From: Candidatus Woesearchaeota archaeon | Lineage (GTDB): Archaea; Nanobdellota; Nanobdellia; Woesearchaeales; JAGLXL01 | Length of the DNA stretch: 64,000 nucleotides | Assembly (NCBI GenBank): GCA_030640025.1 | Contig: DAOWKC010000002.1 | Span: forward strand, 360,119-424,118 | Reading direction: 5' to 3' | In this document: one piece after another, positions 1 to 64,000 of the stretch | Layout of the letters: each line of letters starts with the position of its first letter | Position numbering within the stretch: the first letter of the stretch is position 1 | The notes under the pieces: model-generated | Seen by the model: the letters and a program-made list of their open reading frames with translations, nothing else | Told to the model about the DNA's origin: nothing | The model's database searches: none | Program-made: the position numbers and the translations under genes

Positions 1-11
1 ACAGTGGTTTA

Positions 12-230
12 GTGGAGAAGAAAGAACGGGCCTTGTATAAGAATTTAGAGACTTTAGAGAAAAAGAAGTTGATTTATTACGAAAATAGGAATTTAAGATT
101 TACTAAGAGAGGTTTTATGCATTATAATCGGATCAAGAAAGGTGTTGAGCCTTTTTTAGCAGTGGGGAAGTTTTTGAAGGGTGCTAAGACTGACAGGAAA
201 TTGCAGACAACATTAGCAAACCTACAGTAA
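12..230 (+). CDS. C-terminal fragment of a possible winged-helix regulator. The ORF is open to the window start and the GTG at 12 is probably internal.
   Basis: No in-frame stop between position 3 and 12. Basic helix-rich C-terminus (LEKKKLIYYENRNLRFTKRG) resembles wHTH wing regions. Confidence 0.25.
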   Translation: MEKKERALYKNLETLEKKKLIYYENRNLRFTKRGFMHYNRIKKGVEPFLAVGKFLKGAKTDRKLQTTLANLQ

Positions 231-366
231 AACTTATAAATGGGCTGTTATTTGAGCGTATAAGATAGCTAGATTGGTTTATGACGCCATAAATTTGCTT
301 TGCAAATTTAAAGGTGGGCTAATCTAGACTGGAGCTGAACTATTCTGCTCTAATTAAGGTGAAATC

Positions 367-822
367 ATGGCAAGAATCCATTCAAGAGCAAGAGGAAAGA
401 GCGGTTCAAAAAAACCGATTGTAAAGAGAGTTCCTTCGTGGATGAGTTATAAACCAAAGGAAATCGAGAAATTAGTAATTAAGTTAGCTAAAGCTGAAAA
501 ATCAACCAGTCAGATTGGCATGCATCTTAGAGATGCTTACGGCATTCCAGATGTTAAGGTAGCAACTAAGAAGAGGGTTACTCAAATCTTGAGAGAGAGC
601 AAGCTGGAGAAGAAAATTCCTGAAGATCTGATGAATGTGATCAAGAAAAGCATTGCCATCAGAAAGCATATGGAGCGGAATAAAAAGGACCAAGCTGCCA
701 AACGCGGGTTGTTGTTGACAGATTCTAAAATCAGAAGGTTAGCCAAATATTATATCAGAACTGGCAGACTTCCAGAAGATTGGAAATTCCATCCAGAAAG
801 AATTAAGCTCTATGTAGAGTAA
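367..822 (+). CDS. rps15: 30S ribosomal protein S15P/S13e (archaeal type, 151 aa)
   Basis: N-terminal MARIHSRARGKSGS, the archaeal/eukaryotic long S15 form. Confidence 0.9.
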   Translation: MARIHSRARGKSGSKKPIVKRVPSWMSYKPKEIEKLVIKLAKAEKSTSQIGMHLRDAYGIPDVKVATKKRVTQILRESKLEKKIPEDLMNVIKKSIAIRKHMERNKKDQAAKRGLLLTDSKIRRLAKYYIRTGRLPEDWKFHPERIKLYVE

Positions 823-873
823 ATAAGTTTTTTGGTAAGCTTTATTTTTTTCTTATTTTTTGCTTAAATCTTA

Positions 874-1401
874 ATGATTTGTTTAACAAGATATTTAAAC
901 AAGCCAAAGGCAAATGTTTCTATGGTGGTTTTTGAAATTATTGAAAAGATATTTTTGTGGTTAGGTTCTTTAGTAGCTTTTGTCATCGCAGGAATTAAGA
1001 TAGCTCAATTTATCAAAAATAGACCAAAACTTAAAGTTGATATTGAAAAAATCAGGTTCATTAGTTTTAAAGATTTTTCTCCTTATGAACCACATCCAGA
1101 TGAAATTGAAGTTTTTGGAACTATATCTAATGATGGTGAAAAACCAATTACTATTAAAAAAGTCGCACTAATTAATGATGAGTTTAAAGGATACTATAAA
1201 AAAGAAGTTCGAACAGAAAAATATCAACAAATATCAAATACCCTGATTAAGCCTAAAACTTCATTTAACTTTTTATTGAGTTTTTTCAAAAAAGGATTAG
1301 TTAAAGAGAATAAAATAAAGGGAGAGATCCAGTTTATTGATACTGCTGATAAAGTAAGATTTAGGCATCAATTTGAATTAGAGAAAGAACCATACACATA
1401 A
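874..1401 (+). CDS. hypothetical membrane-anchored protein
   Basis: N-terminal TM helix (IFLWLGSLVAFVIAGIKIA) followed by a soluble domain. Confidence 0.4.
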   Translation: MICLTRYLNKPKANVSMVVFEIIEKIFLWLGSLVAFVIAGIKIAQFIKNRPKLKVDIEKIRFISFKDFSPYEPHPDEIEVFGTISNDGEKPITIKKVALINDEFKGYYKKEVRTEKYQQISNTLIKPKTSFNFLLSFFKKGLVKENKIKGEIQFIDTADKVRFRHQFELEKEPYT

Positions 1402-1434
1402 AAATTTAAATATCGTCAAGATTTACTAATCGAT

Positions 1435-1902
1435 ATGGTCAAAAAAACAGTTAAACCCAAGATTTATGATAAAATAAGTGGGATAGTTTTCTTAGTATTC
1501 CTTATACTAAATACCTTAGTTTTAATTTGGGCTAATTTATCTCAGGATTATCCCTTAAACATTACTATCTTTATTATTGGTGTGATTGCTTCAGCAATTT
1601 GGGTTTTATTTGTTTACATAGTTAGAATTATTGCATATTATTTAATGACACGCGAAAAAACAAAAAAGAAAGGAATAAGAAAGAAGGCAGATAAAAAAGA
1701 GAAACCTCTGAAAAAAGGGCAGGCAAAGAAAAATCTTTATAAAAATGTTAGTATGGTTATGATTATTCCTTTTTTGATTTTTGGCTTTCTTCTATTGCTG
1801 AATTTAGGAAAACCTATCGGTTGGTTATGGGGAATACTTTTTGTAATATCAGCAGGGACTTTTAGGTATTTTCAAGATAAATCAAAAGAAAAGAAAAAAT
1901 GA
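1435..1902 (+). CDS. hypothetical polytopic membrane protein
   Basis: Three to four hydrophobic helices and a K-rich cytoplasmic loop. Confidence 0.45.
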   Translation: MVKKTVKPKIYDKISGIVFLVFLILNTLVLIWANLSQDYPLNITIFIIGVIASAIWVLFVYIVRIIAYYLMTREKTKKKGIRKKADKKEKPLKKGQAKKNLYKNVSMVMIIPFLIFGFLLLLNLGKPIGWLWGILFVISAGTFRYFQDKSKEKKK

Positions 1903-1981
1903 AAGAAGAGTTGTATTAAGCTATAAAATAAACGACGCTTTTCAGTAAAATATTTAAAGAATTACACTAAATTTTGTATTA

Positions 1982-2332
1982 ATGGAGGAAAGAATTAAAA
2001 AAGGGGATGTTAAAGAGATTAAGGATATTTTAAGGCAATACAAAAAGGAAGATTTAGAGTATAACGAACCACATTTTGATTTAAAATTACAAAGGCAGAA
2101 AATTGATAGAAAAGAAGTGATTAAAAACTTACTTAAACCAGATAAGTTAACTTTTGTTGGGATTTCGAAAGCTAAAAATCGAAAATATAAATATGTTTAT
2201 GACCTTTTTTTTGAATTAGGAAAAAGAAGAATTTTCAAAATTCCGGTTAGTATAAAACCAAAATCTTTATATGTGATTACTATATATAAAATAAGAGGCA
2301 ATATCCAAAATGAAGCCATTAAATATTATTAG
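1982..2332 (+). CDS. DUF4258-like putative toxin
   Basis: EPHFDLKLQRQKIDRKEVIKNL and a C-terminal LYVITIYK pattern recall DUF4258. Overlaps the next ORF by 23 nt. Confidence 0.4.
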   Translation: MEERIKKGDVKEIKDILRQYKKEDLEYNEPHFDLKLQRQKIDRKEVIKNLLKPDKLTFVGISKAKNRKYKYVYDLFFELGKRRIFKIPVSIKPKSLYVITIYKIRGNIQNEAIKYY

Positions 2333-2702
2333 AAGCAAAAAACAATATTTTATCAGAAAATTGAAATATAAGTATGACGAATCAAATGATTTGTTTTACG
2401 TATATAAAAAAGATACTCAAGTTTATTCTAATGTTATGATTGGTGATTTCCATCTTGAATTTAGTAAAGAAAGAGAATTAATTGGAATAGAAATAGCAAA
2501 CGCATCTGAATTATTAAAAGAATTTGGAATTAAAAAAGAAACTCTTGAGGACATTGATAAAGTAGAATTAAGAGTTGTAGTTAGTAATAATTCATTTTTA
2601 GTTTTTGTTGGAATTAAAGGGAAAAATCAAGAAAAAAAATCTGCGACAATCACAATGAATAATTTAGATTCCCCCTTGATGGGAAAAATGGCAGAAATTT
2701 AA
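2310..2702 (+). CDS. DUF2283-like protein, usual partner of DUF4258
   Basis: YKYDESNDLFYVY ... LIGIEIANASELL matches the DUF2283 signature. Overlapping gene pair. Confidence 0.4.
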   Translation: MKPLNIIRSKKQYFIRKLKYKYDESNDLFYVYKKDTQVYSNVMIGDFHLEFSKERELIGIEIANASELLKEFGIKKETLEDIDKVELRVVVSNNSFLVFVGIKGKNQEKKSATITMNNLDSPLMGKMAEI

Positions 2703-2841
2703 TCTTCTTTCTTCAAAACAATATCTCCTCTGCTGTCAATTTTAAAGGATTTCTATAAAAACCTGTTTTTAACATAGCTTTCAGCGAATAGAACCGTTTG
2801 TAGAGTAAAGTTTAAATATCCTTTTTCTTTCTTTTGTATTT

Positions 2842-3141
2842 ATGGAAGAAAGAGTTGATTATAAAATAAAGTCAGCTATTACCATAGCAGTTATTGTGGT
2901 GATTATGGTGACTGTAGGAGTTCTAGTAAATAAATTTCAAGGCGGTATTACAGGAGCAGTTGTTTCTGGAGTGGCTTGTGAAACTGATGCTGATTGTAAT
3001 GATGGGATTGTTTGCACTATTGATTTATGCAAAAACCCTGGAACAGAACGTTCATTTTGCTCAAATCCACTAATAGTTTCTTGTATAGACAATGATGGCT
3101 GCTGCCCAGATAACTGCGAAGCAAGCGACAACGATTGCTAA
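2842..3141 (+). CDS. small membrane-anchored Cys-rich extracellular protein
   Basis: TM helix followed by 12 Cys in about 60 aa (TDADCNDGIVCTIDLC...). Similar Cys motifs occur in the 27283 and 57067 proteins. Confidence 0.4.
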   Translation: MEERVDYKIKSAITIAVIVVIMVTVGVLVNKFQGGITGAVVSGVACETDADCNDGIVCTIDLCKNPGTERSFCSNPLIVSCIDNDGCCPDNCEASDNDC

Positions 3142-3414
3142 TTAAAGAAGATTTTTGACGCCTTCGATATTTCGAGCAATTTCTCTGCCTTTTTTAGTTA
3201 ACTCAAGAAGCTTTAGTCGGCCTTGTTTTTTGAAAGAAACAAGATCTGATTTTTCCATTTCTTGAAGAATTTTAACGACATGAGAATAAGTGCAGTCGAT
3301 TTGTTTAGCCAGGACTGAGGCGTAAATTTCAGTGTTATGGTTTTTTAAAGTTATCAACATAAGAGCTGGTTTCTCTCGGAAAATAACATCAAATATATCT
3401 TTATTCTTTGACAT
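3142..3414 (-). CDS. winged-helix transcriptional regulator (ArsR/MarR-like)
   Basis: 90 aa. HTH YSHVVKILQEMEKSDLV. Divergent from xpd, with palindromes in the shared promoter. Confidence 0.6.
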   Translation of the reverse strand: MSKNKDIFDVIFREKPALMLITLKNHNTEIYASVLAKQIDCTYSHVVKILQEMEKSDLVSFKKQGRLKLLELTKKGREIARNIEGVKNLL

Positions 3415-3518
3415 AATATACCCCCTAAAAAGACTATTTTAAAAAAATTATTCTCCTTTATATACTTTTCTGTCGCTATGTTGGTTTTTCCTCATATAGT
3501 AGTTACGAATCGACAAGA

Positions 3519-3573
3519 GAGGAAAAATAAAAAGATTTTTCCTCTAAGTTTGTATGTAACAAGGTTACATACA
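3519..3573. promoter_or_regulatory. two adjacent palindromes in the divergent wHTH-regulator/xpd promoter region
   Basis: GAGGAAAAAT-N6-ATTTTTCCTC (3519-3544) and TGTATGTAAC-N3-GTTACATACA (3551-3573). Confidence 0.5.
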
Positions 3574-3613
3574 AAAAAGGATATTTTTTTATAGTAATCA
3601 TGAGTTTGATTTT

Positions 3614-5452
3614 ATGATGAAAAATCTGTTTCCTTATGATTCTGTTCGTCCAGTGCAAGGGGAGTTGATCAAGGATGTTGAAGAGGCGATTGTGGCTGGC
3701 AAGAACATTCTAGTTAATGCGCCAACTGGTCTGGGCAAGACGGCTTCGACTTTGCCGGCGGCTATTTCTTATGCCTTGGAAAATGACAAAGTGGTATTTT
3801 TTTTGACTAATCGTCATACACAGCATCAGATTGCAATCGAAACCTTACAGGAGATTAAATCAAAGCATAAAGTTGAATTTACTTCTGTTGATTTGGTGGG
3901 CAAGCAATGGATGTGTTCTCAAGATGTGGCTTTTATGTTTTCTGGAGATTTTAATGAATTTTGCCGGTCGTTTCGGGAAGAAGGTAAGTGTGAGTTTTAT
4001 GAAAAGATGAAGGGCAAGAAAGGATTGAGCCTTGAGGCAAAGAGATTGATGGAGGACTTGAGGTTTGCGGCCTGGGATACAGAAGAGATGAAAAAAAGAT
4101 GTGGTGATGAGAAGTTGTGTTCTTATTTCATGGCTTTGGAAATGGCCAAGCAAGCGCAAGTAGTAATAGCTGATTATTATTATATGTTTAATCCCGCGGT
4201 GCGGGATAATTTTTTGGCTAGGATTGGACGTGAATTGGAGGATTGCATCTTGATTGTGGATGAAGGTCATAATCTGCCAGGCCGTGTTCGGGATTTAATG
4301 ACTTCAAAACTGAGTAATTTTATGCTGAAGAATGCTGTTCGGGAGGCCAAGAAATTTGGTTATAATGAAGTGGTTGGTTATTTGAGTAAGATACAAGATG
4401 TTTTGCTGAAATTAAATTTAGATGATGTTGAAGAAATTGTAGTGGATAAGGAGAAGTTTTTTGACGGGGTTAATCAAATTAAGAAGTATGATGAATTGGT
4501 TGTTGAGTTGGAAGCAGTGGCTGAAGAGATTAGGGCTCAGCAAAATAAAAGTTATGTTGGAGGAGTGATTGGTTTTTTAGAGAGGTGGGTTGGTGATGAT
4601 GAAGGTTTTGTCCGTTATATTATTGAAAGAGAGACGCGGCAAGGACCGATGGTTTCTTTGAATTATTCTTGTTTAGACCCTTCTTTGATTACTAAAGAAG
4701 TTTTTGATAAAGTTCATTCTGCTATGGTAATGAGTGGGACTTTGGTGCCAACTGAAATGTTTAAAGATGTTTTAGGTGTTGATGGTGTGGAGAAAACTTA
4801 TCCGAGTCCTTTTCCTCCTGAGAACAGATTAAGTTTTGTAGTTCCTCATGTGAGCACCAAATTTAAATTAAGAAGTCCGGAGATGTACAGGAAAATTGCA
4901 GAAGCTTGTGTTGAAATTATTAATTCTGTGCCTGGAAACTGCGCTTTGTTTTTTCCAAGCTATGAATTAAGGGATTTAATCTTTAGATTTTTTGGTGAAG
5001 TTGACAAGAAAATAATTTTAGAAAGGTCTGATTTGACCAAAGAAGAAAAGGTAGAGATGATTGAGAAATTTAAAGAGAGTAAAGATGAAGGCGCTGCTTT
5101 GCTCGGGGTGGCAGCTGCTAATTTTTCAGAAGGCATTGATTTGCCTGGTGATTTGTTGAAATGTGTGGTGGTGGTGGGGTTGCCATTGGCCCGGCCTGAT
5201 TTATTGACGAAGAAGTTGATTGCGTATTATGAAGAGAAGTTTTCTCGAGGGTGGGATTATGGTTATACTTTTCCGGCAATCAATAAGGTTTTGCAGGCAG
5301 CTGGCAGATGTATTAGAAGTAATGAGGATAGGGGAGCAATTGTGTTTTTAGATGTTCGTTTTACCTGGCCAAATTATGCCAAATGCATTGAAGGATGGGA
5401 TATTGGTGTTGAGGAGAATTATGGTGAAAAATTAAGGGATTTCTTTGTTTGA
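3614..5452 (+). CDS. xpd: XPD/Rad3-family 5'-3' DNA helicase (Fe-S, DEAH-like)
   Basis: Walker A APTGLGKT, DEGH box, four-Cys Fe-S domain (CSQD...C...C...C) and C-terminal helicase motifs. Confidence 0.85.
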   Translation: MMKNLFPYDSVRPVQGELIKDVEEAIVAGKNILVNAPTGLGKTASTLPAAISYALENDKVVFFLTNRHTQHQIAIETLQEIKSKHKVEFTSVDLVGKQWMCSQDVAFMFSGDFNEFCRSFREEGKCEFYEKMKGKKGLSLEAKRLMEDLRFAAWDTEEMKKRCGDEKLCSYFMALEMAKQAQVVIADYYYMFNPAVRDNFLARIGRELEDCILIVDEGHNLPGRVRDLMTSKLSNFMLKNAVREAKKFGYNEVVGYLSKIQDVLLKLNLDDVEEIVVDKEKFFDGVNQIKKYDELVVELEAVAEEIRAQQNKSYVGGVIGFLERWVGDDEGFVRYIIERETRQGPMVSLNYSCLDPSLITKEVFDKVHSAMVMSGTLVPTEMFKDVLGVDGVEKTYPSPFPPENRLSFVVPHVSTKFKLRSPEMYRKIAEACVEIINSVPGNCALFFPSYELRDLIFRFFGEVDKKIILERSDLTKEEKVEMIEKFKESKDEGAALLGVAAANFSEGIDLPGDLLKCVVVVGLPLARPDLLTKKLIAYYEEKFSRGWDYGYTFPAINKVLQAAGRCIRSNEDRGAIVFLDVRFTWPNYAKCIEGWDIGVEENYGEKLRDFFV

Positions 5453-5689
5453 ACTGTTTTGTTACTAATTAATAGAAAATTCTATTTTATCGACGACAAA
5501 TCTCTGTTTTGGTTGGAATAATTAATATACAAATAAGTATACTGGTATCATGAAATAGTAACATTTATATATTGGTATGCATATACTCTATACTATGAGA
5601 TCAATGCCAAAGTGCGTGTATCTTCAACAAGATTTTATCAAGGAAAATTATGAAATCAGGAAAAGATGGATTGAAGATACTATTAAAAT

Positions 5690-6040
5690 CACTCGGGGTC
5701 AGCTGAAGACTCTAGCTTCATAATCAAAGATGGGCTCCCATCTTTATTCTAGCAAACCACCCCTCACAATCTTGGGAGCCCTTTGATATTCATCAAATCA
5801 TAAAACGGCCGGATGACTGTTTCGGTTGTTTTCCAAAGGAGGTGAGGTACTAATCCTTCACCGGTCTTAGAGGTAGCGGATTTGGCCTCAAAAAAGGCGG
5901 TAACAAGGTAAATCAATCCTCACTTCTTTTATGTTTTTTGGCGGAAAAAGAGGTTTTCAATATGACTGTATCATGGGCTATGATGCAGTTGAATAATCAA
6001 GAGGGCAGCTCAGGCTGGGTTGCCCTACTTTTCTTCTTTG
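5690..6040. ncRNA. candidate structured ncRNA (unassigned). GC-rich, hairpin-dense stretch in a 785-bp non-coding gap.
   Basis: Stems GGGCUCCCA/UGGGAGCCC (5732-5781), GGUGAGG/CCUUCACC (about 5843-5866) and GGGCAGC/GUUGCCC (6003-6025). Local GC is well above the window background. Confidence 0.2.
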
Positions 6041-6237
6041 AACAAAAAGTTTAAATAGAAATTAAGATTCATTTATGTATATGAAAGGGGTTTTAGGTGT
6101 TGTTTTTTCTGTTGAAAAATATGTTTGATCTAGCTTAATTTCTGTTTATTTTGAAAAACCTTACAATGTAGGTATTCTTGTAGAAAATAGAAAGATTTTT
6201 AAATAAAAGTTTCATTCTCACTATGTAAGTATTTTAA

Positions 6238-6453
6238 ATGGGCAAAAAGAGGAAAAAAGAGGGTGGAGAAGCACTTATTTCTATTCCTACCTCTATATTT
6301 CAAGACCGTGAATTGAGTGTTCTTGAGGCAATTACTGAATATTTGAAAGAAAAGAAAGGAATGCGGTATAGTGAGATTGCTAAACTTCTGAATAGAGACG
6401 ATCGAACCATTTGGACATCGTATAATCGGGCTAAGGCTAAAAGGAAAAAATGA
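6238..6453 (+). CDS. small HTH protein (sigma70 region 4 / HTH_10-like), leader of the giant-protein operon
   Basis: LSVLEAITEYLKE...YSEIAKLLNRDDRTIWTSYNRAKAKRKK. About 45% identity to both HTH repeats of the 60471..61106 protein. Stop overlaps the start of the giant ORF (ATGA). Confidence 0.55.
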   Translation: MGKKRKKEGGEALISIPTSIFQDRELSVLEAITEYLKEKKGMRYSEIAKLLNRDDRTIWTSYNRAKAKRKK

Positions 6454-9400
6454 TAGATAGTGTGCTGAGCGGACAGAGAAAGGAAATCCATAGCTTGAAA
6501 AATAAAATCAAGAGGGCTGTGGGTGACAAAGAAATTTTAGCTAGACAAGAAGCCTGTATAGAACAGAGTTTTGAAAATGAAAAGATTAGTTTTTTGGAAC
6601 ATAGACAATTGCTCAATCGATGCAGGCAGCTGGATAATTCTTATAATAATCTGATTGCAGGTTGGGAAAAGAAGATTGCGAGAATTGAGAGGGGGCCAGC
6701 CCAAAAAACTTCAATCAAAAATATTTTGCCTGTTTTGATTTTAGGATTGGTGGCCTTTGTTTTGGTTCTGTCATTGCTTGGAGGCCGGGGAGTTTTGACA
6801 GGATTGTTTGTAAGTGAAAATACATTTGTGATTGAGGGTGAATTTAGACTGGATTTGAATGAATTCTTTGAAGTGGGAGAGGGTTGGAGTTATTATACTT
6901 CTGATGCTGAAAACATGGATGTAATTATTTTGAATCAAGAGTTAGTGGTGACTCCTGAAGATGGTTTTGTTGGCGAAAATAAGGTGACGGTTTATGCTTC
7001 TAATGGTTCTGATATGATTGAAGAGGAAATTATTTTGGAAGTGGCAGGAGGATTTGGTGTGGGTCCTGCTCCTGAAGAGGTTGTCGAAGAACCAATCGTC
7101 AATGAAACTGTTGAAGTGGTTGAGAATGTGACAATTGAACCAGTTGAGAATGTTACTGAGCCAATAAATGAAACAACTGAACTAGTTGTTAATGAAACCA
7201 TAGCACCAGAGCCAGAGCCTGAGCCAGTGGTTGAAGAACCTGTTAATGAAACAGTTCCAGAGATTATTCCAGAAGCAGTACCAGAAACAGGTATGACTGT
7301 GGATTCAGAAAACAAACTAAAACTTGACAATAAATTCATTGGCAAGAGAACAGATGACGGAGAAATCGAATTGTACTTTGATTTGATTGAAAAAACTGCT
7401 GACAAATTAATTTTAGAGTTCCATCATAATTCTGACAAAGCAGAGAATGTTTATGTTAGCCGGGGAGTTCTTGATAAACCAGTGCTTCAACCAGGAGAAA
7501 AAGCCAGGTTTGAAATTGATTTAGTTGAGGGTATTGTATCTAAGTTTGTGTTGAAAGCAGGAGTCAAAAAGGGCTTTGCTGTCGAAGCCCAATATTCAGA
7601 AGTATTTGAAATTGGTAAGACGATTCCAGTTGTTTCCAGTAATGGTAATTATACTTTGATTGACAGAGATGATGAAAAATTAAATGTGGAAATTGTGAAG
7701 GACAAAGGCAGGATAGCAATTGTTGGAGTTGTGGATGAGCCAAGGATTAATTCCAAGATTGAATCAGTTGCTAATGCTGATTTAACAACTGAGGTAGCTG
7801 CTGTTGAACCAATGACTATGGAAAGAGCTACCATCACTATTCCAAAAACAGGCAAAGTTGATGTGATTATGGAATGCAGTGAGATGGATGTTGAGAATAT
7901 GGTTTGCTTGGGCGAATGGCAGAAAACAGATATTATATTTACTGATAATGGAGATACAATTACCTTTACTGTTGACCATTTCAGTGGTTATGGCGGAGCT
8001 GAGTTAGAAGTACTTAATCTCCAGAGCTATCCAACTTTAGAAGGGAACTGGACAGTTGAATTTACAACAACTGGCACTGCTGATTTAAGGATAACAGCAG
8101 TGGATGGTACGACTTGGAGCAATATCAATGAAGATAGTGTCCTGAGAGGCGGAGCCTCTGGGACACAAGAGGGTTCCCCTCTTCGTGATTTGAAATTCTT
8201 AGAAGTCAGATGTGGAGATAGTGTTTTGGATTATACTTGGGTAGATAATTCGGTCTTGATTGAAAATTATTATTGCAATGAGACAGGTTATGAAACCAGT
8301 AAGGTTTTGACAACTGGTAAACATACTTTGAAATTTGAATTTGGAGATGATGTTGATTATGCTTATAATTATGTGTACAGTGGTGGTTATGATATGACCA
8401 GTCAAGATAATATAAGTTGGATGGGAGGACAACATGCAGCAACTGGCGGTTATCTTGGGGTGACGCTTGACTGGGCAGATGTCAATGGTGATGGTCATGC
8501 AGATGCGATTGTTGGCAGTTATTACAATAATAGCGGCCTGGGAGCAGTATATCTCCTTTATGGGCCTCTTGAAAGGGTAACAGATGTAGATATTTCATCA
8601 AAAGCCGATGCAGCTTGGTATGGTCCTTCAGTAGATTATGTTGGCACTTGTATTGGAACAGGAGACCTGGACAATGACGGCTATGATGATATTTTAATTG
8701 GGGCTCATGCTTATGATAATGATGCTTTAGATGGAAGAGTTAATGTGATTTACGGGCAAGCAGCAGCCTTTTCAGGAACTACAGACATGGACATAGCAGC
8801 AGATGCAACCTTTACAGGAAATGTAGAAGCTTTGGGCATGGCTTGCGACTGCGCAGACATTAACGGAGATGATTATGAGGATATTTTAATGACCAGTTAT
8901 GGTACAGGCCTTAGCAGCGACGGGATTACTTATTTGGTTTATGGACAAAGCACTAAGTTTTCTGGAGACACAGCTGTCAGTAATGCAAATGCATCATGGA
9001 CCAATGCTGGTTCGTTTGGAGAGGCTTATATTGTAAGAAGAGCCGGTGATATCAATAGTGACGGTTATGATGATTTTCTCATTGGTGAGCCAGCAATCAA
9101 TAATACTTATTTGTATTATGGGCAGGGTGCGAAATTCTCAGGAGCACACACACTCAGCACAAGCGCAAACGCAACCTTTGCAACAGCAACAACCTCAGAT
9201 TCATGCGGTTGGTCTGTTTCTTCAGCTGGTGATTTTAATGCTGATGGTTATGATGATTTCCTGATAGCGGCTCCATCAACTGATGGTCAAGAATTAACAG
9301 ACAATGGTATGGTTTACTTTTTTTATGGAGGCCAGGGATATCCATGGAGCGGAACTATAGCAATGAGTACGACTTACAATGCTTCTTTTCATGGTTATTC

Positions 9401-12400
9401 CAATACATACATGGCAGGAGCGCCGCACGAAACTGGTGCTAATGTTTATATTGGCGGTGCCTTGTCTTACGGAGATTTTAATATTGATGGTTATTCAGAC
9501 TTTTTAATTGGGTCTTATGGAGCTGATGTAGGAGGACATACTGATAATGGAGAAGTGGTTCTTGTTTATGGAAGACCTGCATTTTCCTCTGTAAATGGAT
9601 ATGAATATTCAATGGATATTAGTGCTGGAGAAGTAAATGCGAGCTTTTATGGTGAGGTAAACACAGACAGACTAAGATTTGTGCCAACTGGTATGGCAGA
9701 AGATGTATTTTATGAACACATAATGATGGGGGCTGATGGTTTTGATAATGGCGGAGGGGGTTCTTGTCCGTTCTTGTATGTTTGGGACGGAACAGAATTT
9801 GGTTTCCATGTTGACATATATCCTTCTGGAAGGCTTGGTTCAAAAATAGCAAGCGGAACACTTCCTCCACAGCCAAAAGATTATTACTTAATATCTAAAG
9901 AAAGTTTGACTGCTGCGGATGGAAAATATCAACTCCGCCTTGTTGAAGAAAGGGATGAAGTTGATTACCTTGATCAAACAGAACTCTATGTTGTTGAACA
10001 TACACCAAATACTGAAGTGGTTCCTGAATTAACAGGATTCAATCCAAAATATAAAATGAAGCTTTATTTATTAAATGAGACTATGGTACCTATCTCTTGT
10101 ATAACTGATACTGGCGAGAACTGCACAGATAAGTTGGCTGCTCAGGATTATGATTTTATTGGATTGGGAGACCGGGAATATCTTGACTGGCATTATGTTG
10201 AACTTGACTTTGGAAATATTCCTGGAGATGCTGCTCTTGTCTTTAGGGGCTATAGTGTCTGGCCTCTAACTCCAGAAGGGGTTGCTAGAAGATCATTGTT
10301 TGATAAATATGCATATATTCAGATTTATAATGGCACTGATTGGGTTAATTCTTCCTTGTATCTGCCTAACCCCAAGGAAATAACCCGGGATGCTCCCCTA
10401 AATTTCACAGGTTTGTCTCCAAATGGAAATTATAAAGTCAGGTTGCATTGGGTGCACAACACTTTCTTGGACCAGATCTATATGGGTACAATAAGTGATG
10501 AAGAAATAAGTATCACCAAACTTAATATCACTTTTGCTAACTTGACTCATCATGGAACATCTCACTTCTCAAGCTATCCTCCTCCGCTTAACTCAGATTA
10601 CGAGACTGCTAATGCAATACCCAGCAATTACAAGTATTATGATGGAAATTACACAAGATACGGCGATGTCCTGGAATTATTAAATAAAACAGATGACAAG
10701 TTTGCCATCTTCCATGCAGGCGATGAAATACAGCTGGAATGGGATGCTTATAATCCAACCCAAGATTATGACTTTATGCTGTATTCATATGGGTACTATA
10801 AGGACCGAAAAGCAGCAATTAATACACCCAACATGACTGAAGATGTTGAGCCCTTGCCTTTCCATGATATGAGCAACTTCCCTTACCCTGACAACGAGAG
10901 CTATCCTGATGATGAAGAACATAATAATTATCGCTTAACTTATAACACCAGAGAAAGAATTCATGGAGAAGATGTCACAACTTCATTGCCTCACAGCGAT
11001 GAAGGAAAAGTTTATGTGATGGAAGGAGCGCTGAATCATCCACCAGCTCATGACACGCCAATCTTAAATGCAACAAGTGTTGATAACTTAACCTTAGATG
11101 ATTTGATAGTCTATGTGCAGAATGTCAGTGATGTTGAAAACGATTCTGTGACAAACATTACTGACTGGAGAAAAGACGGAACTTCTATAGCTGTGCTGAA
11201 CATGCCTTTTGATACAAATGATTCTTTAGCTGTAGATGATTATTCTGACTATGTGAATGATGGAACAGTTAATGGAACAACATGGACAAGTTCTGGAATA
11301 TTAGGGGGAGCTTATGAATTTAAACGTACTAATACTGATTACATAGAGATTACTGATGATGCTTCATTAAATCTGACAGGTGATATTACTCTAGAAGCAT
11401 GGATTAAGTCAGATAGTATTGGTGTAGCACAATATATTATATCAAAGCCACTGAATGATGGTATGGGTAATATGCGTTCTTATCCTTATACCCTTTATTT
11501 ATCTCAAGGTAAGATTTGTATGAGAGTTTATATTGATGGTTGGAGCATTTATGCGGCTGGAAGCAATAATACAGTCTGCTCAGACAATAATGTTTCAGAA
11601 GGCACGTGGTCCCATGTTGTGGGAACTTATGATAACAGCACTGGTTTAACATCTATTTACATAAACGGGACAGTGAATAAATCAGCTGTAAGAACTACTC
11701 AGGACGCAGGTTTAACAAAAGCAACACCTGTATTTATTGGTTCTGAAATAAGTACTTTGGGAGTTAAAGGGTGGTCTGCCTTTAACGGTACGATAGATGA
11801 AGTCAGAATTTACAATAGAACTTTGAGTGCAGAACAAGTTGCAGCTAATTATAATAATAGTGATCCTAAGTATGACAAAATTGTTTCAGAGGAAACTGTT
11901 GTTGATGATATATGGCAGGCCTGTATAACACCAAATGACAGAACAGATGATGGGATAACCAAGTGTTCAAATAATTTGACAATTTTAAATACAGCGCCAA
12001 CCCAAGGCAGACCAATTTTAAATTCAACTGACCCCAGTAAAAATAACACTAATCAAAACTTAACTGTTTATAATCAGTCAACTAGTGACGATGATGATCA
12101 TGCAGTCAAGAATATTATTAATTGGTATAAAGATGGGGGTTCGATTACTGAAGTGCATATGCCGTTTGAAGGCGGAGGAAATGCAACTCATGATGAAGAC
12201 GGTTTCACTAAAGATTATTCTGGACATGGAAATAATGGCTCAACAGCAGGTGGCATTACCTGGAGTAAAACAGGGGGATATGACGGCAAAGGAGCTTATG
12301 AGTTTGATGGGATTAATGGTCAGATTACTATTGCTGATGATGCTACCTTAAATGTAGGAGATAAGATAACAGTAATGACCTGGGTTAAAGCTGACACCAT

Positions 12401-15400
12401 GCCTGATGACGGAGGTGCTACTTTTAGGACAATTGCCTCTAGAACAAGAGTATATGATGATGCTAATACAGTTTGGTATTTGGTTTATGCTGAAAACGAC
12501 GGGAAACTTTATTTTGCTGTTGGGAACGGCGCTTCAAGAATACAGTCTTTGAACAGCTTTACAGCTCCGGATTCAAACTGGCAGCATATAGCTGGTGTTT
12601 ACAATGGTTCGCATACGCTGCTTTATATAAACGGCTCTTTGATAAATGTGTCGAGTTCAACAGTCAGCAGCATAAAGAGTACAAATAATAATATTTTAAT
12701 TGGAGAAGATAGTGGCAGGCCTTGGAACGGTACGATTGATGAATTGATAATTTTCAATCGTTCTTTGTCAGCAGAACAAATCAAAGTGTTGTATGAAAAT
12801 AGGACAGATTTAATTGTTTCACAAGAAACTGCTGTTGATGATGTATGGCAGGCATGTATAACACCAAATGACGGAACAGATGACGGGACTGAGAATTGCA
12901 GTAATGATTTGACAGTTATTAATAATATTCCAACCCAAGGCAGACCGATTTTGAATTCGACTGACCCCCACACAAATAGCACTGATCAAAATTTGACTGT
13001 TTATAATCAATCAACTGATGATGCTGATGAGGATGCAGTCAAGAATATCATTAATTGGTATAAAGATAATACTTCATTTACTATGTTGAATATGCCTTTT
13101 GAAGGCGGTTTGCTGGCTGAAGGAGAGACAAAAGTTAAAGATTATTCTCAGTTTGGTAATAATGGAACAGTAACAGAAGCAATTTATCAAGGGTCAGGTG
13201 GTTATGATGGAAAGGGAGCTTATTGGTTTGATGGAAGCAATGATTACATTGACTGCGGAGCTGATAATAGTGTCAATCAGACTGAGGAGATGACGCTGAG
13301 TGCCTGGATAAAATATGATGCAGTGACTGACAATTATGGTGCACTGATGGCTAAGTCAGACGGAGCAGGAATCACTGCTGGATGGAGGCTCCATTGGAAT
13401 AATGCCAATCCTGAATTGAGATTCTTACTAGCTTTGGCCAGTGGAAATAAAGCAATAACCAGTCCAAGTTTAACAGCAAGTACATGGTATCATGTGGCAA
13501 CTACCTTTAATGGTACTGGGATGGCAATTTATGTTAATGGGACATTGGTAAGCAGCACAAGTTTTGCTGCGACAACAATTAAGCCAGCAACCAATGCCTT
13601 AAGGATTGGGGCTGATAATCAGGATTTGAATTTCAAAGGAACGATTGATGAGGCGATGATTTTTAATCATTCGTTAAGTGCTGAACAAATCCAGGTTTTG
13701 TACCAGAACAGGACAGATTTAATTGTTTCCCAAGAAACTTCTATTGAAGATGTTTGGAAAGCCTGTCTGACACCAAATGACGGAACTGTTGACGGAGTTG
13801 AGAATTGCAGTAATGATTTGACTGTTTTGAGAGATTATGCACTTTGTGGAGATACTTTGCAGGCAAACAACCGGTATGTATTGAAGAATGATACTTCAAG
13901 TACAGGAACCTGTTTTACAATCCCTGGCGACAATATTGAAATTGACTGCCGGGGATACAAAATCACTGGACCAGGGGGTACAGGCGTTTCCTATGCAATC
14001 TATTCAGCAGCTGCCAGGACTAATTTAACTCTCAAGAACTGCTGGATTGAGGATTTTAACCGTGGAGTTTATCGTGATTTTGTAAATTCAAAGTTCATTA
14101 ACAACACTTTCAACTACACTCGTACTTGTGGCATTCATCTTAGGTCAGCTAGTAGCTATCTTAATATCAGTGGAAACACTTTTATTGATACAGGAAAAAC
14201 CTCGCCAGCCAACAGCAATGCTGGTTCTTACTCAATCTTTCTTGACAGTGCTGATAACGTTGATATCTATCACAATACTTTCACCCGCGGCCTTGGCTCT
14301 GAAATTTACTTCAATGGCGCCAGCACCAACAGGAATATCAAACATAATTATGTTGACAAAGATAATATCAACAATGAGATCTTTTATTTTTTAACAGTTA
14401 CTGGTTCAGCTACTGTTGAAAACAATACTTTTGTCAATGTTGGAGCTGGTTGGGCTTATTATCTCACAAGTGTTAACACACTCATTACCTTTGTTGGCAC
14501 TAATCTGGTTGATGGGGAAAACGCCAGCAATTATTTTGTTTATAACAGAAATAACACCATCATTGAAAATCTAAATCATAACGGCTCAGAAAGAGTTCTT
14601 AACTGGGGTAATTTTGTTGCTTATAATTGTGATAATCTGACTGTCAGGAACAATAATTTCACCAATCATCATAGCTATTCCAACATGTACCTGCGTAGTG
14701 TAGATAATTCTGACATTTACAATAACAACATCATCAATAGAACCACCGGGGGTACTTACAACTTTCATATCTATCACTGTGATAATTTAAATATTTTCAG
14801 CAATGAAATAAAAGATACCCAAGCTGATGGATTGAAATTAGACACCTGTAGTGGAGCTCAGATATATGATAATAATATTTCAGCTAGTACATCCAGTGGT
14901 AGTTATGCCTTTGATATGTACAGCACCGCTGCTGGTCATGGCCATGCGGTTATTAAAAATAATAATATCTCAGGCGGATCTTACTCAGCATATTTTGCCG
15001 GGACTAGCTCAACTGCCTTGACCAATGTCTCTTTTTTTAATAATTCAATCTCTGGTATGGGGTCCACCGGAATCCATCTTAATGCAGGTATGATTGATGT
15101 TTCTAACAACACCATCACTTGTCCAAATAATCATCAAGGCATCCACCTCGTTAGTGCCACTGGCAACCACACTGTCTTTGGAAATCAAATCAATAATTGT
15201 CGATATGGCCTTGCTCTGCAAAGAGGAGAATCAAGAATCCAGAATAATACTATCACAACCAGAACAGCCACACCAACACAAACTTGGGGAGTTCATGTTC
15301 AAAATGTTGATAACCATCTCTTGAATGTCAATCTTACCAGGGACAACACTGTTGATGGCAAGGCTGTGCCTTATTATTTCAAAGAATCTGCTGCCAGCAT

Positions 15401-18400
15401 CTCTGATCAGAACATTAATTTAACCAAATTAATCAGCACTGGGATAACTTTAATTGGTTCTAATGATATGGTTATTGATAACAATAACATCACTGGCAAT
15501 GATGCAACTATTGGTGGTGCAGGCATAACCTTGTTATATTCTAATTATACCAACATCACCCATAATAATTTCCATGATTTTAACTATGCAATTAACCTAC
15601 CTTACTACCTTGATCAATCAGAAAGAGCTTATATTGCCCATAATTATTTCAATAGCTCGAAGTATGGAATATATTTCTCCGTTAATGTCCAATATAAAGT
15701 TAATTATACCATTTTCAATAATACTTTTTATCAAATAGGTACCAATCCAATTTATAGGTACTGTTCCGCAACTGCACCACACAGAAACAGCCGGATGAAC
15801 ATAACTGGTAACCTGTTTAATTATTCAGCATCACGAGATATGCATTTAGGTAATTGTGTTAATAATACCATAGAAGGCAATAGGTTTGATTATACAGGCA
15901 CTCAAAGTATATACTTTTATAATGCTGACCAGAACACCATCAAAAACAATAATTTCACTAATATTAGAACTGATGGAACAAGCGCTTATTATATATACAT
16001 ACAAAGTGGAAGTAGTAACAATAATATAACTGGCAATCGCTTTACTGGTTCTCCTGGTTATCCTTATTATGGTTTAGGAGTAGATTCGTCTAATAACAAC
16101 CATGTCTCTGGAAATTATTTCAATAACTCTAGATATGCTATTTACTATTTTAACACTGCCAGCGGCAACCCCACTTATAACAATGAGATATATAGTTCTA
16201 CCACAGCCGGTTTCAGAGTTGCCAATGCCAATAACCAGAATATTTACAACAACACAGTTTGTTATAACAAACAAGCTGTTTCATTCACCAATGCAGCTTA
16301 TAATCTCAGCACAGTTGGCTGGCATAACAACTTGATGTGCGTCAATTCCATTATCCCAGAAAACGGCACTACCATCCAGGACACCACCCCGGAAATCTTC
16401 TTCCACATTTCCAACTTGATGGATCAATCTTCAACCAATTGTTCTGCTGTTATCAATGGTGTTGAAAATGGTTATAATGATACTATGGGAGCAGACGGTC
16501 AAAACCAAACTATCCAAGTTTCAAATGCTTTGGCAAGCGGAGAAAACTTCCTCCAAATCAACTGCACTGATGATTATAATGATACTTTGGTATTCCATAA
16601 TATTTCATTCAATGTCCCAATAACATGTAGTGATATTGCTGATGATATTATCATGTTTGCAAATATATCTGCTGATTTGAGAGTTTGCTTTAATATAACA
16701 ACAAATAATATCACAATTGACTGTGATGGTTACACTTTAATCGGCAATGGTTCAGTTGGAATACAAGCAAATGGTTATGACGGATTGACAATTAAGAATT
16801 GTGTGTTTGAGAATTTTACACAAGACATTATTTTTGACAATTCAGATAATGGAACAGTTGAAAATACAGATGTTATTATTAATATTACAAATTCAGAGAA
16901 TGCAGTGGTCAATCTTTCTGATGTTGACTGGCTGTACATCACTAATTCAACAAATGTTCGGGTTGTTGATTCAATTGTGAGAAATTATACTTTTGCTAAT
17001 GCAACTTTCTTTATGATGGAAAACAGCACTTATGGACAGCTTAAGTTCTTAAAGAATGTTTCTGGTATTGGAACCAATCTGTTTGTAAATTCCAGTTCAG
17101 ATATTGTTTGGGAGAGCTTGAGTGTAGGAGTGAATTCAGTTAATCAGCCAGCCTTTAATATTTCAGCAAATGTTTCCTTGTATAATGTACTGCAAATCCT
17201 GCCGCAGCTATATGTTAATATCAGCGGCAACTGGACTTTGTGTAATGAAACAACCAGTCCGTCATGTTATAATTTGAGTTATGCGAACCAAGTTTACATC
17301 TTTAATGTTTCACACTTTACATCATTTATATCAAAGGAATTTGCTGGTTTGATACAGAATTTTAGCTGGCCAGCACATCTGCCAAGAGCAGGCTATGAAG
17401 GAACAATAATATTGATTGACATAGATAAGAATGGAACCAGGGATTTACATATAACCGGCAGTCTTGATACAGTAACTTATTATAATGAAGTTCACCTTAA
17501 TACTGGTGATAATTTTTCTAAGGACACTTCCTTGAGCGGTGATTTGAAAGGAGTGTCTTACAGCGGAGCTGCCTGGGGTGATTATAACAGAGATGGTTAT
17601 TCTGATTTGGTCTATTGCGGTAAGAATGCAACTCATGTTATGACTGAAGCCTTGACAAGTGCAGATGGGAAAGTTTTGAACCGGGATATTCCAAGCATAG
17701 GCAATCTGACTGATGTGGCTTATTGTTCTGTGGTCTTTGGGGATGTGGATGTTGACGGTGATTTGGATTTGGCCCTGCAAGGACAGATTGATCCAACAGC
17801 AGCAGTTTGTGAAGTTTACACTAATAATGATGGAGTCTTTAATTTGAATGTAACTTTATCAAGCAATTGCACTGGAAAATATGATGGTGAATTGAAGTTT
17901 GTTGATGTGAACAATGACAGCTTTGTTGATTTGTTGAGCATAGGTGTTACTTTAGCTGGAACTCCTTTGATTGAGGTTATGATTAATGGCAATGGCAACA
18001 AGTTAGAGCTCAATACATCATATTATAATCTGCTTAATTTAAGCAAAGCAACTTTGAATTATGGAGATATGGACAATGATGGTCTAAGAGATATAATTTA
18101 TCATGGAACAGAGGCAGGAGGGGGAAGTTCACGAACAGTTTGGTATAAGAATACTGGTTCGGGTTTTACTGAGGTAGGTAATCATGACATGAAGAATTTA
18201 ACCCAAGGAGCAATTTGTATTGTTGATTTTAATAATGACGGCTGGAGAGATGTTTATATGTCTGGAAATGAATTGGCATCAGGGAATTATCATGCAGATG
18301 TTTATTTGAATAATGGAGATGGAAGCGGGTTGTTTAAAAGTTATCAATACAGTATTAATTTATCGGCAGGGTTTAGAAGTGCTTGTGCTACGGCTGATGT

Positions 18401-19319
18401 TGAGAATGCGTCACATGCTGATTTAGTAGCAACTTGGGGCAGTGGAGGACCTGATAATTTTGTGGGTGGATGGAATGGTAATCCTGATACTTGGGTTGTG
18501 CCGGATAATGCCAGGCCGACTGCAGTAGGACCGCCAAATGTTGAGGCTAATGATATGGGTGGAGGAATGATGGAGATAACGATGGATTCAGGAGATGGTG
18601 ATGATGACGTGCCGCCGAGGGATGAGGACAATGGAGATGTGGTTGGTTATGATGCAAAAGACATTGTATCTGGAGATATATTAATTTCAAATGAACCAGG
18701 ACAAGTAGCATCGCCTGGTTCTTATGACATGACCTACCCAGCTAAAGCAAGCACTGCTATACTAAGAACAAGTATCACCAATGTGGTTGATGTTAGTTGG
18801 TGGGATTTGGACGAAGGTTATGAACTAAGTGATATATCAGATACTACAACAGTTTGGATAGCTGATGTGTTTGAGGTAGTGGGCAGTCTGGCTGCAATAA
18901 TTGTTGGAGATGATTGTTATCTTTCAACAGATAATACCACACTAGGATCTCATACTATCCCTTGTTCTAATCTTGGTAACTGGTCGACATTAAATCTGTC
19001 AATCACGCCAAGGACACCTTATAATTTAACTGTTCATTGTACAAAGAATATAACTGCAGAGTTTGGTGATGGAACTGAGAATAATAATTATATTGGGAAA
19101 GTCCAGAATACATCTTACACAGGTAACAGAACAATTATTGCTGATGCCTGGGTTTTAGCAAATTATAATGCTTCTTCCTTGTATCCGATTATGTTAGTCC
19201 AGAATGGCACTTTTACTGGCACTAACCATAATTATACTATTGAAGTTGGCAAGGAATTAGATGTTTTAACACCCGTTGGAAATTATAATAATACCATTGT
19301 CTTTACAGTTTGGGTATAA
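6450..19319 (+). CDS. giant surface protein (4289 aa). Contents: signal anchor, NET/PEP-rich stalk, two FG-GAP beta-propeller blocks, 3x LamG/ConA-like, long right-handed beta-helix.
   Basis: TM at aa 93-115. FG-GAP repeats (DVNGDGHADAIVGS, DLDNDGYDDILIGA, etc.) at about nt 8400-9560 and 17400-18300. LamG_3-like modules (LTLEAWIK...GTIDEVRIYNRTLSAEQV) repeated three times between nt 11090 and 13850. PbH1-like NNxI repeats at about nt 13860-16900. Hundreds of N-x-S/T sequons. Confidence 0.9.
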   Translation: MIDSVLSGQRKEIHSLKNKIKRAVGDKEILARQEACIEQSFENEKISFLEHRQLLNRCRQLDNSYNNLIAGWEKKIARIERGPAQKTSIKNILPVLILGLVAFVLVLSLLGGRGVLTGLFVSENTFVIEGEFRLDLNEFFEVGEGWSYYTSDAENMDVIILNQELVVTPEDGFVGENKVTVYASNGSDMIEEEIILEVAGGFGVGPAPEEVVEEPIVNETVEVVENVTIEPVENVTEPINETTELVVNETIAPEPEPEPVVEEPVNETVPEIIPEAVPETGMTVDSENKLKLDNKFIGKRTDDGEIELYFDLIEKTADKLILEFHHNSDKAENVYVSRGVLDKPVLQPGEKARFEIDLVEGIVSKFVLKAGVKKGFAVEAQYSEVFEIGKTIPVVSSNGNYTLIDRDDEKLNVEIVKDKGRIAIVGVVDEPRINSKIESVANADLTTEVAAVEPMTMERATITIPKTGKVDVIMECSEMDVENMVCLGEWQKTDIIFTDNGDTITFTVDHFSGYGGAELEVLNLQSYPTLEGNWTVEFTTTGTADLRITAVDGTTWSNINEDSVLRGGASGTQEGSPLRDLKFLEVRCGDSVLDYTWVDNSVLIENYYCNETGYETSKVLTTGKHTLKFEFGDDVDYAYNYVYSGGYDMTSQDNISWMGGQHAATGGYLGVTLDWADVNGDGHADAIVGSYYNNSGLGAVYLLYGPLERVTDVDISSKADAAWYGPSVDYVGTCIGTGDLDNDGYDDILIGAHAYDNDALDGRVNVIYGQAAAFSGTTDMDIAADATFTGNVEALGMACDCADINGDDYEDILMTSYGTGLSSDGITYLVYGQSTKFSGDTAVSNANASWTNAGSFGEAYIVRRAGDINSDGYDDFLIGEPAINNTYLYYGQGAKFSGAHTLSTSANATFATATTSDSCGWSVSSAGDFNADGYDDFLIAAPSTDGQELTDNGMVYFFYGGQGYPWSGTIAMSTTYNASFHGYSNTYMAGAPHETGANVYIGGALSYGDFNIDGYSDFLIGSYGADVGGHTDNGEVVLVYGRPAFSSVNGYEYSMDISAGEVNASFYGEVNTDRLRFVPTGMAEDVFYEHIMMGADGFDNGGGGSCPFLYVWDGTEFGFHVDIYPSGRLGSKIASGTLPPQPKDYYLISKESLTAADGKYQLRLVEERDEVDYLDQTELYVVEHTPNTEVVPELTGFNPKYKMKLYLLNETMVPISCITDTGENCTDKLAAQDYDFIGLGDREYLDWHYVELDFGNIPGDAALVFRGYSVWPLTPEGVARRSLFDKYAYIQIYNGTDWVNSSLYLPNPKEITRDAPLNFTGLSPNGNYKVRLHWVHNTFLDQIYMGTISDEEISITKLNITFANLTHHGTSHFSSYPPPLNSDYETANAIPSNYKYYDGNYTRYGDVLELLNKTDDKFAIFHAGDEIQLEWDAYNPTQDYDFMLYSYGYYKDRKAAINTPNMTEDVEPLPFHDMSNFPYPDNESYPDDEEHNNYRLTYNTRERIHGEDVTTSLPHSDEGKVYVMEGALNHPPAHDTPILNATSVDNLTLDDLIVYVQNVSDVENDSVTNITDWRKDGTSIAVLNMPFDTNDSLAVDDYSDYVNDGTVNGTTWTSSGILGGAYEFKRTNTDYIEITDDASLNLTGDITLEAWIKSDSIGVAQYIISKPLNDGMGNMRSYPYTLYLSQGKICMRVYIDGWSIYAAGSNNTVCSDNNVSEGTWSHVVGTYDNSTGLTSIYINGTVNKSAVRTTQDAGLTKATPVFIGSEISTLGVKGWSAFNGTIDEVRIYNRTLSAEQVAANYNNSDPKYDKIVSEETVVDDIWQACITPNDRTDDGITKCSNNLTILNTAPTQGRPILNSTDPSKNNTNQNLTVYNQSTSDDDDHAVKNIINWYKDGGSITEVHMPFEGGGNATHDEDGFTKDYSGHGNNGSTAGGITWSKTGGYDGKGAYEFDGINGQITIADDATLNVGDKITVMTWVKADTMPDDGGATFRTIASRTRVYDDANTVWYLVYAENDGKLYFAVGNGASRIQSLNSFTAPDSNWQHIAGVYNGSHTLLYINGSLINVSSSTVSSIKSTNNNILIGEDSGRPWNGTIDELIIFNRSLSAEQIKVLYENRTDLIVSQETAVDDVWQACITPNDGTDDGTENCSNDLTVINNIPTQGRPILNSTDPHTNSTDQNLTVYNQSTDDADEDAVKNIINWYKDNTSFTMLNMPFEGGLLAEGETKVKDYSQFGNNGTVTEAIYQGSGGYDGKGAYWFDGSNDYIDCGADNSVNQTEEMTLSAWIKYDAVTDNYGALMAKSDGAGITAGWRLHWNNANPELRFLLALASGNKAITSPSLTASTWYHVATTFNGTGMAIYVNGTLVSSTSFAATTIKPATNALRIGADNQDLNFKGTIDEAMIFNHSLSAEQIQVLYQNRTDLIVSQETSIEDVWKACLTPNDGTVDGVENCSNDLTVLRDYALCGDTLQANNRYVLKNDTSSTGTCFTIPGDNIEIDCRGYKITGPGGTGVSYAIYSAAARTNLTLKNCWIEDFNRGVYRDFVNSKFINNTFNYTRTCGIHLRSASSYLNISGNTFIDTGKTSPANSNAGSYSIFLDSADNVDIYHNTFTRGLGSEIYFNGASTNRNIKHNYVDKDNINNEIFYFLTVTGSATVENNTFVNVGAGWAYYLTSVNTLITFVGTNLVDGENASNYFVYNRNNTIIENLNHNGSERVLNWGNFVAYNCDNLTVRNNNFTNHHSYSNMYLRSVDNSDIYNNNIINRTTGGTYNFHIYHCDNLNIFSNEIKDTQADGLKLDTCSGAQIYDNNISASTSSGSYAFDMYSTAAGHGHAVIKNNNISGGSYSAYFAGTSSTALTNVSFFNNSISGMGSTGIHLNAGMIDVSNNTITCPNNHQGIHLVSATGNHTVFGNQINNCRYGLALQRGESRIQNNTITTRTATPTQTWGVHVQNVDNHLLNVNLTRDNTVDGKAVPYYFKESAASISDQNINLTKLISTGITLIGSNDMVIDNNNITGNDATIGGAGITLLYSNYTNITHNNFHDFNYAINLPYYLDQSERAYIAHNYFNSSKYGIYFSVNVQYKVNYTIFNNTFYQIGTNPIYRYCSATAPHRNSRMNITGNLFNYSASRDMHLGNCVNNTIEGNRFDYTGTQSIYFYNADQNTIKNNNFTNIRTDGTSAYYIYIQSGSSNNNITGNRFTGSPGYPYYGLGVDSSNNNHVSGNYFNNSRYAIYYFNTASGNPTYNNEIYSSTTAGFRVANANNQNIYNNTVCYNKQAVSFTNAAYNLSTVGWHNNLMCVNSIIPENGTTIQDTTPEIFFHISNLMDQSSTNCSAVINGVENGYNDTMGADGQNQTIQVSNALASGENFLQINCTDDYNDTLVFHNISFNVPITCSDIADDIIMFANISADLRVCFNITTNNITIDCDGYTLIGNGSVGIQANGYDGLTIKNCVFENFTQDIIFDNSDNGTVENTDVIINITNSENAVVNLSDVDWLYITNSTNVRVVDSIVRNYTFANATFFMMENSTYGQLKFLKNVSGIGTNLFVNSSSDIVWESLSVGVNSVNQPAFNISANVSLYNVLQILPQLYVNISGNWTLCNETTSPSCYNLSYANQVYIFNVSHFTSFISKEFAGLIQNFSWPAHLPRAGYEGTIILIDIDKNGTRDLHITGSLDTVTYYNEVHLNTGDNFSKDTSLSGDLKGVSYSGAAWGDYNRDGYSDLVYCGKNATHVMTEALTSADGKVLNRDIPSIGNLTDVAYCSVVFGDVDVDGDLDLALQGQIDPTAAVCEVYTNNDGVFNLNVTLSSNCTGKYDGELKFVDVNNDSFVDLLSIGVTLAGTPLIEVMINGNGNKLELNTSYYNLLNLSKATLNYGDMDNDGLRDIIYHGTEAGGGSSRTVWYKNTGSGFTEVGNHDMKNLTQGAICIVDFNNDGWRDVYMSGNELASGNYHADVYLNNGDGSGLFKSYQYSINLSAGFRSACATADVENASHADLVATWGSGGPDNFVGGWNGNPDTWVVPDNARPTAVGPPNVEANDMGGGMMEITMDSGDGDDDVPPRDEDNGDVVGYDAKDIVSGDILISNEPGQVASPGSYDMTYPAKASTAILRTSITNVVDVSWWDLDEGYELSDISDTTTVWIADVFEVVGSLAAIIVGDDCYLSTDNTTLGSHTIPCSNLGNWSTLNLSITPRTPYNLTVHCTKNITAEFGDGTENNNYIGKVQNTSYTGNRTIIADAWVLANYNASSLYPIMLVQNGTFTGTNHNYTIEVGKELDVLTPVGNYNNTIVFTVWV
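11090..13850 (+). repeat. intragenic tandem repeats (about 930-bp period, 3 copies, roughly 85% nt identity in cores) encoding LamG/ConA-like modules of the giant protein
   Basis: Near-identical stretches around 11860-12130, 12790-13080 and 13690-13850. Antisense shadow ORFs 11849..12049 and 12623..12982 are mutually similar. Confidence 0.8.
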
Positions 19320-19375
19320 ATTAGTCACTGGAGAATAGTAAACTTTATAAAGGTTTAAGGTTATTTGTTCTTAAA

Positions 19376-22021
19376 ATGGGAACTAATTCAGATAGGATTG
19401 ACTTAGAGCAATATATCAAGAAGAAGCATGGTTTAGAGAATTTTGATAAGATTGTGAAGGCCTCTAAGGATAGAGATTTATTTGATTTTTATTGTTCTAA
19501 AGTTGCTAAGGAAGATCCAGAAATAGTTAGGCAAGAGATTGATGTGATGATGAGTGGTGAGGGAACACGAGTTGGTGTTGAGGCAAAAGTTGCTGATGAT
19601 GCGGCTACTGCAATCTCAGAAAAAAGAAGAGAGAGAGCTAAGAAAGTAACACCTGGAGAAACTTGTTTTGAATTTGCTGGCAGGGCAAAGGCAGTGACTA
19701 GAATCATTCAAAAAGGCATGGAAGGCGGTGCAACTGTTTTAGAGATTATGGCTGAAGATGGTTCAAAAGAAAAAGTGAGAGAAGATGAGGTGGTTGGTTT
19801 TTCAGTGAGAGATAATGAAACAGTAACAATTAATGATGCTGGCAGAATTTTAACTCAAAAAGGAAAAAAAGTTCCAAAAGGAACCAAGATTTATTCTTTG
19901 ACAAAGGTTTTGGATGCAAAACAATACCATTTTTCTGATATTTATGAAATTGTTGACCCTGAAGTGGCCAGAGGCGGCATGGGCAAGATTATGAAAGTTT
20001 TTGACAAAGCAGTGGGCAGAGAAGTAGCAATGAAGGTTGCTTTGATGAATAGAGAAGCAATGCTGCAAAGATTTCGATTTGAAGCGCGAATTACTGGCCA
20101 ATTAGAACATCCTAATATCATCAGGGTTTATGATGTAGGTAAGGATGATAATGGCAATCCATATTACACAATGGAGTTTATTAGAGGCGGCTCATTAGAC
20201 AATATTTTACAAAAACAGAAAAAAGCAATATTAGCAAGACCAGGAAAGAAAAGAAAAAAGAAGGAAGATTTAGAAAATGAAAAAGCATTAAAAGAATATT
20301 CTTTGCCAAAATTATTAGATATTTTTCTTAGAGTTTGTGATGGTGTTTCTTATGCGCATTCAAAGGGTGTGATTAATCGTGATTTAAAGCCAGAGAATGT
20401 GATGGTAGGTAGTTTTGGTGATGTTCTAGTTGCCGACTTGGGTTTGGCAAAACAACTTGGCACTGAAGACGTGATGGGTTCTGCTTTAGAGGCCAGAGTA
20501 TCAAAATTAAAAAAATCAAAAAATGAAAAAGTTCAGTATCAAGCAGCAGAAGAAGTTGACGTTGGTTTGACACAAGACGGCACAACCATGGGAACTCCTG
20601 CTTACATGCCGCCTGAGCAGGTTGAAGGAGAGCTTGATCAAATAGACCAGCAGTCTGATGTTTATTCTTTAGGCGGGATTTTATATGAAATATTGACAAA
20701 AGAAAGGCCAGTAGAAGGCGCTTCAAATGCCGAGATTTTTAATAAGATTTTGCTTGGTAGAATAGTTCCGCCAAGTGAGCGTGTTGATGAAATAAAAGTT
20801 CCGGGTGAATTATCAGCCATAGCAATGAAAGCAATGGCAGTGGAAAAAGCAGACAGATACCAAAATGTTGAAGAATTGGCTGAAGATATTAGAGCTTATT
20901 CAGAACATCGAGAAGTTAAGGCATATAATTATACTCGGTGGGAAAAAATTGTTAAAGCTGTGAAAAGACATCCAGTAGCAGCTTGGGCAGCTGGAATTGG
21001 ATTATTTGTAGCCTTGACAGCAATAGCAATAACTGGTCCTGTGATTTACAGTGAAAAAGCTGCTAAAGAAGCCAAGGCCAGAGAAGCTGTTGAAGCAAAG
21101 GCAGGAGAAGCAGAAGCTTTGGAAGAGAAATTAGAAGCTGAAAAAGAGTCAAGCAAAAATAAAGAATTAGCATTACAAAAATCAGAAGAAGCAAGAGTGA
21201 GTGCTGAGTTAGCAGAAGACAAAGCTTTGGAAGCGCAAAAATCAGCAGAAGGAGAAGCAGTTGCTTTAAAGGCAAAAGCTGATAGGGCTGAGGCTGTTAG
21301 TCTGAAAGACCAAGGAAATATTTTTATGGAAAAAAGTAAAAAAAATCATCAAAGAGCACTAGAATATTATTTAAAATCTTGTAAGGCAGACCCTTCTTTT
21401 CCTGAGGCTTGGAATTGGATTGGTCATATCAAGTTTAGTTTAGCACGGCGTGTGGCTGATGAAGAAAAAAGAAATAAATTATTTTTAGAAGCAAAAAGTG
21501 ATTTGGAAAAAGCAATAGAATTAGATAATAATCCTGAAGAAATGGATAAATTAAGAGGACGGGCTCAAGTTAATCTGGCAGATGTTTATGTTGTTGGTTT
21601 GCGTGATAAAACCATGGGAGAAAAACTATACAGAGAAGCAATTGCTAAATCTCCTGATTACATCACTGCATATAATAAACTGGCGCGTTTGTTATCTTCT
21701 CGAAAAAGATATGAAGAAGCAATGCAGAATTACAAAAAAATAACTGAGATATCAGAAGATTACTGGGTTGGCTGGGAAGGATTGGGTTATATTCATTTGA
21801 AACACGGCCGGTTGGTAGAAGCAGAAAAATGTTACCGAAAGGCTAAGAAAGGTCATCCAGAATCTTATTATTCTCTAGCAGAAATAAAATACCGGCAGGC
21901 TGATTGGCAAGCAGCTAATAGTTTCTTGACAGTATTAGAAGATGTGCTGCCAGACTATAAGACAGAAAAAAGAATTAAAATGCAAAGAGAAGTTGAGGAA
22001 AGGCTGGTTCAAGGTAAGTGA
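19376..22021 (+). CDS. Hanks-type Ser/Thr protein kinase with TM helix and C-terminal TPR repeats
   Basis: ARGGMGKI, VAMKV, HRDLKPEN-like VINRDLKPENVM, DLGLAK and GTPAYMPPEQ motifs. TM helix AAWAAGIGLFVALTAIAITG. Coiled-coil then TPR-like repeats to the C-terminus. Confidence 0.85.
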   Translation: MGTNSDRIDLEQYIKKKHGLENFDKIVKASKDRDLFDFYCSKVAKEDPEIVRQEIDVMMSGEGTRVGVEAKVADDAATAISEKRRERAKKVTPGETCFEFAGRAKAVTRIIQKGMEGGATVLEIMAEDGSKEKVREDEVVGFSVRDNETVTINDAGRILTQKGKKVPKGTKIYSLTKVLDAKQYHFSDIYEIVDPEVARGGMGKIMKVFDKAVGREVAMKVALMNREAMLQRFRFEARITGQLEHPNIIRVYDVGKDDNGNPYYTMEFIRGGSLDNILQKQKKAILARPGKKRKKKEDLENEKALKEYSLPKLLDIFLRVCDGVSYAHSKGVINRDLKPENVMVGSFGDVLVADLGLAKQLGTEDVMGSALEARVSKLKKSKNEKVQYQAAEEVDVGLTQDGTTMGTPAYMPPEQVEGELDQIDQQSDVYSLGGILYEILTKERPVEGASNAEIFNKILLGRIVPPSERVDEIKVPGELSAIAMKAMAVEKADRYQNVEELAEDIRAYSEHREVKAYNYTRWEKIVKAVKRHPVAAWAAGIGLFVALTAIAITGPVIYSEKAAKEAKAREAVEAKAGEAEALEEKLEAEKESSKNKELALQKSEEARVSAELAEDKALEAQKSAEGEAVALKAKADRAEAVSLKDQGNIFMEKSKKNHQRALEYYLKSCKADPSFPEAWNWIGHIKFSLARRVADEEKRNKLFLEAKSDLEKAIELDNNPEEMDKLRGRAQVNLADVYVVGLRDKTMGEKLYREAIAKSPDYITAYNKLARLLSSRKRYEEAMQNYKKITEISEDYWVGWEGLGYIHLKHGRLVEAEKCYRKAKKGHPESYYSLAEIKYRQADWQAANSFLTVLEDVLPDYKTEKRIKMQREVEERLVQGK

Positions 22022-22053
22022 TTTTCTTGGTTGTTTTTAATTAAATCTTTCAG

Positions 22054-22079
22054 GGTACAATTATTAAGATTATTGTACC
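22054..22079 (+). terminator. hairpin GGTACAAT-N10-ATTGTACC downstream of the kinase gene
   Basis: 8-bp perfect stem 33 nt after the stop, followed by T-rich sequence. Confidence 0.4.
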
Positions 22080-22244
22080 ATATAAATTTTTCTTTTTAAG
22101 CGGCATTGGACAGTAAAACTCTTGTCAGGTGAATTTTTTTATCCTGCATTATTTTTCGTATTTTTAATTTATACTGAAAAGGATTAATTTTCGAACAAAA
22201 TTAACTTTCTCACTTTTTTCTTATAGACTAATTCTAAAGAATAA

Positions 22245-22658
22245 TCATTTCCTTGAATGATTCTCCAATTCTTTTACTAATTTAGGAATTTCAGAAATAG
22301 CTTCTTTAACAGTCTCAACTTCGATATCGTTGCCATAATAGTTTATCCCATTTCTTAATTTTCTATATCTATCAAATTTTTTGAAAAGAGATTGTTCTTT
22401 TAGGATATCTCTCAGAAAAAATCCTATTGATTCATGGTCTAGAAATTTATACCCATTTAGATAACCTATGGCTTCACAATATTCTCTTAATCCTTCATAA
22501 AGTTCTCTAAGAATTGTTTTTGAAGTATTTGTGTTTAATGGTATAACTTTTGCCGTTTCAATAGCTTGAATAGAAGATTTGAACAAACTTGAAGCCCTTA
22601 TTTTATTAGGCATGACCTTTTTTGATTTTCCACTATTCAAACTAAATTCAAAATTCAT
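22245..22658 (-). CDS. HEPN domain protein (PF05168-like), partner of the upstream nucleotidyltransferase
   Basis: GYK..HE helix and C-terminal RKLRNGINYYG, with Tyr at the canonical Rx4-6H position. Start overlaps the NTase stop by 1 nt. Confidence 0.65.
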   Translation of the reverse strand: MNFEFSLNSGKSKKVMPNKIRASSLFKSSIQAIETAKVIPLNTNTSKTILRELYEGLREYCEAIGYLNGYKFLDHESIGFFLRDILKEQSLFKKFDRYRKLRNGINYYGNDIEVETVKEAISEIPKLVKELENHSRK

Positions 22659-23188
22659 TATAAAACCTCTAATTCTCCAGATAAAACAATCCCATTACAG
22701 ATGTTATTTATTAGATTAGGATTTGATTTTTTTGCCTTTTCCCAAGATGTTTTGTTAAACTTATGAATGCTTACTTTTCTATTTAATTTTTTCTCATATT
22801 TTTCAGTTGAAAATTCTTTTTCAATATTTGACATTAAGCATAAATCTATATCGCTGGTTGTATCATCCATTGCAGAAGCATAACCTCCAAATAAAACAAT
22901 AACCGGCAAATCATAATTTTTTTCCAAATCTTCGATAATCTTAGATTCCCTAACCTTTTCTAAATTATAATATAATTTAAGATTTAAAGTTTTTTTATTT
23001 AAAATTAATCGGTAAAAAGAATATACTCCCTCTTTTTTTAAAGATAAAAATCCATCTTTAACTAATTTATTTAAGTATTGCCTAACTGTGGTATGATTAA
23101 TCTTTAAAGTCCTAGAAAGTTCTCTAATGCTGAACTTTCTGTTGGGATCTTCAAAAAATGATTTCAATATGGTTAATTTTTTTTCCAT
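22658..23188 (-). CDS. winged-HTH fused minimal nucleotidyltransferase (MNT, Pol-beta superfamily)
   Basis: LFGGYASAMDDTTSDIDLCL (GS...DxD) and an N-terminal wHTH. Confidence 0.75.
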   Translation of the reverse strand: MEKKLTILKSFFEDPNRKFSIRELSRTLKINHTTVRQYLNKLVKDGFLSLKKEGVYSFYRLILNKKTLNLKLYYNLEKVRESKIIEDLEKNYDLPVIVLFGGYASAMDDTTSDIDLCLMSNIEKEFSTEKYEKKLNRKVSIHKFNKTSWEKAKKSNPNLINNICNGIVLSGELEVL

Positions 23189-23352
23189 GTGGAAGCATAT
23201 ATTTCCACTTGTTTATAAATCTTTCCATTCTGGGACGAGAAAGAACGCCCTTTATTCTTGTTCTCAATAGATAATCCTTTAGAGTTTACACAACAGAATG
23301 CCACTAATTTTGATTAAGGTCAGTCTAAACAATTCATTGAAATCACCTATTC

Positions 23353-23892
23353 TTAGGATTCATCTTGCAAAATAAATCCAATCTTAGCTACAAAATCAGT
23401 TGCGTTGTTGAATATCTCATCTAATCTTCTTTTGGTGTATGTTTTGATTGCTGAATATCTCGCAATATGGCTCTCTTTCTTAGCGTCTTCAAAATAATGT
23501 ACATATTCATCTTCGAATATCTTATATGCTTGATTTAATATTTCCAAATCTTCTTTTTCAATCTCATCTGGAATTAATAAATGTCCTAATGCTATTTGAG
23601 TAGCATCATGATCTGAAACTTCATATCCTTGAGATAGAATTGCTGCTTTTGCTGCATAAAGAATAGAATAATAAGAAATTGTAATAGCCCAATAATCCCA
23701 AAAAAGCTTTTTTGGCTGATCTTTTGTTGGTTGAAGTTCTTTTGTGTGCTTAGCAATTAACAGACTATTTTCCGCCTTTTCAAGAAATAGTTTTATTTTG
23801 AAAGATTGAGAAGATTTTTTTATTCTCTTATCTTTAATAAATTCTTCAAATTTATTTTGATACTCTTCTTTATCAAATTCCATTGAAAACAC
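23353..23892 (-). CDS. HEPN-like protein (longer variant)
   Basis: YWAITISYYSILYAAKAAILSQGYEVSDH resembles HEPN helix 2. Overlaps the upstream NTase by 20 nt. Confidence 0.5.
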   Translation of the reverse strand: MFSMEFDKEEYQNKFEEFIKDKRIKKSSQSFKIKLFLEKAENSLLIAKHTKELQPTKDQPKKLFWDYWAITISYYSILYAAKAAILSQGYEVSDHDATQIALGHLLIPDEIEKEDLEILNQAYKIFEDEYVHYFEDAKKESHIARYSAIKTYTKRRLDEIFNNATDFVAKIGFILQDES

Positions 23893-24445
23893 TCTCCCAA
23901 AACCTTTCTGGATTATTTAAGATTATGTGATTATATAAAGCTTGCTTTCCTACATTCTCTTCTTTGTCTTTGAGCATTAATTTAAATTCCTTTTTTGTTA
24001 TAAAGATTGGATTTATTTTTATCTTAAATAAAAGCTCATATTTTGAAAAAGAAATGTTTTTTTTACCATCTTTATTTATTATCAATAAATCAATATCGCT
24101 TTTCTTTGTTTGTGTTTTTTTTGCATAACTTCCAAATAAAATTATAACATCATCAGTATTTAGCTCTTGATATATTTTCCTGATAATTGGATATTTTTTC
24201 AAGTAATCTTTCCTTTCTTCATCAGAAGATACAGTCAAATGTGCTTTTACTACTGGATTCTTGTTATTGAGTGTGATTATCTTAGATTTTCCTATTTTCT
24301 CTATGTTTAACAAATCTTTTATAGATTCTACAGTTCGATAAAAACTAGCATAAGGTATATTCAACTCCCTACTTAATCCGTGCATGGTACACTTCTTGTA
24401 GGGGTGTTTTCCAAGATGATTAATTATTTTATATTTGTTATCCAT
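23873..24445 (-). CDS. winged-HTH fused minimal nucleotidyltransferase
   Basis: ILFGSYAKKTQTKKSDIDLLII with an N-terminal HTH. Confidence 0.7.
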   Translation of the reverse strand: MDNKYKIINHLGKHPYKKCTMHGLSRELNIPYASFYRTVESIKDLLNIEKIGKSKIITLNNKNPVVKAHLTVSSDEERKDYLKKYPIIRKIYQELNTDDVIILFGSYAKKTQTKKSDIDLLIINKDGKKNISFSKYELLFKIKINPIFITKKEFKLMLKDKEENVGKQALYNHIILNNPERFWESVFNGI

Positions 24446-24827
24446 ATTTGGATAATATTATCCATAAATGATATATAAATGTTTTGGTTTTAAAGCCCTT
24501 GATTCTTAATGTTATGTTAAGTGTGTCCTTTAATTCTCATTCTTAATGAAACGGTTTGCTTACTGGATAAAACGAAAATCCCCTTCTTAGTCCTGCGGAC
24601 ATTTAGTCTGCTTCGCAGAATTTATAATAATTCAAAAACTTTGCGGAACGCAATCTGTCAGAACTCTACAATTTGATTAAGGTCATTCTGAGTGTCAAAA
24701 ACTATTTGAAGTTTAACCGCGTTTAAGTATGCTATTTGTTTACGGTAACTAGTTTTTTACAAAATCGAAAAGTATTTAAAGGATGAGAAATTAACTAAGT
24801 TAAATTATATTAAAGGAGGTATAAAAA

Positions 24828-25052
24828 ATGGAGGCTGATAAATTAACGGTGTTTTTATTTCTGATGTTAGTAGTGGTTATGGCGTTCAGTGGTTTTGTTC
24901 TTTATGATGCATTGAGTGGAATGCCAACATATGGGAAGATGAAATCAGGGGTTAATATTGTGACATGGTTCAACAATCCAGGTGTAGATTCTGCAGGGAT
25001 AGGAACAACTGTAAACTATGTTAATCAATTTGATGGAGGAGGTGTAAGATGA
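24828..25052 (+). CDS. small membrane protein, first gene of the surface-protein operon
   Basis: TM helix. Stop overlaps the next start (ATGA). Confidence 0.35.
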   Translation: MEADKLTVFLFLMLVVVMAFSGFVLYDALSGMPTYGKMKSGVNIVTWFNNPGVDSAGIGTTVNYVNQFDGGGVR

Positions 25053-25714
25053 AAAACGAAAATCTTAATTTAATAAACATTCTTTTGGTGGTGGCGATTG
25101 TCCTGGCAGTAGGAGGAACATGGCTGAATTTAAATAAGTTAGGTGAGGTAAAAGCAGTCACTCTACATGGGTATGCGGTAGCAGGTGGTATAGTCGATGT
25201 TGTAGAATATGAAATTATACCTCCATGGAATGAGGTTGATGAAATAGCAGCTGAGGATGGTAGTGTTGTAGTAGATCCTGATGAGGACTGTTATGTTGCT
25301 TCATGGAATGAGACTACTGGTCTTGCTGATACAACACCATGTAGCTTATCTTCTTCAAGCAATATAACAAATATCACCTTGCAAGTTGGATCCAATGCAC
25401 ATTATAATATCTCTTCTTACTGGACAAAGACAATAGCAACTAATTTTGGAGCAGGTTCATTGAACCATCAATATGTTGGTTATTGTTGGAATGAAACAGG
25501 AAGTTTAGGTGAATCAGGAACCAATCTTGCGTTGGATACATATATAACAGCAGATTCTAATACTTCAGTTGCTATGGTGCCATTGTTTGTTAATGTGACT
25601 AATATTCCATCTAGACAGAATTATACATTTAACTGGGCAAAGACCTTTGACTTACTGACTGCAACAGGAAGCTATTCCAACACTTTGAACATAGTTATCC
25701 ATACTGATGGATGA
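25049..25714 (+). CDS. membrane-anchored extracellular protein
   Basis: N-terminal TM (LINILLVVAIVLAVGG), beta-rich domain, several N-x-S/T sequons. Confidence 0.5.
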   Translation: MKNENLNLINILLVVAIVLAVGGTWLNLNKLGEVKAVTLHGYAVAGGIVDVVEYEIIPPWNEVDEIAAEDGSVVVDPDEDCYVASWNETTGLADTTPCSLSSSSNITNITLQVGSNAHYNISSYWTKTIATNFGAGSLNHQYVGYCWNETGSLGESGTNLALDTYITADSNTSVAMVPLFVNVTNIPSRQNYTFNWAKTFDLLTATGSYSNTLNIVIHTDG

Positions 25715-25730
25715 GATTGTAAAGTGAAGC

Positions 25731-26876
25731 ATGAAATTTTTTCTTTTTTTATTCCTTCTTTTTTTAGTTTTATGCACTAGTTTTTCTTCTGCAATTTTGT
25801 TTAGTAAACTTGAGGAGAAGGGCAGTTATGTTTTTGAACCTAATCTCCAAATAATCCATAGGTATTATATTGGTGGAGGCGAAGGAGACTCTAATTTTGG
25901 CATGGTTGTGGATGTTTATGGACCACAAAATTTAGATCAATATATCCTGATAGAGCCAGAAGTTTTAACTGAGAGTGGCGTAATAAAAGTAAATATAAGT
26001 TTACCAGAAAAAATCGAAGGGGGCAATTACTTCTTTGTTTCTTGTGCAAAGATGTTTTCGAAAGAAGAAGCATCATCTATTGGTGTTTCTGGACAGATTT
26101 GCTCAAAATTTAGTTTGTTGGCGACTTTTCCTGGCAAGAATTTAAAGTTTGATAGTTTTTCTGTTGAGAATGTTGATATAAATGCTCAACAGACCCCTAT
26201 AAGATTTTCTGTTTCTAATTGGGGAAAAGAAAAAATAGAGTCTTTATATGGTGAATTTGATGTTTTTGATATTGGTGAGAAAAAAATTTCTTCTGTGACG
26301 ACATTTACTATTGATTTGGACAGCACAAAGACAAAAGAAGTCTCAGCAAATTTAAGTGTTAGGGGATTCTCTCCTGGTCAGTACAAAGTAAAAGGTACAA
26401 TATCTTGGGATGAAGGTACTGAAGACCTTGGAGAAAAAGAATTTAGTTTAGGTTCAGCAGCTTTTAAAATTTTGAATATTACTAAAGAGTTTTATGTCGG
26501 GGAAGTTAATGATCTGTTTATTATGGTAAAAAATGATTTTGGGGCGACCAAGAATAATATCTATTTGAATATTGAGGTTGCTGGTCAATCAATGGACCTA
26601 CCACCTTTTAACATGGAACCTTTTTCAATGAAGACATTGAAAACTTTTTTAGATGCCAGAACTATGGAAATAGGAGTTTATGAAGCTAAGGTTATTATTT
26701 TTGTGGACGGTTCTGTAACTGAGGACACCTTTCTTTTTGAAGTAAAGAAGAAGCCAATTTCAATGACGCCATTTTATGTAGGGGGAGGTTTAATTCTAAT
26801 AGTATTGTTTATATTATCAGTGTTTGTAATGTTGAAGAAACGGGGGAAGAGAAATGAAAAAGCGCAAATTTTATGA
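25731..26876 (+). CDS. secreted surface protein with signal peptide and C-terminal TM anchor plus basic tail
   Basis: MKFFLFLFLLFLVLCTSFSSA signal. C-terminal GGGLILIVLFILSVFVMLKKRGKR. Confidence 0.6.
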   Translation: MKFFLFLFLLFLVLCTSFSSAILFSKLEEKGSYVFEPNLQIIHRYYIGGGEGDSNFGMVVDVYGPQNLDQYILIEPEVLTESGVIKVNISLPEKIEGGNYFFVSCAKMFSKEEASSIGVSGQICSKFSLLATFPGKNLKFDSFSVENVDINAQQTPIRFSVSNWGKEKIESLYGEFDVFDIGEKKISSVTTFTIDLDSTKTKEVSANLSVRGFSPGQYKVKGTISWDEGTEDLGEKEFSLGSAAFKILNITKEFYVGEVNDLFIMVKNDFGATKNNIYLNIEVAGQSMDLPPFNMEPFSMKTLKTFLDARTMEIGVYEAKVIIFVDGSVTEDTFLFEVKKKPISMTPFYVGGGLILIVLFILSVFVMLKKRGKRNEKAQIL

Positions 26877-27282
26877 ATGGTTGATTGTGTTGGTTGTAGG
26901 AATTTTTTTATTTTATTTTATTATGTCATATATTGTGGTGGATTTAAGTTTAGAGGAAATGGCTGGAACATATTCTGGTGATAAAGGTTTTTTATCGTTT
27001 GAAGCTTATACTGATAATATTACGTTTGGTCAAGTATTTCCTGGTTATGCCATGAACAGAATGACTCATATAAATACCAAATATGATTTCCCTGTTAAAA
27101 TTTACTTTTATCCTTGGGGAGATATCGGTGAGATGGTTTATGTCTATCCAAATTCGTTATATCTAGAGCCTGGTAAAGAAGGTGAAGTTCACCTATATTT
27201 TGCACCTTCGTCTAAGACTGATTTTGGCTCTTATGAAGGAAAATTGTATATTTTAACCAGGCGGACAATTTTTGGAGTTTAG
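26854..27282 (+). CDS. membrane-anchored protein
   Basis: N-terminal TM. Overlaps the previous gene by 23 nt. Confidence 0.45.
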   Translation: MKKRKFYEWLIVLVVGIFLFYFIMSYIVVDLSLEEMAGTYSGDKGFLSFEAYTDNITFGQVFPGYAMNRMTHINTKYDFPVKIYFYPWGDIGEMVYVYPNSLYLEPGKEGEVHLYFAPSSKTDFGSYEGKLYILTRRTIFGV

Positions 27283-28374
27283 ATGAATAAAAATGAAATA
27301 ACTACTTACTTAATATTTGCAATAGTTTTTTTTATGTTGATATCAGCACCTTATTGGTTTGAGTTTTCTGGTGCAGTTTCTTCTGCAATTTCAATAACTG
27401 GTAGCTGGTGTTATCATGAGCCTAGTTTTATTAATCCAAAACCAACTTGGGTTAATGTGCCGCAAGGAGGAACAACACAAGTAATTGCTTATGTTAAATC
27501 TAGACAAATTGTAGCACCAACTGCTCTGACTTCTGCGAATGTTTATACTGCATCGCCTTATTTTTCTGTGTCAGTAGTTGAATTAGCAGGGGTTTTGACA
27601 ACTTCAGCAGCAGTAATTCCAAATATAACTAAAATAACTATGAATGTAACAGCAAGCAGTTCAGCGCCAACTGGGCATCAAGCTCAGATTAATTTGACAG
27701 TGGCTGGTAATGCTACTGAGGTTTGTGGAAACCAAACAATTAGTTTTACTGGAAATGTAACACCTAATGTAACTGCATTACCCACACCACCAGCTCCTGT
27801 TCCTCCAGCTGCACCAGGAGGAAGTACATGCACTTCAGAAGTAATTATCTGCGGTCCTTGTCAGGAAGGGTATATGACGTGTATAATTGATAGATGCGGT
27901 GTGACAACCAGTAGAGTGCAATCATGTCCTATGCCACGGGAGATACCCTGTACTAGTGATGAGGATTGTTCAGCAGGGCAAATCTGCGTGAATAATCAAT
28001 GTGTTGACGCGCCGCAGGAAATAGAAGAACTGCCAGTAGAGATACCCTTTATTATTTACCCGCCGACCTGGCTGGAGTTTTTTAATCCGGATGTAGTTGA
28101 TTATCCAACTCCAGGTATTATTGAAGCAGTGAGGCAAAATCTATTGGTTTTGCCGAGCAAAATTGATTTATCTCTTTTTAATCTGTATTATGCGCCTCAA
28201 GAAACTTCATTGGTGTTTTTGTTAAAGGATAAGCCAGTGTGGAAAAAGCTCACTTATGCTTTTTTAATAACATTATTGCTGCTTTCTGTTGTATTGGTGG
28301 TTTTGAAAGCAGTGAAAACAAGAAAAGAAGAGCCAGTAGAGTATGGCTTAAAATACAATCCACCAAATCAATAA
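27283..28374 (+). CDS. surface protein with signal/TM, Cys-rich module and C-terminal TM anchor
   Basis: PAPVPPAAP linker. SDEDCSAGQICVNNQC Cys module. C-terminal TM LITLLLLSVVLVVL. Confidence 0.6.
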   Translation: MNKNEITTYLIFAIVFFMLISAPYWFEFSGAVSSAISITGSWCYHEPSFINPKPTWVNVPQGGTTQVIAYVKSRQIVAPTALTSANVYTASPYFSVSVVELAGVLTTSAAVIPNITKITMNVTASSSAPTGHQAQINLTVAGNATEVCGNQTISFTGNVTPNVTALPTPPAPVPPAAPGGSTCTSEVIICGPCQEGYMTCIIDRCGVTTSRVQSCPMPREIPCTSDEDCSAGQICVNNQCVDAPQEIEELPVEIPFIIYPPTWLEFFNPDVVDYPTPGIIEAVRQNLLVLPSKIDLSLFNLYYAPQETSLVFLLKDKPVWKKLTYAFLITLLLLSVVLVVLKAVKTRKEEPVEYGLKYNPPNQ

Positions 28375-28546
28375 AAAAATAAAGAAAAAAGAGAATTATT
28401 CTTCCCAATCATCCAGCCATTCTTCATCCCCGATCATGGTGTTTCACCTCCGGGTTAATAGTTTCTAAGGCAAAATACTATATAAATCTTGTGGAAGGGA
28501 ATAGGGAAAAGAAAATTATATATAGCACCCAGTCAAATAATGTTTT

Positions 28547-29311
28547 ATGGAAAAGATTGGTTTGATTGGGGGTTCGATGTTTTTTGGAAACGGTTTCTTG
28601 ACTGATTTAGAAGGCAAAGAAGTAGAAACAGAGCACGGCAAAGTTGATGTGCTGGTTGGCGAGAATATTGTTTATCTGCCAAGGCACGGCAAAAGTAATT
28701 CTACACCTTCCCATAAAATCAATCACCGGGCCAATATTGCTGCTCTAAAGGAATTAGGTGTGAAAAAAGTGATTGGAATCAATTCTGTAGTCAGCTTGAG
28801 GAGCAAAACAAGACCAAGTTCAATTATCATACCCAAAGATTTTATTGATTTTAATCCAGTTACTTTTTTTGACAGGGAAATTAAGCAGACGAGGCCTTGT
28901 TTAGACAAGGATTTGAAGGAAAAGATAATCAAAATAGCTAAAAATGAAAAAATTACAATCACTAACTGGGAAGTTTATTACCAAGCCAAAGGACCGAGGT
29001 TTGAGACCCAGGCAGAAGTTAATATGATTAAAGGATTTGCCCAAATAATGGGTTTAACAATGGCTAGTGAAGCAACTTTGGCCAGGGAAATGGATTTATC
29101 TTATGCAGCACTTTGTTCTGTTGATAATTATGCCTGGGGAATCATGAAGAAAGAATTGACAGATGAGCAAATCAAAGAGAACAAGAAAAAAAATACTGGA
29201 CTGTTGAAGAAATTAATTGAAAAACTTTTAGAAGATTTAACAAAAAAAGAGGAGAAGGTAGAGAGTTCTGGAAAAATCCATGATTTTATTAAAAGTATTC
29301 GGGGCGGCTGA
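28547..29311 (+). CDS. purine nucleoside / MTA phosphorylase family protein (PNP_UDP_1), divergent paralog
   Basis: LIGGS...LPRHG...H..N..AL motifs of the MTAP/PNP family. Confidence 0.7.
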   Translation: MEKIGLIGGSMFFGNGFLTDLEGKEVETEHGKVDVLVGENIVYLPRHGKSNSTPSHKINHRANIAALKELGVKKVIGINSVVSLRSKTRPSSIIIPKDFIDFNPVTFFDREIKQTRPCLDKDLKEKIIKIAKNEKITITNWEVYYQAKGPRFETQAEVNMIKGFAQIMGLTMASEATLAREMDLSYAALCSVDNYAWGIMKKELTDEQIKENKKKNTGLLKKLIEKLLEDLTKKEEKVESSGKIHDFIKSIRGG

Positions 29312-30064
29312 ATGGTTAAACTCGGAATAATTGGCGGCAGTGGTTTGGATGATCCTAGCATTATTGAGGGGGGTCAGGATGTTGAAACTGAAACCCCTTA
29401 TGGAAAGAGTTCTGTCTTGAAAGTGGGCAAGATTAAAGGTGTTGATGTTGTTTTAATTGCAAGGCATGGAAGAGAACATACTATTCCTCCAACTCAAGTT
29501 AATTTCAGAGCGAATATTCATGCTTTGAAGGAAATTGGTTGTACCCATATTTTAGCAACAACTGCCTGTGGTTCATTGTGTGAAGAAATTGGAAGAGGGG
29601 ATTTTGTTATTTTAGACCAATTTATTGATTTTACCCGGCACAGGAAAGTAAGTTTTTATGAGAAATTTCCGCCTGGCGGAGAAAATGCAAAACATACAGC
29701 CATGGAAGATCCTTTTTCAGAAGAATTGCGGAAGATTTTGATTGATTCAGCTAAGGAGTTAGGGATTAAAGCTCATGAAAAGGGGACAGTAATAACTATT
29801 GAAGGTCCAAGGTTTTCTACTCGGGCTGAGTCGCATATGTTTAGGGCATGGGGAGCTGATGTGATTAATATGTCAGTGGCGCCTGAATGTGCTTTAGCTA
29901 ATGAAGCAGGAATTCCTTATGCTGCTGTGGCGATGAGTACTGATTACGACTGCTGGAAAAGTGACGAAGAACCGGTTTCATGGGAAGAAATTTTAAAAGT
30001 TTTTGGAGAAAATGTTGAAAAAGTTAAAAAATTGTTGCTGCATTCTATTAAGAAGGTGAGCTAA
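29312..30064 (+). CDS. mtnP: 5'-methylthioadenosine phosphorylase
   Basis: GIIGGSGL...IARHGREHTIPP...NFRANIHALKEIG, the classic MTAP signature. Confidence 0.85.
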   Translation: MVKLGIIGGSGLDDPSIIEGGQDVETETPYGKSSVLKVGKIKGVDVVLIARHGREHTIPPTQVNFRANIHALKEIGCTHILATTACGSLCEEIGRGDFVILDQFIDFTRHRKVSFYEKFPPGGENAKHTAMEDPFSEELRKILIDSAKELGIKAHEKGTVITIEGPRFSTRAESHMFRAWGADVINMSVAPECALANEAGIPYAAVAMSTDYDCWKSDEEPVSWEEILKVFGENVEKVKKLLLHSIKKVS

Positions 30065-30595
30065 ATGGAACATATAAAATCAAAGATTAGGACAATTCCA
30101 CATTTTCCAAAAAAAGGAATTATGTTTAGGGATATTACTACTTTGTTAAAAGATTCTGAAGGATATAATCAGATGATTGAACTACTGGTTGACAGGTATA
30201 AAAACTTGGATATTGATTTTGTTGCTGGGATTGAATCACGTGGCTTTATAACTGGAAGTGTATTGGCACATAGATTAGGAGTTGGTTTTATTCCAATCAG
30301 AAAGCCAGGAAAATTACCTGCTGAAACAGTCTCAGAAGAGTACGAATTGGAATACGGAAAAGATAAGATTGAAGTTCATAAAGATGCAATTAAGCAAGGG
30401 AATAAAATTTTATTGGCTGATGATTTAATCGCAACTGCGGGTACCGGGGTTGCTGCTGCCAACCTCATTCAAAAACTTGGGGGAGAAATTGTTGAATGTT
30501 CATTTATAGTAGAACTTCCTGATTTAAAGGGAAGAGAGAAATTAGAAAAGAAAGGATTGAAAGTATTTTCTTTATTTCAATTTGAAGGAGATTAA
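30065..30595 (+). CDS. apt: adenine phosphoribosyltransferase
   Basis: PRTase motif [14 protein letters not shown]. Confidence 0.85.
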
Positions 30596-31480
30596 ATTTT
30601 TTATTTTATTTATTTTAGATTCTATGTTTCTTAATCTATCAATCACAATTAAAGGATATTTTTTATATCCATTTCTATCTAACACTTTTCTTTTTTCTTC
30701 ATAATAACTTTTTACAGTTTCACCTTTTCTTGTTCCATATGTCATTGGTGGGTGAAATTCAACAAAGACCTTGTTTTTTATGAAGAAGTCAACGTGATGT
30801 CTATTAATTCTAAAATGTATGTTTTTTCCTTCTTCGGGTTTTTTTATTAATCTTTCTTTTACAAATATTTGACATAATCTTCTTTCGCTATCTGAATCAA
30901 ATAAACAGTCCATGAATTTGTAAGGATAATTTTTCCTTCTACTTTCTAAAGCCAACAATGCTAAAGGGTACATCTCATGAGCTTTTTTTGCCATTTCTTT
31001 TAATTGGTTTGGATTCTTGACCATACATCTCAATGCAGCTTCTTTTTGGTGTTTTTTGAAGGTTCCTTTTTTCTTCATGGTTTCGTGGGCTTTTTTCATA
31101 TTTCTTCTTGAGTGTTCGGGATCTATTTCTTGTAGTCGTTTAGCCATTTTTGAAAAATATTCTGAATTACCCTTCAATCTTTTTACATTTATTTTGCCTT
31201 GAATAGGTCCATATTTTTTACCTAATTCCTTTCCAAGCCAAGGATGTTTTTGCTGAGCAATTTTACCAGCTTTGCTGTATAAATTTGGATGTTTTTCTAT
31301 TGCTTTCTTTTGATTTTTTTTAGCAATTATGCAATATTTATACCACTTAGCTGATTTTTTGACAAATCTTGAACCAATTGGTAGTTTTAACTTTTTTGCA
31401 ATTTCTTCGATGGACAAGTCTGAATCTAGAAAGGATTCTACCTGATTTCTTATTTTGATATGTTTCTTATCTTTTTTCAT
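30572..31480 (-). CDS. K-rich protein with C-terminal DUF559 / Vsr-like endonuclease fold
   Basis: VDFF...VFVEFHPP...[21 protein letters not shown] matches the DUF559 pattern. N-terminal repeats of KKAHE. Confidence 0.5.
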
Positions 31481-31482
31481 TT

Positions 31483-31509
31483 AAAATCACCTCATTTATA
31501 GGTGATTTT
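31483..31509. promoter_or_regulatory. 10-bp perfect palindrome AAAATCACCT-N7-AGGTGATTTT immediately upstream of the DUF559 gene start, followed by an imperfect 18-bp IR (31514-31578)
   Basis: Sequence inspection. Confidence 0.4.
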
Positions 31510-31661
31510 GAGAGGACGTTAAGCGAACCTGCGTAAAAGATTTGACCTCTTTTTTGAGGAAAAATCTTAATTTAGCAGGTTTGCGTGTCCTCGTGTTATT
31601 AGAATAAAAAAATTTAAAAATTGTTTGTGGACTTGTCTAGTGTGTCCAGTGGTAGCCAAAA

Positions 31662-31949
31662 TTGAAAAAATTAATAAATATTAATCAAATAACAAGATTT
31701 ATGGCTGATATGGAAAAAGATCTGGAAAAGGATGAAGATTTTGTTTTGAAGTCAATTGCTTCGACAAAGGAGATTGGTTTGCTGGCTGATAATCTAACTC
31801 AGTATTTTAGCAAATATTCTGAGTTGGGTGAAGTGAAAATCTCTTTTGATGAGCTGGCTAAGAACTGGAAAATAAAGACAGACAAAGGAGAGAAAACAGT
31901 TGAGTATCCAGAAGGAATTGCACAGGCAGTTATGGAATTACGCGAATAA
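31662..31949 (+). CDS. hypothetical protein
   Basis: ORF only. Confidence 0.3.
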   Translation: MKKLININQITRFMADMEKDLEKDEDFVLKSIASTKEIGLLADNLTQYFSKYSELGEVKISFDELAKNWKIKTDKGEKTVEYPEGIAQAVMELRE

Positions 31950-32234
31950 TTGTTTTCTTAATTCAAAATCAAATCGAGCAGCAAATTCTTTAGCTAGATC
32001 TTGGTTGTTTTGCTCTAAGAATTCATAGATGTCGCGGCTGGAACAGTGAGCACAGATGCTCATTTTTTTGCCGCAGAAAAGACATGAATCGCCAGTTTCT
32101 GTTTCTAGGTTAAGGGTTTTTATTTTATGGGCTAGGACTGGATTTATTTCATTGAGCCAAGAAAAAACCCTTTGACTGAGGCAGTCTGGGCAAATAGGGT
32201 TAGTGATGGTTTCTGCACATAGAGTACACTTCAT
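31938..32234 (-). CDS. zinc-ribbon protein (two CxxC pairs twice)
   Basis: CTLCAE...CPDC and CLFCGKK...CAHC. Confidence 0.45.
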   Translation of the reverse strand: MKCTLCAETITNPICPDCLSQRVFSWLNEINPVLAHKIKTLNLETETGDSCLFCGKKMSICAHCSSRDIYEFLEQNNQDLAKEFAARFDFELRKQLFA

Positions 32235-32350
32235 ATAGTTTGTTTTTGAATTATATTTAATAAAATGGTTTCATATGAGGTATATACTGTATATTTATCA
32301 GGATTGGTTTGACATAAAATTTAAATAAAATTAACTTAATTCTTTTTTAA

Positions 32351-32818
32351 ATGGCAGAAGAAATCTTTAGAAAAATAATTGATTTATTAGAACAGAATAA
32401 GGTCAAGTATAAACTTATTGAGCATGAACCGGTTTTTACAAGTGAGGGGGCAGCTAAGGTTAGAGGAACTAAATTAGAGCAAGGTGCAAAAGCACTTGTT
32501 TTACAGTCTAAAAAGAAACTTTTTTTAGCAGTAGTTCCTGGCAATAAGAAAATTAACTTGGAAAAACTAAAAGTTATTCTTAAGGTTAAAAAATTAGGTT
32601 TGGCTAGTCCTGAAAGAGTAAAAGAAAAAACAAGTTGTGAAATTGGTTCAGTCCCTCCACTTGGTAATGTGGTTGGTTTAGACACTTATGTTGATAAAAA
32701 TCTGCTGGAAAATGAGTATATTGCTTTTAATGCTGGGAGTCATTCCAAGTCGATTATGATGCGTTCTGTTGATTATGTAAAAATTGTTAATCCTGAGATA
32801 GACCTATTTGCTGAGTAG
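32351..32818 (+). CDS. YbaK/ProX-family aminoacyl-tRNA deacylase
   Basis: Conserved K and GSVPPLG motif of the YbaK domain. Confidence 0.75.
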   Translation: MAEEIFRKIIDLLEQNKVKYKLIEHEPVFTSEGAAKVRGTKLEQGAKALVLQSKKKLFLAVVPGNKKINLEKLKVILKVKKLGLASPERVKEKTSCEIGSVPPLGNVVGLDTYVDKNLLENEYIAFNAGSHSKSIMMRSVDYVKIVNPEIDLFAE

Positions 32819-32909
32819 ACAAATTTTAGTTAAATAATTAAGAATAAATATCAGAGATGATAAATTCTTCCGATATATTTATATATCAGTTGATATTATT
32901 TTATTTCAC

Positions 32910-33434
32910 ATGTTACAAAAATATAACACTTATAAAATCCTTGAATTGTTTTTTGATTTTCCTACAAAAAATTTTCAATTGAGAGAGATTTCAAGAAGAG
33001 TTAAATTGGGGTTGCCTTCTGTAATTAATCATGTTAAATTGCTAGAAAAAGAGGAATTTATTAAAAAAGAAAAAGGAAATATTTATGATAATTATAAAGC
33101 AAATAAGACCAGTAAGTTCAAACTTTATAAGAAAACAAATCTTCTTTTAAGATTGGATGAATGTGGTTTATTGTATTTTTTAAAAGAAAAATTAACTCCT
33201 GATGTTATTGTTTTGTTTGGTTCTGCAGTTCAAGGGAATGATGTTGAAGAAAGTGATATTGACTTATTTATTTTGGCTAAGAAGAAAGATTTGAATTTGA
33301 AACCATTTGAAGAAAAATTAAATCGTGAAATTAACCTTTTTTTCGAAGAAAAACTAGGTAAGTTGCCTAAGGAATTGATGAATAATATTATAAATGGAAT
33401 AGTCTTGTCTGGTTATTTAAGGGTGCTTAAATGA
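32910..33434 (+). CDS. winged-HTH fused minimal nucleotidyltransferase
   Basis: VLFGSAVQGNDVEESDIDLFIL. Confidence 0.7.
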   Translation: MLQKYNTYKILELFFDFPTKNFQLREISRRVKLGLPSVINHVKLLEKEEFIKKEKGNIYDNYKANKTSKFKLYKKTNLLLRLDECGLLYFLKEKLTPDVIVLFGSAVQGNDVEESDIDLFILAKKKDLNLKPFEEKLNREINLFFEEKLGKLPKELMNNIINGIVLSGYLRVLK

Positions 33435-33853
33435 AAGAATGGGAAGACGTCAAAGATTTGATAAGGGAAGTTGGTAAGAATGATGAGATGGCTAGGTCTT
33501 TATTACAATTTATTGAGCTTAGATTAAATTCGATAAAAAGATTTGATTCTGAAAAAGAAACTTCACTGATTGTTGAAAGTTATTATGAAGTGATTAAGGA
33601 ATTAATCACAGGATTAATGGTTATTGATGGTTACAAAACAACCTCTCATGAAGCTTTAATAATTTATCTAAAAAAATTTTATAATGAATTTGATGAATAT
33701 GAGATAAATTTAACTGATGAATTAAGAAAATTGAGGAATAAAGTTAGTTATGAAGGTTATTTAATTGATGAATCTTATTTAAAAAGGAATCAATTGGAAA
33801 TAAAGGGTATTATTAAAAAGTTGAAAGACACTATTAATAAAAAATTAAAATGA
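33431..33853 (+). CDS. HEPN domain protein. Stop overlaps the alaS start.
   Basis: GYKTTSHE helix and LRKLRNKVSYEG motif, Tyr in place of the canonical His. Confidence 0.65.
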   Translation: MKEWEDVKDLIREVGKNDEMARSLLQFIELRLNSIKRFDSEKETSLIVESYYEVIKELITGLMVIDGYKTTSHEALIIYLKKFYNEFDEYEINLTDELRKLRNKVSYEGYLIDESYLKRNQLEIKGIIKKLKDTINKKLK

Positions 33854-36630
33854 AAAGTGATAAGGAGATTAAAAAAGAGTTTAAAGTGATTGCTTCTCAA
33901 AAGCCTGAGAAATATTACCCTGTCAAGTCACTTAAGGAATTGGGTTTTCAGCGGGGCAGATGCTCTAAATGTCATACTTATTTCTGGTCGTTGGAAAAGA
34001 GAGATGTTTGCGGAGATGCTGCTTGCGTTGGAGGATTTACTTTTATTGGTAACAGTCCAGCTAAGAGGAAATTAACCTATACTCAAACTTGGGAAGATTT
34101 TGCTAAAATTCATAAAAAATTAGGTTATACTCCCATCTCTAGATATCCTGTTGTTGCTCGATGGAGAGATGATGTTTATTGGGTCAATGCAGGGATTTAT
34201 AATTTTCAACCTTATGTTGTTTCTGGGGAAGTAAAGCCACCTGCTAATCCTGTAGTGGAACCTCAGTTTTGTTTACGATTTAATGATATTGATAATGTGG
34301 GAATAACTGGAGCGCATTATGTTGGTTTTGTAATGCTGGGAGAGCATGCTTTTATGCCGCCTGAGAAATTTAATTTTAACCAATATCTAAAAGATCATCT
34401 GGAATGGATTAACAAAGGCATGGGTTTAGCTAACCGGCATTTAGTTTTGCATGAAGATGTTTGGGCTGGCGGCGGTAATTTTGGTTCGTCAATGGAATTT
34501 TTTTCTGGTGGTCTTGAATTAGGTAATCAAGTTTACATAACACATGAAGTTACTTCTTCTGGTTCTCAGGAATTGAAATTGAAAGTTTTAGATATGGGTG
34601 GAGGTATGGAAAGAGTGCCTTGGTTTACTTTTGGAAAAGCAACTTCTTATGAAACAACTTTTCCTTCTGTGATTCGTAAATTACGAGAGGAAACAGGAGT
34701 AAAGTTTGATTCAGATTTGGTTAAGAAATTTATGCCTTATGCTGCCTGGTTGAATGTAGATGAAGTTGATGATATTAATAAGGCCTGGAGTAGAGTGGGG
34801 AAAAAAGTTGGGATGGGAGTTAAGGAATTGCGAGAGAAGATTTTACCTCAGATGGCTTTGTATTCTATAGCTGAACATTCCCGTGCTTTGTTAGTGGCAT
34901 TAAATGATGGCGCTTTGCCTTCTAATGTTGGTGGCGGCTATAATTTACGGGTTATCTTGCGTCGGGCATTGTCCTTTATTGACAAGTATAAATGGAATTT
35001 GTACTTGCCTGATATTTGTAAATGGCATGCTTTGGAATTGAAAAAGTTATTTCCTGAATTGCGAGAGAATCTTTCTGATGTACGGAAGATTTTAGATGTT
35101 GAGAAAAACAAGTATGAGGCGACTCGTCAGAAAAGTAGAGAAATGGTTTCTCGAATAATTAAGATGAGGTTGGATGAAAAAAAATTATTAGAATTATATG
35201 ATTCAAAAGGCATTACTCCTGAAATTTTGAGGGAGGAAGGGGAGAAAGTTGGAGTTAAAATTAAAGTTCCTGATAATTTTTATGCTAAAGTAGCTGCTTT
35301 GCATGAGAAAAGGGAAAAGGTTGTTGTTAAAAGGGAGAAGAAATATAATATTGAAGTAGCTGAAACAAAACCTTTGTATTTTGATGACTGGTCTAAGGAT
35401 AATTTTTCTGGAAAAGTTCTTTGGATGAAAGGCCAATATGTTGTTTTAGATAAAACTGTTTTTTATCCTCGGTCTGGCGGACAAGAAAATGATACAGGTA
35501 TTTTAGCTGGTGGTGAGGTAGTTGATGTGTTTAAGCAAGGCGGATGGATTGTTCATAAGCTGAAGACAAAGGCTGATTTTAAAGTTGGTTTTGTTGTGAA
35601 GGGAAAAATTGATTTGATTCGTCGCAAGCAATTAACACAACATCATACTGCTGCGCACATTATTAATGCTGCGGCACGAAAGGTTTTGGGGAATCATATT
35701 AATCAAGCAGGTGCTAAAAAGTCAGTTGAGAAAGGTCATTTGGATATTACTCATTATGAAAGCTTGACTGATGATGAAGTTATTAAGATTCAAGACGAAG
35801 CAAATAAAATTGTGGCAATGAAACTGCCAGTAATTTCTATTTTTATGGGCAGAGACGAGGCTGAGAAGAAGTTTGGTATGAGGATTTATCAAGGAGGAGC
35901 TGTGCCTGGCAAGACTTTGAGAATTGTGGAGATTGCTGATACTGAAGCAGAAGCTTGCGGGGGAACGCACCTTAAGAATACATCTGAGGCAGAAGAGATC
36001 AAGGTAGTAGGAGCTTTTAAGATTGCAGATGATACTGTTCGGATTGAATACAAAGCTGGGGAGGCAGCTAAGAAAGAGGAGGAGAAATTAAGTGGTTTAG
36101 GTGGAGATATTGCGAAGCTGGCTAAAAAGATGAGTGTTGAAGTTGAGGTGAATGAAGATTATCTGAAAATGGCTGCTGATGAGTTTTCTGTGCCAATGAA
36201 TCAGCTTTTAGGTGCTTTTGAAAAGTTTATTGGGATGGTTGATGAGAATGCACGTAAGTTAGAGAAAGTTAAATTTCCTTTAAAAATGACTTTGTTTGAG
36301 TTTGCTCGTGAATTGTTTAAGGTTTGGAAAAAGCAAAAGAAGGGATTAGAGAAGAAATCAAAAGAAAATTTAGGCAAGAAATTAGGTGAGATTAAGGAGA
36401 AAAGTGTGATGGAAGTTGATTTAGATGCAAATGAAATGAGGAAAATGGCTGAAGGTTTTGGCAAGATTTTATTGTTGAATAGTTCAGGTAATTTTGTTTT
36501 TAAAGGGCCGGATAAGTTATTTGAGAAGTTTTTGATTGATTTTTTAGCTAAGGGTGGTGGTAAGGTTATTAAGCAGGGAATGGTTGATAAGAAGAAGATT
36601 AAGGTTATATTAGGGAAGTTTAAGTTTTAA
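33850..36630 (+). CDS. alaS: alanyl-tRNA synthetase (archaeal type)
   Basis: Archaeal AlaRS N-terminus. Editing-domain HTAAHIINAA...GHLDITH. 926 aa. Confidence 0.9.
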   Translation: MKSDKEIKKEFKVIASQKPEKYYPVKSLKELGFQRGRCSKCHTYFWSLEKRDVCGDAACVGGFTFIGNSPAKRKLTYTQTWEDFAKIHKKLGYTPISRYPVVARWRDDVYWVNAGIYNFQPYVVSGEVKPPANPVVEPQFCLRFNDIDNVGITGAHYVGFVMLGEHAFMPPEKFNFNQYLKDHLEWINKGMGLANRHLVLHEDVWAGGGNFGSSMEFFSGGLELGNQVYITHEVTSSGSQELKLKVLDMGGGMERVPWFTFGKATSYETTFPSVIRKLREETGVKFDSDLVKKFMPYAAWLNVDEVDDINKAWSRVGKKVGMGVKELREKILPQMALYSIAEHSRALLVALNDGALPSNVGGGYNLRVILRRALSFIDKYKWNLYLPDICKWHALELKKLFPELRENLSDVRKILDVEKNKYEATRQKSREMVSRIIKMRLDEKKLLELYDSKGITPEILREEGEKVGVKIKVPDNFYAKVAALHEKREKVVVKREKKYNIEVAETKPLYFDDWSKDNFSGKVLWMKGQYVVLDKTVFYPRSGGQENDTGILAGGEVVDVFKQGGWIVHKLKTKADFKVGFVVKGKIDLIRRKQLTQHHTAAHIINAAARKVLGNHINQAGAKKSVEKGHLDITHYESLTDDEVIKIQDEANKIVAMKLPVISIFMGRDEAEKKFGMRIYQGGAVPGKTLRIVEIADTEAEACGGTHLKNTSEAEEIKVVGAFKIADDTVRIEYKAGEAAKKEEEKLSGLGGDIAKLAKKMSVEVEVNEDYLKMAADEFSVPMNQLLGAFEKFIGMVDENARKLEKVKFPLKMTLFEFARELFKVWKKQKKGLEKKSKENLGKKLGEIKEKSVMEVDLDANEMRKMAEGFGKILLLNSSGNFVFKGPDKLFEKFLIDFLAKGGGKVIKQGMVDKKKIKVILGKFKF

Positions 36631-36777
36631 TATATTTTATATTAATCTTACGTTAATATGATGTTATTTTGATAACAATTATTGGTTTAAGAAACATTTA
36701 TATATCTCAAATTAATGTTATGTTAATGAGGTGCTAAGAGGCAAAACCTCTGGCGCCATCAAAATCAAGATTTTGAG

Positions 36778-36975
36778 GTGTTAAAGATGGTGAAAGCACT
36801 TATAGATGTTCATGAGCATACCAACAAAATTCTGAATATTGTTAAAGCTAAACATGGATTGAAAGATAAATCCAGGGCTATAGACCAAATGGCTAAGGAA
36901 TATGAAGAAAAGGTTTTAGAACTGGAATTAAGGCCGAAAGTGCTTGAATCTTTTAAGGAAAAGGAGAAAGAATGA
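36778..36975 (+). CDS. small ribbon-helix-helix-like protein, coupled to the S2P protease
   Basis: beta-alpha-alpha pattern (ALIDVHEHTNKILNIVKAKHGL-KDKS-RAIDQMAKEY). Overlaps the next gene by 4 nt. Confidence 0.35.
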   Translation: MLKMVKALIDVHEHTNKILNIVKAKHGLKDKSRAIDQMAKEYEEKVLELELRPKVLESFKEKEKE

Positions 36976-38078
36976 GAGGCAGCCAGAAGATTTTTAGGGT
37001 TTTTGGGATTGATGTTAAACTGCATTATTCATGGTGGTTTGTGTTTATATTACTGGCTTATGCTTTAGCAACTGGTTTTTTCCCTCATTATTATGAAGGT
37101 TTGAGTAGCACGGCCTATTGGGTGATGGGTATTACAGCTTCTTTGTTATTGTTTGTATCTGTTTTATTACATGAGTTGACACATTCATTAGTGGCTAAAC
37201 TTTGGAAAATAGAAGTGGAAAGTATTACTTTGTTTTTCTTTGGCGGGGTGGCTTCTCTGCCATCTGAAGACATGAAGCCATGGACAGAATTTTGGATGGC
37301 TTTGTCCGGGCCTCTTTTTAGCATGGCTTTAGGTATGGTGTTTTATTTTATTTATCTCTTAAATGGGAATGTTTATGTGACAGCAATTACATTTTATCTG
37401 TTTCAACTGAATATTATTTTGGCGGTTTTTAATATGCTGCCAGGTTATCCTTTGGATGGCGGCAGGGTTTTTAGAGCTTTGCTGCAGATGTATTTTAAAG
37501 ACATTAGAAAAGCAACCTGGGTTGCCACTAAAGGCGGAAAGTTTATAGGCGGCGCTTTGGCCATACTGGGTTTGATTGCAATTTTTTCCGGCCTTTGGAA
37601 TGGATTGTGGTTTGTGTTTTTAGGAGGGTTTTTGTATTTCATAGCTGGATTAAGTTATGAGCAGGTTATAGTTAAGGAAGTTTTGATGAAAGTTCCTTTG
37701 ACAAAAATGGTGAAGGGGAGTTATTCTCATTTTGCTCCTAATGTTGGTTTTGACAAGGTAATCAAGAAGTTTCAAGCGAATGGAGAGGAAAATTTTATTG
37801 TCAAGAAAGACGGCAAGTTTTTGGGAATAGTTGATTTACGCCGAATTGGAAAGTTGGATAAAAAAACCTGGAGCAAGGTAATGGTCAGGAGTGTGATGAT
37901 TCCTGCTGGTAAGATTAAGGTCTTGAATGAAAAGGACAATTCTTACAGTGCTTTGAGGAAACTAGTGGAGCAGAATCTGCAAATGCTGCCTTTTTTGAAA
38001 AGAGGGAAATTTGTGGGAGTTGTTTACCAAAAGAGTTTGAATCATCATATAGTCATGAAGTTAAAGTATGGCTTATAA
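36972..38078 (+). CDS. site-2 protease (M50) with tandem CBS domains
   Basis: HELTHSLVA HExxH motif, LDGGRV motif, C-terminal CBS pair. Confidence 0.85.
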   Translation: MRGSQKIFRVFGIDVKLHYSWWFVFILLAYALATGFFPHYYEGLSSTAYWVMGITASLLLFVSVLLHELTHSLVAKLWKIEVESITLFFFGGVASLPSEDMKPWTEFWMALSGPLFSMALGMVFYFIYLLNGNVYVTAITFYLFQLNIILAVFNMLPGYPLDGGRVFRALLQMYFKDIRKATWVATKGGKFIGGALAILGLIAIFSGLWNGLWFVFLGGFLYFIAGLSYEQVIVKEVLMKVPLTKMVKGSYSHFAPNVGFDKVIKKFQANGEENFIVKKDGKFLGIVDLRRIGKLDKKTWSKVMVRSVMIPAGKIKVLNEKDNSYSALRKLVEQNLQMLPFLKRGKFVGVVYQKSLNHHIVMKLKYGL

Positions 38079-38123
38079 ATGAAGAAAGAAAAGTTTTAAA
38101 AATTAACTGAAATAACAAGAACT

Positions 38124-39158
38124 ATGTTACCAGAAAAAGAAATCAAGAAGCTGCGAGAGGAATTAGAGACAGCGACACGGCCGTTGATTTTTTTTGATGA
38201 TGATCCAGACGGGTTATGTTCATTTTTGTTGTTTTACAGGTTTTTGCGTGAAGGCAAGGGTGTGGTTAAGAAAAGTTCCCCTAAAATTACAACTGCTTTT
38301 TTGCGAAAAGTTGAGGAATATAATCCAGACAAGGTTTTTATTTTAGATGTGCCGATGGTGGATCAGGATTTCTTGGATGCTGTTAAAGTGCCAGTGGTTT
38401 GGGTAGACCATCATGATCCTTTAGAAAGGCACAAGGTTCGTTATTTTAATCCGCGGATTTTTGATAATAAGATTTATTATCCAGTAACTAAGATTTGTTA
38501 TGATGTAGTCAAGCAAGATATGTGGCTAGCCATGGTGGGTTGTATTGGTGACTGGCATATTCCTGATTTTAAGGATGAGTTTGTTAAAAAATATCCTGAT
38601 TTGTGGGACGGCAAGGGTGATCCTGGAGACGTGACTTATGGCACTCGTTTGGGCAGGTTAGTTAGAATATTTTCTTTTTGTTTGAAGGGGAAAACTTCCC
38701 AAGTCATGAAGGTAGTCAAGATTTTGACCAGAGTTGAAACTCCTTATGAGATTATTGACGGGAAAAGCCCACAAGGAAGATTTGTTTTAAAGCATATCAA
38801 AAGGGTGGAAGGGCATTATAACGATTTATTGAAAAAAGCTAAGAAGAAAGTTGGCAAAGGCAAATTAGTGTTGTTTAGGTATGAAGAGAATCAATGGGCT
38901 TTGTCAAGTGATTTGGCTGGTGAATTGATTTTTTTACATCCAGAAAAAGTTGTGATTGCGGGTCGTGAGAAGAGCGGTGAATTAAAATGCAGTATCCGGA
39001 GCCGGAAGATTAAGATTAAATCGATTTTAGCCAAAGCTCTGCAAGGGATTGAAGGATATGGCGGGGGCCATGATTATGCCTGCGGTGCGGTGGTGAAGGT
39101 TGAGGATTTTGAACAATTTATTAAAAATTTTAAGAGGGAGTTGAATGGAGCCAATTAA
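38124..39158 (+). CDS. DHH-DHHA1 phosphoesterase (NrnA/RecJ-like)
   Basis: DDDPDG, VDHHDP and GGGHDYACGA motifs. Confidence 0.8.
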   Translation: MLPEKEIKKLREELETATRPLIFFDDDPDGLCSFLLFYRFLREGKGVVKKSSPKITTAFLRKVEEYNPDKVFILDVPMVDQDFLDAVKVPVVWVDHHDPLERHKVRYFNPRIFDNKIYYPVTKICYDVVKQDMWLAMVGCIGDWHIPDFKDEFVKKYPDLWDGKGDPGDVTYGTRLGRLVRIFSFCLKGKTSQVMKVVKILTRVETPYEIIDGKSPQGRFVLKHIKRVEGHYNDLLKKAKKKVGKGKLVLFRYEENQWALSSDLAGELIFLHPEKVVIAGREKSGELKCSIRSRKIKIKSILAKALQGIEGYGGGHDYACGAVVKVEDFEQFIKNFKRELNGAN

Positions 39159-39564
39159 TAGTTTGTTGGTGTTTTTAGTGGCTCTGACAGGATATCTTCT
39201 TGGTGTTGGTTTAAGTTATATTGCTCCTGAGGAATTAAAGCCAGGTTTTCGTTATTTTTTATGGCTGGAAAGAGGATTGTTTGTTTTGACTTTTTTGCCA
39301 ATAATCTATGTTTTTGGGTTAAGTACATGGGTGATGATACCAGTAGCAATTGCCTTGGTGTCTTTGTTTCTAAATGTTAAGTATAGGATTTATGGTTCTT
39401 TTGGATTATTTTTAGTTTGGTTTTTTTTAGTTTGGGAAGAGAATTTGATTGTGGTGTTATTGGCGAGCGCTATATTTGTTTATGGTTTAGTGGCTGGAAC
39501 TTTGGCTTTAGAAGATTTATCGCCATCTCGAATGGCCAAATTGAATAAGAAGGTCAAGGTTTGA
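39145..39564 (+). CDS. hypothetical membrane protein. Its 3' end is formed by one copy of a 41-bp direct repeat.
   Basis: Four TM helices. The C-terminal codons ...MAKLNKKVKV* lie in repeat copy 1. Confidence 0.45.
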   Translation: MEPINSLLVFLVALTGYLLGVGLSYIAPEELKPGFRYFLWLERGLFVLTFLPIIYVFGLSTWVMIPVAIALVSLFLNVKYRIYGSFGLFLVWFFLVWEENLIVVLLASAIFVYGLVAGTLALEDLSPSRMAKLNKKVKV

Positions 39565-39573
39565 TAATCCGAT
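39533..39573. repeat. direct repeat copy 1 (about 41 bp, 22-bp perfect core CCAAATTGAATAAGAAGGTCAA)
   Basis: Matches 40225..40266 with about 5 mismatches. The two copies bracket the DUF4258/Zn-ribbon-AbrB cassette. Confidence 0.8.
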
Positions 39574-39582
39574 GTTATTTCT

Positions 39583-39924
39583 TTACCCAATATCCACAAT
39601 CAATCGATTTTTTGACTCAGGATAAATAGTTACTTCTTCCCCTTTTTTTAATTCTAAAAATTTGGCAACTTTGTGAGCAATTTTGATATCTAATGAATTG
39701 CCTACTTTACCAACTTTAGTGTGAGATTCTAAACCCCACAGACCTTTTTTCTTGGCTAGAGCATCTATTTTATCTGAAACCTTTTCATCAAATACTGTGT
39801 CTTTACATTTATTGCAGACTTTAGCTTTAAATTTACCTAAGGAAATACCATGAACAGAAAAGTCTACATTCTTATAAGAATATTTACCTGTTTTACACTC
39901 CCAACATTTCATATCTTTTCTCAT
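39583..39924 (-). CDS. YgiT/MqsA-type zinc-ribbon plus AbrB/SpoVT-like domain protein (putative antitoxin)
   Basis: CWECKTG...CNKCKD zinc ribbon. C-terminal GNSLDIKIAHKVAKFLELKKGEEVTI is a swapped-hairpin-like domain. Paralog of 45874..46215. Confidence 0.55.
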   Translation of the reverse strand: MRKDMKCWECKTGKYSYKNVDFSVHGISLGKFKAKVCNKCKDTVFDEKVSDKIDALAKKKGLWGLESHTKVGKVGNSLDIKIAHKVAKFLELKKGEEVTIYPESKNRLIVDIG

Positions 39925-39943
39925 CTTGGCTCACCTACCTCTT

Positions 39944-40141
39944 TTATTCAATATAAACTGTTTTTATTCTATAAAGATCGCCTCTTTTTTTGTAAGCGAC
40001 TCTAATGTAGGAATACTTTACTAAAAAGCCATCAGTCTGTTCAAATTTTGAACCTTGATTAATGGCTTTTTTAATTTGTTCTGTAGTGATTCCATGTATC
40101 ACCATCTTTTCTTTGGCATGTTTAGTAATATCCAATCTCAT
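39944..40141 (-). CDS. DUF4258-like putative toxin
   Basis: ITKHAKEKMVIHGIT...GDLYRIKTVYIE. Confidence 0.5.
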   Translation of the reverse strand: MRLDITKHAKEKMVIHGITTEQIKKAINQGSKFEQTDGFLVKYSYIRVAYKKRGDLYRIKTVYIE

Positions 40142-40218
40142 TTATATAACCTGTTATTACTAATTATAACATATAATAACTTAGAACTATATAAATTTTT
40201 CTATTATGAAGAATATAT

Positions 40219-40518
40219 CTATCTCCATCTAGAGTGTCCAAATTGAATAAGAAGGTCAAAAGTTTGCGGTAGTTTTGGAGTGTCACAAGCACCATAGCAA
40301 GTTCCAAGCCAGATAAAAACTTCTGCTGACGTTGATTTTTCTAAAGTTGTCTTGATTTCTTCTGCTCTGGGTTTTAAGCCGTCTGGCAATTGGATGCAGA
40401 CTAACTTAGCTTTTTTCTCTTTGATTTTGCTGATGGCTTTTTTTAGTTCTAAATCTAGTTGCATTGGAAAATTCTCCAAATTTTCTAATGTCTTAAAAAT
40501 CTCTGATTTTAAAGACAT
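40219..40518 (-). pseudogene. dph2: N-terminal fragment (about 95 aa) of diphthamide synthase Dph2, truncated at the repeat junction
   Basis: KLVCIQLPDGLKPRAEEI...VFIWLGTCYGACD...DLLIQFGHS matches the Dph2 N-terminus and then stops (RWR*). The downstream two-thirds of the gene is absent. Confidence 0.55.
40225..40266. repeat. direct repeat copy 2, inside the dph2 N-terminal fragment (encodes DLLIQFGHS on the minus strand)
   Basis: See copy 1. Confidence 0.8.
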
Positions 40519-40553
40519 TTTGATAAGAAAAGAAGGATAGTTTTTAAATTTTT

Positions 40554-40931
40554 TTAGTTGAGAGAAGGATAATTAACTTGATTTGGAATGTTTCCAATGG
40601 CTTCTTCAGCGGTAGCTTCAACTTTAATTTCTAAATCGTCTCCAAGATTATACCATTCGGCTTGTCCATCTCCTTTGTCATATTGGGAGAGGCCAGTTGC
40701 CTCGTATGTTCCTTTACTATCTGTCGTCAGTAAGATTATGTTTAATTCACTTGGAGCTGGTTTTTTATCTGACCTAAGAAATTGAAGCACCATTGCAGTA
40801 GGCGGAAAGCCTGAAAGTTGAGCAAATTCAAATTCTTTATCTTGATATGTTGCTGTTAAGATAACTCCCAAATTTGTGTTGGAGTTTAAAATAGGAGTTT
40901 TTCTACCTTCAATTCTTAAAACATTACTCAT
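40554..40931 (-). CDS. hypothetical protein
   Basis: ORF only. Confidence 0.35.
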   Translation of the reverse strand: MSNVLRIEGRKTPILNSNTNLGVILTATYQDKEFEFAQLSGFPPTAMVLQFLRSDKKPAPSELNIILLTTDSKGTYEATGLSQYDKGDGQAEWYNLGDDLEIKVEATAEEAIGNIPNQVNYPSLN

Positions 40932-40932
40932 C

Positions 40933-41148
40933 TTAGTAGGTTTCGGCTTTGTAGCTGGCTTTGAATTCTGAAGGATATTTCTTAGTTTCTAATTCTTCGA
41001 CTCTTTGTTCTAATTCTTGAATTCGCATGTTCATCTTAGCAAATTCATTGCTTAATGAGAAAATAGCGTTGCTTAAAGCTCTTCGTGTTTTGGTCAGATC
41101 CTTTTTAGCAGCTTTGAAAGCTCTTTTGACTTTTGATTTGAATGACAT
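40933..41148 (-). CDS. small coiled-coil protein
   Basis: Heptad-rich 71 aa. Confidence 0.3.
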   Translation of the reverse strand: MSFKSKVKRAFKAAKKDLTKTRRALSNAIFSLSNEFAKMNMRIQELEQRVEELETKKYPSEFKASYKAETY

Positions 41149-41255
41149 TGTATTTAATTTATGTTGGAGCTAGTATATAAATGTTTTGGTTATTTGTTAT
41201 TGTTGAGTGGTGAAAGGGTAAGATTTAAATAGGGATCTAATAATTCTCAGTTAAA

Positions 41256-41657
41256 ATGTTTGAGCACGAGATGGCTGGTTTATTAGGGAAAATTATTTCT
41301 GGAGAGAGGGTAATGGAGAAGGCTGGTGACTGGCAATTCCAATCTAGAAAGGATGACTTTTTATTTCATTTAATTCATCCAAAGGCAGAGTATGCTTTTG
41401 AAATTTGCGAATCAGAAGGCGGGGCGATTAAATTTTCAAATTATCACCGCCGGGCTGAGAAAGGGAACGGTACTGCAACTTTAAAACATGTAGAAGCGGC
41501 AATTCAGATCTTGTCTAATGAGCAAAGGAAGCCGGTGAGAGTTATATTTGAAGAGTTGGGTGGACAGACAGATACAGTGCAATGGCTTGAGAAAAATGGT
41601 TATGTTTCAATGACTGGGGAGAAGTATATTAAATATTTTAATCCTGACTTACCTTAA
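41256..41657 (+). CDS. hypothetical protein (possible minimal GNAT-like)
   Basis: HRRAEKGNGTATL resembles a GNAT motif A, weakly. Confidence 0.3.
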   Translation: MFEHEMAGLLGKIISGERVMEKAGDWQFQSRKDDFLFHLIHPKAEYAFEICESEGGAIKFSNYHRRAEKGNGTATLKHVEAAIQILSNEQRKPVRVIFEELGGQTDTVQWLEKNGYVSMTGEKYIKYFNPDLP

Positions 41658-41969
41658 AGGAATCCGAGCGAATTTCTTACATTCTAAACAATAAATAACT
41701 AATTTACCTTGTCTGGTTCTAATTCGAGCGTTTTGGCCGGATCTGAGGTAAGTGTAGCAGTGTTTGCAGAATCTTCTTTTGTAGATTTTGGGCATTCTGA
41801 TACGAGCTTTGCCAGCTATTTTTCTGGCTAATTGAACATATCTATTGGCTAGTTTTTGAGATTTTGTTTTTTGAGCCTCTTGAAAAAGTTCTTTGATTCT
41901 CTGTTTGGCGGTTTCTTTGATTTGTTTTTTTGGGCGTGGTTTCATGAATTTCACTCCGTTCAAATTCAC
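41649..41969 (-). CDS. rnp4: RNase P protein subunit Rpp21/Rpr2 (RNP4)
   Basis: Basic N-terminus and zinc ribbon RFCKHCYTYL...CLECKKF. Confidence 0.8.
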   Translation of the reverse strand: MNLNGVKFMKPRPKKQIKETAKQRIKELFQEAQKTKSQKLANRYVQLARKIAGKARIRMPKIYKRRFCKHCYTYLRSGQNARIRTRQGKLVIYCLECKKFARIPLR

Positions 41970-42092
41970 TTACTTGCGCTCACTTTGTTCGGCAAGTTTC
42001 ATGGTAGTAATGATTATATTGGAGTTTAAAAATCTTTATAAACTAATGATTTATTTTGAATTAAAAAAGGTGAGTTCTAGGAGGAACAAAAA

Positions 42093-42512
42093 ATGAAAAA
42101 AGCAATTTATACAGATAAGGCACCTGAGCCAGGTCATTACAATCAGGCAGTTGTTGTTAATGGTGTTTTGTATACTAGTGGGATTTGTGGGGAGTATTTG
42201 CCTAAACATGGGGCATCAGGATCAATAGGCCCTTTTCTAGAAGCCCAAACAACATTATGTTTAAATTATATTAAATCCATTGTAGAAGAGGCAGGAGGCA
42301 CTTTGGTAGATCTTGTTAGGGTAGATGCAGATATTGTTGACATGACAGAAGATAGGTTTAAAATTTTTGATGAGACATATGCTAAATTTTTCGAAAAAGC
42401 AGGAGTACCAAAAGAAGATTTACCAGCAAGATTTCCTAGAAATGCAAGCCTGCCTTGGAAAGGTTATGAAATAATGATGGCTGTAGTGGCAGATGTTTCA
42501 GGAAAAGAATAA
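42093..42512 (+). CDS. ridA: RidA/YjgF family enamine/imine deaminase
   Basis: YjgF signature (PEPGHYNQAVVVNGVLYTSG). Confidence 0.85.
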   Translation: MKKAIYTDKAPEPGHYNQAVVVNGVLYTSGICGEYLPKHGASGSIGPFLEAQTTLCLNYIKSIVEEAGGTLVDLVRVDADIVDMTEDRFKIFDETYAKFFEKAGVPKEDLPARFPRNASLPWKGYEIMMAVVADVSGKE

Positions 42513-42545
42513 TTTTTTGTTTGAAAGAGGTGAACGGGGTAGAGA

Positions 42546-43340
42546 ATGAAAGTTATGGATATAGAAATGATAGTGAAGGATATTGAGATACGTTCTATTT
42601 CAAATATGTGGGCTTCGGTTAGAGCCAAAAGAGATTTTTCTAAAGGTGAAATAATTGAGGTATGCCCAATTGCTGTACTAAATCAAGATGAATCGCGGTT
42701 GGCTGAAAAAACTTATTTAAAAAATATTAGTTGTAGATATAAACGTCGGTTAGTGGTACCAGGTGGTTATGGTTCTGTTTATTTGCCGTCAGGAGATCCT
42801 AATACAGATACTGAAGTTTATCCTGCAGAAAGAAGAATGATAATCAGAGCAAATAGGAAGATTAGAGAGGGTAAACATATTTTTGTTGATCGCGGAGTAT
42901 TTTCTCCTTCGGAGCCAAAATGGGAGTATGATGAAGCTTCACCGTGGTGTTCAGAAGGACTAATTGTCAAACCAAGTCCAAGCAGGGGGTTAGGAACTTT
43001 TACAACTAGAGAATTTAAAAAAGGAGAATATGCCGAAATTTGCCATTTATTTTCTTTGACTCGAAAACAAAGTGACCTTTTGAAGAATACGAGTGTGAAT
43101 GGATTTATGTATGCTTTAGGAAGCAGAAATCGGATAAGTGGGTGGGCAATTGGATATCCTTGTTTTTATAATCATTCTGATGAGCCCAATATAGATCCTT
43201 GGAATGAAATTGAAAGTATAGAAGAAGATCATTTGGCAGTAAAAGTTTTGAAAGATTTAGGACCAAATACAGAATTGGTTTTTGATTATTTGCCCGGTTA
43301 TAAAAAAGAAAAAAAGGATTTGGGTTTTAAAATAAAATAG
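42546..43340 (+). CDS. SET-domain protein (putative lysine methyltransferase)
   Basis: GLGTFTTREFKKGEYAEI, NHSDEPN and a C-terminal post-SET-like region. The N-terminal half looks like a degenerate second SET-N. Confidence 0.55.
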   Translation: MKVMDIEMIVKDIEIRSISNMWASVRAKRDFSKGEIIEVCPIAVLNQDESRLAEKTYLKNISCRYKRRLVVPGGYGSVYLPSGDPNTDTEVYPAERRMIIRANRKIREGKHIFVDRGVFSPSEPKWEYDEASPWCSEGLIVKPSPSRGLGTFTTREFKKGEYAEICHLFSLTRKQSDLLKNTSVNGFMYALGSRNRISGWAIGYPCFYNHSDEPNIDPWNEIESIEEDHLAVKVLKDLGPNTELVFDYLPGYKKEKKDLGFKIK

Positions 43341-43431
43341 TTAATCGTTTTCTACTTTTGGTGCAAAAATAAAAGAAAACTACCAGTTTAAATAAATAAA
43401 CTTTATAAATAGGTTAATTCTTGAGCTTAAT

Positions 43432-44685
43432 ATGTTCAAGTTTTTGAAGCGATTGTTTGAAGAGAAGGAAGTTGAAGAAACAGTAGAGCAGGACAAACTA
43501 TTGTTCTGGTTTGATAATAAGGTAAAGGAAAAACTGGAAAAGGTTGATAATGACATTATAATTCTTTTTGATGGTGTGGAAAGCAGAAAAAGAGTTATTT
43601 TAGAAAGATTAGAAGCTTTGGAAACAGTTGAGATTAAAGATGCAGAGAAAATTGAAGACAGGATTAAGAATGTAGTTCAAGGTCATCGGACTAATTATGT
43701 CAGGGCAATGAGTATTTTTCTGAGTGAAGTTCAGGTTCCTAAGCAAAGGACTTTGAGCGAGGCAATGAAGTTTAACTCTTTATTGAGAGAGAAGCTAGAT
43801 GAGTTAGGAAAATCCACTGCCAAAAGTTATGCTGCTTCCCAGCATTTGTTTTTTGATGCGGTCCAGCAGGTAGTTAAGGGTTTGAAGGGTTTAAATGATT
43901 TAGTTGTTAATTTTGACAAGGTCGTGGAGAAGAATAAATTAAAAGATTTGGAAATGATTCGGATGACAGTTGATTTGTTGTATAGAAATATGAGTGAGAA
44001 GGAGAGGTTGAGCGGGGAATTAAAGGAAAAAAAAGAGAAACTAATGGAATTGCAGCTGAATAAGCAAAACAAAACAAATGAAGTTGAAAGTCTGGAGCAA
44101 AGCGATGATTACAGGAAATATTTGGAATTAAAAGATGAGAAAGAAAATTTAGAATCACAAGTTCGGGAAAATCAAAGCAAGTTTTTACAGATATTTGCTC
44201 AGTTGGAAAGATCATTGCGGAAATATGAGCACGTGGCTTTGGAAAATAGAAATTTGATTAGGGATTATTTAGAAAATCCTATTGATGCTTTTTTTAAGGA
44301 TGAAAGTTTGGTGTTTTTGAAGATTGTGGCGGGTGTTCGGAAGAATCTTGAGAGTGGAATTGATTTGAAAGAAAGCAAATTAGAGAAAACAATGGAAGTG
44401 ATTGATTCAGTTAATGAGAGCAAGTTGAAAGAAATAAAAGAAAAACATAATCAGTTGATGGAAGAAAAATCAATTGTGGCCAAGAAGATTGACAATAATT
44501 ATATTTACGGCAAATTAAGCGACTTGAAATATCGGCTGGAGCATGTTGATGTGCAGATTGCTGATTCAGAGCAGGAAGTCAAGGAGTTGGAAGAGTTCTT
44601 GGAGAAGATTGATTTGGATAAGATTAAATCCGGGATTAAAGAGAAGGTTTTTGAAGTTTTTAGAGTTAAGCTGCTAATTTCTTGA
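43432..44685 (+). CDS. coiled-coil protein
   Basis: Long heptad-rich sequence. Confidence 0.45.
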   Translation: MFKFLKRLFEEKEVEETVEQDKLLFWFDNKVKEKLEKVDNDIIILFDGVESRKRVILERLEALETVEIKDAEKIEDRIKNVVQGHRTNYVRAMSIFLSEVQVPKQRTLSEAMKFNSLLREKLDELGKSTAKSYAASQHLFFDAVQQVVKGLKGLNDLVVNFDKVVEKNKLKDLEMIRMTVDLLYRNMSEKERLSGELKEKKEKLMELQLNKQNKTNEVESLEQSDDYRKYLELKDEKENLESQVRENQSKFLQIFAQLERSLRKYEHVALENRNLIRDYLENPIDAFFKDESLVFLKIVAGVRKNLESGIDLKESKLEKTMEVIDSVNESKLKEIKEKHNQLMEEKSIVAKKIDNNYIYGKLSDLKYRLEHVDVQIADSEQEVKELEEFLEKIDLDKIKSGIKEKVFEVFRVKLLIS

Positions 44686-45443
44686 AAATGGTAGAAATTG
44701 AAAATCTTGAGGATTTGGCTTTTTTATTACCAAAAATCATTAAGGAAGGTGAAGAAAAATTAAAGGAAGCAAAAAAGAGCCCGGAAATATTGGTAAAATT
44801 GTTAGAGGAAGATCCTGTTTTTGATATTCCTTCAAGTAGTCATTATGGTCACTTGGAAAGTGAATTGGTTGTACGATTTGGAGTAATGGTGGGGGAAGAT
44901 CCCAAAAATCTGAGGAATCATTTTAATATACTTTTGGCTTGTAATCTGAATAAAGAAGGATACCTCTTACCAGATTTATCAAAAAATTATAAGGTATTCA
45001 AATGGGCAGGTAAAAGAGGACTTTATGATACTCTAATATCGTCTTTTAGAAAAAGTTTGCCAATGGGGATGCATGGTGGTGGCTGGAAACCAAGTACTTG
45101 TCATTCCCAGTTTGGAAGAGTGATTGGTCGAGTGGCTCATTTTGGAGGATATGAAAGAGGTAGTGTTGAATTCAAATCAAAAAAATTTCAGGAAGTTGAG
45201 AGAGAGGTAGCTAAGTTTCAACCAAAAAATTATAGAGAAGTTGAGGAAAATGAAGGTAAGCTTCCTTTAAAATTTATGATAGAACCAGCAATTGACTCAC
45301 CAACTAAATCTCTTGAATACTTTTTTTTGAAATTCAGAGCTGCTGACATGAATTGGGGAGATGGCGAATTTGTGGCTTTAGTTAGACATTTAGGTTTGGG
45401 CAGAGAAAAACCAGAATATACTTTTGAGTCTTTAAAGAAATGA
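44682..45443 (+). CDS. hypothetical protein, translationally coupled to the previous gene
   Basis: ATGA overlap. Confidence 0.45.
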   Translation: MKMVEIENLEDLAFLLPKIIKEGEEKLKEAKKSPEILVKLLEEDPVFDIPSSSHYGHLESELVVRFGVMVGEDPKNLRNHFNILLACNLNKEGYLLPDLSKNYKVFKWAGKRGLYDTLISSFRKSLPMGMHGGGWKPSTCHSQFGRVIGRVAHFGGYERGSVEFKSKKFQEVEREVAKFQPKNYREVEENEGKLPLKFMIEPAIDSPTKSLEYFFLKFRAADMNWGDGEFVALVRHLGLGREKPEYTFESLKK

Positions 45444-45543
45444 TTATTTCTTGATTATTGAATAAGGAATTAATTTATATTCTACATAATAGAAACATTT
45501 AAATATCAGTAAAGATATTATACAAGATATCAAAAGAGATATT

Positions 45544-45831
45544 GTGATAGATATGTTTAATATTGAATATCAAGGATTAAGAATAGAACCAACCTTACAT
45601 GCAACACGAGAATTGATTAAGGAAGGAAAAGATCTTTATGATGTTCTTAAAATATTATTAGAAGGTTATGATTGCGGTGCTTCAAAAAGAAAAGAAAATA
45701 TTATTGAAAGATGCCTGAGAAAAGGCGATAAAGAATTTAAAGCTGTCATTGCCAAAACAGAGTTGAGTTATCCGGATGGTTTTCAAGAGAGTGTTTGGCG
45801 ATTAATTCATTTTGGTAAAACTACTATATAA
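45544..45831 (+). CDS. possible DUF4258-like toxin
   Basis: IEPTLHATRELIKEG motif. Precedes a Zn-ribbon/AbrB gene in the same order as the 40141/39924 pair. Confidence 0.35.
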   Translation: MIDMFNIEYQGLRIEPTLHATRELIKEGKDLYDVLKILLEGYDCGASKRKENIIERCLRKGDKEFKAVIAKTELSYPDGFQESVWRLIHFGKTTI

Positions 45832-45873
45832 AAAACTAGTAAAGTTATATTATTCAAAAGAGGTGTAAAAAAA

Positions 45874-46215
45874 ATGGCAAAAGAAAAGATTAGAAAAGAT
45901 ACTTGGCAAGCTAGACATACTTGTACCCATTGTGAAATTCCGATGGAGAAAAAGAAAATAATAATTGAAGGAATAGAAATAAGGGGTTGGGAATGTTCGA
46001 AATGTAAAGAAACTGTTTTACATTCAGAAGATGCACAAAAAATGTTGTTTTTAAATAAATTGAAAAGGGGTATTAAAGTTAAAATTGGAGAATTAGGCCA
46101 ATCGTTGATTATTAGATTCCCAAAGGAAGTAGTGGATTTTTACAAAATTAAAAAAGGAGAAGACCTTACTTTAAGAGCAGAAGATATGAAAAGAATAGAA
46201 TTAGTTCCGGCATAA
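45874..46215 (+). CDS. YgiT-type zinc-ribbon plus AbrB-like domain protein (paralog of 39583..39924)
   Basis: CTHCEI...CSKCKE. C-terminal GQSLIIRFPKEVVDFYKIKKGEDLTL. Confidence 0.55.
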   Translation: MAKEKIRKDTWQARHTCTHCEIPMEKKKIIIEGIEIRGWECSKCKETVLHSEDAQKMLFLNKLKRGIKVKIGELGQSLIIRFPKEVVDFYKIKKGEDLTLRAEDMKRIELVPA

Positions 46216-46218
46216 ATT

Positions 46219-47313
46219 TTATTTCGTAATTATTTCTTTTTTAATTTTAATTCCGCGTTTGTCTATTTGATATAAGTAAGCTTCGCGAGGAACGTACTTT
46301 TCCTGTTCAAGAACACCCCTTTGAGTGATAGCACCAGAAGCAATCATTTGGGCAATGATGGAGACAGACCAGGCAGTGGTTTCAGCTGTGGCAGTGGTAT
46401 TAGTTTTGTCATTGTATTCATGGGCTATGGTGTAAGTAATTTCTGTTTTTTGACCGTCTTTTATTCCGCCGACAACAACTTTGACCAGGACAACATCTTT
46501 TTGGTTCTTAGGCAAAGTTTCTTTGAGATAATCTTCTAATTCGCTTTTGTCTGGAAAACGCTGGATTAATTTTTTTATTTCCTGGTAATGGCCAGGATAT
46601 CTCAAGGTTTTTTCAAACCATTCTTGGACTTGGCCTTCAAAAGTTCTGGTTAAGGTTGAACTCATGCCGGCAACATAATCAGCTTCCATTTCTCCAAATC
46701 CTGGAAAATTTATTTTTTCAAGACCAGAAAGGGCTTTGACGTGCTGGACTTTGCCGTCTTTGATGAGAGTAGAATATTTAGTGTATTCAGAAACTAAAAC
46801 TGCAAGAGAGAAAAGTTGAGTGTAATTTAAAGGTGGATTGGTGGGGTTTAAGGGAATAGCACCGACATAGTTGTGGATGTAATGTGTTATGTCTAACTGG
46901 CTGTCTCCATGACCATCTAAGATGTTGACTGTGCCAGGACAGATTCCGTTATCAGGCATGGCGATAATGCCAGCGTCTTTGGCTTTTTGATGAAGGGCAA
47001 GTTGTTTTTTTAAAGTATCTGGGTCAGCGCCTAAATCTGTATAGTTGCATTTGGCATCAATAGCTGCTTCAAGTCCAAGAAGATGATATTCAGGACGTGC
47101 AACAGCAGAAATTATGCCATCATAACCTCGCATTAATTTGACCAGATTGGCATGATCTCTGACATCAATTGGTTCAAATCCAATTCCTAATTTTTGGGCT
47201 GTAAGACGTTTTGCCGGGTCATAATCAGCAGCAGTAACTGCGCCATATTTCTTTAAATCTCTGGCAATCTCTTCGCCCATGAGACCAAGCCCTAAAAGTA
47301 AAAAACTATGCAT
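46219..47313 (-). CDS. saccharopine dehydrogenase family NAD(P)-dependent oxidoreductase
   Basis: N-terminal Rossmann LLGLGLMGEEIA and Sacchrp_dh-like core. Confidence 0.65.
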   Translation of the reverse strand: MHSFLLLGLGLMGEEIARDLKKYGAVTAADYDPAKRLTAQKLGIGFEPIDVRDHANLVKLMRGYDGIISAVARPEYHLLGLEAAIDAKCNYTDLGADPDTLKKQLALHQKAKDAGIIAMPDNGICPGTVNILDGHGDSQLDITHYIHNYVGAIPLNPTNPPLNYTQLFSLAVLVSEYTKYSTLIKDGKVQHVKALSGLEKINFPGFGEMEADYVAGMSSTLTRTFEGQVQEWFEKTLRYPGHYQEIKKLIQRFPDKSELEDYLKETLPKNQKDVVLVKVVVGGIKDGQKTEITYTIAHEYNDKTNTTATAETTAWSVSIIAQMIASGAITQRGVLEQEKYVPREAYLYQIDKRGIKIKKEIITK

Positions 47314-47473
47314 TTTCTAGAATTTTTTAACAGAACTGGTATTTAACTTTTGTGTATATAGACTATCTATTTTGAATTTTGAAGTAAGGTTGAGTATTAG
47401 TTGAGTTTAATTTGTGTTAAATTCTTTGCCGGTTACGAGCGAAGTGGAGTTCTGGCAAACTTAGTCCTAAGAG

Positions 47474-47490
47474 TTCAAAAATAGGCACTT
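47474..47490. repeat. left arm of a perfect 17-bp inverted repeat (TTCAAAAATAGGCACTT)
   Basis: Reverse complement found at 47841..47857. The arms bracket ORF 47519..47833. Confidence 0.75.
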
Positions 47491-47518
47491 TTAAATAATT
47501 TCTAATATTAATTATTAT

Positions 47519-47833
47519 ATGAAAATAAAAATTAGATATAATCATTGGCTACCTAGATTATTAAAAATAAATGGAATAACCCTTTACCCTTATATTTGCA
47601 TAAAATATTCTGAATCAATATCTTTTAAAAAAAGAATTATTCATCATGAATGGATACATATTATTCAAGTAAGGAAAGATGGTTTCTTTAGATTTTATTT
47701 TAAATGGCTAATTGAGCTACTGATAAATTTTCTTAAGTATAAAAATTATAATAAAGCATATAAAAACATTTCATATGAAGCTGAAGCTTACAAAAAGATG
47801 TTTAAAATAAAAATACCGAAAAAATTAGAGTAA
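47519..47833 (+). CDS. small HExxH protein (DUF4157-like HEWIHIIQ motif), flanked by a 17-bp inverted repeat
   Basis: IIHHEWIHIIQ fits the HE[LW]xH[VI]xQ signature of DUF4157 metallopeptidase-like domains. Confidence 0.45.
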   Translation: MKIKIRYNHWLPRLLKINGITLYPYICIKYSESISFKKRIIHHEWIHIIQVRKDGFFRFYFKWLIELLINFLKYKNYNKAYKNISYEAEAYKKMFKIKIPKKLE

Positions 47834-47840
47834 TTTAACT

Positions 47841-47857
47841 AAGTGCCTATTTTTGAA
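47841..47857. repeat. right arm of the 17-bp inverted repeat, directly abutting a TTGAGTTTAAT direct repeat
   Basis: AAGTGCCTATTTTTGAA. Confidence 0.75.
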
Positions 47858-48047
47858 TTGAGTTTAATTGCTGTTATATTCGTTTTTGCGAACAGAGCTG
47901 GAGCGACCGTATGGGAGCGACCTCGTGAGCAAAAACCAAAACAATTTAAATTCGAAGATGTGAGCGAAGCGAACACCTGAGAATATTAAATTTTTTGAGT
48001 CGCGGAGGGACACACAGTCCAATTAAGCTCGAAGAGCACTAAAGGAC

Positions 48048-49762
48048 AAGAAGTTAAGGGGACACACTCAACACAATATTAAGAATCGGGGGCTTTATAG
48101 AATTATTTATATATTGGTTAAATTATTTATTATCTAATGGACCTAAATAGATTGATTAAGAGGATTGAAAAATATATCGGTAGAAATTTGAAGCTTTCTA
48201 TGAAAGAATTTAAACAATTACAAAAATTAAAAGAAAATGTTATACTAATAGAAGAACTTTTATCCCATCATAACTTAGGTAATTTACGTTATAAAGAACA
48301 TACAAAAAAATTGATAATATGTGTCGGAAGAATTGAAAGAAGGCTCAATGTTTGGATTATAAGATTAGAAAAACTACTTACTAAAGAAGAATATGAATTA
48401 TCCCCTAGAGACAGACAATATTTTGAATTATTTAAAAATAAATTAGATATTTGTAAAAACAACCTGATTAGAATTCTAGCTTGGAACGGAGAGTTACATC
48501 AAATCCTAAAAAAAAAAGGATTTCCGGAGTGGGACAAAATTATGGAGAAAGTTGATGAGGCATTTGGTAATAACAAGAATCCTGGGATAAATACATTAAT
48601 CATTTTATTTGAACAATTAGGGAAAGTAGAGGAACAATTACTCAAAAGAGTTAGTAAAGAAGACTGGTTGAAGATTATCAATGAAAAAATCGAAACAAAT
48701 GGAAATATTCTAGATAGAACAGATCTAAGTTTGAGAGTAGATTCATCAAGTTATTTGTCTGCCTTCTTTAGAATGCTAAGATTTCAAAAACATCGGGAAT
48801 GCCTAGTAAAATTTAATGTTAAGGAAAGAATAACATCTAAAGGAGTAAAAGCAAAGAATTGGCAAAGAGAATTATCAATAGCTATAGATGCAGGAGGATT
48901 TCAGGCACAATTTAGTGGTAGAGTTAATAATTTATATAAATCTTTTTTAAAAAGAAATAAAGGTAATAGGACCACAGCCTTAATTGGAATAGGCAGATTG
49001 ATAGGTGTAGCCTATGTAGCACTGAATGAATCCACATTTGAATACGTTAGAAGAGATTTAGCAAAATTAGAAGAAGGTCTTCAAAGTAGTGAATCTTCTC
49101 GTATCTCTTTTTCTGTTCAATATCTATCCTCACGATATGGTGGTCTTGTAGAATTCAAAAAATTCGCTAATAAAAAGGATTTTTCAGAAGAAGAAAAACA
49201 AGAACTTTCAAATATGGCAAAATCTTATAAATATATAATCGAAAATTTCGGATTTGATGTTGGAGGATATAGAAGAATAGTGCAAAATGAACAAGGATTA
49301 GTTTTTTCTGGGAGGGAATATAGGACAATAAAGAGGATTGTTGATGACCCAAAATCAATTTTAAGAAATCCAAAAGAAGTTTTATTAGTTTTATCCCAAG
49401 GTTTAGCTAGATATGATGCTTTCCACAGATTTAATTATGATATAGCAGTAATTATTAACAATAAGTATATATTCGGAGTGACCTATCAAGGTCCTTCAAA
49501 AGGGCACTGGGGTGATATTGATGATACAAATACACCAGATAAATTCAAAGAGGCGTATTTAGGAATTATTTGTTTAATTCATAATAATGCTTTTTATAGA
49601 AAAGTCATTAAGGAAATGCTAGCAGCAACAGTGGATAAACCAGAGTTAAGATTACCAATTTATAATGTCTTTGGAAAGGTTATATGGCCTTCGTAAAAGT
49701 GTAATTTTAGTCTAGCCCCCGATTCTATTAATTAAAACATAAAGTGCGAAGCACATTCTTGA
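48048..49762. mobile_element. candidate cassette bounded by composite inverted repeats, carrying only ORF 48137..49696
   Basis: Outer IR is GGGGACACACTCA (48048-48060) / TGAGTGTGTCCCC (49750-49762). Inner IR is AGAATCGGGGGC (48072-48083) / GCCCCCGATTCT (49705-49716). Extra GGGACACAC copies at 48007-48015 and, inverted, at 49794-49802. Confidence 0.45.
48137..49696 (+). CDS. hypothetical 519-aa protein carried inside an inverted-repeat-bounded cassette
   Basis: No recognisable catalytic motif. N-terminal GRIERR motif is shared with the 50989 protein. Confidence 0.5.
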   Translation: MDLNRLIKRIEKYIGRNLKLSMKEFKQLQKLKENVILIEELLSHHNLGNLRYKEHTKKLIICVGRIERRLNVWIIRLEKLLTKEEYELSPRDRQYFELFKNKLDICKNNLIRILAWNGELHQILKKKGFPEWDKIMEKVDEAFGNNKNPGINTLIILFEQLGKVEEQLLKRVSKEDWLKIINEKIETNGNILDRTDLSLRVDSSSYLSAFFRMLRFQKHRECLVKFNVKERITSKGVKAKNWQRELSIAIDAGGFQAQFSGRVNNLYKSFLKRNKGNRTTALIGIGRLIGVAYVALNESTFEYVRRDLAKLEEGLQSSESSRISFSVQYLSSRYGGLVEFKKFANKKDFSEEEKQELSNMAKSYKYIIENFGFDVGGYRRIVQNEQGLVFSGREYRTIKRIVDDPKSILRNPKEVLLVLSQGLARYDAFHRFNYDIAVIINNKYIFGVTYQGPSKGHWGDIDDTNTPDKFKEAYLGIICLIHNNAFYRKVIKEMLAATVDKPELRLPIYNVFGKVIWPS

Positions 49763-49829
49763 GTGTGTCCCCCTCTTATTTTTTTCTCTAAAAGTGTGTC
49801 CCGGAGCGATTGAGTTTAATGTCCTATAA

Positions 49830-49868
49830 CTCAAGTTCGCAGAATTTGAGGGTTATAGGTCTTTAAAC
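49830..49868 (-). terminator. hairpin CCTATAACTCAA...TTGAGGGTTATAGG just 3' of pgk
   Basis: Near-perfect 12-bp stem. Confidence 0.35.
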
Positions 49869-49900
49869 TCAGGAATTTTGATTACCATAAATGGATATTT

Positions 49901-50950
49901 TTATTTGAATTTCTTCTGGTTTTTTTCCAAGGCTTCAATGCCTGGGAGTTTTTTTCCTAATAAGAATTCTAGAGAGGCGCCGCCGCCAGTTGAAACCCAA
50001 GTCATTTTTTTGGTGAGTTTGTATTTATGGATAGCTTCGGCGCTTTCTCCGCCGCCAATGATTTTGACGGCCTTTCTTTTGGCAATGAAATTAGCGATTT
50101 GTTTTGTGCCCTTGGCGAATTTTGGTTTTTCAAACATGCCTAAGGGGCCGTTCCAGATAATGGTTTTGGCTTTTTTTAAGTATGATTTAAAGAGTTTGAT
50201 GGTTTTAGGTCCGATATCAAGGTGTCTGTTTTTTTTGTCTTTGGTGAAATCAACTGGGAGAATGATTTTTTTGTTTTTGATTTTGACGAGGTCGACAAGG
50301 CCAGAACCGACTAAAGCAAAGTTTGCTTTTTTGGCAATGGTTTTGAGGGCTTTGTACTTGTCTTCTTTGATACCACCAATCAGCCAGATTAGAGGTTTTT
50401 TTGGTTTGAGTGCTTTTTTGAGTTCTTTGATTTCTTTTTCAACCAAAAAGCCGGGTGCTGATGGAAGTAAGCTAGCTAAGGTATCAACCGAAGCATGCTT
50501 TCTGTGTAGGGTGGCAAAAGCATCATTGACATAATAATCTGCGTTTTTAGATAGTTCTAAAGCAAAATTTTTGTTGTTGTTTTCTTCTTCAGAATAAAAT
50601 CTAAGATTTTCTAATAAAACAACTTCTCCAGGAACCATTTTGTCGATAAAGCGATCAACTTCAGGGCCGATGCAGTCATTTAGTTTGTAAACATTTTTCT
50701 TGAGGAATTTTTTGAGTTCTTTGTAAACAGGATCAAGTTTTAATTCAGGAACAATTTTGCCTTTTGGTTTGCCTAGATGTGTTATTAAAATAACCATGGC
50801 TTTTTTTTTGATTAAGTATTCAATAGTAGGCAATGCTGTTTTGATTCTGGAATTGTCTTTGACCTTGCCTTTTTTGTCCAAAGGAACATTAAAGTCAACC
50901 CTAACCAAAACGTATTTGTTTTTGAATTTGAATTTTTTTAAGGAGTTCAT
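49901..50950 (-). CDS. pgk: phosphoglycerate kinase (bacterial type)
   Basis: RVDFNVP, YVNDAFATLHR and STGGGASLEFL motifs. Confidence 0.85.
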   Translation of the reverse strand: MNSLKKFKFKNKYVLVRVDFNVPLDKKGKVKDNSRIKTALPTIEYLIKKKAMVILITHLGKPKGKIVPELKLDPVYKELKKFLKKNVYKLNDCIGPEVDRFIDKMVPGEVVLLENLRFYSEEENNNKNFALELSKNADYYVNDAFATLHRKHASVDTLASLLPSAPGFLVEKEIKELKKALKPKKPLIWLIGGIKEDKYKALKTIAKKANFALVGSGLVDLVKIKNKKIILPVDFTKDKKNRHLDIGPKTIKLFKSYLKKAKTIIWNGPLGMFEKPKFAKGTKQIANFIAKRKAVKIIGGGESAEAIHKYKLTKKMTWVSTGGGASLEFLLGKKLPGIEALEKNQKKFK

Positions 50951-50988
50951 ATGGAGAAGGAGTTTTTTTCAATTTATAAAAGTTTGGT

Positions 50989-52152
50989 ATGGAGATAAGA
51001 TTTATATATCTCCTTAGTTTTATTTTATTTATGGCCAAGAAGCTAACTAATGAGATTAAACACGCTCTTAACTGGTTGGCTGCTGAGTTTAAATTCTTGA
51101 AGAAGTTGGATGAGGATCTTGGCAATATTGGAAAAGAAAAATTAGAACAGCAAGAAAAGGATTTAAAAAAAGACCGCAGAGTTGTTCGTTATATTGGAAG
51201 GGCTGAAAGAAGAGTAGAAGGAGATATTAAAGAGATTACCCAAGAATTAGAAACAGCAAAAAAAGAAACACTTACACAAGAAAAATTTGACGATTTACTT
51301 AAAGAAATTGAAGTTCCTGCCCACCAATTACTTAAAGAAGGTTCTTTATATGTTGGTAATTTGAGAAAGCAATTAAATACAATTCTAATAGATGTTCAAT
51401 TAGGGATAAAATATCCTAAAAAAGAATTGAGAGCAATAGTTCAGAAGAAAATTGATGATTTGGAGTCAGAAGCTCAAGATATTGAAAAGTGGATTGCTGC
51501 CTTAGATGCAGCACTAAAGAAAGCAGCCTCAATTTTTGATGGGGAAAACATAGCGAAAGCATTATTTACCTTGGCTAGGGATTCATTTGACAGAAAAGAG
51601 ATTGAAAAGAAACTAAAACAAATCTCAACAACTTTTGAGAATTTAGAAGAATCAACAGGATGGAATGAAATAAAATCTATAAATGGTTATAAAAAGCAAA
51701 AACAAAAAGTCAGTGAAGTATATCCTATTTTAAGAGATACTATTTATTCACTAATTCCAATTTATGATGAAGTTATTAATGAATTCAAAAATTGCAAGGA
51801 TAAAATTGATAATGCTTGTGAAATTATTAATCAAAAAGATTTTAAAGTAGATGATATTTTGAAATTAAGAGAACAAGCAGGCATTCTTCAACATACATTT
51901 TACTTGGAATTAGAACTTCTTCTTACTTCAAAATTATGGTGTAAGTCAATTACTTGGGATGTAAAAATGAGCCCCCAGTGGGAGTTTCAGAGAGAGATAA
52001 TTCTTAGAGAGAAGGGCGACAGATATATCGAGAGCGCCAGAGATTTCGCAGAAACCACTCGTAATTTTTATACTAAAACAGCAAAAAGAGGTATTTCTAT
52101 TCTTGATCATATTAATTTTTTGTTTGAAAAAGTTTTTGCTTTATTGAAATAA
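50989..52152 (+). CDS. hypothetical helical protein
   Basis: YIGRAERRVEGDI motif resembles CVGRIERRLNVWI of the 48137 ORF. Confidence 0.45.
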   Translation: MEIRFIYLLSFILFMAKKLTNEIKHALNWLAAEFKFLKKLDEDLGNIGKEKLEQQEKDLKKDRRVVRYIGRAERRVEGDIKEITQELETAKKETLTQEKFDDLLKEIEVPAHQLLKEGSLYVGNLRKQLNTILIDVQLGIKYPKKELRAIVQKKIDDLESEAQDIEKWIAALDAALKKAASIFDGENIAKALFTLARDSFDRKEIEKKLKQISTTFENLEESTGWNEIKSINGYKKQKQKVSEVYPILRDTIYSLIPIYDEVINEFKNCKDKIDNACEIINQKDFKVDDILKLREQAGILQHTFYLELELLLTSKLWCKSITWDVKMSPQWEFQREIILREKGDRYIESARDFAETTRNFYTKTAKRGISILDHINFLFEKVFALLK

Positions 52153-52163
52153 CTTTGTTTGAA

Positions 52164-53162
52164 TCATTTCTTAGCCATGACCTTAAACATGTCCACCATT
52201 CGGCAGCTAAAGCCCCATTCATTGTCATACCAGGCAATGATTCTGACTAGATTGTCATGGACGTCGGTTAATTTGCTGTCAAAAATAGCTGAATGAGGAT
52301 TGGTCAAAATGTCAGTGGAAACTAATTCTTCTGTTGAGTATTCAATAACTCCTTTTAATTCTTTCTGGGCAGCTTGTTTGATGATTTTGTTGATTTCTTT
52401 GACAGAAGTTTTTTTCTTGGCAATAAAAGTGAAATCAATGACTGAGCCGTCAACAACAGGTACGCGCATGGCCAGACCATCCATCTTGCCTTTTAATTCA
52501 GGGACAACTTTAGTGACAGCAACAGCTGCGCCAGTTGAAGTGGGAACAATGTTCTGGGCAGCAGCGCGGCAGCGTCTCATTTTTTTATTGGGGCCGTCAA
52601 CTAAATTTTGAGTAGCGGTATAGGCATGGATAGTGTTTAAGAAGCCGCTAGCGATACCAACTTTATTACTGAGCAATTTAGCTAAAGGTGCGAGGCAGTT
52701 AGTGGTGCAAGAACCATTTGAAATTACTTTTTCCCCTTTGTATTCTTTATGATTGACACCATAAACATAAGTTGGGCAGCCATCTTTGCCTGGGGCTGAG
52801 ATCAAAACTTTTTTTGCTCCGGCTTTGAGGTGTAATTTCGCGTCTTTGAGTTTAGTGAAACGGCCAGTGCATTCAGCAATAATGTCAACTTTATGTTTTT
52901 TCCATGGGAGCTTGGCTGGATCTTTTTCTGCATAAACTGGGATTGTTTTTCCACTGATGACTAGGTTTTTTCCTTTGAAACTGACTTTTTTATTATAGCG
53001 GCCATGAACAGAATCATGTTTGAGGAGATAAGCTAAAGTTTCGATTGGAGTTAAATCGTTGATAGCGACTACTTTGATGTTTTTGCTCTCTAAGCCTGCT
53101 TTGAGAATCATGCGGCCGATTCTTCCGAAACCGTTAATTGCGACATTAATCATTTGAAACAC
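52164..53162 (-). CDS. gap: glyceraldehyde-3-phosphate dehydrogenase, class I (bacterial/eukaryotic type)
   Basis: INGFGRIGR, SCTTNCLAP and WYDNEWG motifs. Confidence 0.9.
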   Translation of the reverse strand: MFQMINVAINGFGRIGRMILKAGLESKNIKVVAINDLTPIETLAYLLKHDSVHGRYNKKVSFKGKNLVISGKTIPVYAEKDPAKLPWKKHKVDIIAECTGRFTKLKDAKLHLKAGAKKVLISAPGKDGCPTYVYGVNHKEYKGEKVISNGSCTTNCLAPLAKLLSNKVGIASGFLNTIHAYTATQNLVDGPNKKMRRCRAAAQNIVPTSTGAAVAVTKVVPELKGKMDGLAMRVPVVDGSVIDFTFIAKKKTSVKEINKIIKQAAQKELKGVIEYSTEELVSTDILTNPHSAIFDSKLTDVHDNLVRIIAWYDNEWGFSCRMVDMFKVMAKK

Positions 53163-53256
53163 CTCTTTAGGTTAATTAAATTATTTAGGCTTATAAATTT
53201 TTCTTCGGGGAAATAACAAAAAGATTAAAAAACTTTAAAACCATTCCAAAGAAATA

Positions 53257-53472
53257 ATGAAGAAAAAAGAGAAACTCTGGCCAAAATTGATTTTTCCGAT
53301 ATTTTTGATTGTTACTTTTTCTGTTGTTTATGTTTTTGGACCAAAATATACTGGTTTTCATGTCTATGAAGGTTCTGGGGTTTCCAACAATCTTCTTTTA
53401 ATCTTTGTTTTGATGTTTGTTTTTGTTTTGATGTTTATAGTTTTGAAAGAAGCAGTGTTTAAATTAAAGTAG
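53257..53472 (+). CDS. small membrane protein
   Basis: Two hydrophobic helices. Confidence 0.3.
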   Translation: MKKKEKLWPKLIFPIFLIVTFSVVYVFGPKYTGFHVYEGSGVSNNLLLIFVLMFVFVLMFIVLKEAVFKLK

Positions 53473-53543
53473 TTTTTTTATTCTGGTAACGAAAAATCTC
53501 TGTCACTTCGCTACGCTCGTTCCTTGAGATTTGTTTGTCAGAT

Positions 53544-54542
53544 TTATATTTTCCTTATTCTAGTGACAAAAAATCCTTCAGTATCATTATCCTGAGGCCA
53601 GATTCTTAAACATTTCTTGATTTCTAGTGAGAATCTTTTGTTGTTGAATTCTAAAACAGCTGGCGAGCGTTTTAATCCTGGCAGTTCTTCTTTTTTGATT
53701 TCATCTATTTTGGCGTTGGGGTATTTTTTTATTAGGAAATCAATGACTCCTTCATCTTCTTCTGGTTCTAAGGTGCAGGTGCTGTAAACTAAAGTGCCGC
53801 CTGGTTTGAGCATTTTGAAACCGGTTTCTAGGAGTTGTTTTTGCTGTCCGCATAAACGTTTGACCATATTGGGATTCCAGATAGTCAATGTTTTGAGAGA
53901 TTTTCTAATGGTGCCAGTGCCTGAGCAAGGTGCATCAACTAAAATTCTGTCAAATTGCAAGTCTTTGTAATACTGGCCAGGGATTAAGGTTGTAATAGTA
54001 TTGGTTATTCCTAATCTTTGGATGTTCATGTTCAAAGGAACCATTCTGAGGCCTTTGTAGTCATTGGCGATGAGAAGACCTTGATTTTTCATGTATTGGG
54101 CAATCTGGGTTGTTTTGGAGCCAGGTGAAGCGCAGAGGTCGAGAATAGTTTCGCCGGCGCTTTGAGAACCCTTTGGTTTCTCTAACCCCTTCTCACTTTC
54201 GTTCGAAGATTTTGGTTGGAGAACTATGGGTGGAATCATAGAAGCTGCTTCCTGAACAAAAAAATACCCTAAATGGTGTTCAATTAGATTGCCTACATCT
54301 CTTCTATCCTCTCTTTCAACCCAAAATCCTTGTTGGCACCATGGGATGGGTTTAAGTTTCCAGTCTTTTAATCGCTTTTTGATTTCTGGAATGGTTGTTT
54401 TGAGAGTGTTGACGCGAATTGAACGTCTGAGGAATGATAGAGAGTATTTTTTAAATTCTTTGAAATCAGTTAATTGAGAGTATCTTTTGATGAATTCTGG
54501 TTTAAATTCCAGTTGTTCTGACTTAGGGATTGGTTTGAGCAT
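53544..54542 (-). CDS. NOL1/NOP2/Sun-family RNA (cytosine-C5) methyltransferase
   Basis: DLCASPGSKT, DAPCSGTG and TCT motifs. Confidence 0.85.
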   Translation of the reverse strand: MLKPIPKSEQLEFKPEFIKRYSQLTDFKEFKKYSLSFLRRSIRVNTLKTTIPEIKKRLKDWKLKPIPWCQQGFWVEREDRRDVGNLIEHHLGYFFVQEAASMIPPIVLQPKSSNESEKGLEKPKGSQSAGETILDLCASPGSKTTQIAQYMKNQGLLIANDYKGLRMVPLNMNIQRLGITNTITTLIPGQYYKDLQFDRILVDAPCSGTGTIRKSLKTLTIWNPNMVKRLCGQQKQLLETGFKMLKPGGTLVYSTCTLEPEEDEGVIDFLIKKYPNAKIDEIKKEELPGLKRSPAVLEFNNKRFSLEIKKCLRIWPQDNDTEGFFVTRIRKI

Positions 54543-54586
54543 TTTAAATATTTGGGAACAAAAACGCGGGGATTTTCAATCCCCTG

Positions 54587-54613
54587 GGTTTTGGAATATA
54601 AAATTCCAAAACC
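54587..54613. promoter_or_regulatory. 11-bp perfect inverted repeat GGTTTTGGAAT-N5-ATTCCAAAACC between divergent genes
   Basis: Lies between the NOL1-family gene (minus) and the wHTH-like ORF 54629 (plus). A GC hairpin GGGGA-N7-TCCCC sits at 54568-54584. Confidence 0.45.
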
Positions 54614-54628
54614 TTTATAAATAATTCC

Positions 54629-55354
54629 TTGAAAAGTGAGTTTGCAGTGGTAAGAGTAACTTTAGATGGAAGAGTCGAACATTGTTTTAGACTTTTAAAT
54701 AGTCGTAGAAAATGCGAATTCTTAGGTTTTTTCCCTGAGGAAGGTGCAACACAGTCTGACCTGACTGAAGCAGAAATTTTCAATTCTAATAAAAGTGTTG
54801 TTCATTATTATTTAGAACCTTATCGGTCATTTTTTAATTTTGAAAGAAAAGAAGACGACTTCCATTTCAAATTAATGACACTAAATGAAAGTGGACAAGA
54901 CTTACAAAAAATAACAAGATATATGATTTTGATTGATTATGAGTTAAATGAAAAGAAGAGGAATAAAATTGATTATCTCACTATTTTTTTGGAAAGGGGA
55001 AATCCAAAGAGAATGCTTCAAGTAATAAGTAAAATTTATTTTAATGGGGCTAGAACTGTTAATACTTTAAGTCGTTTTAGAGGTGATCGTAATACCAAGA
55101 AATTAGTTGAGAGATTGGAAGATTTCGGTCTGGTTAAGACTAGAGTTGTTCAAGAGAGAAGAAAACAAACATACATTAACCACACAGCGCTAGGCCAGAA
55201 ATATTTTTATAGGCTTTTTCTTCCAGTTATTGAGTACATTACAGCATCATGCGAACCAGTAAATTGTGAATTATATCAGTACGTAGTTAAACATTGGGAT
55301 ACTTTTGTCAATAAAAAAGGTAATGGCTGGGCTGATAAACTCAAAGCTGTTTAA
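54629..55354 (+). CDS. hypothetical protein with C-terminal winged-helix-like region
   Basis: KKLVERLEDFGLVKTRVVQERRKQTYINHTALGQKYF. Confidence 0.4.
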   Translation: MKSEFAVVRVTLDGRVEHCFRLLNSRRKCEFLGFFPEEGATQSDLTEAEIFNSNKSVVHYYLEPYRSFFNFERKEDDFHFKLMTLNESGQDLQKITRYMILIDYELNEKKRNKIDYLTIFLERGNPKRMLQVISKIYFNGARTVNTLSRFRGDRNTKKLVERLEDFGLVKTRVVQERRKQTYINHTALGQKYFYRLFLPVIEYITASCEPVNCELYQYVVKHWDTFVNKKGNGWADKLKAV

Positions 55355-56969
55355 CCATATAGAATTCTTGTTTCTTGTATCCTAATTTTTTGTAATATTC
55401 TCTGACGCCGATACCTGAGATTATTTTGAGTGTTTTGTTTTGGGCGATTTGTTCTGCTATTTTGATGAGTTGTTTGCCTAGACCTTGGTGTTGGATACTG
55501 CCTTTTTGTCCTAGTTTAGTGGCCTGGCCGTAAACATGGAGTTCTCTGATGCCAGCTTCTTTGTTGATTCTTAGTCTACAGAAACCGAGAAGAAGATTGT
55601 TTTTAGTGTCTTCTACTGAGATGAAATATTCGGTTCCTTGTGAAGCTTGATATTTTATTTTTAAGATTTTGACATGGTGCCAGTCAATGGTTTTGTTTTT
55701 TGGTTCTCTACATCTGATACACTGACAGTTAGGTTTGTATTTTTGATGGATTAATTGTCTGAGATTAGTCAAGCCAACACCAGCGACTGTTTGATAAGTG
55801 GGAATATCTCTTTGGACTCTCATGATTCTGCAGTATTTAGGGATAAACTGTTTTATTTCTGAGATAAGTTTGGCTGCTTTTTTGGTGGTTAAGGGTTTGT
55901 ATTTTTTCTTTTTGTAAAGCTCATAAAGCTCAGTTCCTTTGGTGACCATGCAAGGATAAATTTTGAGGGCGTCTGGTTTAAAATCCGGGTTTTTGAAAAG
56001 TTCTTTGAACATTTGTTTGTCTTTTTTGATTGAAGAACCTGGCAGTCCGGGCATGATGTGATAGCCGACTTTGAGGAAGGTTTGTTTGAGAAGTTTGGTG
56101 GCTTGGATGGTGTCTTCAATTGTATGACCTCTTTTAATTTTTTTAAGGACTTGGTTGTCAATATGCTGGACACCTAATTCGACACGGGTGGTTCCTAATC
56201 TTAACATTTGTTTGATATGTTTTTGTTGGCAGTAATCTGGGCGGGTTTCAATGCAGATGGCGATGCAACGAACGTTTGAGGTTTGGTTGATTTTTTGTTC
56301 TTTTTCGAGATTACTTTTTTTCCTGAGTTTTTCTAATTTTTTGTGGATTTTTTTGGTTCTTTCTGGATCGCCGACTGGGCCAGGGAGGTAGAAGAATTTT
56401 TTGAACTTAGTTATGTTGAATTTATTTTTGGTGAAAAAGAGTTTGGAGAAGTCATTCATGGCTTTGAAAGCATAAATGATGAAATCATCCTGGTATTTTT
56501 TTGGGAATGACGGGAAAGTTCCGCCCATGACAATGAGTTCGATTTTGTTGATGTCATGGCCGAGGACAATGTATTGTTCCAGACGGTTGAAGACTTGCAA
56601 GTAAGAGTCGTATTTGTTTCTAATGCCCCTCATGGTGGCTGGTTCTTTGCCGGTGTAAGACTGAGGAACATCTCCAAAATGGGAGTTAGGACCGCCTGGG
56701 CACATCAAGCATTTGCCATGGGGACATTTAAAAGGTCTGGTCATGACGGCAATTGGTGAAACTCCTGAGATGGTTCGGGTTGGTTTGGTGAGGAGTTTGT
56801 TTTTGATTTTTTTGAGGTCGCTTTCTTTGGCGTGGAGAAGGATTTCAAAATTAGTCGGCGGTTTATGGACTTTGTATTTTTTGCAGAGTTCTCTTTTTAG
56901 TTGAGAGAATTGTTTAGATGAAAGTGATTGTTTTCTCAGGTTTTGGATTAGTTCTTGGTAAATGTTCAT
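55341..56969 (-). CDS. elp3: Elp3 (radical SAM + GNAT) tRNA wobble uridine modification enzyme
   Basis: CPHGKCLMCPGG radical-SAM cluster motif and C-terminal GNAT (HQGLGKQL). Confidence 0.9.
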   Translation of the reverse strand: MNIYQELIQNLRKQSLSSKQFSQLKRELCKKYKVHKPPTNFEILLHAKESDLKKIKNKLLTKPTRTISGVSPIAVMTRPFKCPHGKCLMCPGGPNSHFGDVPQSYTGKEPATMRGIRNKYDSYLQVFNRLEQYIVLGHDINKIELIVMGGTFPSFPKKYQDDFIIYAFKAMNDFSKLFFTKNKFNITKFKKFFYLPGPVGDPERTKKIHKKLEKLRKKSNLEKEQKINQTSNVRCIAICIETRPDYCQQKHIKQMLRLGTTRVELGVQHIDNQVLKKIKRGHTIEDTIQATKLLKQTFLKVGYHIMPGLPGSSIKKDKQMFKELFKNPDFKPDALKIYPCMVTKGTELYELYKKKKYKPLTTKKAAKLISEIKQFIPKYCRIMRVQRDIPTYQTVAGVGLTNLRQLIHQKYKPNCQCIRCREPKNKTIDWHHVKILKIKYQASQGTEYFISVEDTKNNLLLGFCRLRINKEAGIRELHVYGQATKLGQKGSIQHQGLGKQLIKIAEQIAQNKTLKIISGIGVREYYKKLGYKKQEFYMVKQL

Positions 56970-57004
56970 AGAGAATAAATTTTAAGGCTAGCTTTATAAA
57001 TCTT

Positions 57005-57066
57005 TTTCAAACATAAGCTCTAACTACTTCTTTTAAAAATAAAAAAAATAAAAAATTAAAAAAAAT
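57005..57066 (-). terminator. oligo-T tract (on the minus-strand transcript) after the surface-protein operon
   Basis: More than 50 nt of A-rich plus-strand sequence (U-rich transcript), archaeal terminator-like. Confidence 0.4.
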
Positions 57067-58452
57067 TTATTTGATTCTCTTTTTTTTCTTTTTCCTCCTT
57101 TTTTTAGGTAATAAACAGAACAAAACATAGACTAACATGCCCAAGGTAATCAAGATTAAAATAATCTTTGAATACAAGACTGTTTCGTCTGTTTCATCCA
57201 CTTTTATTGCAGCGCTGAAATAGCCTGCGATGGTGTCCAACATTGTTGGGATGCTTTCAATCTCACTTAAGATCTCTTTTTCTACTTGTTCTTCAAGCTC
57301 TTCAACTGGTATTGCTTCTAATGGTTTGATTGTTTCCTCGGCTGGTGCAGGGATTTCAATGATTTCGTCATTTTCGCACATATAAGCAGAGTCAATTTCT
57401 TTCCTCTGCCACCTATCACAACCATCTATCCTGACACATTCCTGATACATGCGTGATCCGAGGCAGATTATTCCGCCGAAGCTGCACTCATCAACACATT
57501 CTGCTCTTCTGTAACCACCAGTTGATACAACATCTTCAGTTTCTTGCTTAATTGCATAAGCACTTAAGGTTGTTGTCTCAATAGTAAAGGTCTTGTCGAC
57601 CTTACTTTGAGTCGCACTCACTTCAACAAATGAACCTAAACAAGTTCTGGAAGTAAAGTTCCAGTCTGCACATTTGTAGAGTCCAAGATTGTTTTCATCG
57701 GTAGAGCTTGTTCCATTGTAATCTAAAGTCAGGGTAATGTTACTGAAGCTGCTGAAATTACTGTTTTCTACGGCATAAACAATTAGATAGCCGGTCAGGT
57801 CTGTTTTGTCTAATCCTAATGATTGACCATTGTCAGCTGAGATGTTGATATTGCTCAGCAATACTTGCAATGAATCATTATAGGCCTTAAACAAGACATC
57901 ATAAGTCCAGCTGGCTATTTCATTGGAATAACTGCCGTCTGTCTGTGTATCTGTTAAGATAACTGAACTATCATAGCTGGCTTGTATTTCTGAACTCAAA
58001 CCGCTCAAGTTAGTATCATAGACACTTACATTCCACAACAGTCCTTCTCCGGCAATAAAGTAGTCACTTATTTCTACTGAATCACCACTGTTGGCATAGA
58101 AGGTGATGTTATATCTTCCAGCCAAGGAGGTAGTATAGTTGAAAGCTACATTATCAGTCAGAGTAATATTCTCTACTGAACTGTTTGGTAAAGTAATTGC
58201 AACCCAACTTTTTTGTGCGTTGTAAGTATCTAATAACAGTTCTACATCAGTACTGTTAATCACAACTTTTGGACTTACAGAATATGACAAGATGTATGGA
58301 GTTTGTACTGGAATAGTAAAAGTTACTGGAGTTTGTGTTGATACTGTGGTCGCTGCATTAGCTAAAGCTGTAGCTAATAAAAAGAAAATAAGGAAGCTAA
58401 CTAAAAACTTCCCTAGTTTTTTGCTCTTTCCGTTATTTCTTATTTCCAGCAC
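57067..58452 (-). CDS. surface protein with signal peptide, Cys-rich module, C-terminal TM and poly-basic tail
   Basis: N-terminal LVSFLIFFLLATALANA. LYKCADWNF domain motif. C-terminal TM plus KKRRKKKKKR. Confidence 0.6.
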   Translation of the reverse strand: MLEIRNNGKSKKLGKFLVSFLIFFLLATALANAATTVSTQTPVTFTIPVQTPYILSYSVSPKVVINSTDVELLLDTYNAQKSWVAITLPNSSVENITLTDNVAFNYTTSLAGRYNITFYANSGDSVEISDYFIAGEGLLWNVSVYDTNLSGLSSEIQASYDSSVILTDTQTDGSYSNEIASWTYDVLFKAYNDSLQVLLSNINISADNGQSLGLDKTDLTGYLIVYAVENSNFSSFSNITLTLDYNGTSSTDENNLGLYKCADWNFTSRTCLGSFVEVSATQSKVDKTFTIETTTLSAYAIKQETEDVVSTGGYRRAECVDECSFGGIICLGSRMYQECVRIDGCDRWQRKEIDSAYMCENDEIIEIPAPAEETIKPLEAIPVEELEEQVEKEILSEIESIPTMLDTIAGYFSAAIKVDETDETVLYSKIILILITLGMLVYVLFCLLPKKRRKKKKKRIK

Positions 58453-58473
58453 TTTACCTCGTCATACATCTTT

Positions 58474-59025
58474 TTAGCCATTCACTCCCCAACTTGTCAA
58501 GCTCTTTGTTGATGTGTCGCCTGTTGTACAGCTACTAAAGTCTGCTTTCAGATACCAATCCTGGGCAGCTGCAGCTGGCGTCATGTCTGTAGCTATTGTT
58601 GCGTTTCCTGTACTGTTAATTGGTGCTCCATTATCTGCTCCGGCAAAGGTTGTTGCGCCGGTTAAGTTCATGCAAGATGGTATGTCGGTGTCCAAACTCA
58701 TTGACAAATTCAGGTCCACTGTTCCAGTATTGTCATAACTGAAGATTGGTGTTCCGTCAGACTGGGCAGTTCCACCGCCGGCAACCTGCGGATTGGCATT
58801 GCTATTAGTTCCTGTTGTACTGTTGAACTCAATTCCTGTTGTGGCTGCTCCGCCACCAACACCAGTTACTCCAGCTTGGCCAGGTAGAGTCAAGGTAAAG
58901 GCTACGACTGACCCGACATTGAACTGTACCTGTGTTGTGGTGTAGACTACAGTAGCAATAGCAGCTGGCAAAAGCAATAACAAAGCAGCTGCTAAGACCA
59001 CTAACAATTTCTTGTTTCTTTTCAT
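58474..59025 (-). CDS. secreted G/T/A-rich protein
   Basis: Signal peptide LLVVLAAALLLLLPAAIA. Confidence 0.5.
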   Translation of the reverse strand: MKRNKKLLVVLAAALLLLLPAAIATVVYTTTQVQFNVGSVVAFTLTLPGQAGVTGVGGGAATTGIEFNSTTGTNSNANPQVAGGGTAQSDGTPIFSYDNTGTVDLNLSMSLDTDIPSCMNLTGATTFAGADNGAPINSTGNATIATDMTPAAAAQDWYLKADFSSCTTGDTSTKSLTSWGVNG

Positions 59026-59084
59026 TTAATTTCACCCCCATGTGTTTTTTTGAATTTCATTTCTTGTTTCATTTTTTCCACCTC

Positions 59085-59633
59085 CTAAATGTCACCAATA
59101 TCGGTGATCGTGATTTGGCCAACGGTCGGTTGGCTGGAAACTTTTGTTGCGTCAAAAACCAAGTAGTACAGACCTTCTTCTCCTTGGTTAACATCGACTG
59201 TGAAGGTTCTGCTGCTAGTGCAACAAGAAGTTCCTTGCTGTGTTGTGGCTTTGCTGATGGTATGAGCTCCGGTTTCTTTCCATTGTTCATATCGTTCCTG
59301 GCTGTAAACAACAAACTGGATATTGCTGTCAGTTTCAAAATGTATTTCATATCTTCCCACGGCCAGCTCTGTTGTTTTGACAGTTGGAAATTCTGTAAAA
59401 CTAAACTGGCCGCTTTCATAGGCAGTTTGTCTTACAGGACTCACTACTGGTTGGGTTTGTTGTTGTGTTGCTGGCACTGGCTGTTGTGTCTGCTCTGGGG
59501 TTTGCTCTGGTGCCTGTTGTTTTGTTAATTTTTCTAATTCAGCACAGCCGCTGATTATTCCTCCAATTAGGATAATCAAGCAGAGTGCTAACATTTTCTT
59601 TTTCATTTTATCACCTCTTTTTTCATGTTTCAA
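59085..59633 (-). CDS. putative lipoprotein
   Basis: LALCLIILIGGIISGC lipobox-like sequence. Q/T/P-rich linker. Confidence 0.5.
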   Translation of the reverse strand: MKHEKRGDKMKKKMLALCLIILIGGIISGCAELEKLTKQQAPEQTPEQTQQPVPATQQQTQPVVSPVRQTAYESGQFSFTEFPTVKTTELAVGRYEIHFETDSNIQFVVYSQERYEQWKETGAHTISKATTQQGTSCCTSSRTFTVDVNQGEEGLYYLVFDATKVSSQPTVGQITITDIGDI

Positions 59634-60474
59634 CCACCGTGATAAAGGCCTGGTGGTATGGCCTGCTGATTTTGGTCATACTTCCTTCAACATACAAGTT
59701 CAGATACTGATTGAGCCATTGCCGTGAATACTCTTCTGGAACTTGGCCAGTATCCAAGGCGATGATATAGTTCCCTGGAGGAGTATCTTCCAAGGCTGTC
59801 ACTAACACTTTGACCTTGCTGATTCCTTCCCTCCTGAAAATTGGGAAATTAGGTTCCAGAACGAATGGATTTGGTGCAACTTCTACTGTGAAATACTGAG
59901 CTGCCTCGGTTCCATTCTGTGTTACTGACTTTGAACCATCAAGCAAAGAAGCTCCGGTTGTGATGGTAGCTTCACTTGGGAACAAGGTTTCAAGCCAGAT
60001 TCCCTGATAAGTTTCAACCAAATAACTACTTCTCATAAAAAAGTAAAATTCCAAGGTTTCTCCTGGCACTAAAGTTGAAACTGTATCAGCAGGATAAGTT
60101 GCATAGCCATAGGCTCCCCACCTGTTGACAGGCGGATTTTGCAGCAAAGGCAATCCAATCTCTTCAAAATTCGGGAAAAACTCTGGCTGCATCCAGTATT
60201 TTTCCTCTATTTCTCCTAAGTTAACGATTCTGCCAGATCTGACCACAGATCTCATCTGGTAAAAATCCTCAGGAAATTCAGGCAAGAGGGCGAACATTTC
60301 CCTGGGCAGATAATCTGGCCTGATCGAAACGCCGGAAATTGAATCATTACTCAAGGCGGTTCCTATTCTTTCCTCTAATTCTGGACTGTAGGGTTTTGGT
60401 TCTTCTTCAATACAACCGGTTGCTGCTAACAAAACCGCTACCAAAACAAAAGCTGCTATTATTTGTCGCTTCAT
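59623..60474 (-). CDS. putative lipoprotein
   Basis: VLVAVLLAATGC lipobox-like sequence. Confidence 0.55.
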   Translation of the reverse strand: MKRQIIAAFVLVAVLLAATGCIEEEPKPYSPELEERIGTALSNDSISGVSIRPDYLPREMFALLPEFPEDFYQMRSVVRSGRIVNLGEIEEKYWMQPEFFPNFEEIGLPLLQNPPVNRWGAYGYATYPADTVSTLVPGETLEFYFFMRSSYLVETYQGIWLETLFPSEATITTGASLLDGSKSVTQNGTEAAQYFTVEVAPNPFVLEPNFPIFRREGISKVKVLVTALEDTPPGNYIIALDTGQVPEEYSRQWLNQYLNLYVEGSMTKISRPYHQAFITVVET

Positions 60475-61106
60475 TTTTTTACCTCCAATTTTTTCTTAGC
60501 TCTGGTAAGAGCTGTGTAGATTGTACTCGGGGATTTGCTCAAGAGTCGAGAAATTTCTTTAATCTCGATTCTTTCTGTTTCTTTTAGGTAGAAAACAACT
60601 GCCTCTAACATCGATACTTGTCTGTTTTTCAGAATTTTTACAGGGATTTGCACAACAGACTTAACAATTCTAAAAGAAGCTGGTTGTTTTTTTCTGGCTC
60701 TGGCATAACTGCCCCAAATACCGCGCTCATCACGTCCGAGAGACAAGGCAATTTGCCTCAATCTCATTTCGGCGTTTTCTTTTAAGTATTTAACCACAGC
60801 TTCAGCCGGGCTTAATTTTTCTGAGAAGATTTCTACTGGAACATTATCTCCAGGGATCTTCAGCAGTTCTTCTCGAGAAACATCATGTTCTTGTAGTTTG
60901 TCAACAATCTTTTCATGAAGTTTTAACAGGGATTCTTTATTTAAGGAAGACAAAATGAGATCGTCTGTAGAAATATTCGTGCTAGTGTCTTCTCTTGTAG
61001 ACTTTTTTGTTTTGTGCACAATAAACCCCTGATAAGTACTTGGAATGTAGTGTGGGTATATAAATATTACTCTCTTTGTAAACTTTTGATACTTTTTATG
61101 TAGCAA
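60471..61106 (-). CDS. protein with two tandem copies of the sigma70-r4/HTH_10-like module seen in the 6238 ORF
   Basis: LSPAEAVVKYLKE...RQIALSLGRDERGIWGSYARARKKQ and MLEAVVFYLKE...EISRLLSKSPSTIYTALTRAKKKL. Overlaps the downstream lipoprotein gene by 4 nt. Confidence 0.55.
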   Translation of the reverse strand: MLHKKYQKFTKRVIFIYPHYIPSTYQGFIVHKTKKSTREDTSTNISTDDLILSSLNKESLLKLHEKIVDKLQEHDVSREELLKIPGDNVPVEIFSEKLSPAEAVVKYLKENAEMRLRQIALSLGRDERGIWGSYARARKKQPASFRIVKSVVQIPVKILKNRQVSMLEAVVFYLKETERIEIKEISRLLSKSPSTIYTALTRAKKKLEVKK

Positions 61107-61184
61107 TAATACTTTGTATGTAGAATTAAGTTAAAAAGAGAGGTTTTTGAGAAATTTTAAGAAAAATAGAAAAAATTCAAGAAG

Positions 61185-64000
61185 TTAAGTGCTTTCGTTG
61201 CCTTTGGTGGTCAATGTTCTAATGGTATTGTCATCAGGGTATGCATTGATGAAATCTCCCCAGAAGAAAACATCTTGTGTTGATGTTGGAGTTAGATCTG
61301 AAACTGCGGCAGTGGGAGTAGTTGTTACCTTTGTTGAAGTGCCGGCATTGTAGACTGTGTTGTAAGTTAAATTAAACATTGACGGCAGGGATTCGTTGAG
61401 ATATATTTCAATATCTAAATTGACATCGCCAGTGTTTTGATAGACAAAGAATGGCAAGGTTGAATTTTGACAATTACTGGTGGCACCGACACAAGGATTG
61501 ACGTCTGCCAAAGTGTTTGAAACTGGCGAATCAAAATACATGACACCAGTAAGGTTTCCAGTTGAATTAGCAATGACTGGGGCCTGGCCTGGGAGAGTAA
61601 CGGTGAAACCAATTGTTCCGCAGGCATCTGTGCTTGTTATGTTAATCACATTAGTATCATTAACATTTCCACTGTGATCTTTAGTGTGCACAGTAATATT
61701 ATGAATTGTTCCACAAGATAATCCAGTTGCATTGAAAGAGCTGTTTGTGGTATTGGCTGTGTTGGTTCCATCAATGTAGATGATGGAGGCATTGAAATCA
61801 TTATCTGTTGGATTGGTCCAGTTCCAATAGACCCAGTTTCTTCCTTGTGATAAGTTTTCCAGATTGGTGACTGAAGATGGTGGGGTTATGTCTATAATTG
61901 TCAAGCTTGAGGAATTAACCCAACTGCTGTAGTTTTCACCATCATACAATCTCATCCCGCATTTCCAGTTATCCCCTACTGAAGTATTTCCTGAATTAAG
62001 AATAGCTGAAAACAAACTTCCACTTGTATAGCTGTTATTATAATCAAAAGTTAAATTTAAAATACCCCCTTGATACCATTCCACTGTTACATTTAAGCTG
62101 TCTCCATCAGTGTCTGTGATAACAGATGAACAATTCAAGTCTGAGGTTGTTAAATTAGTGCCGTCTAATGATTCTAATAAAGGTGAAGGATTATCAGGAG
62201 GGTTGTTTGCCTCTTGATAATCCACATAAAGATAAACATAATCTAAATTAATATTTTCTGGACCTTTGTCGTCGTTATTTTTGATATATAGCCAGATACC
62301 ATTACTTAATTGAGTTGGAGTAATGCTATTACATGAAATGGAATTTCTGGTTTCTGAACCATCTTCTGGAGCTGGATTAATTGAACAGATAGTATTACCA
62401 TCTCTAGCGTCTTTGACATGGATTTCCCAGGTTCCAGAAAGAGTGCCCCAGGAATCATAATACAAGGTGGCTGAAGTAACACTTTCTACACTGCTTAAGG
62501 TCTGGAAAGGAGCGTCTATGTGTGCGTTCTTGGTAAGAGTATCACTAGTGCCTCCGTCTGAAGATATGGCATTGAAGCAAGTAGCATCATTGACATCATT
62601 CACATCACAAGATGTGACTGTAAGATTTGAGACTGGATCGACAATATGGTCAAATTCAAGATAGGCATTGGGGTTGCTGCTGACAACTTTTAAATCAAAA
62701 GTGTCATGGTTGCCACTCATGCCAGTTAAAAAAACCTTGTAATAACCTTCATCTGTTATTATTGGGAAGTCTGTGATTTTTTCTGAGCTGTTATAAGTAT
62801 AAACTTCGATATAGGTGTTCAAACTTTGGTTGTTTCTAACATAAAGAGTGATGTCGTTTTGAGAGATCAAACTTTGGCTGAAAGTCACCCTAACATATTC
62901 ATCATCGTCAATCGGCCCTGACCAGACACTATCCAAAGCCTTTACTTCGTCATAAATATCAGCAATAAAATCTTTATTTGTATCTAAATGCTGTGCTGCC
63001 GTGATATTAATTTCACCAAATCCTGGGTCTTCTGCTGTCAAAACAAAAGTATAGTCCTGGCCCGGTGTTAAATCTGATTTGAATAAAGTCCAGCTGCCAA
63101 AACAAGTTTGGGTTGTAAAATTCCAATCTTTACATTTATACAAGGCTGTTCCTTTAGCTGTTACTGTGACTGTGGCGTTGGTGAAATTAAACCTAGTTGG
63201 GTCAATGGCATAAACTTCAATATAATTGCCAAATTCAGGAACGTCATCAATATCAATGAATTCTGTTAAATCAGAATCAATTTCAACATCATGGACTTCA
63301 ATAGATTTAATGGGATGGTCTTGTGGACTCATCTTAACTTTGTATTTTCCTTCCTTAACATTAGTTTTCAATGATTTCTCCTCATCTTTAGCTTTTCCTT
63401 TGCCGCCTTTATTTAAATTGGCTCTTTTGCTGTGCTCGACTTCTTCTGTATCAACATCTTCAAATTCAACCAAAACATCAACTGGGTTGCCTTCATGATC
63501 CAAAACATCGGCATTGAAATCAAATTCCCTTTGCACACCAAAAGCAATGATTTCTGTTTGGGAGCCGACTTTGATTCTAAAATATTCATTATTCCAGCCT
63601 GGCACATTCAAAGTTACATTTTCCCCAGCAAGGCTTGTTTCCTGGCTTAAGGTGTAATTAATCTCTCCAGTGATAAAAATCGGCAGCTCTCTATCAGCAT
63701 CATGATGGAATACTACAACTAAACTATTTTCAATAATTTCTGTTGAGTCAATGACAACTTCATAAGTCGGGTCGTCTTTGATTTTGGTATAAGTAATATT
63801 AGTAATATTTTCCAAGCTTTCAATCCAAGCAATACTGCTGGAATTAATTTCTATTGAGTAAGATTCGTTAATAATTAGGTTTTGAATCAATTCAAATTCA
63901 TTGTTACATCTTTGCCTTTTAAAGTTCCAATCAGTACATTGGTACAAATTATTTCCTTTAGCTAGTATTCTGATTTCACCTGATTCATAATCAATTAAAG
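61185..64000 (-). CDS. large secreted beta-rich surface protein, 5' end beyond the window. The listed start at 63947 is a TTG inside a domain.
   Basis: The reading frame stays open to the window edge. The LY[KQ]C.DWNF...C motif occurs twice. Many N-x-S/T sequons. Confidence 0.65.
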   Translation of the reverse strand, partial: LIDYESGEIRILAKGNNLYQCTDWNFKRQRCNNEFELIQNLIINESYSIEINSSSIAWIESLENITNITYTKIKDDPTYEVVIDSTEIIENSLVVVFHHDADRELPIFITGEINYTLSQETSLAGENVTLNVPGWNNEYFRIKVGSQTEIIAFGVQREFDFNADVLDHEGNPVDVLVEFEDVDTEEVEHSKRANLNKGGKGKAKDEEKSLKTNVKEGKYKVKMSPQDHPIKSIEVHDVEIDSDLTEFIDIDDVPEFGNYIEVYAIDPTRFNFTNATVTVTAKGTALYKCKDWNFTTQTCFGSWTLFKSDLTPGQDYTFVLTAEDPGFGEINITAAQHLDTNKDFIADIYDEVKALDSVWSGPIDDDEYVRVTFSQSLISQNDITLYVRNNQSLNTYIEVYTYNSSEKITDFPIITDEGYYKVFLTGMSGNHDTFDLKVVSSNPNAYLEFDHIVDPVSNLTVTSCDVNDVNDATCFNAISSDGGTSDTLTKNAHIDAPFQTLSSVESVTSATLYYDSWGTLSGTWEIHVKDARDGNTICSINPAPEDGSETRNSISCNSITPTQLSNGIWLYIKNNDDKGPENINLDYVYLYVDYQEANNPPDNPSPLLESLDGTNLTTSDLNCSSVITDTDGDSLNVTVEWYQGGILNLTFDYNNSYTSGSLFSAILNSGNTSVGDNWKCGMRLYDGENYSSWVNSSSLTIIDITPPSSVTNLENLSQGRNWVYWNWTNPTDNDFNASIIYIDGTNTANTTNSSFNATGLSCGTIHNITVHTKDHSGNVNDTNVINITSTDACGTIGFTVTLPGQAPVIANSTGNLTGVMYFDSPVSNTLADVNPCVGATSNCQNSTLPFFVYQNTGDVNLDIEIYLNESLPSMFNLTYNTVYNAGTSTKVTTTPTAAVSDLTPTSTQDVFFWGDFINAYPDDNTIRTLTTKGNEST

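Follow-up and report, generated by a model that had tools for sequence, protein, structure and literature searches.

In DPANN archaea, suspicion of a role in host contact usually falls on the giant surface proteins, and to our knowledge nothing was known before about their regulation. The locus analyzed here raises this question, together with that of which genes belong to it. It lies in a 64-kb window (i.e., the whole stretch of DNA that was analyzed) from a 583-kb metagenome scaffold. All of the relatives found were Woesearchaeota or Nanoarchaeota metagenome-assembled or single-cell genomes (MAGs or SAGs), in agreement with the original prediction of a DPANN-type genome. That prediction also described a small helix-turn-helix (HTH) gene, a giant gene, and a kinase gene as one locus. 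The three open reading frames (ORFs) and the ATGA coupling of the first two were borne out by the ORF coordinates and the sequence, as the giant ATG (6450) runs into the HTH stop codon (6451 to 6453); the gap before the kinase gene, given as 57 nt, is 56 nt. The ORF list and the spacer read as follows.

6238 to 6453, + strand: gene for the 71-aa HTH protein, sigma-70-region-4-like, proposed autoregulator
6450 to 19319, + strand: gene for the giant protein, 4289 aa
19320 to 19375, + strand: 56-nt spacer between the giant and kinase genes, containing the kinase TATA box TTTATAAA at 19344 to 19351
19376 to 22021, + strand: gene for an 881-aa kinase-TM-TPR protein (Hanks-type Ser/Thr kinase, transmembrane [TM] helix, TPR repeats), outside the module proposed below

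The 71-aa protein belongs to a large Nanoarchaeota family (2,198 clusters at 50% identity among 1.84 billion representatives). It has at least 200 homologs with 50 to 99% identity, and its recognition helix (NRDDRTIWTxYxR) is invariant; conservation of this small ORF, which had been named beforehand as a test, was thus established. The window protein matches Sigma70_r4_2 (PF08281) with an E value of 7e-5 and 22.7 bits, the gathering score being 25.7. A precomputed PF08281 match is present in many homologs, and a paralog in the window (60471 to 61019, - strand) scores 39 bits against the same profile. There is also a weak match to HTH_23, and Pfam gave none to the HTH_10 of the original "sigma70-r4/HTH_10-like" assignment. 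In its AlphaFold (AF2) model (pLDDT 85), the protein has the region 4 fold, i.e., an HTH whose C-terminal recognition helix is long, and its best fold matches are region 4 domains of ECF sigma factors. The top Foldseek PDB matches were SigR, SigE, AlgU, and SigK (rmsd of ~1 Å over 42 to 44 residues; probability of ~1), with E values that are weak (0.03 to 0.6) because the domain is small. Identity as an ECF sigma factor was rejected: the protein has a single HTH and no Sigma70_r2 match (Pfam), none was present in the precomputed domains of 120 homologs, and longer family members consist of tandem HTH repeats, not of sigma-2 plus sigma-4.

A palindrome, TACTTACAWTGTAAGTA, is conserved across the HTH family, usually in two copies with a TATA box between them, and the operator is 17 bp long. 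The same arrangement precedes the window HTH gene.

6156 to 6176, no strand assigned: candidate operator site A, 5' of the TATA box, with core CCTTACAATGTAGGT; position weight matrix (PWM) score, 20.1 bits
6190 to 6209, + strand: BRE/TATA box of the HTH-giant operon (TATA at ~6196 to 6205), GAAAGATTTTTAAATAAAAG, read from the sequence
6213 to 6233, no strand assigned: candidate operator site B, 3' of the TATA box and ahead of the ATG; core TCTCACTATGTAAGT; PWM score, 19.1 bits

The two sites are 57 bp apart (center to center), and site B overlaps the transcription start expected from TATA spacing. When a PWM built from 189 family sites was scanned over the 64-kb window, only sites A and B scored, the best value elsewhere being 3.0 bits; the best value over 50 shuffles was 17.8 bits, with a mean of shuffle maxima of 9.5. 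The two sites differ from the palindrome consensus by 2 and 3 bases, and a count of the exact pattern with up to 3 mismatches yielded 4 matches in the window versus 4 expected, which is not significant alone. Their significance derives from the PWM score and from position across genomes, not from the pattern count. The position of site A is kept in the orthologous promoters of two relatives (L005 and L002), and the palindrome-BRE/TATA-palindrome layout, including that of site B, is conserved in most family promoters. Across 1.18 Mb of loci, 119 palindrome matches with at most one mismatch were detected, 100 of them in the 700 nt that precede an HTH stop codon; shuffles of 40 loci contained none. 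Sites of at least 10 bits were present in 41 of 70 HTH upstream regions, typically two per promoter around the TATA box, versus 14 of 700 control segments, and a canonical site is absent from the other 29 upstream regions. In one small clade (3 to 4 loci), a divergent recognition helix in a tandem HTH covaries with asymmetric sites (ACTTA[CT]ATAATAT). As judged from the sequences, a conserved palindrome overlaps the regulator's own core promoter, as expected of an autoregulated operator-repressor pair.

The link between the HTH and the giant recurs in other genomes. In 66 of 79 loci from other GTDB species, a + strand gene starts between -90 and +30 nt from the HTH stop codon, with a 4-nt overlap in 32 of these 66 coupled loci. 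The coupled partner is a single-pass membrane protein with its TM helix inside the first 160 aa in 63 of the 66 loci, and it has at least 1000 aa in 30. A frame of at least 1000 aa adjoins or contains the HTH in 42 of 80 loci, versus 4.8% of other frames. The small HTH gene is a real and conserved gene that is coupled to the giant gene; the genes flanking the modules vary between loci. At least 17 of the best 150 family members are fusions (655 to 5919 aa) ending with a TM helix, a poly-Lys stretch, and two to four HTH copies, the latter at the cytoplasmic C terminus of fused giants of up to 5919 aa. Both of the readable fused-giant promoters (2/2) have four operator-like repeats around TATA boxes. 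Comparison of orthologs indicated that the giants shuffle modules rapidly.

The giant of the window comprises the following parts.

6450 to 6722, + strand: cytoplasmic N-terminal tail (aa 1 to 91), a conserved helical domain by profile search, without a Pfam match
6723 to 6803, + strand: single TM anchor (aa 92 to 112) and post-TM LTG motif (aa 116 to 118), from hydropathy and motif count
6804 to 8366, + strand: membrane-proximal ectodomain (aa ~119 to 639), a Pro/Glu/NET-rich linker and modules without a Pfam match
8367 to 9749, + strand: predicted FG-GAP beta-propeller block (aa ~640 to 1100); Pfam FG-GAP and FG-GAP_3
9750 to 11129, + strand: block of aa ~1100 to 1560, without a Pfam match and missing in the L005 ortholog
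11328 to 13694, + strand: three LamG/ConA-like modules and linker units, lectin-like by sequence; Pfam Laminin_G_3
13947 to 16319, + strand: right-handed parallel beta-helix (aa ~2500 to 3290), from Beta_helix and NosD matches
17547 to 18449, + strand: second predicted propeller-type block (aa ~3700 to 4000); Pfam FG-GAP_3/VCBS
18450 to 19319, + strand: distal C-terminal ~290 aa, without a Pfam or PDB match

Pfam profile searches confirmed the predicted order of FG-GAP, LamG, beta-helix, and second FG-GAP blocks. FG-GAP matches six stretches of aa ~640 to 1100 (E value, 3.8e-28; 97.3 bits), and FG-GAP_3 also matches this block (E value, 2.7e-12). Laminin_G_3 (PF13385) matches three times over its full length at aa 1627 to 1798, 1954 to 2112, and 2261 to 2415 (101 to 117 bits each; E values of 2.6e-31, 7.7e-29, and 8.2e-34; 7e-82 overall). 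Beta_helix (PF13229) and NosD tile four consecutive segments of aa ~2500 to 3290 (E value, 8e-30; 103.9 bits overall for Beta_helix), and FG-GAP_3 of the VCBS type matches five stretches of aa ~3700 to 4000 (E value, 8.2e-22; 78 bits). No family match was obtained for aa 115 to 640, 1100 to 1560, 3380 to 3680, and 4000 to 4289; a PDB sequence search with aa ~1100 to 1560 found no match, and its single-sequence AF2 model was unusable (pLDDT 35). Pfam and NCBIfam detected no ATPase or protease domain in the giant. Identity over aa ~119 to 639 is 66% to the L005 ortholog and 36 to 41% to three others (L010, L002, and P0267).

Hydropathy identified a single hydrophobic helix (aa 92 to 112), preceded by a 91-aa basic helical tail, and no TM-grade helix (hence no anchor) at the C terminus; more than 97% of the giant is therefore predicted to be extracellular and anchored at its N terminus. 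A profile built from the N-terminal tails of eight HTH-fused giants matches the tail of the window giant (E value, 2e-4) and 11 other partner proteins. The matches rise to 25 upon iteration, and the domain is thus common to fused and split giants. An [LIVMF]TG motif occurs 8 to 45 aa past the TM start in 30 of 63 partner proteins, versus a background of 7.7%. The giant contains 157 N-x-S/T sequons versus 68.4 +/- 7.2 in 500 shuffles (z of ~12), which upholds the predicted saturation with sequons; with this load, the protein is probably N-glycosylated. Domains, topology, and sequon load together support a single modular extracellular protein, and host attachment is a plausible role for it.

Most likely, the HTH protein autoregulates the operon that it shares with the giant, and the giant may in turn control the HTH protein. 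That it is the giant's own regulator, as originally predicted, is very likely given the conserved pair of operator sites on either side of the promoter. We consider it probable that positions 6041 to 19319 of the window form a self-contained module of two genes (i.e., HTH and giant), and autoregulation of this module via the promoter palindromes is, in our assessment, a likely overall explanation. A leaderless or short-leader promoter would drive a bicistronic message encoding the HTH protein and then the ATGA-coupled giant, and an HTH dimer would bind the two palindrome copies on either side of the TATA box. Because site B lies over the expected transcription start, a bound HTH dimer should keep TBP/TFB/RNA polymerase off the promoter and thereby repress the operon, a reading that depends on a start placed by TATA spacing only. 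The HTH protein would then set its own level and that of a very costly giant. The fused HTH copies in relatives and the conserved N-tail domain suggest that the giant probably holds or modulates the HTH protein at the membrane, so that transcription would respond to the state of the surface protein.

An extension of this explanation, which we regard as possible but tentative, casts the giant as a receptor whose N-terminal tail sequesters the HTH protein as an anti-sigma factor does an ECF sigma factor; fused HTH arrays would be cut loose by regulated proteolysis of the Notch or RsgI kind, and the HTH would become available to its operators upon contact of the ectodomain with a host or upon mechanical load on it. 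The gene order and ATGA coupling match those of sigma/anti-sigma operons, the partner crosses the membrane once, starting from an inside N terminus (a topology that agrees with anti-sigma factors), and the sigma-4 domains that best match the HTH fold include many solved in complex with anti-sigma factors. The N-tail domain is conserved in split and fused giants, the cytoplasmic ends of the latter carry HTH arrays, and the conserved juxtamembrane module and post-TM TG motif are candidate processing sites. Moreover, Woesearchaeota sigma-70-like genes have no recognizable anti-sigma factor (Castelle et al. 2021, PMC8204110). However, a Pfam search of giant aa 1 to 330 at E values up to 1 yielded only a weak coiled-coil-type match and no known anti-sigma domain (zf-HC2, RskA, RseA_N, etc.). 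Many partners have their TM helix at residues 1 to 30 and hence lack a cytoplasmic tail, which means that control through the tail can hold for part of the family at best, and simple autorepression explains the operator layout with no need for sequestration. It is possible, though less likely than not, that the giant surface proteins of Woesearchaeales and related Nanoarchaeota are both adhesins and the sensor halves of a lineage-specific transmembrane signaling system in which the HTH, fused (Notch-like) or tail-docked (anti-sigma-like), acts on a shared palindromic operator. If they are, that operator would directly receive news of what happens to the ectodomain (host contact, load, or cleavage), and paralogous modules within one genome would form a cross-regulated surface-protein repertoire.

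The kinase has a separate history. The predicted eukaryotic-like kinase with a single TM helix and TPR repeats was confirmed by Pfam (Pkinase at aa 197 to 461, E value of 1e-35, 124 bits; TPR at aa ~650 to 830) and by TM position (aa 533 to 557). With its Pkinase profile and catalytic residues (GGMGK, VAMK, NRDLKPEN, DLG, and PPE, with Asn replacing His to give NRD for HRD), the 881-aa protein is a predicted Hanks-type Ser/Thr kinase. It is tempting to see in the HTH, giant, and kinase genes a single apparatus for host attachment, complete with regulator and signaling kinase: they are adjacent on the same strand, the extracytoplasmic TPR region of the kinase could sense surface events, and the 56-nt gap has no obvious terminator (no T-run 3' of the giant gene), so read-through into the kinase gene may occur. 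Synteny largely refutes this reading, which we consider very unlikely, as the triplet is not conserved as neighbors in related genomes. In the Woesearchaeota MAG GCA_019323755.1 (L012), an XPD helicase gene is followed directly by the kinase gene, without HTH or giant. By blastn, L012 positions 6506 to 6571 correspond to window positions 5975 to 6039, and 6574 to 6636 correspond to 19316 to 19378, which delimits a clean indel in a variable island downstream of the XPD helicase gene.

6041 to 19315, + strand: 13.3-kb cassette (promoter, HTH gene, and giant gene), absent from L012

Conversely, L005 has the module without the kinase on a contig that runs ~13 kb past the giant, with an extra 3.5 kb inserted at the same breakpoint (window 6040/6041). 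For the closest relative with an orthologous giant (4207 aa; HTH 90% identical), a search of 5.8 billion proteins found no kinase homolog. None of 90 HTH loci from other genomes has a kinase within 10 kb. The kinase upstream region is 82.5% identical to that of L012, where no giant gene precedes it, and the TATA box is kept. The nearest kinase relatives are Planctomycetota proteins (38 to 47% identity for the best non-archaeal matches); apart from the L012 homolog, none in the database exceeds 54% identity, and a metagenome scan found no close relatives. Given the L012 synteny, the 0/90 HTH loci, the kinase's own conserved TATA box, and its Planctomycetota relatives, the kinase is a chance neighbor of the module, an independent resident of this chromosomal position that is of bacterial type and has its own promoter.

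The indel itself, with its shared breakpoint in a variable island, would also fit a cassette moved or inverted by recombination, with the palindromes as recombination or phase-variation sites or cassette ends and the HTH protein as an excisionase- or recombination-directionality-type accessory; the rapid shuffling of giant modules, the two palindromes flanking the promoter, and weak matches to HTH_23 and HTH_38, which resemble transposase and invertase HTH domains, point the same way. We consider this improbable, as the right end of the cassette has no site, the PWM found no further sites in 64 kb, no recombinase is adjacent, the BRE/TATA orientation is uniform across loci without inverted variants, and the spacing of the sites from TATA box and ATG is fixed. 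Least probable of all is that the small protein does not bind DNA and instead serves very large secretory proteins during their translation, as a chaperone or as a targeting factor for their insertion into the membrane, with the palindrome bound by something else. In favor of this, the 71-aa family is strictly tied to membrane or secreted proteins, at whose cytoplasmic ends it also occurs fused; against it, the fold and motifs match a sigma-4/LuxR-type HTH that reads DNA and has a basic C-terminal helix, the recognition helix covaries with operator half-sites, and the HTH copy numbers (1, 2, and 4) fit palindromic half-site arithmetic.

Several known systems resemble parts of the locus. Like Hanks-type receptor kinases with TPR (PknD/PknB-like; Planctomycetota kinase-TPR), the 881-aa protein combines kinase, TM, and TPR; unlike the PknD/PknB-like kinases, it is encoded by an archaeon, has NRD for HRD and long activation-segment inserts, and lacks a PASTA or beta-propeller sensor. 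The HTH-giant module recalls ECF sigma/membrane anti-sigma pairs (sigmaE-RseA, AlgU-MucA, SigK-RslA, and SigI-RsgI) in its sigma-region-4 fold, its translationally coupled downstream single-pass partner (N terminus inside, extracytoplasmic domain), and its proposed autoregulation from its own promoter. Unlike ECF sigma factors, the HTH protein is a region 4 module without a sigma-2 domain, it resides in an archaeon using TBP/TFB, and its proposed target is a palindrome flanking the TATA box rather than a -35 element; unlike anti-sigma factors, the giant lacks any known anti-sigma domain and has an ectodomain of more than 4000 aa. In the fused relatives, a DNA-binding domain is combined with a TM segment and an extracytoplasmic part, as in the membrane-bound one-component regulators ToxR/CadC/TcpP and Sulfolobus ArnR/ArnR1 (PMC6396743), with which control of surface-structure genes would be shared. 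In contrast to these regulators, the fused HTH follows the last TM helix on its C-terminal side, is repeated two to four times, and is attached to giant multidomain ectodomains, and the window HTH is a separate gene.

"Sigma-70" genes (fam00359) are prevalent in Woesearchaeota, where no anti-sigma factor was found and the mechanism was unclear (Castelle et al. 2021, PMC8204110). The HTH family is probably the same as fam00359. Compared with that description, it is region-4-only, has a palindromic operator, and is coupled or fused to single-pass membrane proteins, and its members are therefore not sigma factors. Our analysis thus recasts these sigma-70-like genes as putative region-4-only HTH regulators with four properties: a 17-bp operator, systematic coupling to single-pass surface proteins, fusions to giants of up to 5919 aa, and covariation of half-sites with the recognition helix. 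The DPANN giants (Nanohaloarchaeota "SPEARE"; LamG/PKD surface proteins) are likewise multi-thousand-residue, membrane-anchored, and strain-variable, with lectin-like and Ig-like modules; host contact has been proposed for them, and some have a cytoplasmic domain (PMC10266531). In SPEARE giants, this is a VirB4/TraG-like ATPase (first read as a protease plus endonuclease), and these proteins are seen as secretion devices (PMC10266531); Pfam and NCBIfam detected no such ATPase domain in the window giant. Its cytoplasmic partner, unlike that of SPEARE giants, is a predicted DNA-binding HTH protein with a conserved operator.

Three consecutive open reading frames (ORFs) were recovered on the plus strand of the window at exactly the positions of the original prediction, which had joined an HTH leader, a giant surface protein and a kinase into one host-attachment locus:

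6238-6453, plus strand: HTH gene, 71 aa (ORF call)
6450-19319, plus strand: giant gene, 4289 aa (ORF call)
19376-22021, plus strand: kinase-TPR gene, 881 aa (ORF call)

The window sits on a 583-kb ENA metagenome scaffold, and neither tRNA genes nor Rfam families were found in it or in positions 5400-6300. The HTH stop codon overlaps the ATG of the giant (ATGA), and 7 nt ahead of this ATG there is a candidate ribosome-binding site, AAGGA. The domain assignments originally made for the giant are each backed by Pfam:

aa ~640-1100: FG-GAP
aa 1627-1798, 1954-2112 and 2261-2415: three full-length Laminin_G_3 modules
aa ~2500-3290: tiled Beta_helix/NosD coils
aa ~3700-4000: second propeller block, FG-GAP_3/VCBS type

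The predicted sequon richness also held (157 sequons versus 68.4 +/- 7.2 in shuffles). Since the sole TM-grade helix in residues 1 to 4,100 (aa 92-112) lies behind a basic 91-residue tail (aa 1-91), the giant is predicted to be anchored at its N terminus, with ~4,170 residues outside; the segment aa 4134-4153, hydrophobic to a lesser degree, was not counted as transmembrane. Pfam scans returned no family match for aa 115-640, 1100-1560, 3380-3680 and 4000-4289, PDB sequence searches with aa 1090-1600 and aa 4000-4289 gave no match, and an AF2 model of aa 1095-1565 built without an alignment (pLDDT 35) was discarded. A homologue search with aa 1-640 yielded one match, probably because most shared words fell in a low-complexity linker rich in Pro and Glu. 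A conserved (I/L/F/P)TG motif, found at aa 116-118 of the giant (window 6795-6803), is present in 30 of the 63 partner proteins encoded next to HTH genes (loci L013-L092; background, 7.7%). It lies ~22 residues past the point where the N-terminal TM helix begins and may mark where the protein is processed or sorted on the outer face of the membrane.

In the closest relative (locus L005), the HTH protein is 90% identical, and the orthologous 4207-aa giant shows 66% identity over aa 1-640, 55% over the propeller and 37% over the beta-helix; all three LamG modules and the aa 1100-1560 block are missing. That 460-residue block (window 9750-11129; first residues GGGGSCPFLYVWDGTEF), which matches nothing in Pfam, NCBIfam or the PDB, is probably a recently gained module, as the orthologous giant lacks it. 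The ectodomains of the giants are not conserved.

The small HTH ORF proved to be widely conserved: a search of 5.8 billion proteins identified at least 200 homologues, mostly of 64 to 80 aa and 50 to 99% identity, and among 1.84 billion representatives, 2,198 clusters (1,986 with E <= 1e-10) matched in a profile search. The second half of the family alignment is nearly invariant (LLNRDDRTIWTxYxRAKxKR), and tandem forms occur as doublets (140-200 aa) and quadruplets (300-370 aa). The AlphaFold model is a small helical HTH (pLDDT 85), whose top PDB matches are region 4 of ECF sigma factors (SigR, SigE on -35 DNA, AlgU-MucA and SigK-RslA), followed by LuxR/RcsB-type domains; against Pfam Sigma70_r4_2, the window HTH scores slightly under the threshold. 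Because no sigma-2 domain occurs anywhere in the family, its members are not sigma factors.

One genome per GTDB species was scanned, giving 189 HTH loci, all from Nanoarchaeota-type MAGs or SAGs, of which 80 were analysed. The synteny partners and all relatives of the window are likewise Woesearchaeota/Nanoarchaeota. Many MAGs carrying the module are titled "uncultured Methanosarcinales archaeon" (L019-L092 records; binchicken assemblies), and these titles are probably taxonomic mislabels in public records. At 66 of 79 loci, the window from -90 to +30 nt around the HTH stop contains the start of another ORF on the same strand, at least 100 aa long; 63 of these 66 partners have a TM helix in their first 160 residues, and 30 reach at least 1000 aa, including 13 that are still open after >3,250 aa, where the fetched DNA stops. 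Behind the shorter partners, additional ORFs of 1000-2700 aa are often present, and the HTH gene lies directly 3' of a very large ORF at at least 12 loci. Frames of at least 1000 aa adjoin or contain the HTH at 42 of 80 loci, versus 4.8% of other frames at the same loci. All seven long metagenomic contigs, which have unrelated flanking genes, also carry an overlapping or abutting large ORF after the HTH gene (1351+, 1554, 1651, 2670 and 4207 aa, along with truncated ORFs). The conserved unit in these sequences is thus the pair of HTH and membrane protein. A single frameshifted gene, with the HTH fused to the N terminus of the giant, was ruled out, since the exact 4-nt overlap recurs at 32 of the 66 loci.

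At least 17 of the best 150 representatives are proteins of 655-5919 aa with two to four HTH copies at the extreme C terminus, and three such fusions are directly visible in genome loci (L075, L077 and L089). One plan recurs among them: a helical N-tail in the cytoplasm and a TM helix lead, by way of an (I/L)TG motif, into a huge ectodomain rich in sequons, with LamG, beta-helix and Ig-like parts; then come a conserved juxtamembrane module, another TM helix, a run of Lys residues and HTH copies of alternating subtype. The window giant has modules in common with these fused giants (aa 436-640, 41% identity to P0267; LamG units, 39-44% to P0244), and its N-tail belongs to the ~90-aa domain of their tails: a profile made exclusively from fused-giant tails recovers the window tail (E 2e-4) along with 11 further partners. 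Iteration raised this to 25 matches, to be read cautiously for a Lys/Glu-rich helix.

The kinase does not belong to this unit. The original prediction had included it, yet no kinase was detected within 10 kb of the HTH at any of the 90 loci from other genomes, and in the Woesearchaeota MAG GCA_019323755.1 (L012), whose backbone genes for endonuclease V, HD domain, S15 and XPD helicase are shared with the window, the kinase directly follows XPD. The sharp blastn boundaries (L012 6506-6571 to window 5975-6039; L012 6574-6636 to window 19316-19378) show that window 6041-19315, containing promoter, HTH and giant, is a clean 13.3-kb indel. In L005, the 6040/6041 junction is also a breakpoint, where 3.5 kb of other genes are located, and no kinase from this contig was among the matches, though the contig reaches ~13 kb past the giant. 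The spacer ahead of the kinase, put at 57 nt originally, measures 56 nt and contains a TATA box (19344-19351, 25 nt 5' of the kinase ATG) that is kept in L012, where no giant lies upstream. The kinase is a neighbour of the HTH-giant unit; read-through transcription from the giant gene may reach it. It carries NRD in place of HRD and a ~40-residue insert in the activation segment. Its matches comprise one identical NCBI genome entry, the archaeal relative in L012 (54% identity) and Planctomycetota kinase-TPR proteins (33-47%), and a metagenome scan gave 24-30% identical proteins only. With all nearest relatives bar one Woesearchaeal protein in Planctomycetota, the sequences suggest acquisition from bacteria.

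Minus-strand ORFs at 22245-24445 are all convergent with the kinase. They include a clear toxin-antitoxin type pair (HEPN, 23353-23892; NTase, 23873-24445) and a second HTH-nucleotidyltransferase ORF (22658-23188) adjoining an unassigned ORF (22245-22658); nucleotidyltransferase genes are also present in the L005 version of the island. The variable island begins at 6040/6041, directly past an "intergenic" stretch (5457-6040) that follows the XPD gene and is 76-88% identical across four Woesearchaeal genomes. This stretch holds a conserved 42-aa ORF (5596-5724) and a ~210-nt segment with a conserved predicted fold (5733-5945; nine pairs kept by double changes), is closed by a hairpin and T-run (6001-6035), has no Rfam match and may be an undescribed ncRNA.

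Alignment of the 100 nt 5' of HTH genes revealed a palindrome, ACTTACA[A/T]TGTAAGT, often in the longer form TACTTACAWTGTAAGTA. There are usually two copies, one 5' of the BRE/TATA box and the other in the interval that separates the TATA box from the ATG. With at most one mismatch, it has 119 matches in 1.18 Mb of loci, 100 of them within 700 nt 5' of the HTH stop, and none in shuffles of 40 loci. PWM sites scoring 10 bits or more were found in 41 of 70 HTH upstream regions, mostly as pairs, versus 14 of 700 control segments; many of the 29 regions missing a canonical site have variant sites or an HTH gene directly after coding sequence. On the 64-kb window, the PWM detected two sites, site A (6156-6176; 20.1 bits) and site B (6213-6233; 19.1 bits), with the next best at 3.0 bits and a maximum of 17.8 across 50 shuffles. 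They lie on either side of a TATA box at ~6196-6205. As this box sits 38 nt before the ATG, site B would span the predicted 5' end of a leaderless or short-leader mRNA. This two-site layout recurs in the orthologous promoters of L005 and L002. A role as RNA hairpins was ruled out: site A is 5' of the TATA box and site B is at or before the expected transcription start.

In a small clade with tandem HTHs, one copy has a divergent recognition helix (NRNEIALAVTYRNAKK), the other is canonical, and the operator sites are asymmetric in one orientation throughout (ACTTA[CT]ATAATAT); one altered helix accompanies one altered half-site. The two fused-giant promoters that were read, those of P0267 and P0260 (four HTH copies each), have four related repeats around TATA boxes, TACATAAATAATAAGTA and TACATACA-N-WATAAGTA, the last abutting the ATG; the canonical palindrome was not found in L093 (P0267), where a related asymmetric repeat occurs, as it does 5' of P0260 in L109. 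Arrays of six to seven perfect palindromes at 45- to 53-nt spacing, and tandem repeats of operator plus TATA box, were observed at L058 (9251-9467), L091 (4161-4528) and 5' of the HTH in L068, where the promoter modules appear amplified.

A second module of the family occupies 57067-63947 on the minus strand of the window; its promoter contains only degenerate operator-like sites. In order, it contains:

61185-63947, minus strand: surface-protein ORF, 920 aa
60471 to ~61019, minus strand: tandem 2xHTH gene (113 bits to the family profile; Sigma70_r4_2, 39 bits)
59623-60474, minus strand: lipoprotein-like ORF, 283 aa, ATGA-coupled to the 2xHTH gene

Beyond these lie three further ORFs for secreted or anchored products; the final one (57067-58452, minus strand) ends in a TM helix and KKRRKKKKKRIK.

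The best-supported reading of the HTH-giant pair is a putative autoregulated operon. HTH dimers would sit on the two palindromes flanking the TATA box; we infer both DNA binding and repression rather than activation. Because a dimer bound at site B should keep the transcription machinery off the promoter, the HTH would cap its own expression and that of the very costly giant, and translational coupling would set the ratio of the two products. Since the recognition helix and operator are near-invariant, even between paralogous modules in one genome, cross-talk among modules is implied. A further layer, weaker but plausible, is that the giant may hold or release the HTH in the manner of an anti-sigma factor or of Notch: equivalent giants repeatedly carry this HTH as a fusion at their cytoplasmic end, the HTH gene always adjoins the tail-encoding end of the giant gene, and the cytoplasmic tail is a conserved domain.

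Giant LamG-rich surface proteins of DPANN archaea are already known (PMC10266531), and Sigma-70-like genes have been reported in Woesearchaeota, in work that found no anti-sigma factor and put forward no mechanism (PMC8204110). Our literature search returned no description of the family as region-4-only, of a palindromic operator for it or of its systematic coupling and fusion to single-pass giants. Membrane-bound archaeal regulators, such as ArnR, are also known (PMC6396743), and we rate the HTH-giant module as a likely member of the membrane-linked autoregulators.

Follow-up and report, generated by a model that had tools for sequence, protein, structure and literature searches.

Two convergent genes lie on either side of a small toxin-antitoxin (TA) cassette in the window, by which we mean the whole 64-kb stretch of DNA that was analysed. 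One gene codes for a multi-pass membrane protein. The other codes for a short protein that corresponds to the N-terminal domain of Dph2, and we call it mini-dph2. The cassette is bordered on each side by one copy of a direct repeat (Table 1).

Table 1. Features of the locus, in positions of the window.
Feature	Position	Strand	Basis or remark
Membrane-protein gene, multi-pass, 139 aa	39145..39564	+	convergent with mini-dph2
Repeat copy 1, 49 nt	39515..39563		both strands read
Perfect 22-nt core, copy 1	39536..39557		partner 40238-40259
Inserted DNA, 653 bp (promoter, toxin and antitoxin genes)	39564..40216	-	five related lineages lack it at the orthologous site
Antitoxin gene, 113 aa (109 aa from second ATG)	39583..39924	-	putative zinc ribbon + SpoVT/AbrB-like domain
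Toxin gene, 65 aa, DUF4258 (BECR / RelE-ParE superfamily)	39944..40141	-	Pfam PF14076
Cassette promoter region	40142..40210	-	read from sequence; putative function
Repeat copy 2, 50 nt	40217..40266		both strands read
mini-dph2, intact 81-aa stand-alone Dph2 N-terminal-domain gene	40219..40464	-	family alignment, profiles, dN/dS

A repeat search of the window finds a 43-nt direct repeat of 88% identity (39515-39557 and 40217-40259), which widens to 49 and 50 nt with one indel. The direct repeat with a 22-bp perfect core that the first-pass annotation had described is therefore real: with up to three mismatches permitted, the core (CCAAATTGAATAAGAAGGTCAA) occurs twice in the 64-kb window, and the number expected from 100 shuffles is zero. 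Outside a repetitive giant gene it is the sole long direct repeat in the 64 kb. The position first given for copy 2 (40225-40266) holds. The start given for copy 1 (39533) is 10 nt too high; the string truly lies at 39523-39563.

Each copy serves one gene and carries a ghost of the other. The + strand of copy 1 codes for the C-terminal tail of the membrane protein (LSPSRMAKLNKKVKV), and the TGA stop of that gene (39562-39564) spans the junction between repeat and insert. Copy 1 supplies the tail of the membrane protein, as had been claimed, with about 15 codons instead of 10. On its - strand lies a ghost of the mini-dph2 3' end (DLLIQFGHSRWR-TAA). In copy 2 the roles are exchanged: the - strand holds the functional 3' end of mini-dph2 with a TAG stop, and the + strand a ghost of the membrane-protein tail (LSPSRVSKLNKKVKSLR*). 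The Dph2 segment LIQFGHS followed by a stop, first reported for copy 2, is indeed found there, at the end of a Dph2-like open reading frame (ORF).

The DNA between the copies also has the content originally described, a DUF4258-like toxin gene, a zinc-ribbon/AbrB gene and their promoter. The toxin matches PF14076 along residues 5-63 of 65 (E=2.1e-7, 31.6 bits, curated cut-off 25). DUF4258 has been placed in the BECR / RelE-ParE superfamily (Gerdes 2025, PMC11980606). The antitoxin begins with a putative CxxC...CxxC zinc ribbon (YgiT/MqsA-type, DUF7479) and ends with a putative SpoVT/AbrB (MazE-like) domain. It has no Pfam match, and its NCBIfam matches to doc_partner/AbrB (1.4e-5) and MqsA (0.021) are below threshold. 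In an alignment of the antitoxin family 18 of 37 members match DUF7479, 7/37 match MazE and 5/37 MqsA; four Cys residues are invariant throughout the family. The antitoxin is also present at NCBI, on a 91.9-kb MAG contig.

The AT-rich promoter region contains a BRE/TATA-like element (AATAGAAAAATTTATATAG, - strand, about 40206-40188). The stretch from the TATA box to the start codon holds an inverted repeat (GTTATTA/TAATAAC, 40153-40159 / 40174-40180), a putative operator. The whole promoter block is kept in the alignment of homologous cassettes. These cassettes occupy unrelated contexts in other genomes. Among 31 homologous loci, 24 keep the toxin gene directly upstream of the antitoxin gene, and most of the others are truncated by a contig end. 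The cassette is presumably a type II TA module. In this view the antitoxin would counteract an RNase-type toxin, and its AbrB domain may autorepress the promoter via the inverted repeat. Homologous cassettes with flanking repeats are seen only at two loci, L014 and L101.

The closest known counterpart is the DUF4258/MqsA-type type II TA system, in which DUF4258 is a BECR-fold toxin that has been recorded fused with MqsA-type antitoxins (Gerdes 2025, PMC11980606). Here too a small DUF4258 toxin above the Pfam cut-off stands next to an antitoxin with a putative zinc ribbon of the kind named YgiT-type in the sources, and the two-gene unit is conserved. In contrast to the known type, the antitoxin ends in a SpoVT/AbrB-like domain and is without the MqsA HTH, the toxin gene comes first instead of in the A/T order tabulated for DUF4258 (PMC11980606), and the host is a DPANN archaeon.

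The first-pass annotation proposed that the TA module had recently inserted into dph2, breaking the gene after LIQFGHS and so destroying the diphthamide synthase gene. On this reading a full-length dph2 was cut and diphthamide synthesis inactivated. The proposal is understandable: the dph2 ORF terminates within copy 2, and it covers merely positions 1-56 of the 302-position Pfam model PF01866 (Diphthamide_syn). However, 81 aa is the full length for this family. The search returned 1398 homologues, and the best 120 of these are all 79-112 aa long. In 34/34 aligned members the protein stops one to three residues after GHSxW, with or without a TA cassette, and relatives without the cassette have the identical ...GHSRW(R/K)-stop end. 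A mini-dph2 dN/dS of 0.10 and the lack of any dph2-like sequence beyond copy 1 also speak against a cut gene. Furthermore, the split gene is already published: several DPANN archaea code Dph1/2 as separate N-terminal-domain (NTD) and C-terminal-domain genes (Narrowe et al. 2018, PMC6143161). The N-terminal fragment is an ancient, stable feature, so the claim of a destroyed gene fails. The empty-site loci described below have already refuted this reading, and we give it practically no credence.

As the N-terminal half of the split Dph1/2 of DPANN archaea, mini-dph2 is a normal and widely conserved gene. It is common among Woese-, Pace- and Nanoarchaeota, with at least 589 loci in GTDB genomes. 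The protein matches positions 2-80 of 320 in TIGR00322 (E=2.3e-19) and aligns to residues 7-84 of the solved Dph2 structures 6BXM and 6Q2D. A longer, 99-aa version of the ORF reaches 40518; its N-terminal extension is non-conserved. The family has an invariant C-x-G-A-C-D cysteine, and solved Dph2 has its GACD motif at the matching place of the alignment. We take this cysteine to be the domain 1 [4Fe-4S] cluster ligand, by analogy with Cys59 of PhDph2. Length, extent of the domain (residues ~7-84 of solved archaeal Dph2) and the retained CxGACD cysteine all agree with the published split gene (PMC6143161), and the NTD gene itself shows no difference from it.

We also searched for the C-terminal half. 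A tblastn search with an approximate P. horikoshii Dph2 query matched every mini-dph2 with its N-terminal part and found no C-terminal part in the 64-kb window or in 95 loci. A Pfam search found no PF01866 among 20 window ORFs of 95-519 aa, and in 80 species the surroundings of mini-dph2, up to 6 kb away, contain no Dph2 C-terminal gene. Several candidates were rejected. In many species mini-dph2 is closely followed by an ORF of ~298 aa, which encodes an EamA transporter, and other neighbours are TM-anchored GDPD, NUDIX and RpiB proteins. The locus L079, which appeared longer in tblastn and was considered as a full-length dph2, has an ORF of just 84 aa.

The TA module is an insertion. The alignment with relatives that had been suggested as a check reveals the empty site in five related lineages on 12 contigs (L001-L008, L016, L017, L120, L121). 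At these loci the convergent genes for mini-Dph2 and the membrane protein share 36-51 nt at their 3' ends; the overlap is 36 nt long in L001-L008 and L016, and 51 nt in L017, L120 and L121. All empty-site loci share the synteny Rpr2-p71-mini-dph2/memb-DHH. The interpretation as an insertion is also in line with base composition (28.9% GC in the insert vs 35-39% in the flanking genes) and with the unrelated contexts of homologous cassettes. In the junction alignment the homology of copy 2 runs on into the body of dph2, and that of copy 1 into the membrane gene. The overlap is present twice. We do not claim a conserved partnership between mini-Dph2 and the membrane protein: the tblastn matches of 25-35% identity may be compositional, and unrelated membrane proteins also occur there.

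A trivial explanation would be that two unrelated contigs were wrongly joined at the repeat, and the source is indeed a metagenome assembly. Yet the exact shared stretch is just 22 nt long and the copies are only 88% identical. The same arrangement, with the same gene order, recurs on 3-4 contigs that range from 50 kb to 1 Mb, and synteny on both flanks agrees with the relatives. An assembly artefact is exceedingly improbable.

Contrary to the first suggestion, the insertion is not fresh, since the two copies differ at 5/43 positions plus an indel. All five differences are silent in the dph2 frame, the TAA/TAG stop included. Only five changes are possible that are silent in both frames, and three of these are among the copy differences. 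This is marginally above what divergence after the duplication alone would give (our own estimate is p~0.04, with n=5), and may be a sign that the two copies go back to different alleles. Among outgroups the third positions are too saturated to polarise the five differences. Relative to L002 both copies share derived states (CTT CTT ATT CAA; AGA), and therefore the duplication post-dates that split. The copies are 88% identical, whereas identity between the window and its nearest relatives is 74-82%, at a dS of about 1; hence, the duplication is younger than those splits. All four genes are intact, conserved and under purifying selection. Besides the value for mini-dph2 given above, dN/dS is 0.057 for the toxin (vs L014), 0.068 for the antitoxin and 0.18-0.30 for the membrane gene.

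The age of the duplication also bears on the possibility that cassette and repeats are ancestral, that the relatives lost the TA genes by recombination between the repeats, and that the overlap is secondary. Recombination between direct repeats would recreate exactly the overlap that we observe. But the overlap is found in five lineages with 72-89% mini-Dph2 identity, which would require several independent losses instead of one gain, and the duplication is younger than the splits between lineages. Moreover, a membrane-protein tail encoded antisense to dph2 is impossible without an earlier overlap. We regard an ancestral cassette as very improbable.

More weight, though still that of an unlikely alternative, goes to the possibility that the repeats are attL and attR. 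A circular element with the mini-dph2 3' end, perhaps from another strain, would have recombined within the 22-nt core, either site-specifically or in a Campbell-type event. Later deletion would have removed everything else of the element, any integrase with it, and left the addictive TA module as the last survivor. Archaeal att sites rebuild the 3' end of their target gene, and a ~50-bp repeat with a perfect core and diverged arms around foreign DNA resembles them. The differences in the arms, all silent for dph2 and three silent in both frames, are what allelic divergence under dual constraint gives. In addition, duplicated tRNA-Tyr sequences, which share a perfect stretch of 64 nt, flank the homologous cassette at L014. 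Integrase-mediated integration in archaea and bacteria nevertheless differs from our locus. The two TA ORFs are the only ORFs between the repeats, with no integrase or other element gene; the insert measures only 653 bp, and its flanking repeats share 88% identity. Reuse of the site was not seen: in none of 91 other mini-dph2 loci does the 3' end of the gene recur within 6 kb, a span in which larger elements would be missed. Viral and proviral contigs contain neither mini-dph2 or its 3' end motif nor the antitoxin, and the shared derived states make the two copies each other's closest relatives. Near the site there are no tRNA or Rfam elements.

The explanation that we consider probable is that a cassette inserted into a gene overlap, duplicated about 50 bp of its target and destroyed no gene. 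In the ancestor, a DPANN genome of the Woesearchaeota/Nanoarchaeota type, the 81-aa mini-dph2 and the 139-aa membrane gene would have been convergent with an overlap of ~50 nt. A foreign 653-bp cassette with its own archaeal promoter would then have entered the overlap, and 49-50 bp of the target would have been duplicated. Mini-dph2 retains its whole 3' end and its stop in copy 2. The membrane gene retains its tail in copy 1, where the last two to three residues and the stop alone are new. Each gene has kept a complete 3' end because the insertion duplicated the overlap. Any insertion that cut either gene would presumably be purged by selection. After the duplication each copy has drifted under the constraint of its own gene. 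Overall, this is a TA acquisition of an ordinary kind that left a tidy footprint.

A false alarm is thereby removed. In DPANN archaea a short, seemingly truncated dph2 represents the N-terminal half of a split gene in its regular form, and it should not count as a pseudogene or as a loss of diphthamide synthesis. The locus also offers a clean natural case of foreign DNA entering a streamlined genome at a tail-to-tail gene overlap. The only insertion to survive there would be one that duplicates the overlap, with each copy thereafter under the constraint of a single gene. The case is useful for thinking about overlapping genes and the plasticity of genomes among ultra-small archaea; it opens no new field.

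The duplication could have arisen in several possible ways: by staggered breaks with fill-in, by a small tandem duplication whose junction later took up the insert, or by recombination with a circle that carries a dph2 3' arm. A transposase or casposase also leaves duplicated target on both sides of the insert. Known enzymes of this kind produce target duplications of roughly 2-15 bp, in contrast to the 49-50 bp here, and we know of no transposase that yields one as long as 50 bp. The insert contains no transposase ORF, and no inverted repeat pairs its two ends. Most homologous cassettes are without a flanking repeat; a flanking direct repeat of any kind is found at only 3 of ~20. It follows that the duplication does not belong to the cassette as such.

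Rather than a one-off accident, the duplication could be the trace of a route by which minimal TA cassettes without enzymes of their own are mobilised in DPANN archaea, an idea we think improbable. Such a route could be a recombinase acting in trans, or the integration of a circle by means of a host-gene 3' end that it carries. Cassettes would then be able to enter overlapping or essential gene ends without damage, and the tRNA-Tyr duplication around the L014 cassette would be a second example.

In relatives, the place held by the toxin-antitoxin (TA) cassette in the window is recognisably empty. Twelve contigs from five related lineages, all without the TA genes, share the synteny Rpr2 - p71 - mini-dph2 - membrane gene - DHH/DHHA1 phosphoesterase, where mini-dph2 is a stand-alone gene for the Dph2 N-terminal domain. 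Mini-Dph2 identity to the window is 89% in L001-L008 (L numbers denote homologous loci from other genomes), 86% in L120, 83% in L121, 77% in L016 and 72% in L017. In all five lineages, mini-dph2 and the membrane gene converge with overlapping 3' ends (36 nt in L001-L008 and L016; 51 nt in L017, L120 and L121). Hence the tail of the membrane protein is encoded antisense to the most conserved mini-Dph2 motif, for example ...SPATMAKLNKKVKIR before the stop in L120 and ...APTRMSKLKK before the stop in L002.

The first-pass annotation had described a direct repeat with a perfect 22-nt core around the cassette, and searches of the 64-kb window bear this out. The ungapped repeat has 88% identity over 43 nt; with one indel, the copies extend to 49 and 50 nt. 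The core matches the window twice at up to three mismatches, both times within the repeat copies (shuffles expect 0), and outside the repetitive giant genes there is no other long direct repeat in the window. Copy 2 had been placed correctly; copy 1 had been set 10 nt too high, since the quoted string begins at 39523. Copy 2 encodes ...FDLLIQFGHSRWR-TAG, the end of the Dph2-like ORF, and copy 1 encodes ...LSPSRMAKLNKKVKV, the tail of the membrane-protein ORF.

Junction alignments show that at copy 2 homology with relatives runs into the dph2 body and is lost just past the stop, while at copy 1 it runs into the membrane gene and is lost at the opposite end. The window arrangement therefore amounts to the ancestral overlap with 653 bp of new DNA added and the overlap itself duplicated. 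Both genes retain complete 3' ends. The membrane-gene stop (TGA) is made of two repeat bases and one insert base, and the change to its protein is confined to the last two to three residues (KKVK(I/S)..R to KKVKV, each followed by the stop). A mobile TA cassette has genuinely been inserted at this locus. As for an assembly artefact, the exact stretch common to both copies is only 22 nt long, the window gene order recurs on three to four contigs of 50 kb to 1 Mb, and an identical antitoxin is found in NCBI on a 91.9-kb MAG contig.

Coordinates of features at and near the insertion (window positions)
Feature	Position	Strand	Remark
Giant ORF, 4289 aa	6450-19319	plus	internal repeats of ~300 nt
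Membrane gene, 139 aa	39145-39564	plus	stop at 39562-39564
Repeat copy 1, ungapped	39515-39557
Repeat copy 1, one indel	39515-39563		49 nt
Perfect core, copy 1	39536-39557		22 nt
Insert	39564-40216		653 bp
Antitoxin ORF, 113 aa	39583-39924	minus	zinc-ribbon/AbrB-like
DUF4258 ORF, 65 aa	39944-40141	minus	Pfam E=2e-7, above cut-off
Inverted repeat	40153-40159 / 40174-40180		follows BRE/TATA-like motif
Repeat copy 2, ungapped	40217-40259
Repeat copy 2, one indel	40217-40266		50 nt
Perfect core, copy 2	40238-40259		22 nt
mini-dph2, 81 aa	40219-40464	minus
18-codon extension of mini-dph2	40465-40518	minus	in 99-aa version
ORF, 125 aa	40554-40931	minus	no family match
ORF, 133 aa	41256-41657	plus	no family match
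Second TA-like cassette	45480-46215	plus
Second cassette ORF, 95 aa	45544-45831	plus	no family match
Second cassette ORF, 113 aa	45874-46215	plus	Zn-ribbon and MazE/AbrB-like

The insertion did not truncate dph2, as had been proposed. The Dph2-like ORF covers Pfam positions 1-56 of 302 and TIGR00322 positions 2-80, and aligns with residues 7-84 of the solved Dph2 structures 6BXM and 6Q2D. A database search returned 1398 significant homologues, of which the best 120 all measure 79-112 aa (mostly 80-87 aa) and belong to Woese-, Pace- and Nanoarchaeota; GTDB species genomes hold at least 589 mini-dph2 loci. In a 34-member alignment, the Cys, Gly, His and Trp positions, including the CxGACD motif, are invariant, and every member ends in GHSxW plus one to three residues and a stop. 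The dN/dS relative to the nearest relatives is 0.10. In several DPANN archaea, the N-terminal and C-terminal domains of Dph1/2 are reported to come from separate genes (Narrowe et al. 2018, PMC6143161). The mini-dph2 gene belongs to a known kind, the split Dph2 of DPANN archaea; being short is normal in this group and no sign of damage. A gene for the C-terminal domain was found neither in the window nor, in 80 other species, within 6 kb of mini-dph2. The mechanical ORF, like the public gene call, is 99 aa long, but its 18 upstream codons have no counterpart in relatives. The relatives begin at the MQLDLEL/MELDLEL methionine, and the true start is the ATG at 40464, giving 81 aa.

The insert holds what had been claimed, a toxin gene, a Zn-ribbon/AbrB-like gene and an AT-rich leader with a promoter-like region. 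DUF4258 is listed as a BECR-fold toxin of the RelE/ParE superfamily, and DUF4258-MqsA fusions are recorded (PMC11980606); a 2026 preprint assigns it to a colicin-like RNase branch. The antitoxin carries two CxxC pairs, with all four cysteines invariant in the family alignment, and database entries name its homologues YgiT-type zinc finger proteins. Family members match DUF7479 (18/37), MazE/AbrB (7/37) and MqsA (5/37); the window protein itself has only sub-threshold matches, to an AbrB-type antidote model and MqsA. Of 31 homologous loci, 24 keep the toxin-then-antitoxin order; the dN/dS values are 0.057 (toxin) and 0.068 (antitoxin), and a promoter block with a BRE/TATA-like AATAGAAAAATTTATATAG upstream of the genes is conserved between cassettes. 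The module probably belongs to a known kind, the DUF4258/MqsA-like TA. As a working model inferred from family membership and anatomy, it would act as a type II TA: the zinc-ribbon/AbrB antitoxin would neutralise an RNase-type toxin and also repress its own promoter.

By parsimony, a gain in the window lineage is strongly favoured over multiple independent losses. The insert has a GC content of 28.9% compared to 35-39% in the flanking genes, and homologous cassettes sit in unrelated contexts, beside AbiEii/AbiEi in L011-L013 and a tRNA cluster in L014/L015. Both repeat copies share states derived relative to L002 (CTT CTT ATT CAA vs TTA CTT CTT CAG; AGA vs CGT), hence the duplication is later than the split from L002. 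The insertion is not recent, let alone fresh as first suggested: 5 of 43 positions distinguish the two copies, and there is an indel near one end. For comparison, the window and its nearest relatives have 74-82% nucleotide identity (dS ~1). In the dph2 frame, all five differences between the copies are silent (four third-position changes, one of them TAA/TAG, and one CGA/AGA), and three are silent in the membrane frame too.

Only the ~50-bp duplication, which un-overlaps two convergent genes, is unusual. None of the ORFs at the insertion encodes an integrase or transposase, the two insert ends do not form an inverted repeat, and the vicinity has no tRNA or known RNA. Across 91 other mini-dph2 loci, no second copy of the mini-dph2 3' end occurs within 6 kb, and no viral contigs with mini-dph2, its 3' motif or the antitoxin were found. 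Flanking direct repeats occur at just two more (L014 and L101) of the ~20 homologous cassettes whose flanks are readable, hence a long target duplication is not a regular property of the cassette.

Three routes to the duplication remain. Staggered breaks ~50 nt apart could have been filled in, or a short tandem duplication of the overlap could have preceded insertion into the few free junction bases. Alternatively, recombination inside the identical core with circular DNA could have brought in the dph2-3' arm of another strain. The three differences silent in both frames hint weakly at this last route, because only 5 of the 135 possible single-base changes in the segment are doubly silent (p ~0.04, our estimate for five sites); against it, each copy has the other as its closest relative. 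Whichever route was taken, selection explains the outcome, since insertion without duplication of the overlap would cut one of two genes under purifying selection. The case neatly illustrates how selection shapes the footprint that an insertion leaves.

The closest homologous cassette (L014 188-1862, GCA_053531955.1) comes after a tRNA-Tyr/Glu/Pro/Gln cluster and a 5' tRNA-like fragment. A duplication of tRNA-Tyr and the region upstream of it (234 nt, 82%, 64 nt perfect) encloses the cassette; in the second tRNA-Tyr copy the 3' acceptor strand is missing. Next, at 1686-1862, comes what is left of another DUF4258/antitoxin pair, fused and degenerate, with an IS66 transposase 3 kb beyond. In L101, a 62-nt direct repeat (87%, 4694-4755 / 5472-5528) that includes the cassette promoter flanks the TA pair, which suggests tandem cassettes or promoter duplication. 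The window holds a second TA-like cassette, whose 113-aa product has 36% identity to the C-terminal part of the first antitoxin; its promoter motif CATAATAGAAACATTTAAATA is nearly the same as the first, and its GC content is equally low (28.8%).

Relative to the minimal synteny, the window carries three distinct insertions in a 2.5-kb span. A second slot where insertions vary adjoins mini-dph2, on the side towards p71: filled by the 125-aa ORF in the window, without a convincing flanking repeat, it holds an unrelated 106-aa ORF in L002 and is empty in L016, L120 and L121. The 133-aa ORF sits between Rpr2 and p71 and shares 9 nt with the 3' end of Rpr2; in L120 and L121 no gene separates Rpr2 from p71, and the L001 slot holds a 286-aa gene. 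In many Woesearchaeota (among L016-L095), mini-dph2 is directly followed on its own strand by a membrane-protein gene, for either a ~298-aa EamA transporter or a TM-anchored GDPD phosphodiesterase; in tblastn the TM regions of these proteins weakly resemble the window's 139-aa protein, perhaps for compositional reasons. Elsewhere in the window, the giant ORF has FG-GAP-like DGYDD repeats and is followed by an 881-aa ORF.

Follow-up and report, generated by a model that had tools for sequence, protein, structure and literature searches.

The interval between 47.4 and 49.9 kb of the window, the name used here for the whole 64,000-nucleotide stretch of DNA that was analysed, is probably a two-cassette array of a gene-cassette system based on site-specific recombination in DPANN archaea of the Nanoarchaeota/Woesearchaeota type. 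An earlier note on this DNA had listed the repeats and ORFs of the interval, all of which were found again in place. It had likened their arrangement to elements integrated one after another at a duplicated att-like site, or to a small integron-like array, and this reading agrees with the type of site, the arrays at other loci, the cassettes shared between loci and the alternative alleles described below.

The repeats lie in a gap between housekeeping genes (47314-49900), with a saccharopine-DH-like gene on one side and pgk on the other (Table 1). The genome is metagenome-assembled and belongs to DPANN (Nanoarchaeota), and the chromosomal setting of the array consists of glycolysis and rRNA-methylase genes. 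Exact copies of TTGAGTTTAAT were observed at 47401, 47858 and 49810, and an exact search of the 64 kb returned no further copy. These are the three places where the earlier note had put a direct repeat of 11 bp, but that length is too short. The real unit of repetition starts at 47400, 47857 and 49809 and is a 28-bp site of 11-6-11 architecture with TTGAGTTTAAT as its left arm. Identity between the first and second copies is 85% over 27 nt, and the third matches in the left arm only. In parallel, GGGACACAC has four exact copies in the whole 64 kb, all around cassette B, the three copies of GGAGCGA in the window all fall within the array region, and the non-coding parts of that region are 11-fold enriched in CGAAG. 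GC content rises from 20-30% in the cargo ORFs to about 40% in the genes on either side and 42-45% in the spacers that bear the repeats. The low GC of the cargo would point to a foreign composition and was counted in favour of a cassette array.

Table 1. Features of the array and of its flanks, in window coordinates.
Feature	Coordinates	Strand	Description
Saccharopine-DH-like gene	46219-47313	-	Flank of the array
Core site 1 (array-proximal)	47400..47427	+	GTTGAGTTTAA / TTTGTG / TTAAATTCTTT; 11-6-11, dif-like, TAA-N6-TTA
Cassette A, putative exchange unit	47411..47867	+	457 bp; from the site 1 spacer up to and including the site 2 left arm
Module 1	47425..47459	+	Closed GC-rich hairpin, TTTGCCGG...CTGGCAAA; fold prediction
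Inverted repeat of cassette A, left arm	47474..47490	+	TTCAAAAATAGGCACTT; perfect, 17 bp
ORF A	47519..47833	+	Cargo, 104 aa
Inverted repeat of cassette A, right arm	47841..47857	+	Abuts core site 2, one base in common
Core site 2	47857..47884	+	ATTGAGTTTAA / TTGCTG / TTATATTCGTT; PWM 36.0
Cassette B, putative exchange unit	47868..49819	+	1952 bp
Module 2 ('type III')	47882..47936	+	Hairpin GTTTTTGC...GCAAAAAC, GGAGCGACCGTATGGGAGCGACC inside
Composite inverted repeat of cassette B, left arms	48000-48015, 48058-48071, 48082-48094	+	
ORF B	48137..49696	+	Cargo, 519 aa
Composite inverted repeat of cassette B, right arms	49714-49726, 49759-49772, 49794-49809	+	Outermost abuts core site 3
Terminal site 3	49809..49836	+	Left arm ATTGAGTTTAA canonical; spacer TGTCCT and right arm ATAACTCAAGT non-canonical
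pgk 3' flank hairpin, including terminal site	49811..49871	.	20-nt arms, 90% complementary; conserved in L110
pgk	49901-50950	-	Other flank of the array

Both strands of the window (127,714 positions) were scored with a position weight matrix (PWM) derived from related sites at other loci. Sites 1 and 2 reached 32.2 and 36.0, and the next best position in the window 0.3. Site 1 is nearly identical to sites in L018 and L020, two of the compared loci, which are numbered with the prefix L. The consensus of the 28-bp site reads ATTGArTwTAA / TCnnTG / TTAwAyTCCCC, and 34 distinct instances show little or no variation in A, T, T and G at positions 1-4, TAA at 9-11, TG at 16-17, TTA at 18-20 and C at 25. 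The dif site of Pyrococcus abyssi, ATTGGATATAATCGGCCTTATATCTAAA, is validated in vitro; in the same register, window site 2 is identical to it at 16 of 28 positions and the commonest variant at 19 of 28. For scale, Pyrococcus dif and the bacterial consensus agree at 14 of 28 (PMC2958812). The inner arms TATAA and TTATAT are also common to the family site and the dif of Thermococcus kodakarensis. TAA-N6-TTA, described as the best-conserved element of dif in archaea (PMC11840125), was observed in the 11-6-11 register in window sites 1 and 2 and in all 34 family instances. Judged by its sequence, the 28-bp repeat resembles a dif-like site of the recombination type and is a predicted XerA substrate. 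Degenerate versions of the site were seen as site 3, in L010 and as the second site of L110. On the left side of the array 88% of the coding sequence is on the plus strand and on the right side about 84% is on the minus strand, a switch that is suggestive of a terminus only, and GC skew was uninformative on terminus location. While dif is normally single-copy, multiple direct copies per locus were found here. Directly repeated active sites are expected to be unstable, so that their activity must somehow be restrained.

The earlier note had held that repeats unique to this locus would speak against its reading. On the contrary, the 28-bp site was found in same-orientation arrays at at least ten other DPANN-like loci (L018/L076, L061/L077, L093, L072, L053, L040, L060, L036, L074 and L110), all the related loci being metagenomic contigs, with a taxonomic label on L018 only. 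The arrays hold 2-6 sites that lie 90-1200 bp apart with one ORF or none between them, and the cassettes measure 64-1952 bp and carry 0-1 ORF each. Called sites have a uniform orientation within each array; an exception-like inverted pair is present in L068. A cassette begins with the core site and continues with a GC-rich hairpin module, the left arm of an inverted repeat, the cargo ORF (on either strand, or none) and a right arm that abuts the next core. The 17-bp and GC-rich inverted repeats of the window are a cassette feature of the whole family: an inverted repeat of 9-16 bp with its right arm ending directly before the next core was observed in 17-18 of 19 ORF-bearing cassettes (offset 0 in 16), and shuffled controls were well below the real cassettes. 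The sequence of the arms differs from cassette to cassette and what is kept is their pairing and their place beside the core. The stem of type I modules has a conserved AGTGCAACG bulge and three compensatory columns. Module types recur independently of cargo, and an identical right arm and module were found on unrelated cargo. The modules matched no Rfam family, and scans of viral contigs gave no true matches.

The limits of cassette A were taken from homology breakpoints between arrays, and those of cassette B by analogy with the breakpoints of other units, the spacing of the two left arms of the 28-bp sites being 1952. By eye, module 1 (CGAAGTGGAGT..GCAAC) looks like the 'type II' modules L076_7106 and L061_1940, and module 2 has its kin in modules L076_7983, L093_3142 and L074_7051 (GCGAC..GTATGACGCAGG) and is followed at about 47950-48050 by mini-hairpins of the GCGAAGC type. 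The right arm of cassette A has offset 0 in the test of the inverted-repeat rule and is kept in L006, which is cassette A in another metagenome. The arms of cassette B form nested pairs, two of them perfect (48082-94/49714-26, 13/13; 48058-71/49759-72, 14/14) and the outermost at 81% (48000-15/49794-809), and the predicted fold of its circle junction has z = -7.7. The ORF A family has an invariant HEWIH (HExxH motif); ORF A found no match in Pfam or PADLOC and its structure model (pLDDT 72) no matching fold in the PDB. In ORF B, the 519-aa protein for which the earlier note had advised a remote-homology search, the modular N-terminal domain (about 175 aa) is conserved and the C-terminus varies. 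Pfam and PADLOC gave no match, and the structure model of ORF B (pLDDT 41) was unusable. Neither protein is a recombinase, and both are passengers and not mobilisers.

Exact breakpoints were observed directly between arrays. Cassette A and L006 are about 98% identical over 372 nt, and the similarity breaks off with the last base of the left arm ATTGA(G/A)TTTAA, beyond which the two are unrelated. In the same way, L061 and L076 each share a 100%-identical unit with L093, of 101 nt and 112 nt respectively. The identical stretch begins with the first base of a spacer and takes in two bases of the following one; the flanks around these units are unrelated and the upstream left arms are different. 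With breakpoints at the left-arm/spacer junction or at most 2 nt away, this is indirect evidence that strands may be exchanged at the spacer borders. The idea that the inverted repeats are the ends of the element finds no support, since the exchanged unit runs from a spacer to the next left arm and contains them.

The content of the locus between the 417-aa gene and pgk varies among relatives. L017 is without spacer at the same pgk flank and represents a cassette-free allele of the kind that the earlier note had suggested looking for. L014 has one 90-aa ORF, L010 three other genes and a degenerate site, and L110 a strong site (score 30.4) together with two other cassettes; no 28-bp site was found at the pgk locus in L014 or L017. 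Site 3 is conserved with the pgk flank of L110 from the terminal TTAA of the left arm rightwards; the left arm itself differs in L110. This conservation implies that the right half of site 3 is chromosomal. The hairpin that includes this site may also be the 3' structure of pgk.

In L076, L061 and L036, only three of about eight arrays with enough flank, the array is directly followed by a gene for a tyrosine recombinase that has its orientation. The encoded proteins (268-274 aa) contain Phage_integrase and SAM-like domains; those of L076 and L061 are 92.6% identical, and that of L036 is 58-59% identical to each. Their best NCBIfam model is recomb_XerA_Arch with 207-216 bits, just under the cut-off of 220, and their closest solved structure is XerA of P. 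abyssi (4a8e). No xerA homologue was found by tblastn in the 64-kb window. Given the XerA-like genes beside three independent arrays, the earlier supposition that the mobilising enzyme is encoded elsewhere is plausible.

Part of these observations could also be explained by transcription. The 28-bp unit would then be a strong archaeal promoter with BRE/TATA elements in the left arm (TTTAAT/ATATAA), the GC-rich modules small structured RNAs and the arrays sRNA genes among ORFs. A TATA-like hexamer is indeed found 22-27 nt upstream of the start of every GC-rich module, and the modules are closed hairpins, with three compensatory columns in the type I stem, whose types recur whatever the cargo. 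Yet a promoter does not account for homology that ends exactly at the left-arm/spacer junction, for right inverted-repeat arms that abut the 28-bp unit, for the neighbouring XerA-like gene or for the in-register likeness to a validated dif. Moreover, about 20 of 28 positions are near-invariant across distant contigs, which exceeds usual promoter conservation, and an Rfam match is lacking for the modules. As an explanation of the arrays, a promoter is unlikely; as an additional role of the site it is compatible with recombination, the two not being mutually exclusive.

Another explanation is a canonical integron fragment, namely a CALIN (attC cluster without integrase), which has been reported from metagenome-assembled archaeal genomes and whose folded attC sites would be recognized by IntI. 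The integron-integrase model TIGR02249 gives the recombinases partial matches, in two stretches with 199-208 bits (cut-off 265), and PRK15417 gives 131-134 bits (cut-off 435). The cassettes are tandem and single-gene, the GTTRRRY of attC is matched by a G/TTAAAC or G/TTAAAT box where spacer and right arm meet, and integrons have been reported in Nanoarchaeota (PMC9668308). However, the same recombinases score higher on the XerA model and stay below the cut-off of TIGR02249, the core is a simple 11-6-11 site and not an R''-L''...L'-R' palindrome, the inverted repeats surround the ORFs instead of lying between them, and cargo ORFs occur on either strand. A CALIN is accordingly very improbable.

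Even less probable are transposon- or MITE-like elements, another option of the earlier note, in which each ORF would be bounded by terminal inverted repeats and the direct repeats would be a target-site duplication or a preferred target. The low-GC cargo, the perfect 17-bp arms at ORF A and the presence of GGGACACAC at both ends of cassette B, reminiscent of subterminal transposase-binding sites, fit such elements. On the contrary, the sequence of the arms is specific to each cassette of the family, and neither inverted repeat was found elsewhere in the window or the compared loci except in L006, which has the same cassette A. Between the left direct repeat and the left arm there are 62-115 nt, so that this repeat is not a target-site duplication; none was found beside the arms, no transposase was found, and the exchange unit ends at the core. 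Finally, ordinary intergenic structures, that is terminator hairpins together with fortuitous repeats in the AT-rich surroundings of two orphan genes, are hardly credible. Many inverted repeats of 17-27 nt do arise by chance in this AT-rich window, TTGAGTTTAAT is not enriched once one mismatch is allowed and the 49811-49871 hairpin belongs to the conserved flank of pgk. But whole ORFs lie between arms that are 350-1780 nt apart, unlike the terminator hairpins of flanking genes that the earlier note had envisaged, the PWM is highly specific, and a family with a common grammar is present in tens of independent contigs; the inverted-repeat rule and the homology breakpoints likewise contradict such structures.

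For an array of recombination cassettes, the following mechanism can be proposed. An XerA-type recombinase encoded outside the window would join the core of a circular cassette to a core of the array, with strand exchange where the spacer borders on the left arm. One hybrid site would be gained per insertion, and it follows that the last site would have its left arm from a cassette and its right half from the chromosome, as at site 3. Least certain is the role of the inverted repeat. In the excised circle its two arms might flank the core and the module in an IR-dif-IR layout like that reported for Thermococcales dif sites, and might form one compact structure as part of an extended recombination site. 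A folded single-stranded DNA substrate, as in integron attC and the CTX phage, would also be compatible with the abundance of d(GCGAAGC)-type mini-hairpins and with the strongly folding circle junctions.

A wider interpretation, to which we give somewhat less than an even chance, is that of an integron-analogous capture platform of DPANN that relies on the housekeeping XerA/dif machinery. 'Mini-IMEX' cassettes, made of a dif-like core, a hairpin module and a stem of their own, would be shuffled at a fixed site that is possibly the chromosomal dif. No earlier description of such a system was found in the literature searched, and a cassette system based on XerA/dif is apparently new. DPANN archaea have tiny, host-dependent genomes and their uptake of accessory genes is poorly understood. 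If the interpretation is true, integron-like horizontal gene transfer could proceed through the universal XerA/dif pair with no dedicated integrase, perhaps in other archaea too, and the arrays would be the first archaeal counterpart to bacterial IMEX and dif modules. As integron integrases are relatives of Xer and a GTTRRRY-like box is found here, the system also has a bearing on the origin of integrons. With the 28-bp core and its module as a search pattern, hypervariable loci and candidate dif sites of uncultured archaea can be located, and the pair of site and recombinase could serve as a genetic tool.

Among known systems, archaeal XerA/dif (P. abyssi, T. kodakarensis, T. acidophilum) has the same 28-bp imperfect dyad of 11-6-11 with TAA-N6-TTA. 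The window site lies between converging genes at a switch of coding strand, as dif does; xerA is located beside the site in some genomes, as reported for haloarchaea, and inverted repeats around dif have been reported in Thermococcales. The difference is that dif is a single copy without cassettes, whereas in the arrays single genes of variable kind lie between direct copies, 2-6 or more in number, and a conserved hairpin module accompanies each copy. Integrative mobile elements exploiting Xer (IMEX) comprise the CTX, TLC and VGJ phages and the gonococcal genetic island. Like the cassettes, for which integration is deduced, they are without an integrase of their own, use a dif-type site, form tandem same-orientation arrays with hybrid sites and keep a chromosomal half-site at the array end. 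They are bacterial, of phage or island size and equipped with replication or transfer genes, whereas the cassettes are archaeal, 0.1-2 kb long with 0-1 gene, and carry none of the replication, morphogenesis or transfer genes that define IMEX autonomy. The literature searched contained no archaeal IMEX.

Integrons, including those of archaea (Ghaly et al. 2022), share with the arrays a fixed chromosomal platform, promiscuous single-gene cassettes whose content varies between close relatives, a GTTRRRY-like crossover box, an Xer-related tyrosine recombinase beside the array and cassette-specific palindromic DNA. In contrast, the array-adjacent recombinase has neither the domain nor the score nor the length specific to IntI, the core is of the double-strand type and not a folded attC, and cargo ORFs occur on either strand, apparently with their own TATA boxes. 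Where attC sites are palindromes of 55-140 nt between ORFs, the junction here is a 28-bp core with a separate hairpin, and the palindrome is split by integration and thus encloses the ORF, unlike in an integron. Finally, the pdif modules of Acinetobacter plasmids are likewise small accessory-gene modules that are shuffled between 28-bp Xer sites, there by XerC/XerD. In pdif modules, C/D sites alternate with D/C sites on bacterial plasmids, whereas the sites described here are direct repeats in an archaeal chromosome.

The 28-bp core on which this array is built resembles an archaeal dif site. The gap that the earlier note had placed between the saccharopine-DH-like gene and pgk was confirmed, and the direct repeat TTGAGTTTAAT occurs there in exactly three copies, with no other exact copy in the window. 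Copies 1 and 2 are 85% identical across 27 nt and, in register, the repeated unit is a site of 11 + 6 + 11 bp made of a left arm, a spacer and a right arm. Among the features of archaeal dif sites, TAA-N6-TTA is described as the best conserved (PMC11840125), and dif has been validated in vitro in P. abyssi (ATTGGATATAA-TCGGCC-TTATATCTAAA, methods of PMC2958812) and by ChIP in T. kodakarensis (TTTTGATATAA-TGTACC-TTATATGACAA, PMC11840125). The commonest core variant, ATTGAATATAATCGCTGTTAWAYTCCCC, is identical to P. abyssi dif at 19 of 28 positions. Judged on its sequence, the core fits the definition of a Xer/dif site apart from its copy number.

Related sites were found at other loci (L-numbers designate loci or contigs compared with the window). 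Scanning one genome per species with a 24-nt consensus gave two real intergenic matches, in the Woesearchaeota assembly L018 and in L020, and one chance match inside a bacterial gene. A metagenome scan with the spacer positions left free returned 85 loci, about 25 of them true family members, told by a TnnnTG spacer and the following CC..GAAG GC-rich segment, neither of which was demanded by the pattern. Viral carriers of the core were rejected, only chance matches within a phage gene being found. Across the 34 distinct sites of the position weight matrix (PWM), A1 T2 T3 G4, T9 A10 A11, G17, T18 T19 A20 and C25 show no variation or next to none. Over the whole window the matrix gave 32.2 at 47400 and 36.0 at 47857; the next best score was 0.3 and no others exceeded 1.

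Features of the array region and neighbouring DNA (window coordinates), and the slot following pgk in relatives
Feature	Position	Description
Gap between saccharopine-DH-like gene and pgk	47314-49900	
Site 1	47400	GTTGAGTTTAA-TTTGTG-TTAAATTCTTT
Site 2	47857	ATTGAGTTTAA-TTGCTG-TTATATTCGTT
Site 3	49809	terminal site, pgk end
Copies of TTGAGTTTAAT	47401, 47858, 49810	
ORF A	47519-47833	104 aa
Inverted repeat around ORF A	47474-90 / 47841-57	
ORF B	48137-49696	519 aa
Nested inverted repeats around ORF B	48000-15/49794-809; 48058-71/49759-72; 48082-94/49714-26	
Exchange unit, cassette A	47411-47867	inferred from breakpoints
Exchange unit, cassette B	47868-49819	inferred from breakpoints
Four-gene block	44686-47313	
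387-aa ORF	50989-52152, +	between GAPDH and PGK
4289-aa ORF	6450-19319	single ORF
Variable slot, L017		empty; pgk abuts 417/430-aa gene
Variable slot, L014		one 90-aa ORF
Variable slot, L010		three other genes; degenerate site directly after 417-aa gene stop
Variable slot, L110		strong core (score 30.4) right after 418-aa gene stop, type I module, two different cassettes, terminal site

With the PWM, same-orientation arrays of 2-6 sites spaced by 90-1200 bp were observed at L018/L076, L061/L077, L093, L072, L053, L040, L060, L036, L074 and L110. Each interval is empty or holds one ORF on either strand, the cargo including methyltransferases, an APH-like kinase, a histidine phosphatase and unknowns. 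In each interval the core is followed by a closed hairpin module rich in GC; next come the left inverted-repeat arm, the ORF and a right arm that abuts the following core. An inverted repeat of 9-16 bp with its right arm ending at the final base before the next core was found in 17-18 of the 19 cassettes that bear an ORF (offset 0 in 16), while shuffled controls scored much lower. The distance from the previous core to the left arm is 38-97 nt for the majority of cassettes, but greater for window cassette B and for a single L093 cassette; empty cassettes (64-84 nt) have no inverted repeat. In L068 (reverse complement, ~592-700) a canonical core is followed, about 85 nt on, by a second core in inverted orientation, the sole inverted pair seen.

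Both window cassettes were found as the earlier note had drawn them, ORF A within a perfect 17-bp inverted repeat and ORF B enclosed by GC-rich inverted repeats, three in number and nested. Further copies of both repeats were absent from the window and from every fetched locus except L006, and viral scans were empty. Since the family-wide rule also holds for the 17-bp repeat and for the outermost of the GC-rich repeats around ORF B, they are a feature of the family; the reading of the repeats as terminator hairpins or transposon ends was not borne out.

The modules sort into recurring types common to cassettes with unrelated cargo, and window modules 1 and 2 resemble types II and III, respectively. 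In the type I hairpin three columns are compensatory and a AGTGCAACG bulge is conserved, and many modules have in common a GTGCAACG motif in an asymmetric bulge; for type II no pairs were predicted in the consensus structure, the alignment being too poor. Non-coding parts (47428-48136 and 49697-49900 in the window; modules of L053, L072, L076 and others) are rich in C-GAA-G mini-hairpins of the forms GCGAAGC, GCTCGAAGAGC and GTGCGAAGCAC, with CGAAG enriched 11-fold. Within the window, the three occurrences of GGAGCGA and the four copies of GGGACACAC are all restricted to the array region. The GC content is 20-30% in ORFs A and B, 42-45% in the repeat-bearing spacers and about 40% in the flanking genes.

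Comparison between arrays allowed the exchanged unit to be delimited. L061 and L093 have in common a 101-nt unit, and L076 and L093 a 112-nt unit, each 100% identical from the first spacer base to 2 nt inside the next spacer, with different upstream left arms and different flanks throughout. Window cassette A is about 98% identical across 372 nt to L006, from another sample, and this identity ends exactly after the left arm ATTGA(G/A)TTTAA, beyond which lies a different gene. Since the breakpoints fall at the core, the exchanged unit runs from the spacer through the next left arm, a pattern that would be expected if a tyrosine recombinase exchanged strands at the spacer border. An 88%-identical copy of ORF A was also observed between unrelated genes in Woesearchaeota B3_Woes (L005, 10001-10315); it retains the right arm only as a decayed remnant, has no core site and may be a fossilised cassette.

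In relatives with a pgk 77-83% identical to that of the window, the order RsmB-GAPDH-PGK-[variable]-417-aa gene-Rpr2 is kept, and in L110 and L010 the first core directly follows the stop of the 417/418-aa gene. Window site 3 and the hairpin at 49811-49871 align with the pgk flank of L110 from the last left-arm bases rightwards, and leftward of this region the two DNAs are unrelated. At the terminal site, then, the left arm derives from a cassette and the right half is chromosomal, the outcome that integration into a chromosomal site would be expected to give. The coding strand switches at the array (~47-50 kb), from 88% of coding bases on the plus strand at the left to about 84% on the minus strand at the right, which is compatible with a replication terminus or dif location; GC skew showed no clear inversion and is uninformative at the scale of the 64-kb window.

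Other lineage-specific DNA was observed nearby. A four-gene block coding for proteins of 253 aa and 95 aa, a 113-aa zinc-ribbon + MazE/AbrB-like protein and the saccharopine-DH-like protein is missing from relatives, and no core-site remnants were seen in it. GAPDH and PGK genes overlap by 4 nt in L010, L014 and L017, so the 387-aa ORF separating them in the window is a second lineage-specific insertion adjoining the array. Neither a core site nor an inverted repeat could be seen at its borders, and it was rejected as a paralogue of ORF B (E = 0.17, not significant). The 4289-aa ORF of the window may code for a giant surface protein of the type known from DPANN/CPR organisms.

In L076, L061 and L036 the last site of the array is closely followed by a tyrosine recombinase gene (268-274 aa) that has the same orientation. 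The first two proteins are 92.6% identical and that of L036 is 58-59% identical to each. They contain Phage_integrase and SAM-like N-terminal domains, their best NCBIfam model is recomb_XerA_Arch (207-216 bits for a cut-off of 220) and their closest solved structure is P. abyssi XerA (4a8e), while the integron-integrase model matches in two pieces, far under its cut-off. A position of xerA next to dif is known from haloarchaea (PMC11840125). No homologue was found within the 64-kb window, and the enzyme for this array would lie outside it. The XerA-like gene is preceded by a block of about 230 nt of conserved non-coding DNA (8880-9060 in L076; also in L061 and L036). This block holds a degenerate core, e.g. 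ATTGAATATAA-CAACAT-ATATACGCATT in L036, and may act as the primary site of the platform or have a regulatory role. Homology of the window terminal region to this block was weak and amounts to a resemblance: the L076 score was reached by 6 of 300 shuffles and L061 gave no signal.

The earlier note had seen no resemblance of either cassette protein to a known transposase. Both were rejected as the mobilising enzyme: neither is a recombinase and neither has a Pfam or PADLOC match. ORF A belongs to a small family, found in at least three contexts, in which the HEWIH motif is invariant, and the structure model of ORF A matched no PDB fold. One context is L109 (1317-1631, 54% identical), a contig without core sites on which the genes are readable only if TGA is a sense codon; this suggests a recoded bacterial lineage, so the HEWIH family seems to cross domains. 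For ORF B, 65 relatives were retrieved among 1.84 billion representatives, most matching only the N-terminal 170-190 residues. In this family (ORF B, P0002-P0007 and P0133-P0190; 140-1234 aa) the N-terminal domain, about 175 aa long and mostly helical, is conserved, whereas the C-terminal regions joined to it are many and unrelated; the architecture is polymorphic and modular. A mobilising role for ORF B was rejected also because its homologues have only the N-terminal domain in common and lie in ordinary contexts without sites; its structure model (pLDDT 41) was unusable.

In the model proposed here, a XerA-type recombinase would join the core of a circular cassette to a core in the array, the tandem array would grow by successive integrations, and cassettes would be excised or shuffled when neighbouring cores recombine. 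Once excised as a circle, a cassette would have its core and module lying between the two inverted-repeat arms, in an IR-dif-IR layout; inverted repeats have been reported on the flanks of Thermococcales dif sites. As ssDNA, the reconstructed junctions of the window circles gave closed multi-branch folds (z = -6.2 and -7.7). TATA-like boxes lie just within the left arms, so that the mRNAs probably lack this arm, which would argue against an RNA-level role. The roles of module and inverted repeat are the weakest part of the model.

An attC reading of the junction was rejected, no R''/R' pairing being found by inspection. Known RNA genes with giant ORF-containing introns and split tRNAs were dismissed as Rfam (gathering and E-value modes) and ARAGORN were empty for the window and related loci, with no tRNA or Rfam family match in the window and no bulge-helix-bulge geometry visible by eye.

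A 2021 review of archaeal tyrosine recombinases presents dif as single-copy and does not mention IMEX, and the literature searched yielded no account of archaeal arrays in which dif-like sites bound cassettes. On computational evidence, this would then be a Xer/dif-like cassette array of a kind not found described before in archaea. The integron-like or att-site array proposed in the earlier note holds as regards the way the system works. It functions as an integron does, but neither IntI nor attC was found, and it resembles a tandem IMEX array without a phage-like element. With the pdif modules of Acinetobacter it shares a dif-type site, whereas pdif sites alternate in orientation and those described here are direct.

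Follow-up and report, generated by a model that had tools for sequence, protein, structure and literature searches.

DUF4157, the Pfam family PF13699 that is now named eCIS_core, comprises about 80 residues encompassing an HEXXH motif and also occurs as a T6SS effector domain (PMC6899460). As the eCIS core domain it lies N-terminally in eCIS toxins or adjacent to them (PMC8213781). The solved representative of this family, whose members are frequently annotated as DUF4157, is the C-terminal effector of VgrG2b (PDB 6H56), a thermolysin-like gluzincin with the zinc ligands H935, H939 and E983. Toxicity is lost in its mutants E936A, H935A and H939A. Stand-alone HExxH domains of small size reportedly exist in archaea; the minigluzincins proabylysin and projannalysin, described by Lopez-Pelegrin et al. 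in 2013, are said to be soluble archaeal proteins of ~105-110 aa. In minigluzincins, a structure of which (PDB 4JIU) is cited in PMC4559962, the third zinc ligand is a histidine (PMC6925264). The family that will be of main concern here, PHROG 15610, is catalogued as 'protease', a name that is an annotation only, and a literature search found no paper mentioning it. Regarding genes that are bracketed by repeats, mobile insertion cassettes and MITE-like units are passengers bounded by terminal inverted repeats (TIRs) without a recombinase of their own. The mobile elements of DPANN archaea are poorly known. Integrons have been found in archaea, and integron cassettes are known in Nanoarchaeota (PMC9668308).

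The window, i.e. the whole stretch of 64,000 nucleotides analysed here, contains a small open reading frame (ORF104) that is flanked by an inverted repeat (IR) and by a direct repeat. The features are as follows.

47519..47833, + strand: ORF104, a program-listed ORF with ATG start and 104 codons (104 aa)
47645..47668, + strand: codons of HEWIHIIQ (H43-E44-W-I-H47-I-I-Q50, HExxHxxQ), residues 43-50
47777..47791, + strand: codons of E87-A-E89-A90-Y91 (ExEAY), conserved in the family and part of model helix 85-93
47474..47490, no strand: left IR arm TTCAAAAATAGGCACTT, perfect over 17 nt, directly upstream of the TATA-like box
47841..47857, no strand: right IR arm AAGTGCCTATTTTTGAA, perfect reverse complement of the left arm
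47490..47498, + strand: TATA-like box TTTAAATAA, located 21-29 nt before the ATG
47401..47427, + strand: left copy of a 27-nt direct repeat, starting with TTGAGTTTAATT, 23/27 identical
47858..47884, + strand: right copy of this 27-nt repeat, immediately next to the right IR arm

The translation of ORF104 contains ...KKRIIHHEWIHIIQVRKDG... and ...FKKRIIHHEWIHIIQVRKDGFF..., and its direct reading places HEWIHIIQ at residues 43-50, so that the sequence-only reading was correct in describing a 104-aa ORF with this motif at 47519-47833(+). The archaeal host that had been claimed is likewise confirmed. A protein identical to ORF104 is deposited at NCBI (MCK4589601.1, 'Nanoarchaeota archaeon'), a homolog with 88% protein identity is encoded by Candidatus Woesearchaeota archaeon B3_Woes, and the window also encodes Ribosomal_S13_N and ELP3_N domains of the archaeal/eukaryal type. 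Thus, the host of the window is an archaeon. DNA identical to the window is present on a 583-kb metagenomic scaffold. With a GC content of 21.3%, ORF104 ranks lowest among 20 genes of the window, the overall GC content of which is 35.3%. Compared to the 90% identical copy of B3_Woes, 15 codon changes are synonymous and 13 non-synonymous, a substitution pattern indicating that the gene is under purifying selection. Together with the 2699 family representatives detected at E<=1e-3 (see below), this pattern identifies ORF104 as a genuine gene. HExxH is a short motif and many ORFs arise in low-GC DNA, which might suggest a chance open frame in AT-rich DNA with a chance HExxH. The probability of this explanation is virtually nil since it is already refuted by the thousands of homologs, in which H..H is invariant and the distal ExEA conserved, by the confident structure model of ORF104 and by the substitution pattern.

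The predicted protein is very basic (23 K+R versus 7 D+E). Neither a transmembrane or hydrophobic segment (maximum 19-residue Kyte-Doolittle mean 0.88) nor a signal peptide-like sequence at the N-terminus was detected. No match to Pfam and NCBIfam models was obtained even at E<=10, and PDB sequences yielded only noise. Two kinds of PDB sequence matches were rejected. The 'Bacteroides T6SS Adapter Protein C' (9jg8_A, E=0.034) lacks HExxH (DTENVFLQ in its place) and was aligned via the aromatic-rich FxxFYFK, hence spuriously; matches to C2H2 zinc fingers represent noise of the H...H pattern.

A word-indexed search gave five relatives of ORF104, whose alignment seeded an exhaustive HMM search. 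With a limit of E<=1e-3 the latter retrieved 2699 cluster representatives, and with E<=1e-10 still 797. Nearly all of the best 150 matches have 87-153 aa and align end to end, hence the stand-alone format of ~100 aa is the family norm. ORF104 itself matched PHROG 15610 'protease' with E=4.5e-11 and 43.8 bits, its residues 18-93 aligning to positions 15-86 of the 105 in the profile. This profile was also matched by 127/127 sampled relatives (best 3.3e-37). Proteins of this family typically consist of a single domain of about 100-120 aa, so that the stand-alone minimal protein noticed in the sequence has the layout that is usual throughout the family. The sole long architecture among the best 150 matches is P0129 (418 aa), in which the zincin domain (318-401) stands at the C-terminus of a bile-acid:sodium symporter (SBF), either fused or mis-called.

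Conservation was determined with an alignment (A2) of 127 members mapped on ORF104. H43, H47 and A90 are invariant (1.00). Values of 0.96-0.99 were obtained for E44 (0.99), Q50 (0.98), F59, position 63, Y81 and E87 (0.99), with E44, Q50, Y81 and E87 each at least 98% conserved; position 63 is Tyr in the family and Trp in ORF104. P24, A80, Y60, I84, E89 (0.87), G55 and Y91 (0.81) follow with 0.81-0.94. The resulting family signature is ITLYPFI ... HExIHxxQ ... FY..Y ... AYxxIxxExEAY. A third conserved histidine is lacking. The claimed HExxHxxQ match of IIHHEWIHIIQ is therefore real in the sense that the motif is present and that H43, E44, H47 and Q50 are conserved.

Members of the family were found on 15 IMG/VR contigs, and a viral member used as query detected 105 GenBank phage records, annotated as 'hypothetical protein' or 'protease'. 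The carriers include Riemerella, crAss-like, Phocaeicola and Bacteroides, Maribacter and huge phages. Cellular carriers, which were identified by a pattern-limited scan, belong to Nanoarchaeota/Woesearchaeota, SR1 (CPR), Bdellovibrionota and many Bacteroidota. The family is thus common in Bacteroidota and their phages and extends to CPR bacteria, Bdellovibrionota and DPANN archaea, and ORF104 is the archaeal (DPANN) branch of an already catalogued family. Phage members such as RAP44 gp05 (YP_007003603.1), CrAssphage cr56_1 gp74 and Bacteroides phage BS-TP1 gp117 have the same size and single-domain layout, and phage and Bacteroidota members share ITLYPF...HExIHxxQ...AYxNIxFExEAY with ORF104, but are only ~35-45% identical to it. 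A tblastn search with the archaeal protein alone did not reach any GenBank phage, and a search of IMG/VR for viruses that might carry the archaeal subclade as vectors revealed neither near-identical DNA nor a close protein relative.

The phage genes are situated in a lysis cassette, after the portal gene or near an integrase, whereas ORF104 is a lone chromosomal module. In Riemerella phage RAP44 (NC_019490.1, 2295-2627), the gene is located directly upstream of holin and endolysin (order protease-holin-x-endolysin). The crAss-like phage CrAssphage cr56_1 harbors it at 85408-85716, directly after terminase and portal, a slot that we take to be the position of a head-maturation protease, and in Bacteroides phage BS-TP1 a family gene lies near an integrase. 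The neighborhoods of 45 cellular and viral loci have no gene in common throughout, synteny being confined to lineages. In Chitinophagales and Saprospirales, for instance, a response regulator of the LuxR type lies downstream. This analysis of the 45 loci did not reveal a functional partner, and PADLOC did not link ORF104 to a defense system.

How close is this family to DUF4157? ORF104 did not match PF13699 in the Pfam comparison, even at E<=10, and thus stayed below the gathering threshold of 22 bits. Among the 127 relatives, 33 matched PF13699 at E<=0.1 (runner-up SprT-like, 4), and a single one (P0025, 26.3 bits) attained the gathering score. Since residues 15-54 of P0025 map to profile positions 35-77 of 79, it is the strand and HELQHVRQ (profile positions ~67-74) that align to the HExxHxxQ end of PF13699, and the family leaves the N-terminal half of the Pfam model uncovered. 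HEWIHIIQ at residues 43-50 of ORF104 resembles the HExxH(xxQ) that PF13699 carries at the C-terminal end of its domain of ~80 residues. The H-to-E spacing is 44 in ORF104 (H43-E87) and 48 in VgrG2b (H935-E983), with the Glu at the top of its helix in both proteins. Foldseek did not find anything in the PDB with the ORF104 model, while the BFVD matches with a probability of 1.00 include an 81-aa 'DUF4157 domain-containing protein' of an uncultured phage (32% identity, TM 0.69 (target)). These three lines, the Pfam matches of the relatives, the comparison with VgrG2b and the phage match in BFVD, link the PHROG 15610 family to PF13699 as a distant sister. The DUF4157-like identity proposed from the sequence therefore holds as a distant link, given the weak PF13699 matches of 33/127 relatives, but the protein belongs to a family of its own.

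Structure prediction yielded a confident model of ORF104, in which HEWIHIIQ is part of a helix (40-54), a 'glutamate helix' (85-93) starts with E87, and a three-stranded beta-sheet (residues 4-28) precedes the active-site helix. The model thus combines the features of clan MA(E) zincins/gluzincins, an HExxH helix, a Glu in a downstream helix and an N-terminal mixed beta-sheet. According to the model, the fold class of ORF104 is that of a gluzincin-type zincin; the zincin fold suspected from the motif is compatible with the positions of the HExxH and E87 helices. One Zn2+ would be held by His43 and His47 and by Glu87, and Glu44 would act as general base activating the zinc-bound water. The backbone of the substrate may dock as an additional strand on the edge strand 25-28 (conserved ITLYPxI) of the sheet. 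Q50, F59, Y60, W/Y63, A80, Y81 and A90 would constitute the second shell and the specificity pocket, the latter possibly lined by the aromatic cluster F59, Y60, W/Y63 and Y81 together with A80/A90. ORF104 most likely acts on some peptide or protein target in the cytoplasm, as suggested by the missing signal peptide and membrane segment and by its strong basicity. As the median net charge of the family is only +4, we ascribe most of the basicity to the AT bias and Lys richness of the host and not to nucleic-acid binding.

The best explanation, to which we assign a probability of about 70%, is that ORF104, by its appearance an expressed gene, encodes a minimal, stand-alone, gluzincin-type zinc metallopeptidase, presumably zinc-binding, catalytically active and cytoplasmic, on a relocated or exchanged unit bracketed by IRs. 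Two other assignments of the protein have to be weighed against it. It is conceivable that ORF104 is a bona fide DUF4157/eCIS_core protein, i.e. a toxin-associated domain that belongs to a polymorphic toxin or contractile injection system and functions in loading, in maturation or as effector. However, besides the failure of ORF104 in the Pfam model, the lone gathering-score match of its relatives and the restriction of the alignment to PF13699 positions 35-77, the members are single-domain proteins and not N-terminal modules of long toxins. Moreover, neither the 38 ORFs scanned in the window nor the genes beside homologs in five other contexts contained sheath, tube, baseplate, VgrG, PAAR or toxin domains; specifically, the surroundings of the homologs at L001, L038, L184 and L186 lacked injection-system and toxin domains. 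The domain scan covered 38 ORFs, four ORFs >800 aa and small ORFs lying outside it. The ten ORFs around ORF104 encode L-PSP, SET, a MazE-like antitoxin, GAPDH, RsmB and five products without Pfam match, the flanking genes are saccharopine-dehydrogenase-like (Sacchrp_dh) and PGK, and the further 28 ORFs contain only housekeeping-type domains. Contrary to PF13699 proteins, ORF104 is thus neither fused nor adjacent to toxins, VgrG, PAAR or eCIS genes, it has no immunity gene and, contrary to VgrG2b, which acts in the periplasm of the prey, no export signal. This assignment is therefore very improbable, and the toxin/eCIS association mentioned in the sequence-only reading applies to DUF4157 (PMC8213781, PMC6899460) but not to the context of ORF104. 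The extreme basicity might, on the other hand, suggest a SprT/Wss1/ArdC-like (minigluzincin-type) protease that is associated with DNA and involved in DNA-protein crosslinks or anti-restriction. Minigluzincins resemble ORF104 in being archaeal and ~105 aa long, and they set a precedent for a complete peptidase of such a size. However, they use a third His, which is not conserved in the family of ORF104, whereas Glu87 is 99% conserved, so that the family does not belong to them. The best SprT-like score among the relatives was 14.6 bits, far below the cutoff of 25.6 bits, and the low median charge speaks against an association with DNA. A protease of this type is improbable, if less so than a true eCIS_core domain. 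In essence, the description of ORF104 as a DUF4157-like minimal zincin, stand-alone, IR-bracketed and archaeal, is supported.

The bounded cassette that had been claimed is confirmed in so far as the perfect 17-nt pair (47474-47490 / 47841-47857) flanks ORF104. The distance from the left arm to the ATG is 28 nt, while the right arm begins 7 nt after the stop codon and holds a T5 run, possibly an archaeal terminator signal. Perfect 17-mer inverted pairs at a distance of 50-1000 nt appeared in 3/200 first-order Markov simulations of the window. In the 130-nt flanks of 62 non-overlapping genes of the window, a perfect IR >9 nt exists only at ORF104 (17 nt) and at its neighbor (14 nt). It is thus unlikely that the 17-nt IR arose by chance. 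The 27-nt direct repeat has a local score of 34, compared to a maximum of 23 in shuffled sequences (0/500 shuffles reached 34). The TATA-like box, the stretch of which is kept in every >97% copy whatever the context, implies by its distance of 21-29 nt from the ATG that ORF104 may possess its own promoter and a leaderless or near-leaderless mRNA. A motif of ~22 nt, ATAGxAxxATTTATATATTGGT, occurs upstream of three genes (5555-5576, 45489-45510 and 48097-48118) and probably contains the TATA/BRE promoter consensus of the lineage.

Pairing of the IR arms in RNA was considered and is unlikely: transcription presumably starts downstream of the left arm, and two arm differences in L038 are non-compensatory. 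A flanking IR as a feature of the whole family was also rejected: 11/12 other homolog loci are devoid of a perfect flanking IR >10 nt, and the twelfth, L038, whose arms correspond to those of the window except for two mismatches, escaped the perfect-match scan (>=9 nt). Metagenome contigs scanned for the 17-mer gave 120 single-copy chance matches, none with both arms or the gene. Rfam did not reveal any RNA family in the whole window, nor in 47300-48200 at E<=1, and a tRNA as possible integration target is not present.

The module of promoter, gene and terminator (357-410 bp) occurs with 97-98% nucleotide identity in at least four neighborhoods and with 90% in a fifth. The contexts and the units derived from them are:

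Context A, window: left Sacchrp_dh, right 519-aa gene; reference
Context B, L038/L039: left radical SAM, right Methyltransf_15; 97-98% nucleotide identity to the window
Context B', L184/L185: left 144-aa gene, right Methyltransf_15; 97-98% nucleotide identity to the window
Context D, L186: left CrtO, right 109-aa gene; 97-98% nucleotide identity to the window
Context C, B3_Woes (L001): left 116-aa gene, right TrmB; 90% nucleotide identity to the window
47487..47843, + strand: minimal module, ACTTTTAAATAA...ORF...TAATTTAACTAAG, common to all >97% copies (window, L006, L038-L040, L184-L186)
47458..47870 (approx.), + strand: larger unit, ~98% identical to context B (L038/L039), with both arms and outer sequence

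The minimal module consists of the TATA-like box, the ORF and 10 nt, and its ends are the inner 3-4 nt of both IR arms (ACTT / AAGT). Between contexts A and B, the homology extends beyond the arms by ~16 nt on the left and ~10-13 nt on the right (TTGAGTTTAA); within context B, the left and right arms mismatch at two positions without compensation. Context B' has kept the right arm only, context D GCACTT / AAG and context C part of the right arm. Two contigs from different samples, L006 and L040, which were assembled independently, start at one base (ACTTTTAAATAA, ACTT, window 47487). This position is the inner edge of the left arm and the point at which contexts B and B' diverge, which fits population heterogeneity at the junction. 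In every context, the module starts 3-30 nt after the stop codon of the upstream gene. The best non-self matches of the flanking genes amount to 77% for radical SAM and 60% for Sacchrp_dh. An empty-site search did not recover a clean empty site, since the closest radical-SAM ortholog locus, L180 (77%), keeps the upstream synteny but differs in the downstream genes.

On the basis of the 97-98% identity across neighborhoods and the lowest GC content, the module is probably mobile. The lack of close orthologs in the flanks, the GC content of 21.3% and the flanking 27-nt direct repeat argue for a foreign origin and a recent relocation or exchange. ORF104 would travel as a self-sufficient unit of ~0.36-0.41 kb composed of TATA box, ORF, T-rich stop region and 17-bp IR, and this unit may have been recently relocated or horizontally exchanged in its archaeal lineage; mobility as the mechanism is what we infer from these data. 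Of the features of a TIR element, the IR and at least five contexts were seen, while the homology of A and B runs past the arms by 10-16 nt and the breakpoints of other copies are inside the arms. A classical target-site duplication is not evident; a possible 7-8-nt direct repeat (ATTGAGT) in L038 is, like the 27-nt repeat of the window, not placed as such a duplication. Integrase and transposase domains (including Phage_integrase) are absent from the 38 scanned ORFs. Mobile insertion cassettes and MITE-like units are similar to the module with regard to the promoter-bearing single gene, the flanking IRs and the several contexts. By contrast, the homology of the module overruns the outer ends of the IR and there is no defined target-site duplication. 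Integron cassettes are comparable in that a second unit adjoins in the same orientation. They differ by attC at the 3' end, whereas the arms of ORF104 lie on both sides of the gene and no R''/R' hairpin follows the ORF; the window contains no repeated attC-like palindrome family, and IntI is missing in the 38 scanned ORFs.

Alternatively, the arms could be sequences associated with promoter and terminator, and the different contexts the outcome of ordinary rearrangements in compact, fast-evolving DPANN genomes without any mobile cassette. The breakpoints would then pile up at the TATA box and the stop codon because only rearrangements sparing both survive. This matches the position of the left arm at the TATA-like box and of the T5 run just past the stop, the short distance to the upstream gene in every context, the loss or truncation of the arms in B', C and D while the gene persists, the non-compensatory arm differences of L038 and the missing recombinase. 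What speaks against it is that a perfect 17-mer, unique among the 62 genes except for the neighbor, far exceeds the need of a terminator, that the copies are 97-98% identical while orthologs of the flanking genes are no closer than 60-77%, that the GC content is strongly atypical, and that the adjacent gene is also bracketed by IRs, with TTGAGTTTAAT at all three unit boundaries. We give this explanation slightly less than even odds, and rate a mobile unit and rearrangement about equal. A more far-reaching idea is that DPANN archaea (Woesearchaeota) possess an undescribed gene-cassette system mobilised in trans, in which ORF104 and the 519-aa orphan next to it represent two cargo units and the minimal metallopeptidase is a widely traded accessory gene. 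Each unit would have its own promoter and be delimited by IRs, and recombination would take place at or inside the arms (ACTT / AAGT), with TTGAGTTTAAT as a recurrent junction motif. Such a system would be neither an integron (no attC, IntI) nor a classical IS/MITE. We regard this idea as rather unlikely; if it is true, the metallopeptidase would be a 'moron'-like gene traded among phages, CPR bacteria and DPANN archaea.

The gene adjoining the ORF104 unit is an orphan, for which no Pfam, PHROG or PDB-sequence match was found. It is surrounded by a long imperfect composite IR.

48137..49696, + strand: 519-aa orphan gene
47923..48105, no strand: upstream arm region of the composite IR with the cores GGGGACACACTCAA (48058-48071) and AGAATCGGGGGCT (48083-48095)
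49702..49874, no strand: downstream arm region with AGCCCCCGATTCT (49714-49726) and TTGAGTGTGTCCCC (49759-49772)

The perfect cores of 14 and 13 nt are arranged in mirrored order, GGGGACACACTCAA at 48058 pairing with 49759 and AGAATCGGGGGCT at 48083 with 49714. An alignment of the upstream spacer with the reverse complement of the downstream spacer scored 57, compared to 29.9+-4.9 (maximum 45) for shuffled sequences. The 519-aa gene may be either an unrecognised transposable element or another unit delimited by IRs. The two IR-bracketed units have three boundaries, and TTGAGTTTAAT is located at each of them (47401, 47858 and 49810), its count alone being not significant (4 observed versus 2.5 expected at <=1 mismatch). 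A 61-nt hairpin (49811-49871) starts in the third TTGAGTTTAAT, with arms (49811-49830 / 49852-49871) that are 90% complementary. The non-coding spacer 47858-48100 (~300 nt) has a GC content of 36.6%, above that of ORF104, and contains GGAGCGACC and GGGACACAC twice each. It folds moderately better than shuffled sequences (z -2.45 on the + strand and -1.67 on the - strand) and did not match any Rfam family.

With ORF104, a very large and uncharacterised family of HExxH...E proteins with ~100 residues gains a DPANN archaeal branch. Its members abound in Bacteroidota as well as in phages, crAss-like ones included, and are connected to DUF4157/eCIS_core, a domain no less enigmatic. ORF104, a small domain with a confident model, provides a convenient handle on what zincins of the DUF4157 type cleave. 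As a protein ORF104 is ordinary; the more unusual feature is the repeat-bracketed module present in several contexts. A single-gene unit with IRs and promoter in unrelated neighborhoods hints at a route of gene shuffling in the reduced genomes of DPANN archaea.

Two further loci of the window deserve mention. A pair of small genes at 45544-45831 (95 aa, no match) and 45874-46215 (113 aa) is possibly a toxin-antitoxin pair; the 113-aa product begins with a zinc-ribbon-like segment (CxxC...CxxC) and matched MazE/AbrB-type antitoxins weakly (E=8e-4, below the cutoff). A giant ORF of 4289 aa at 6450-19319 comprises internal direct repeats of ~930 nt with ~80% identity (11879/12812 and 12726/13635) as well as recurring Asp-rich units resembling GDxxxDGYDD, which suggests that it may encode a huge repetitive surface protein.
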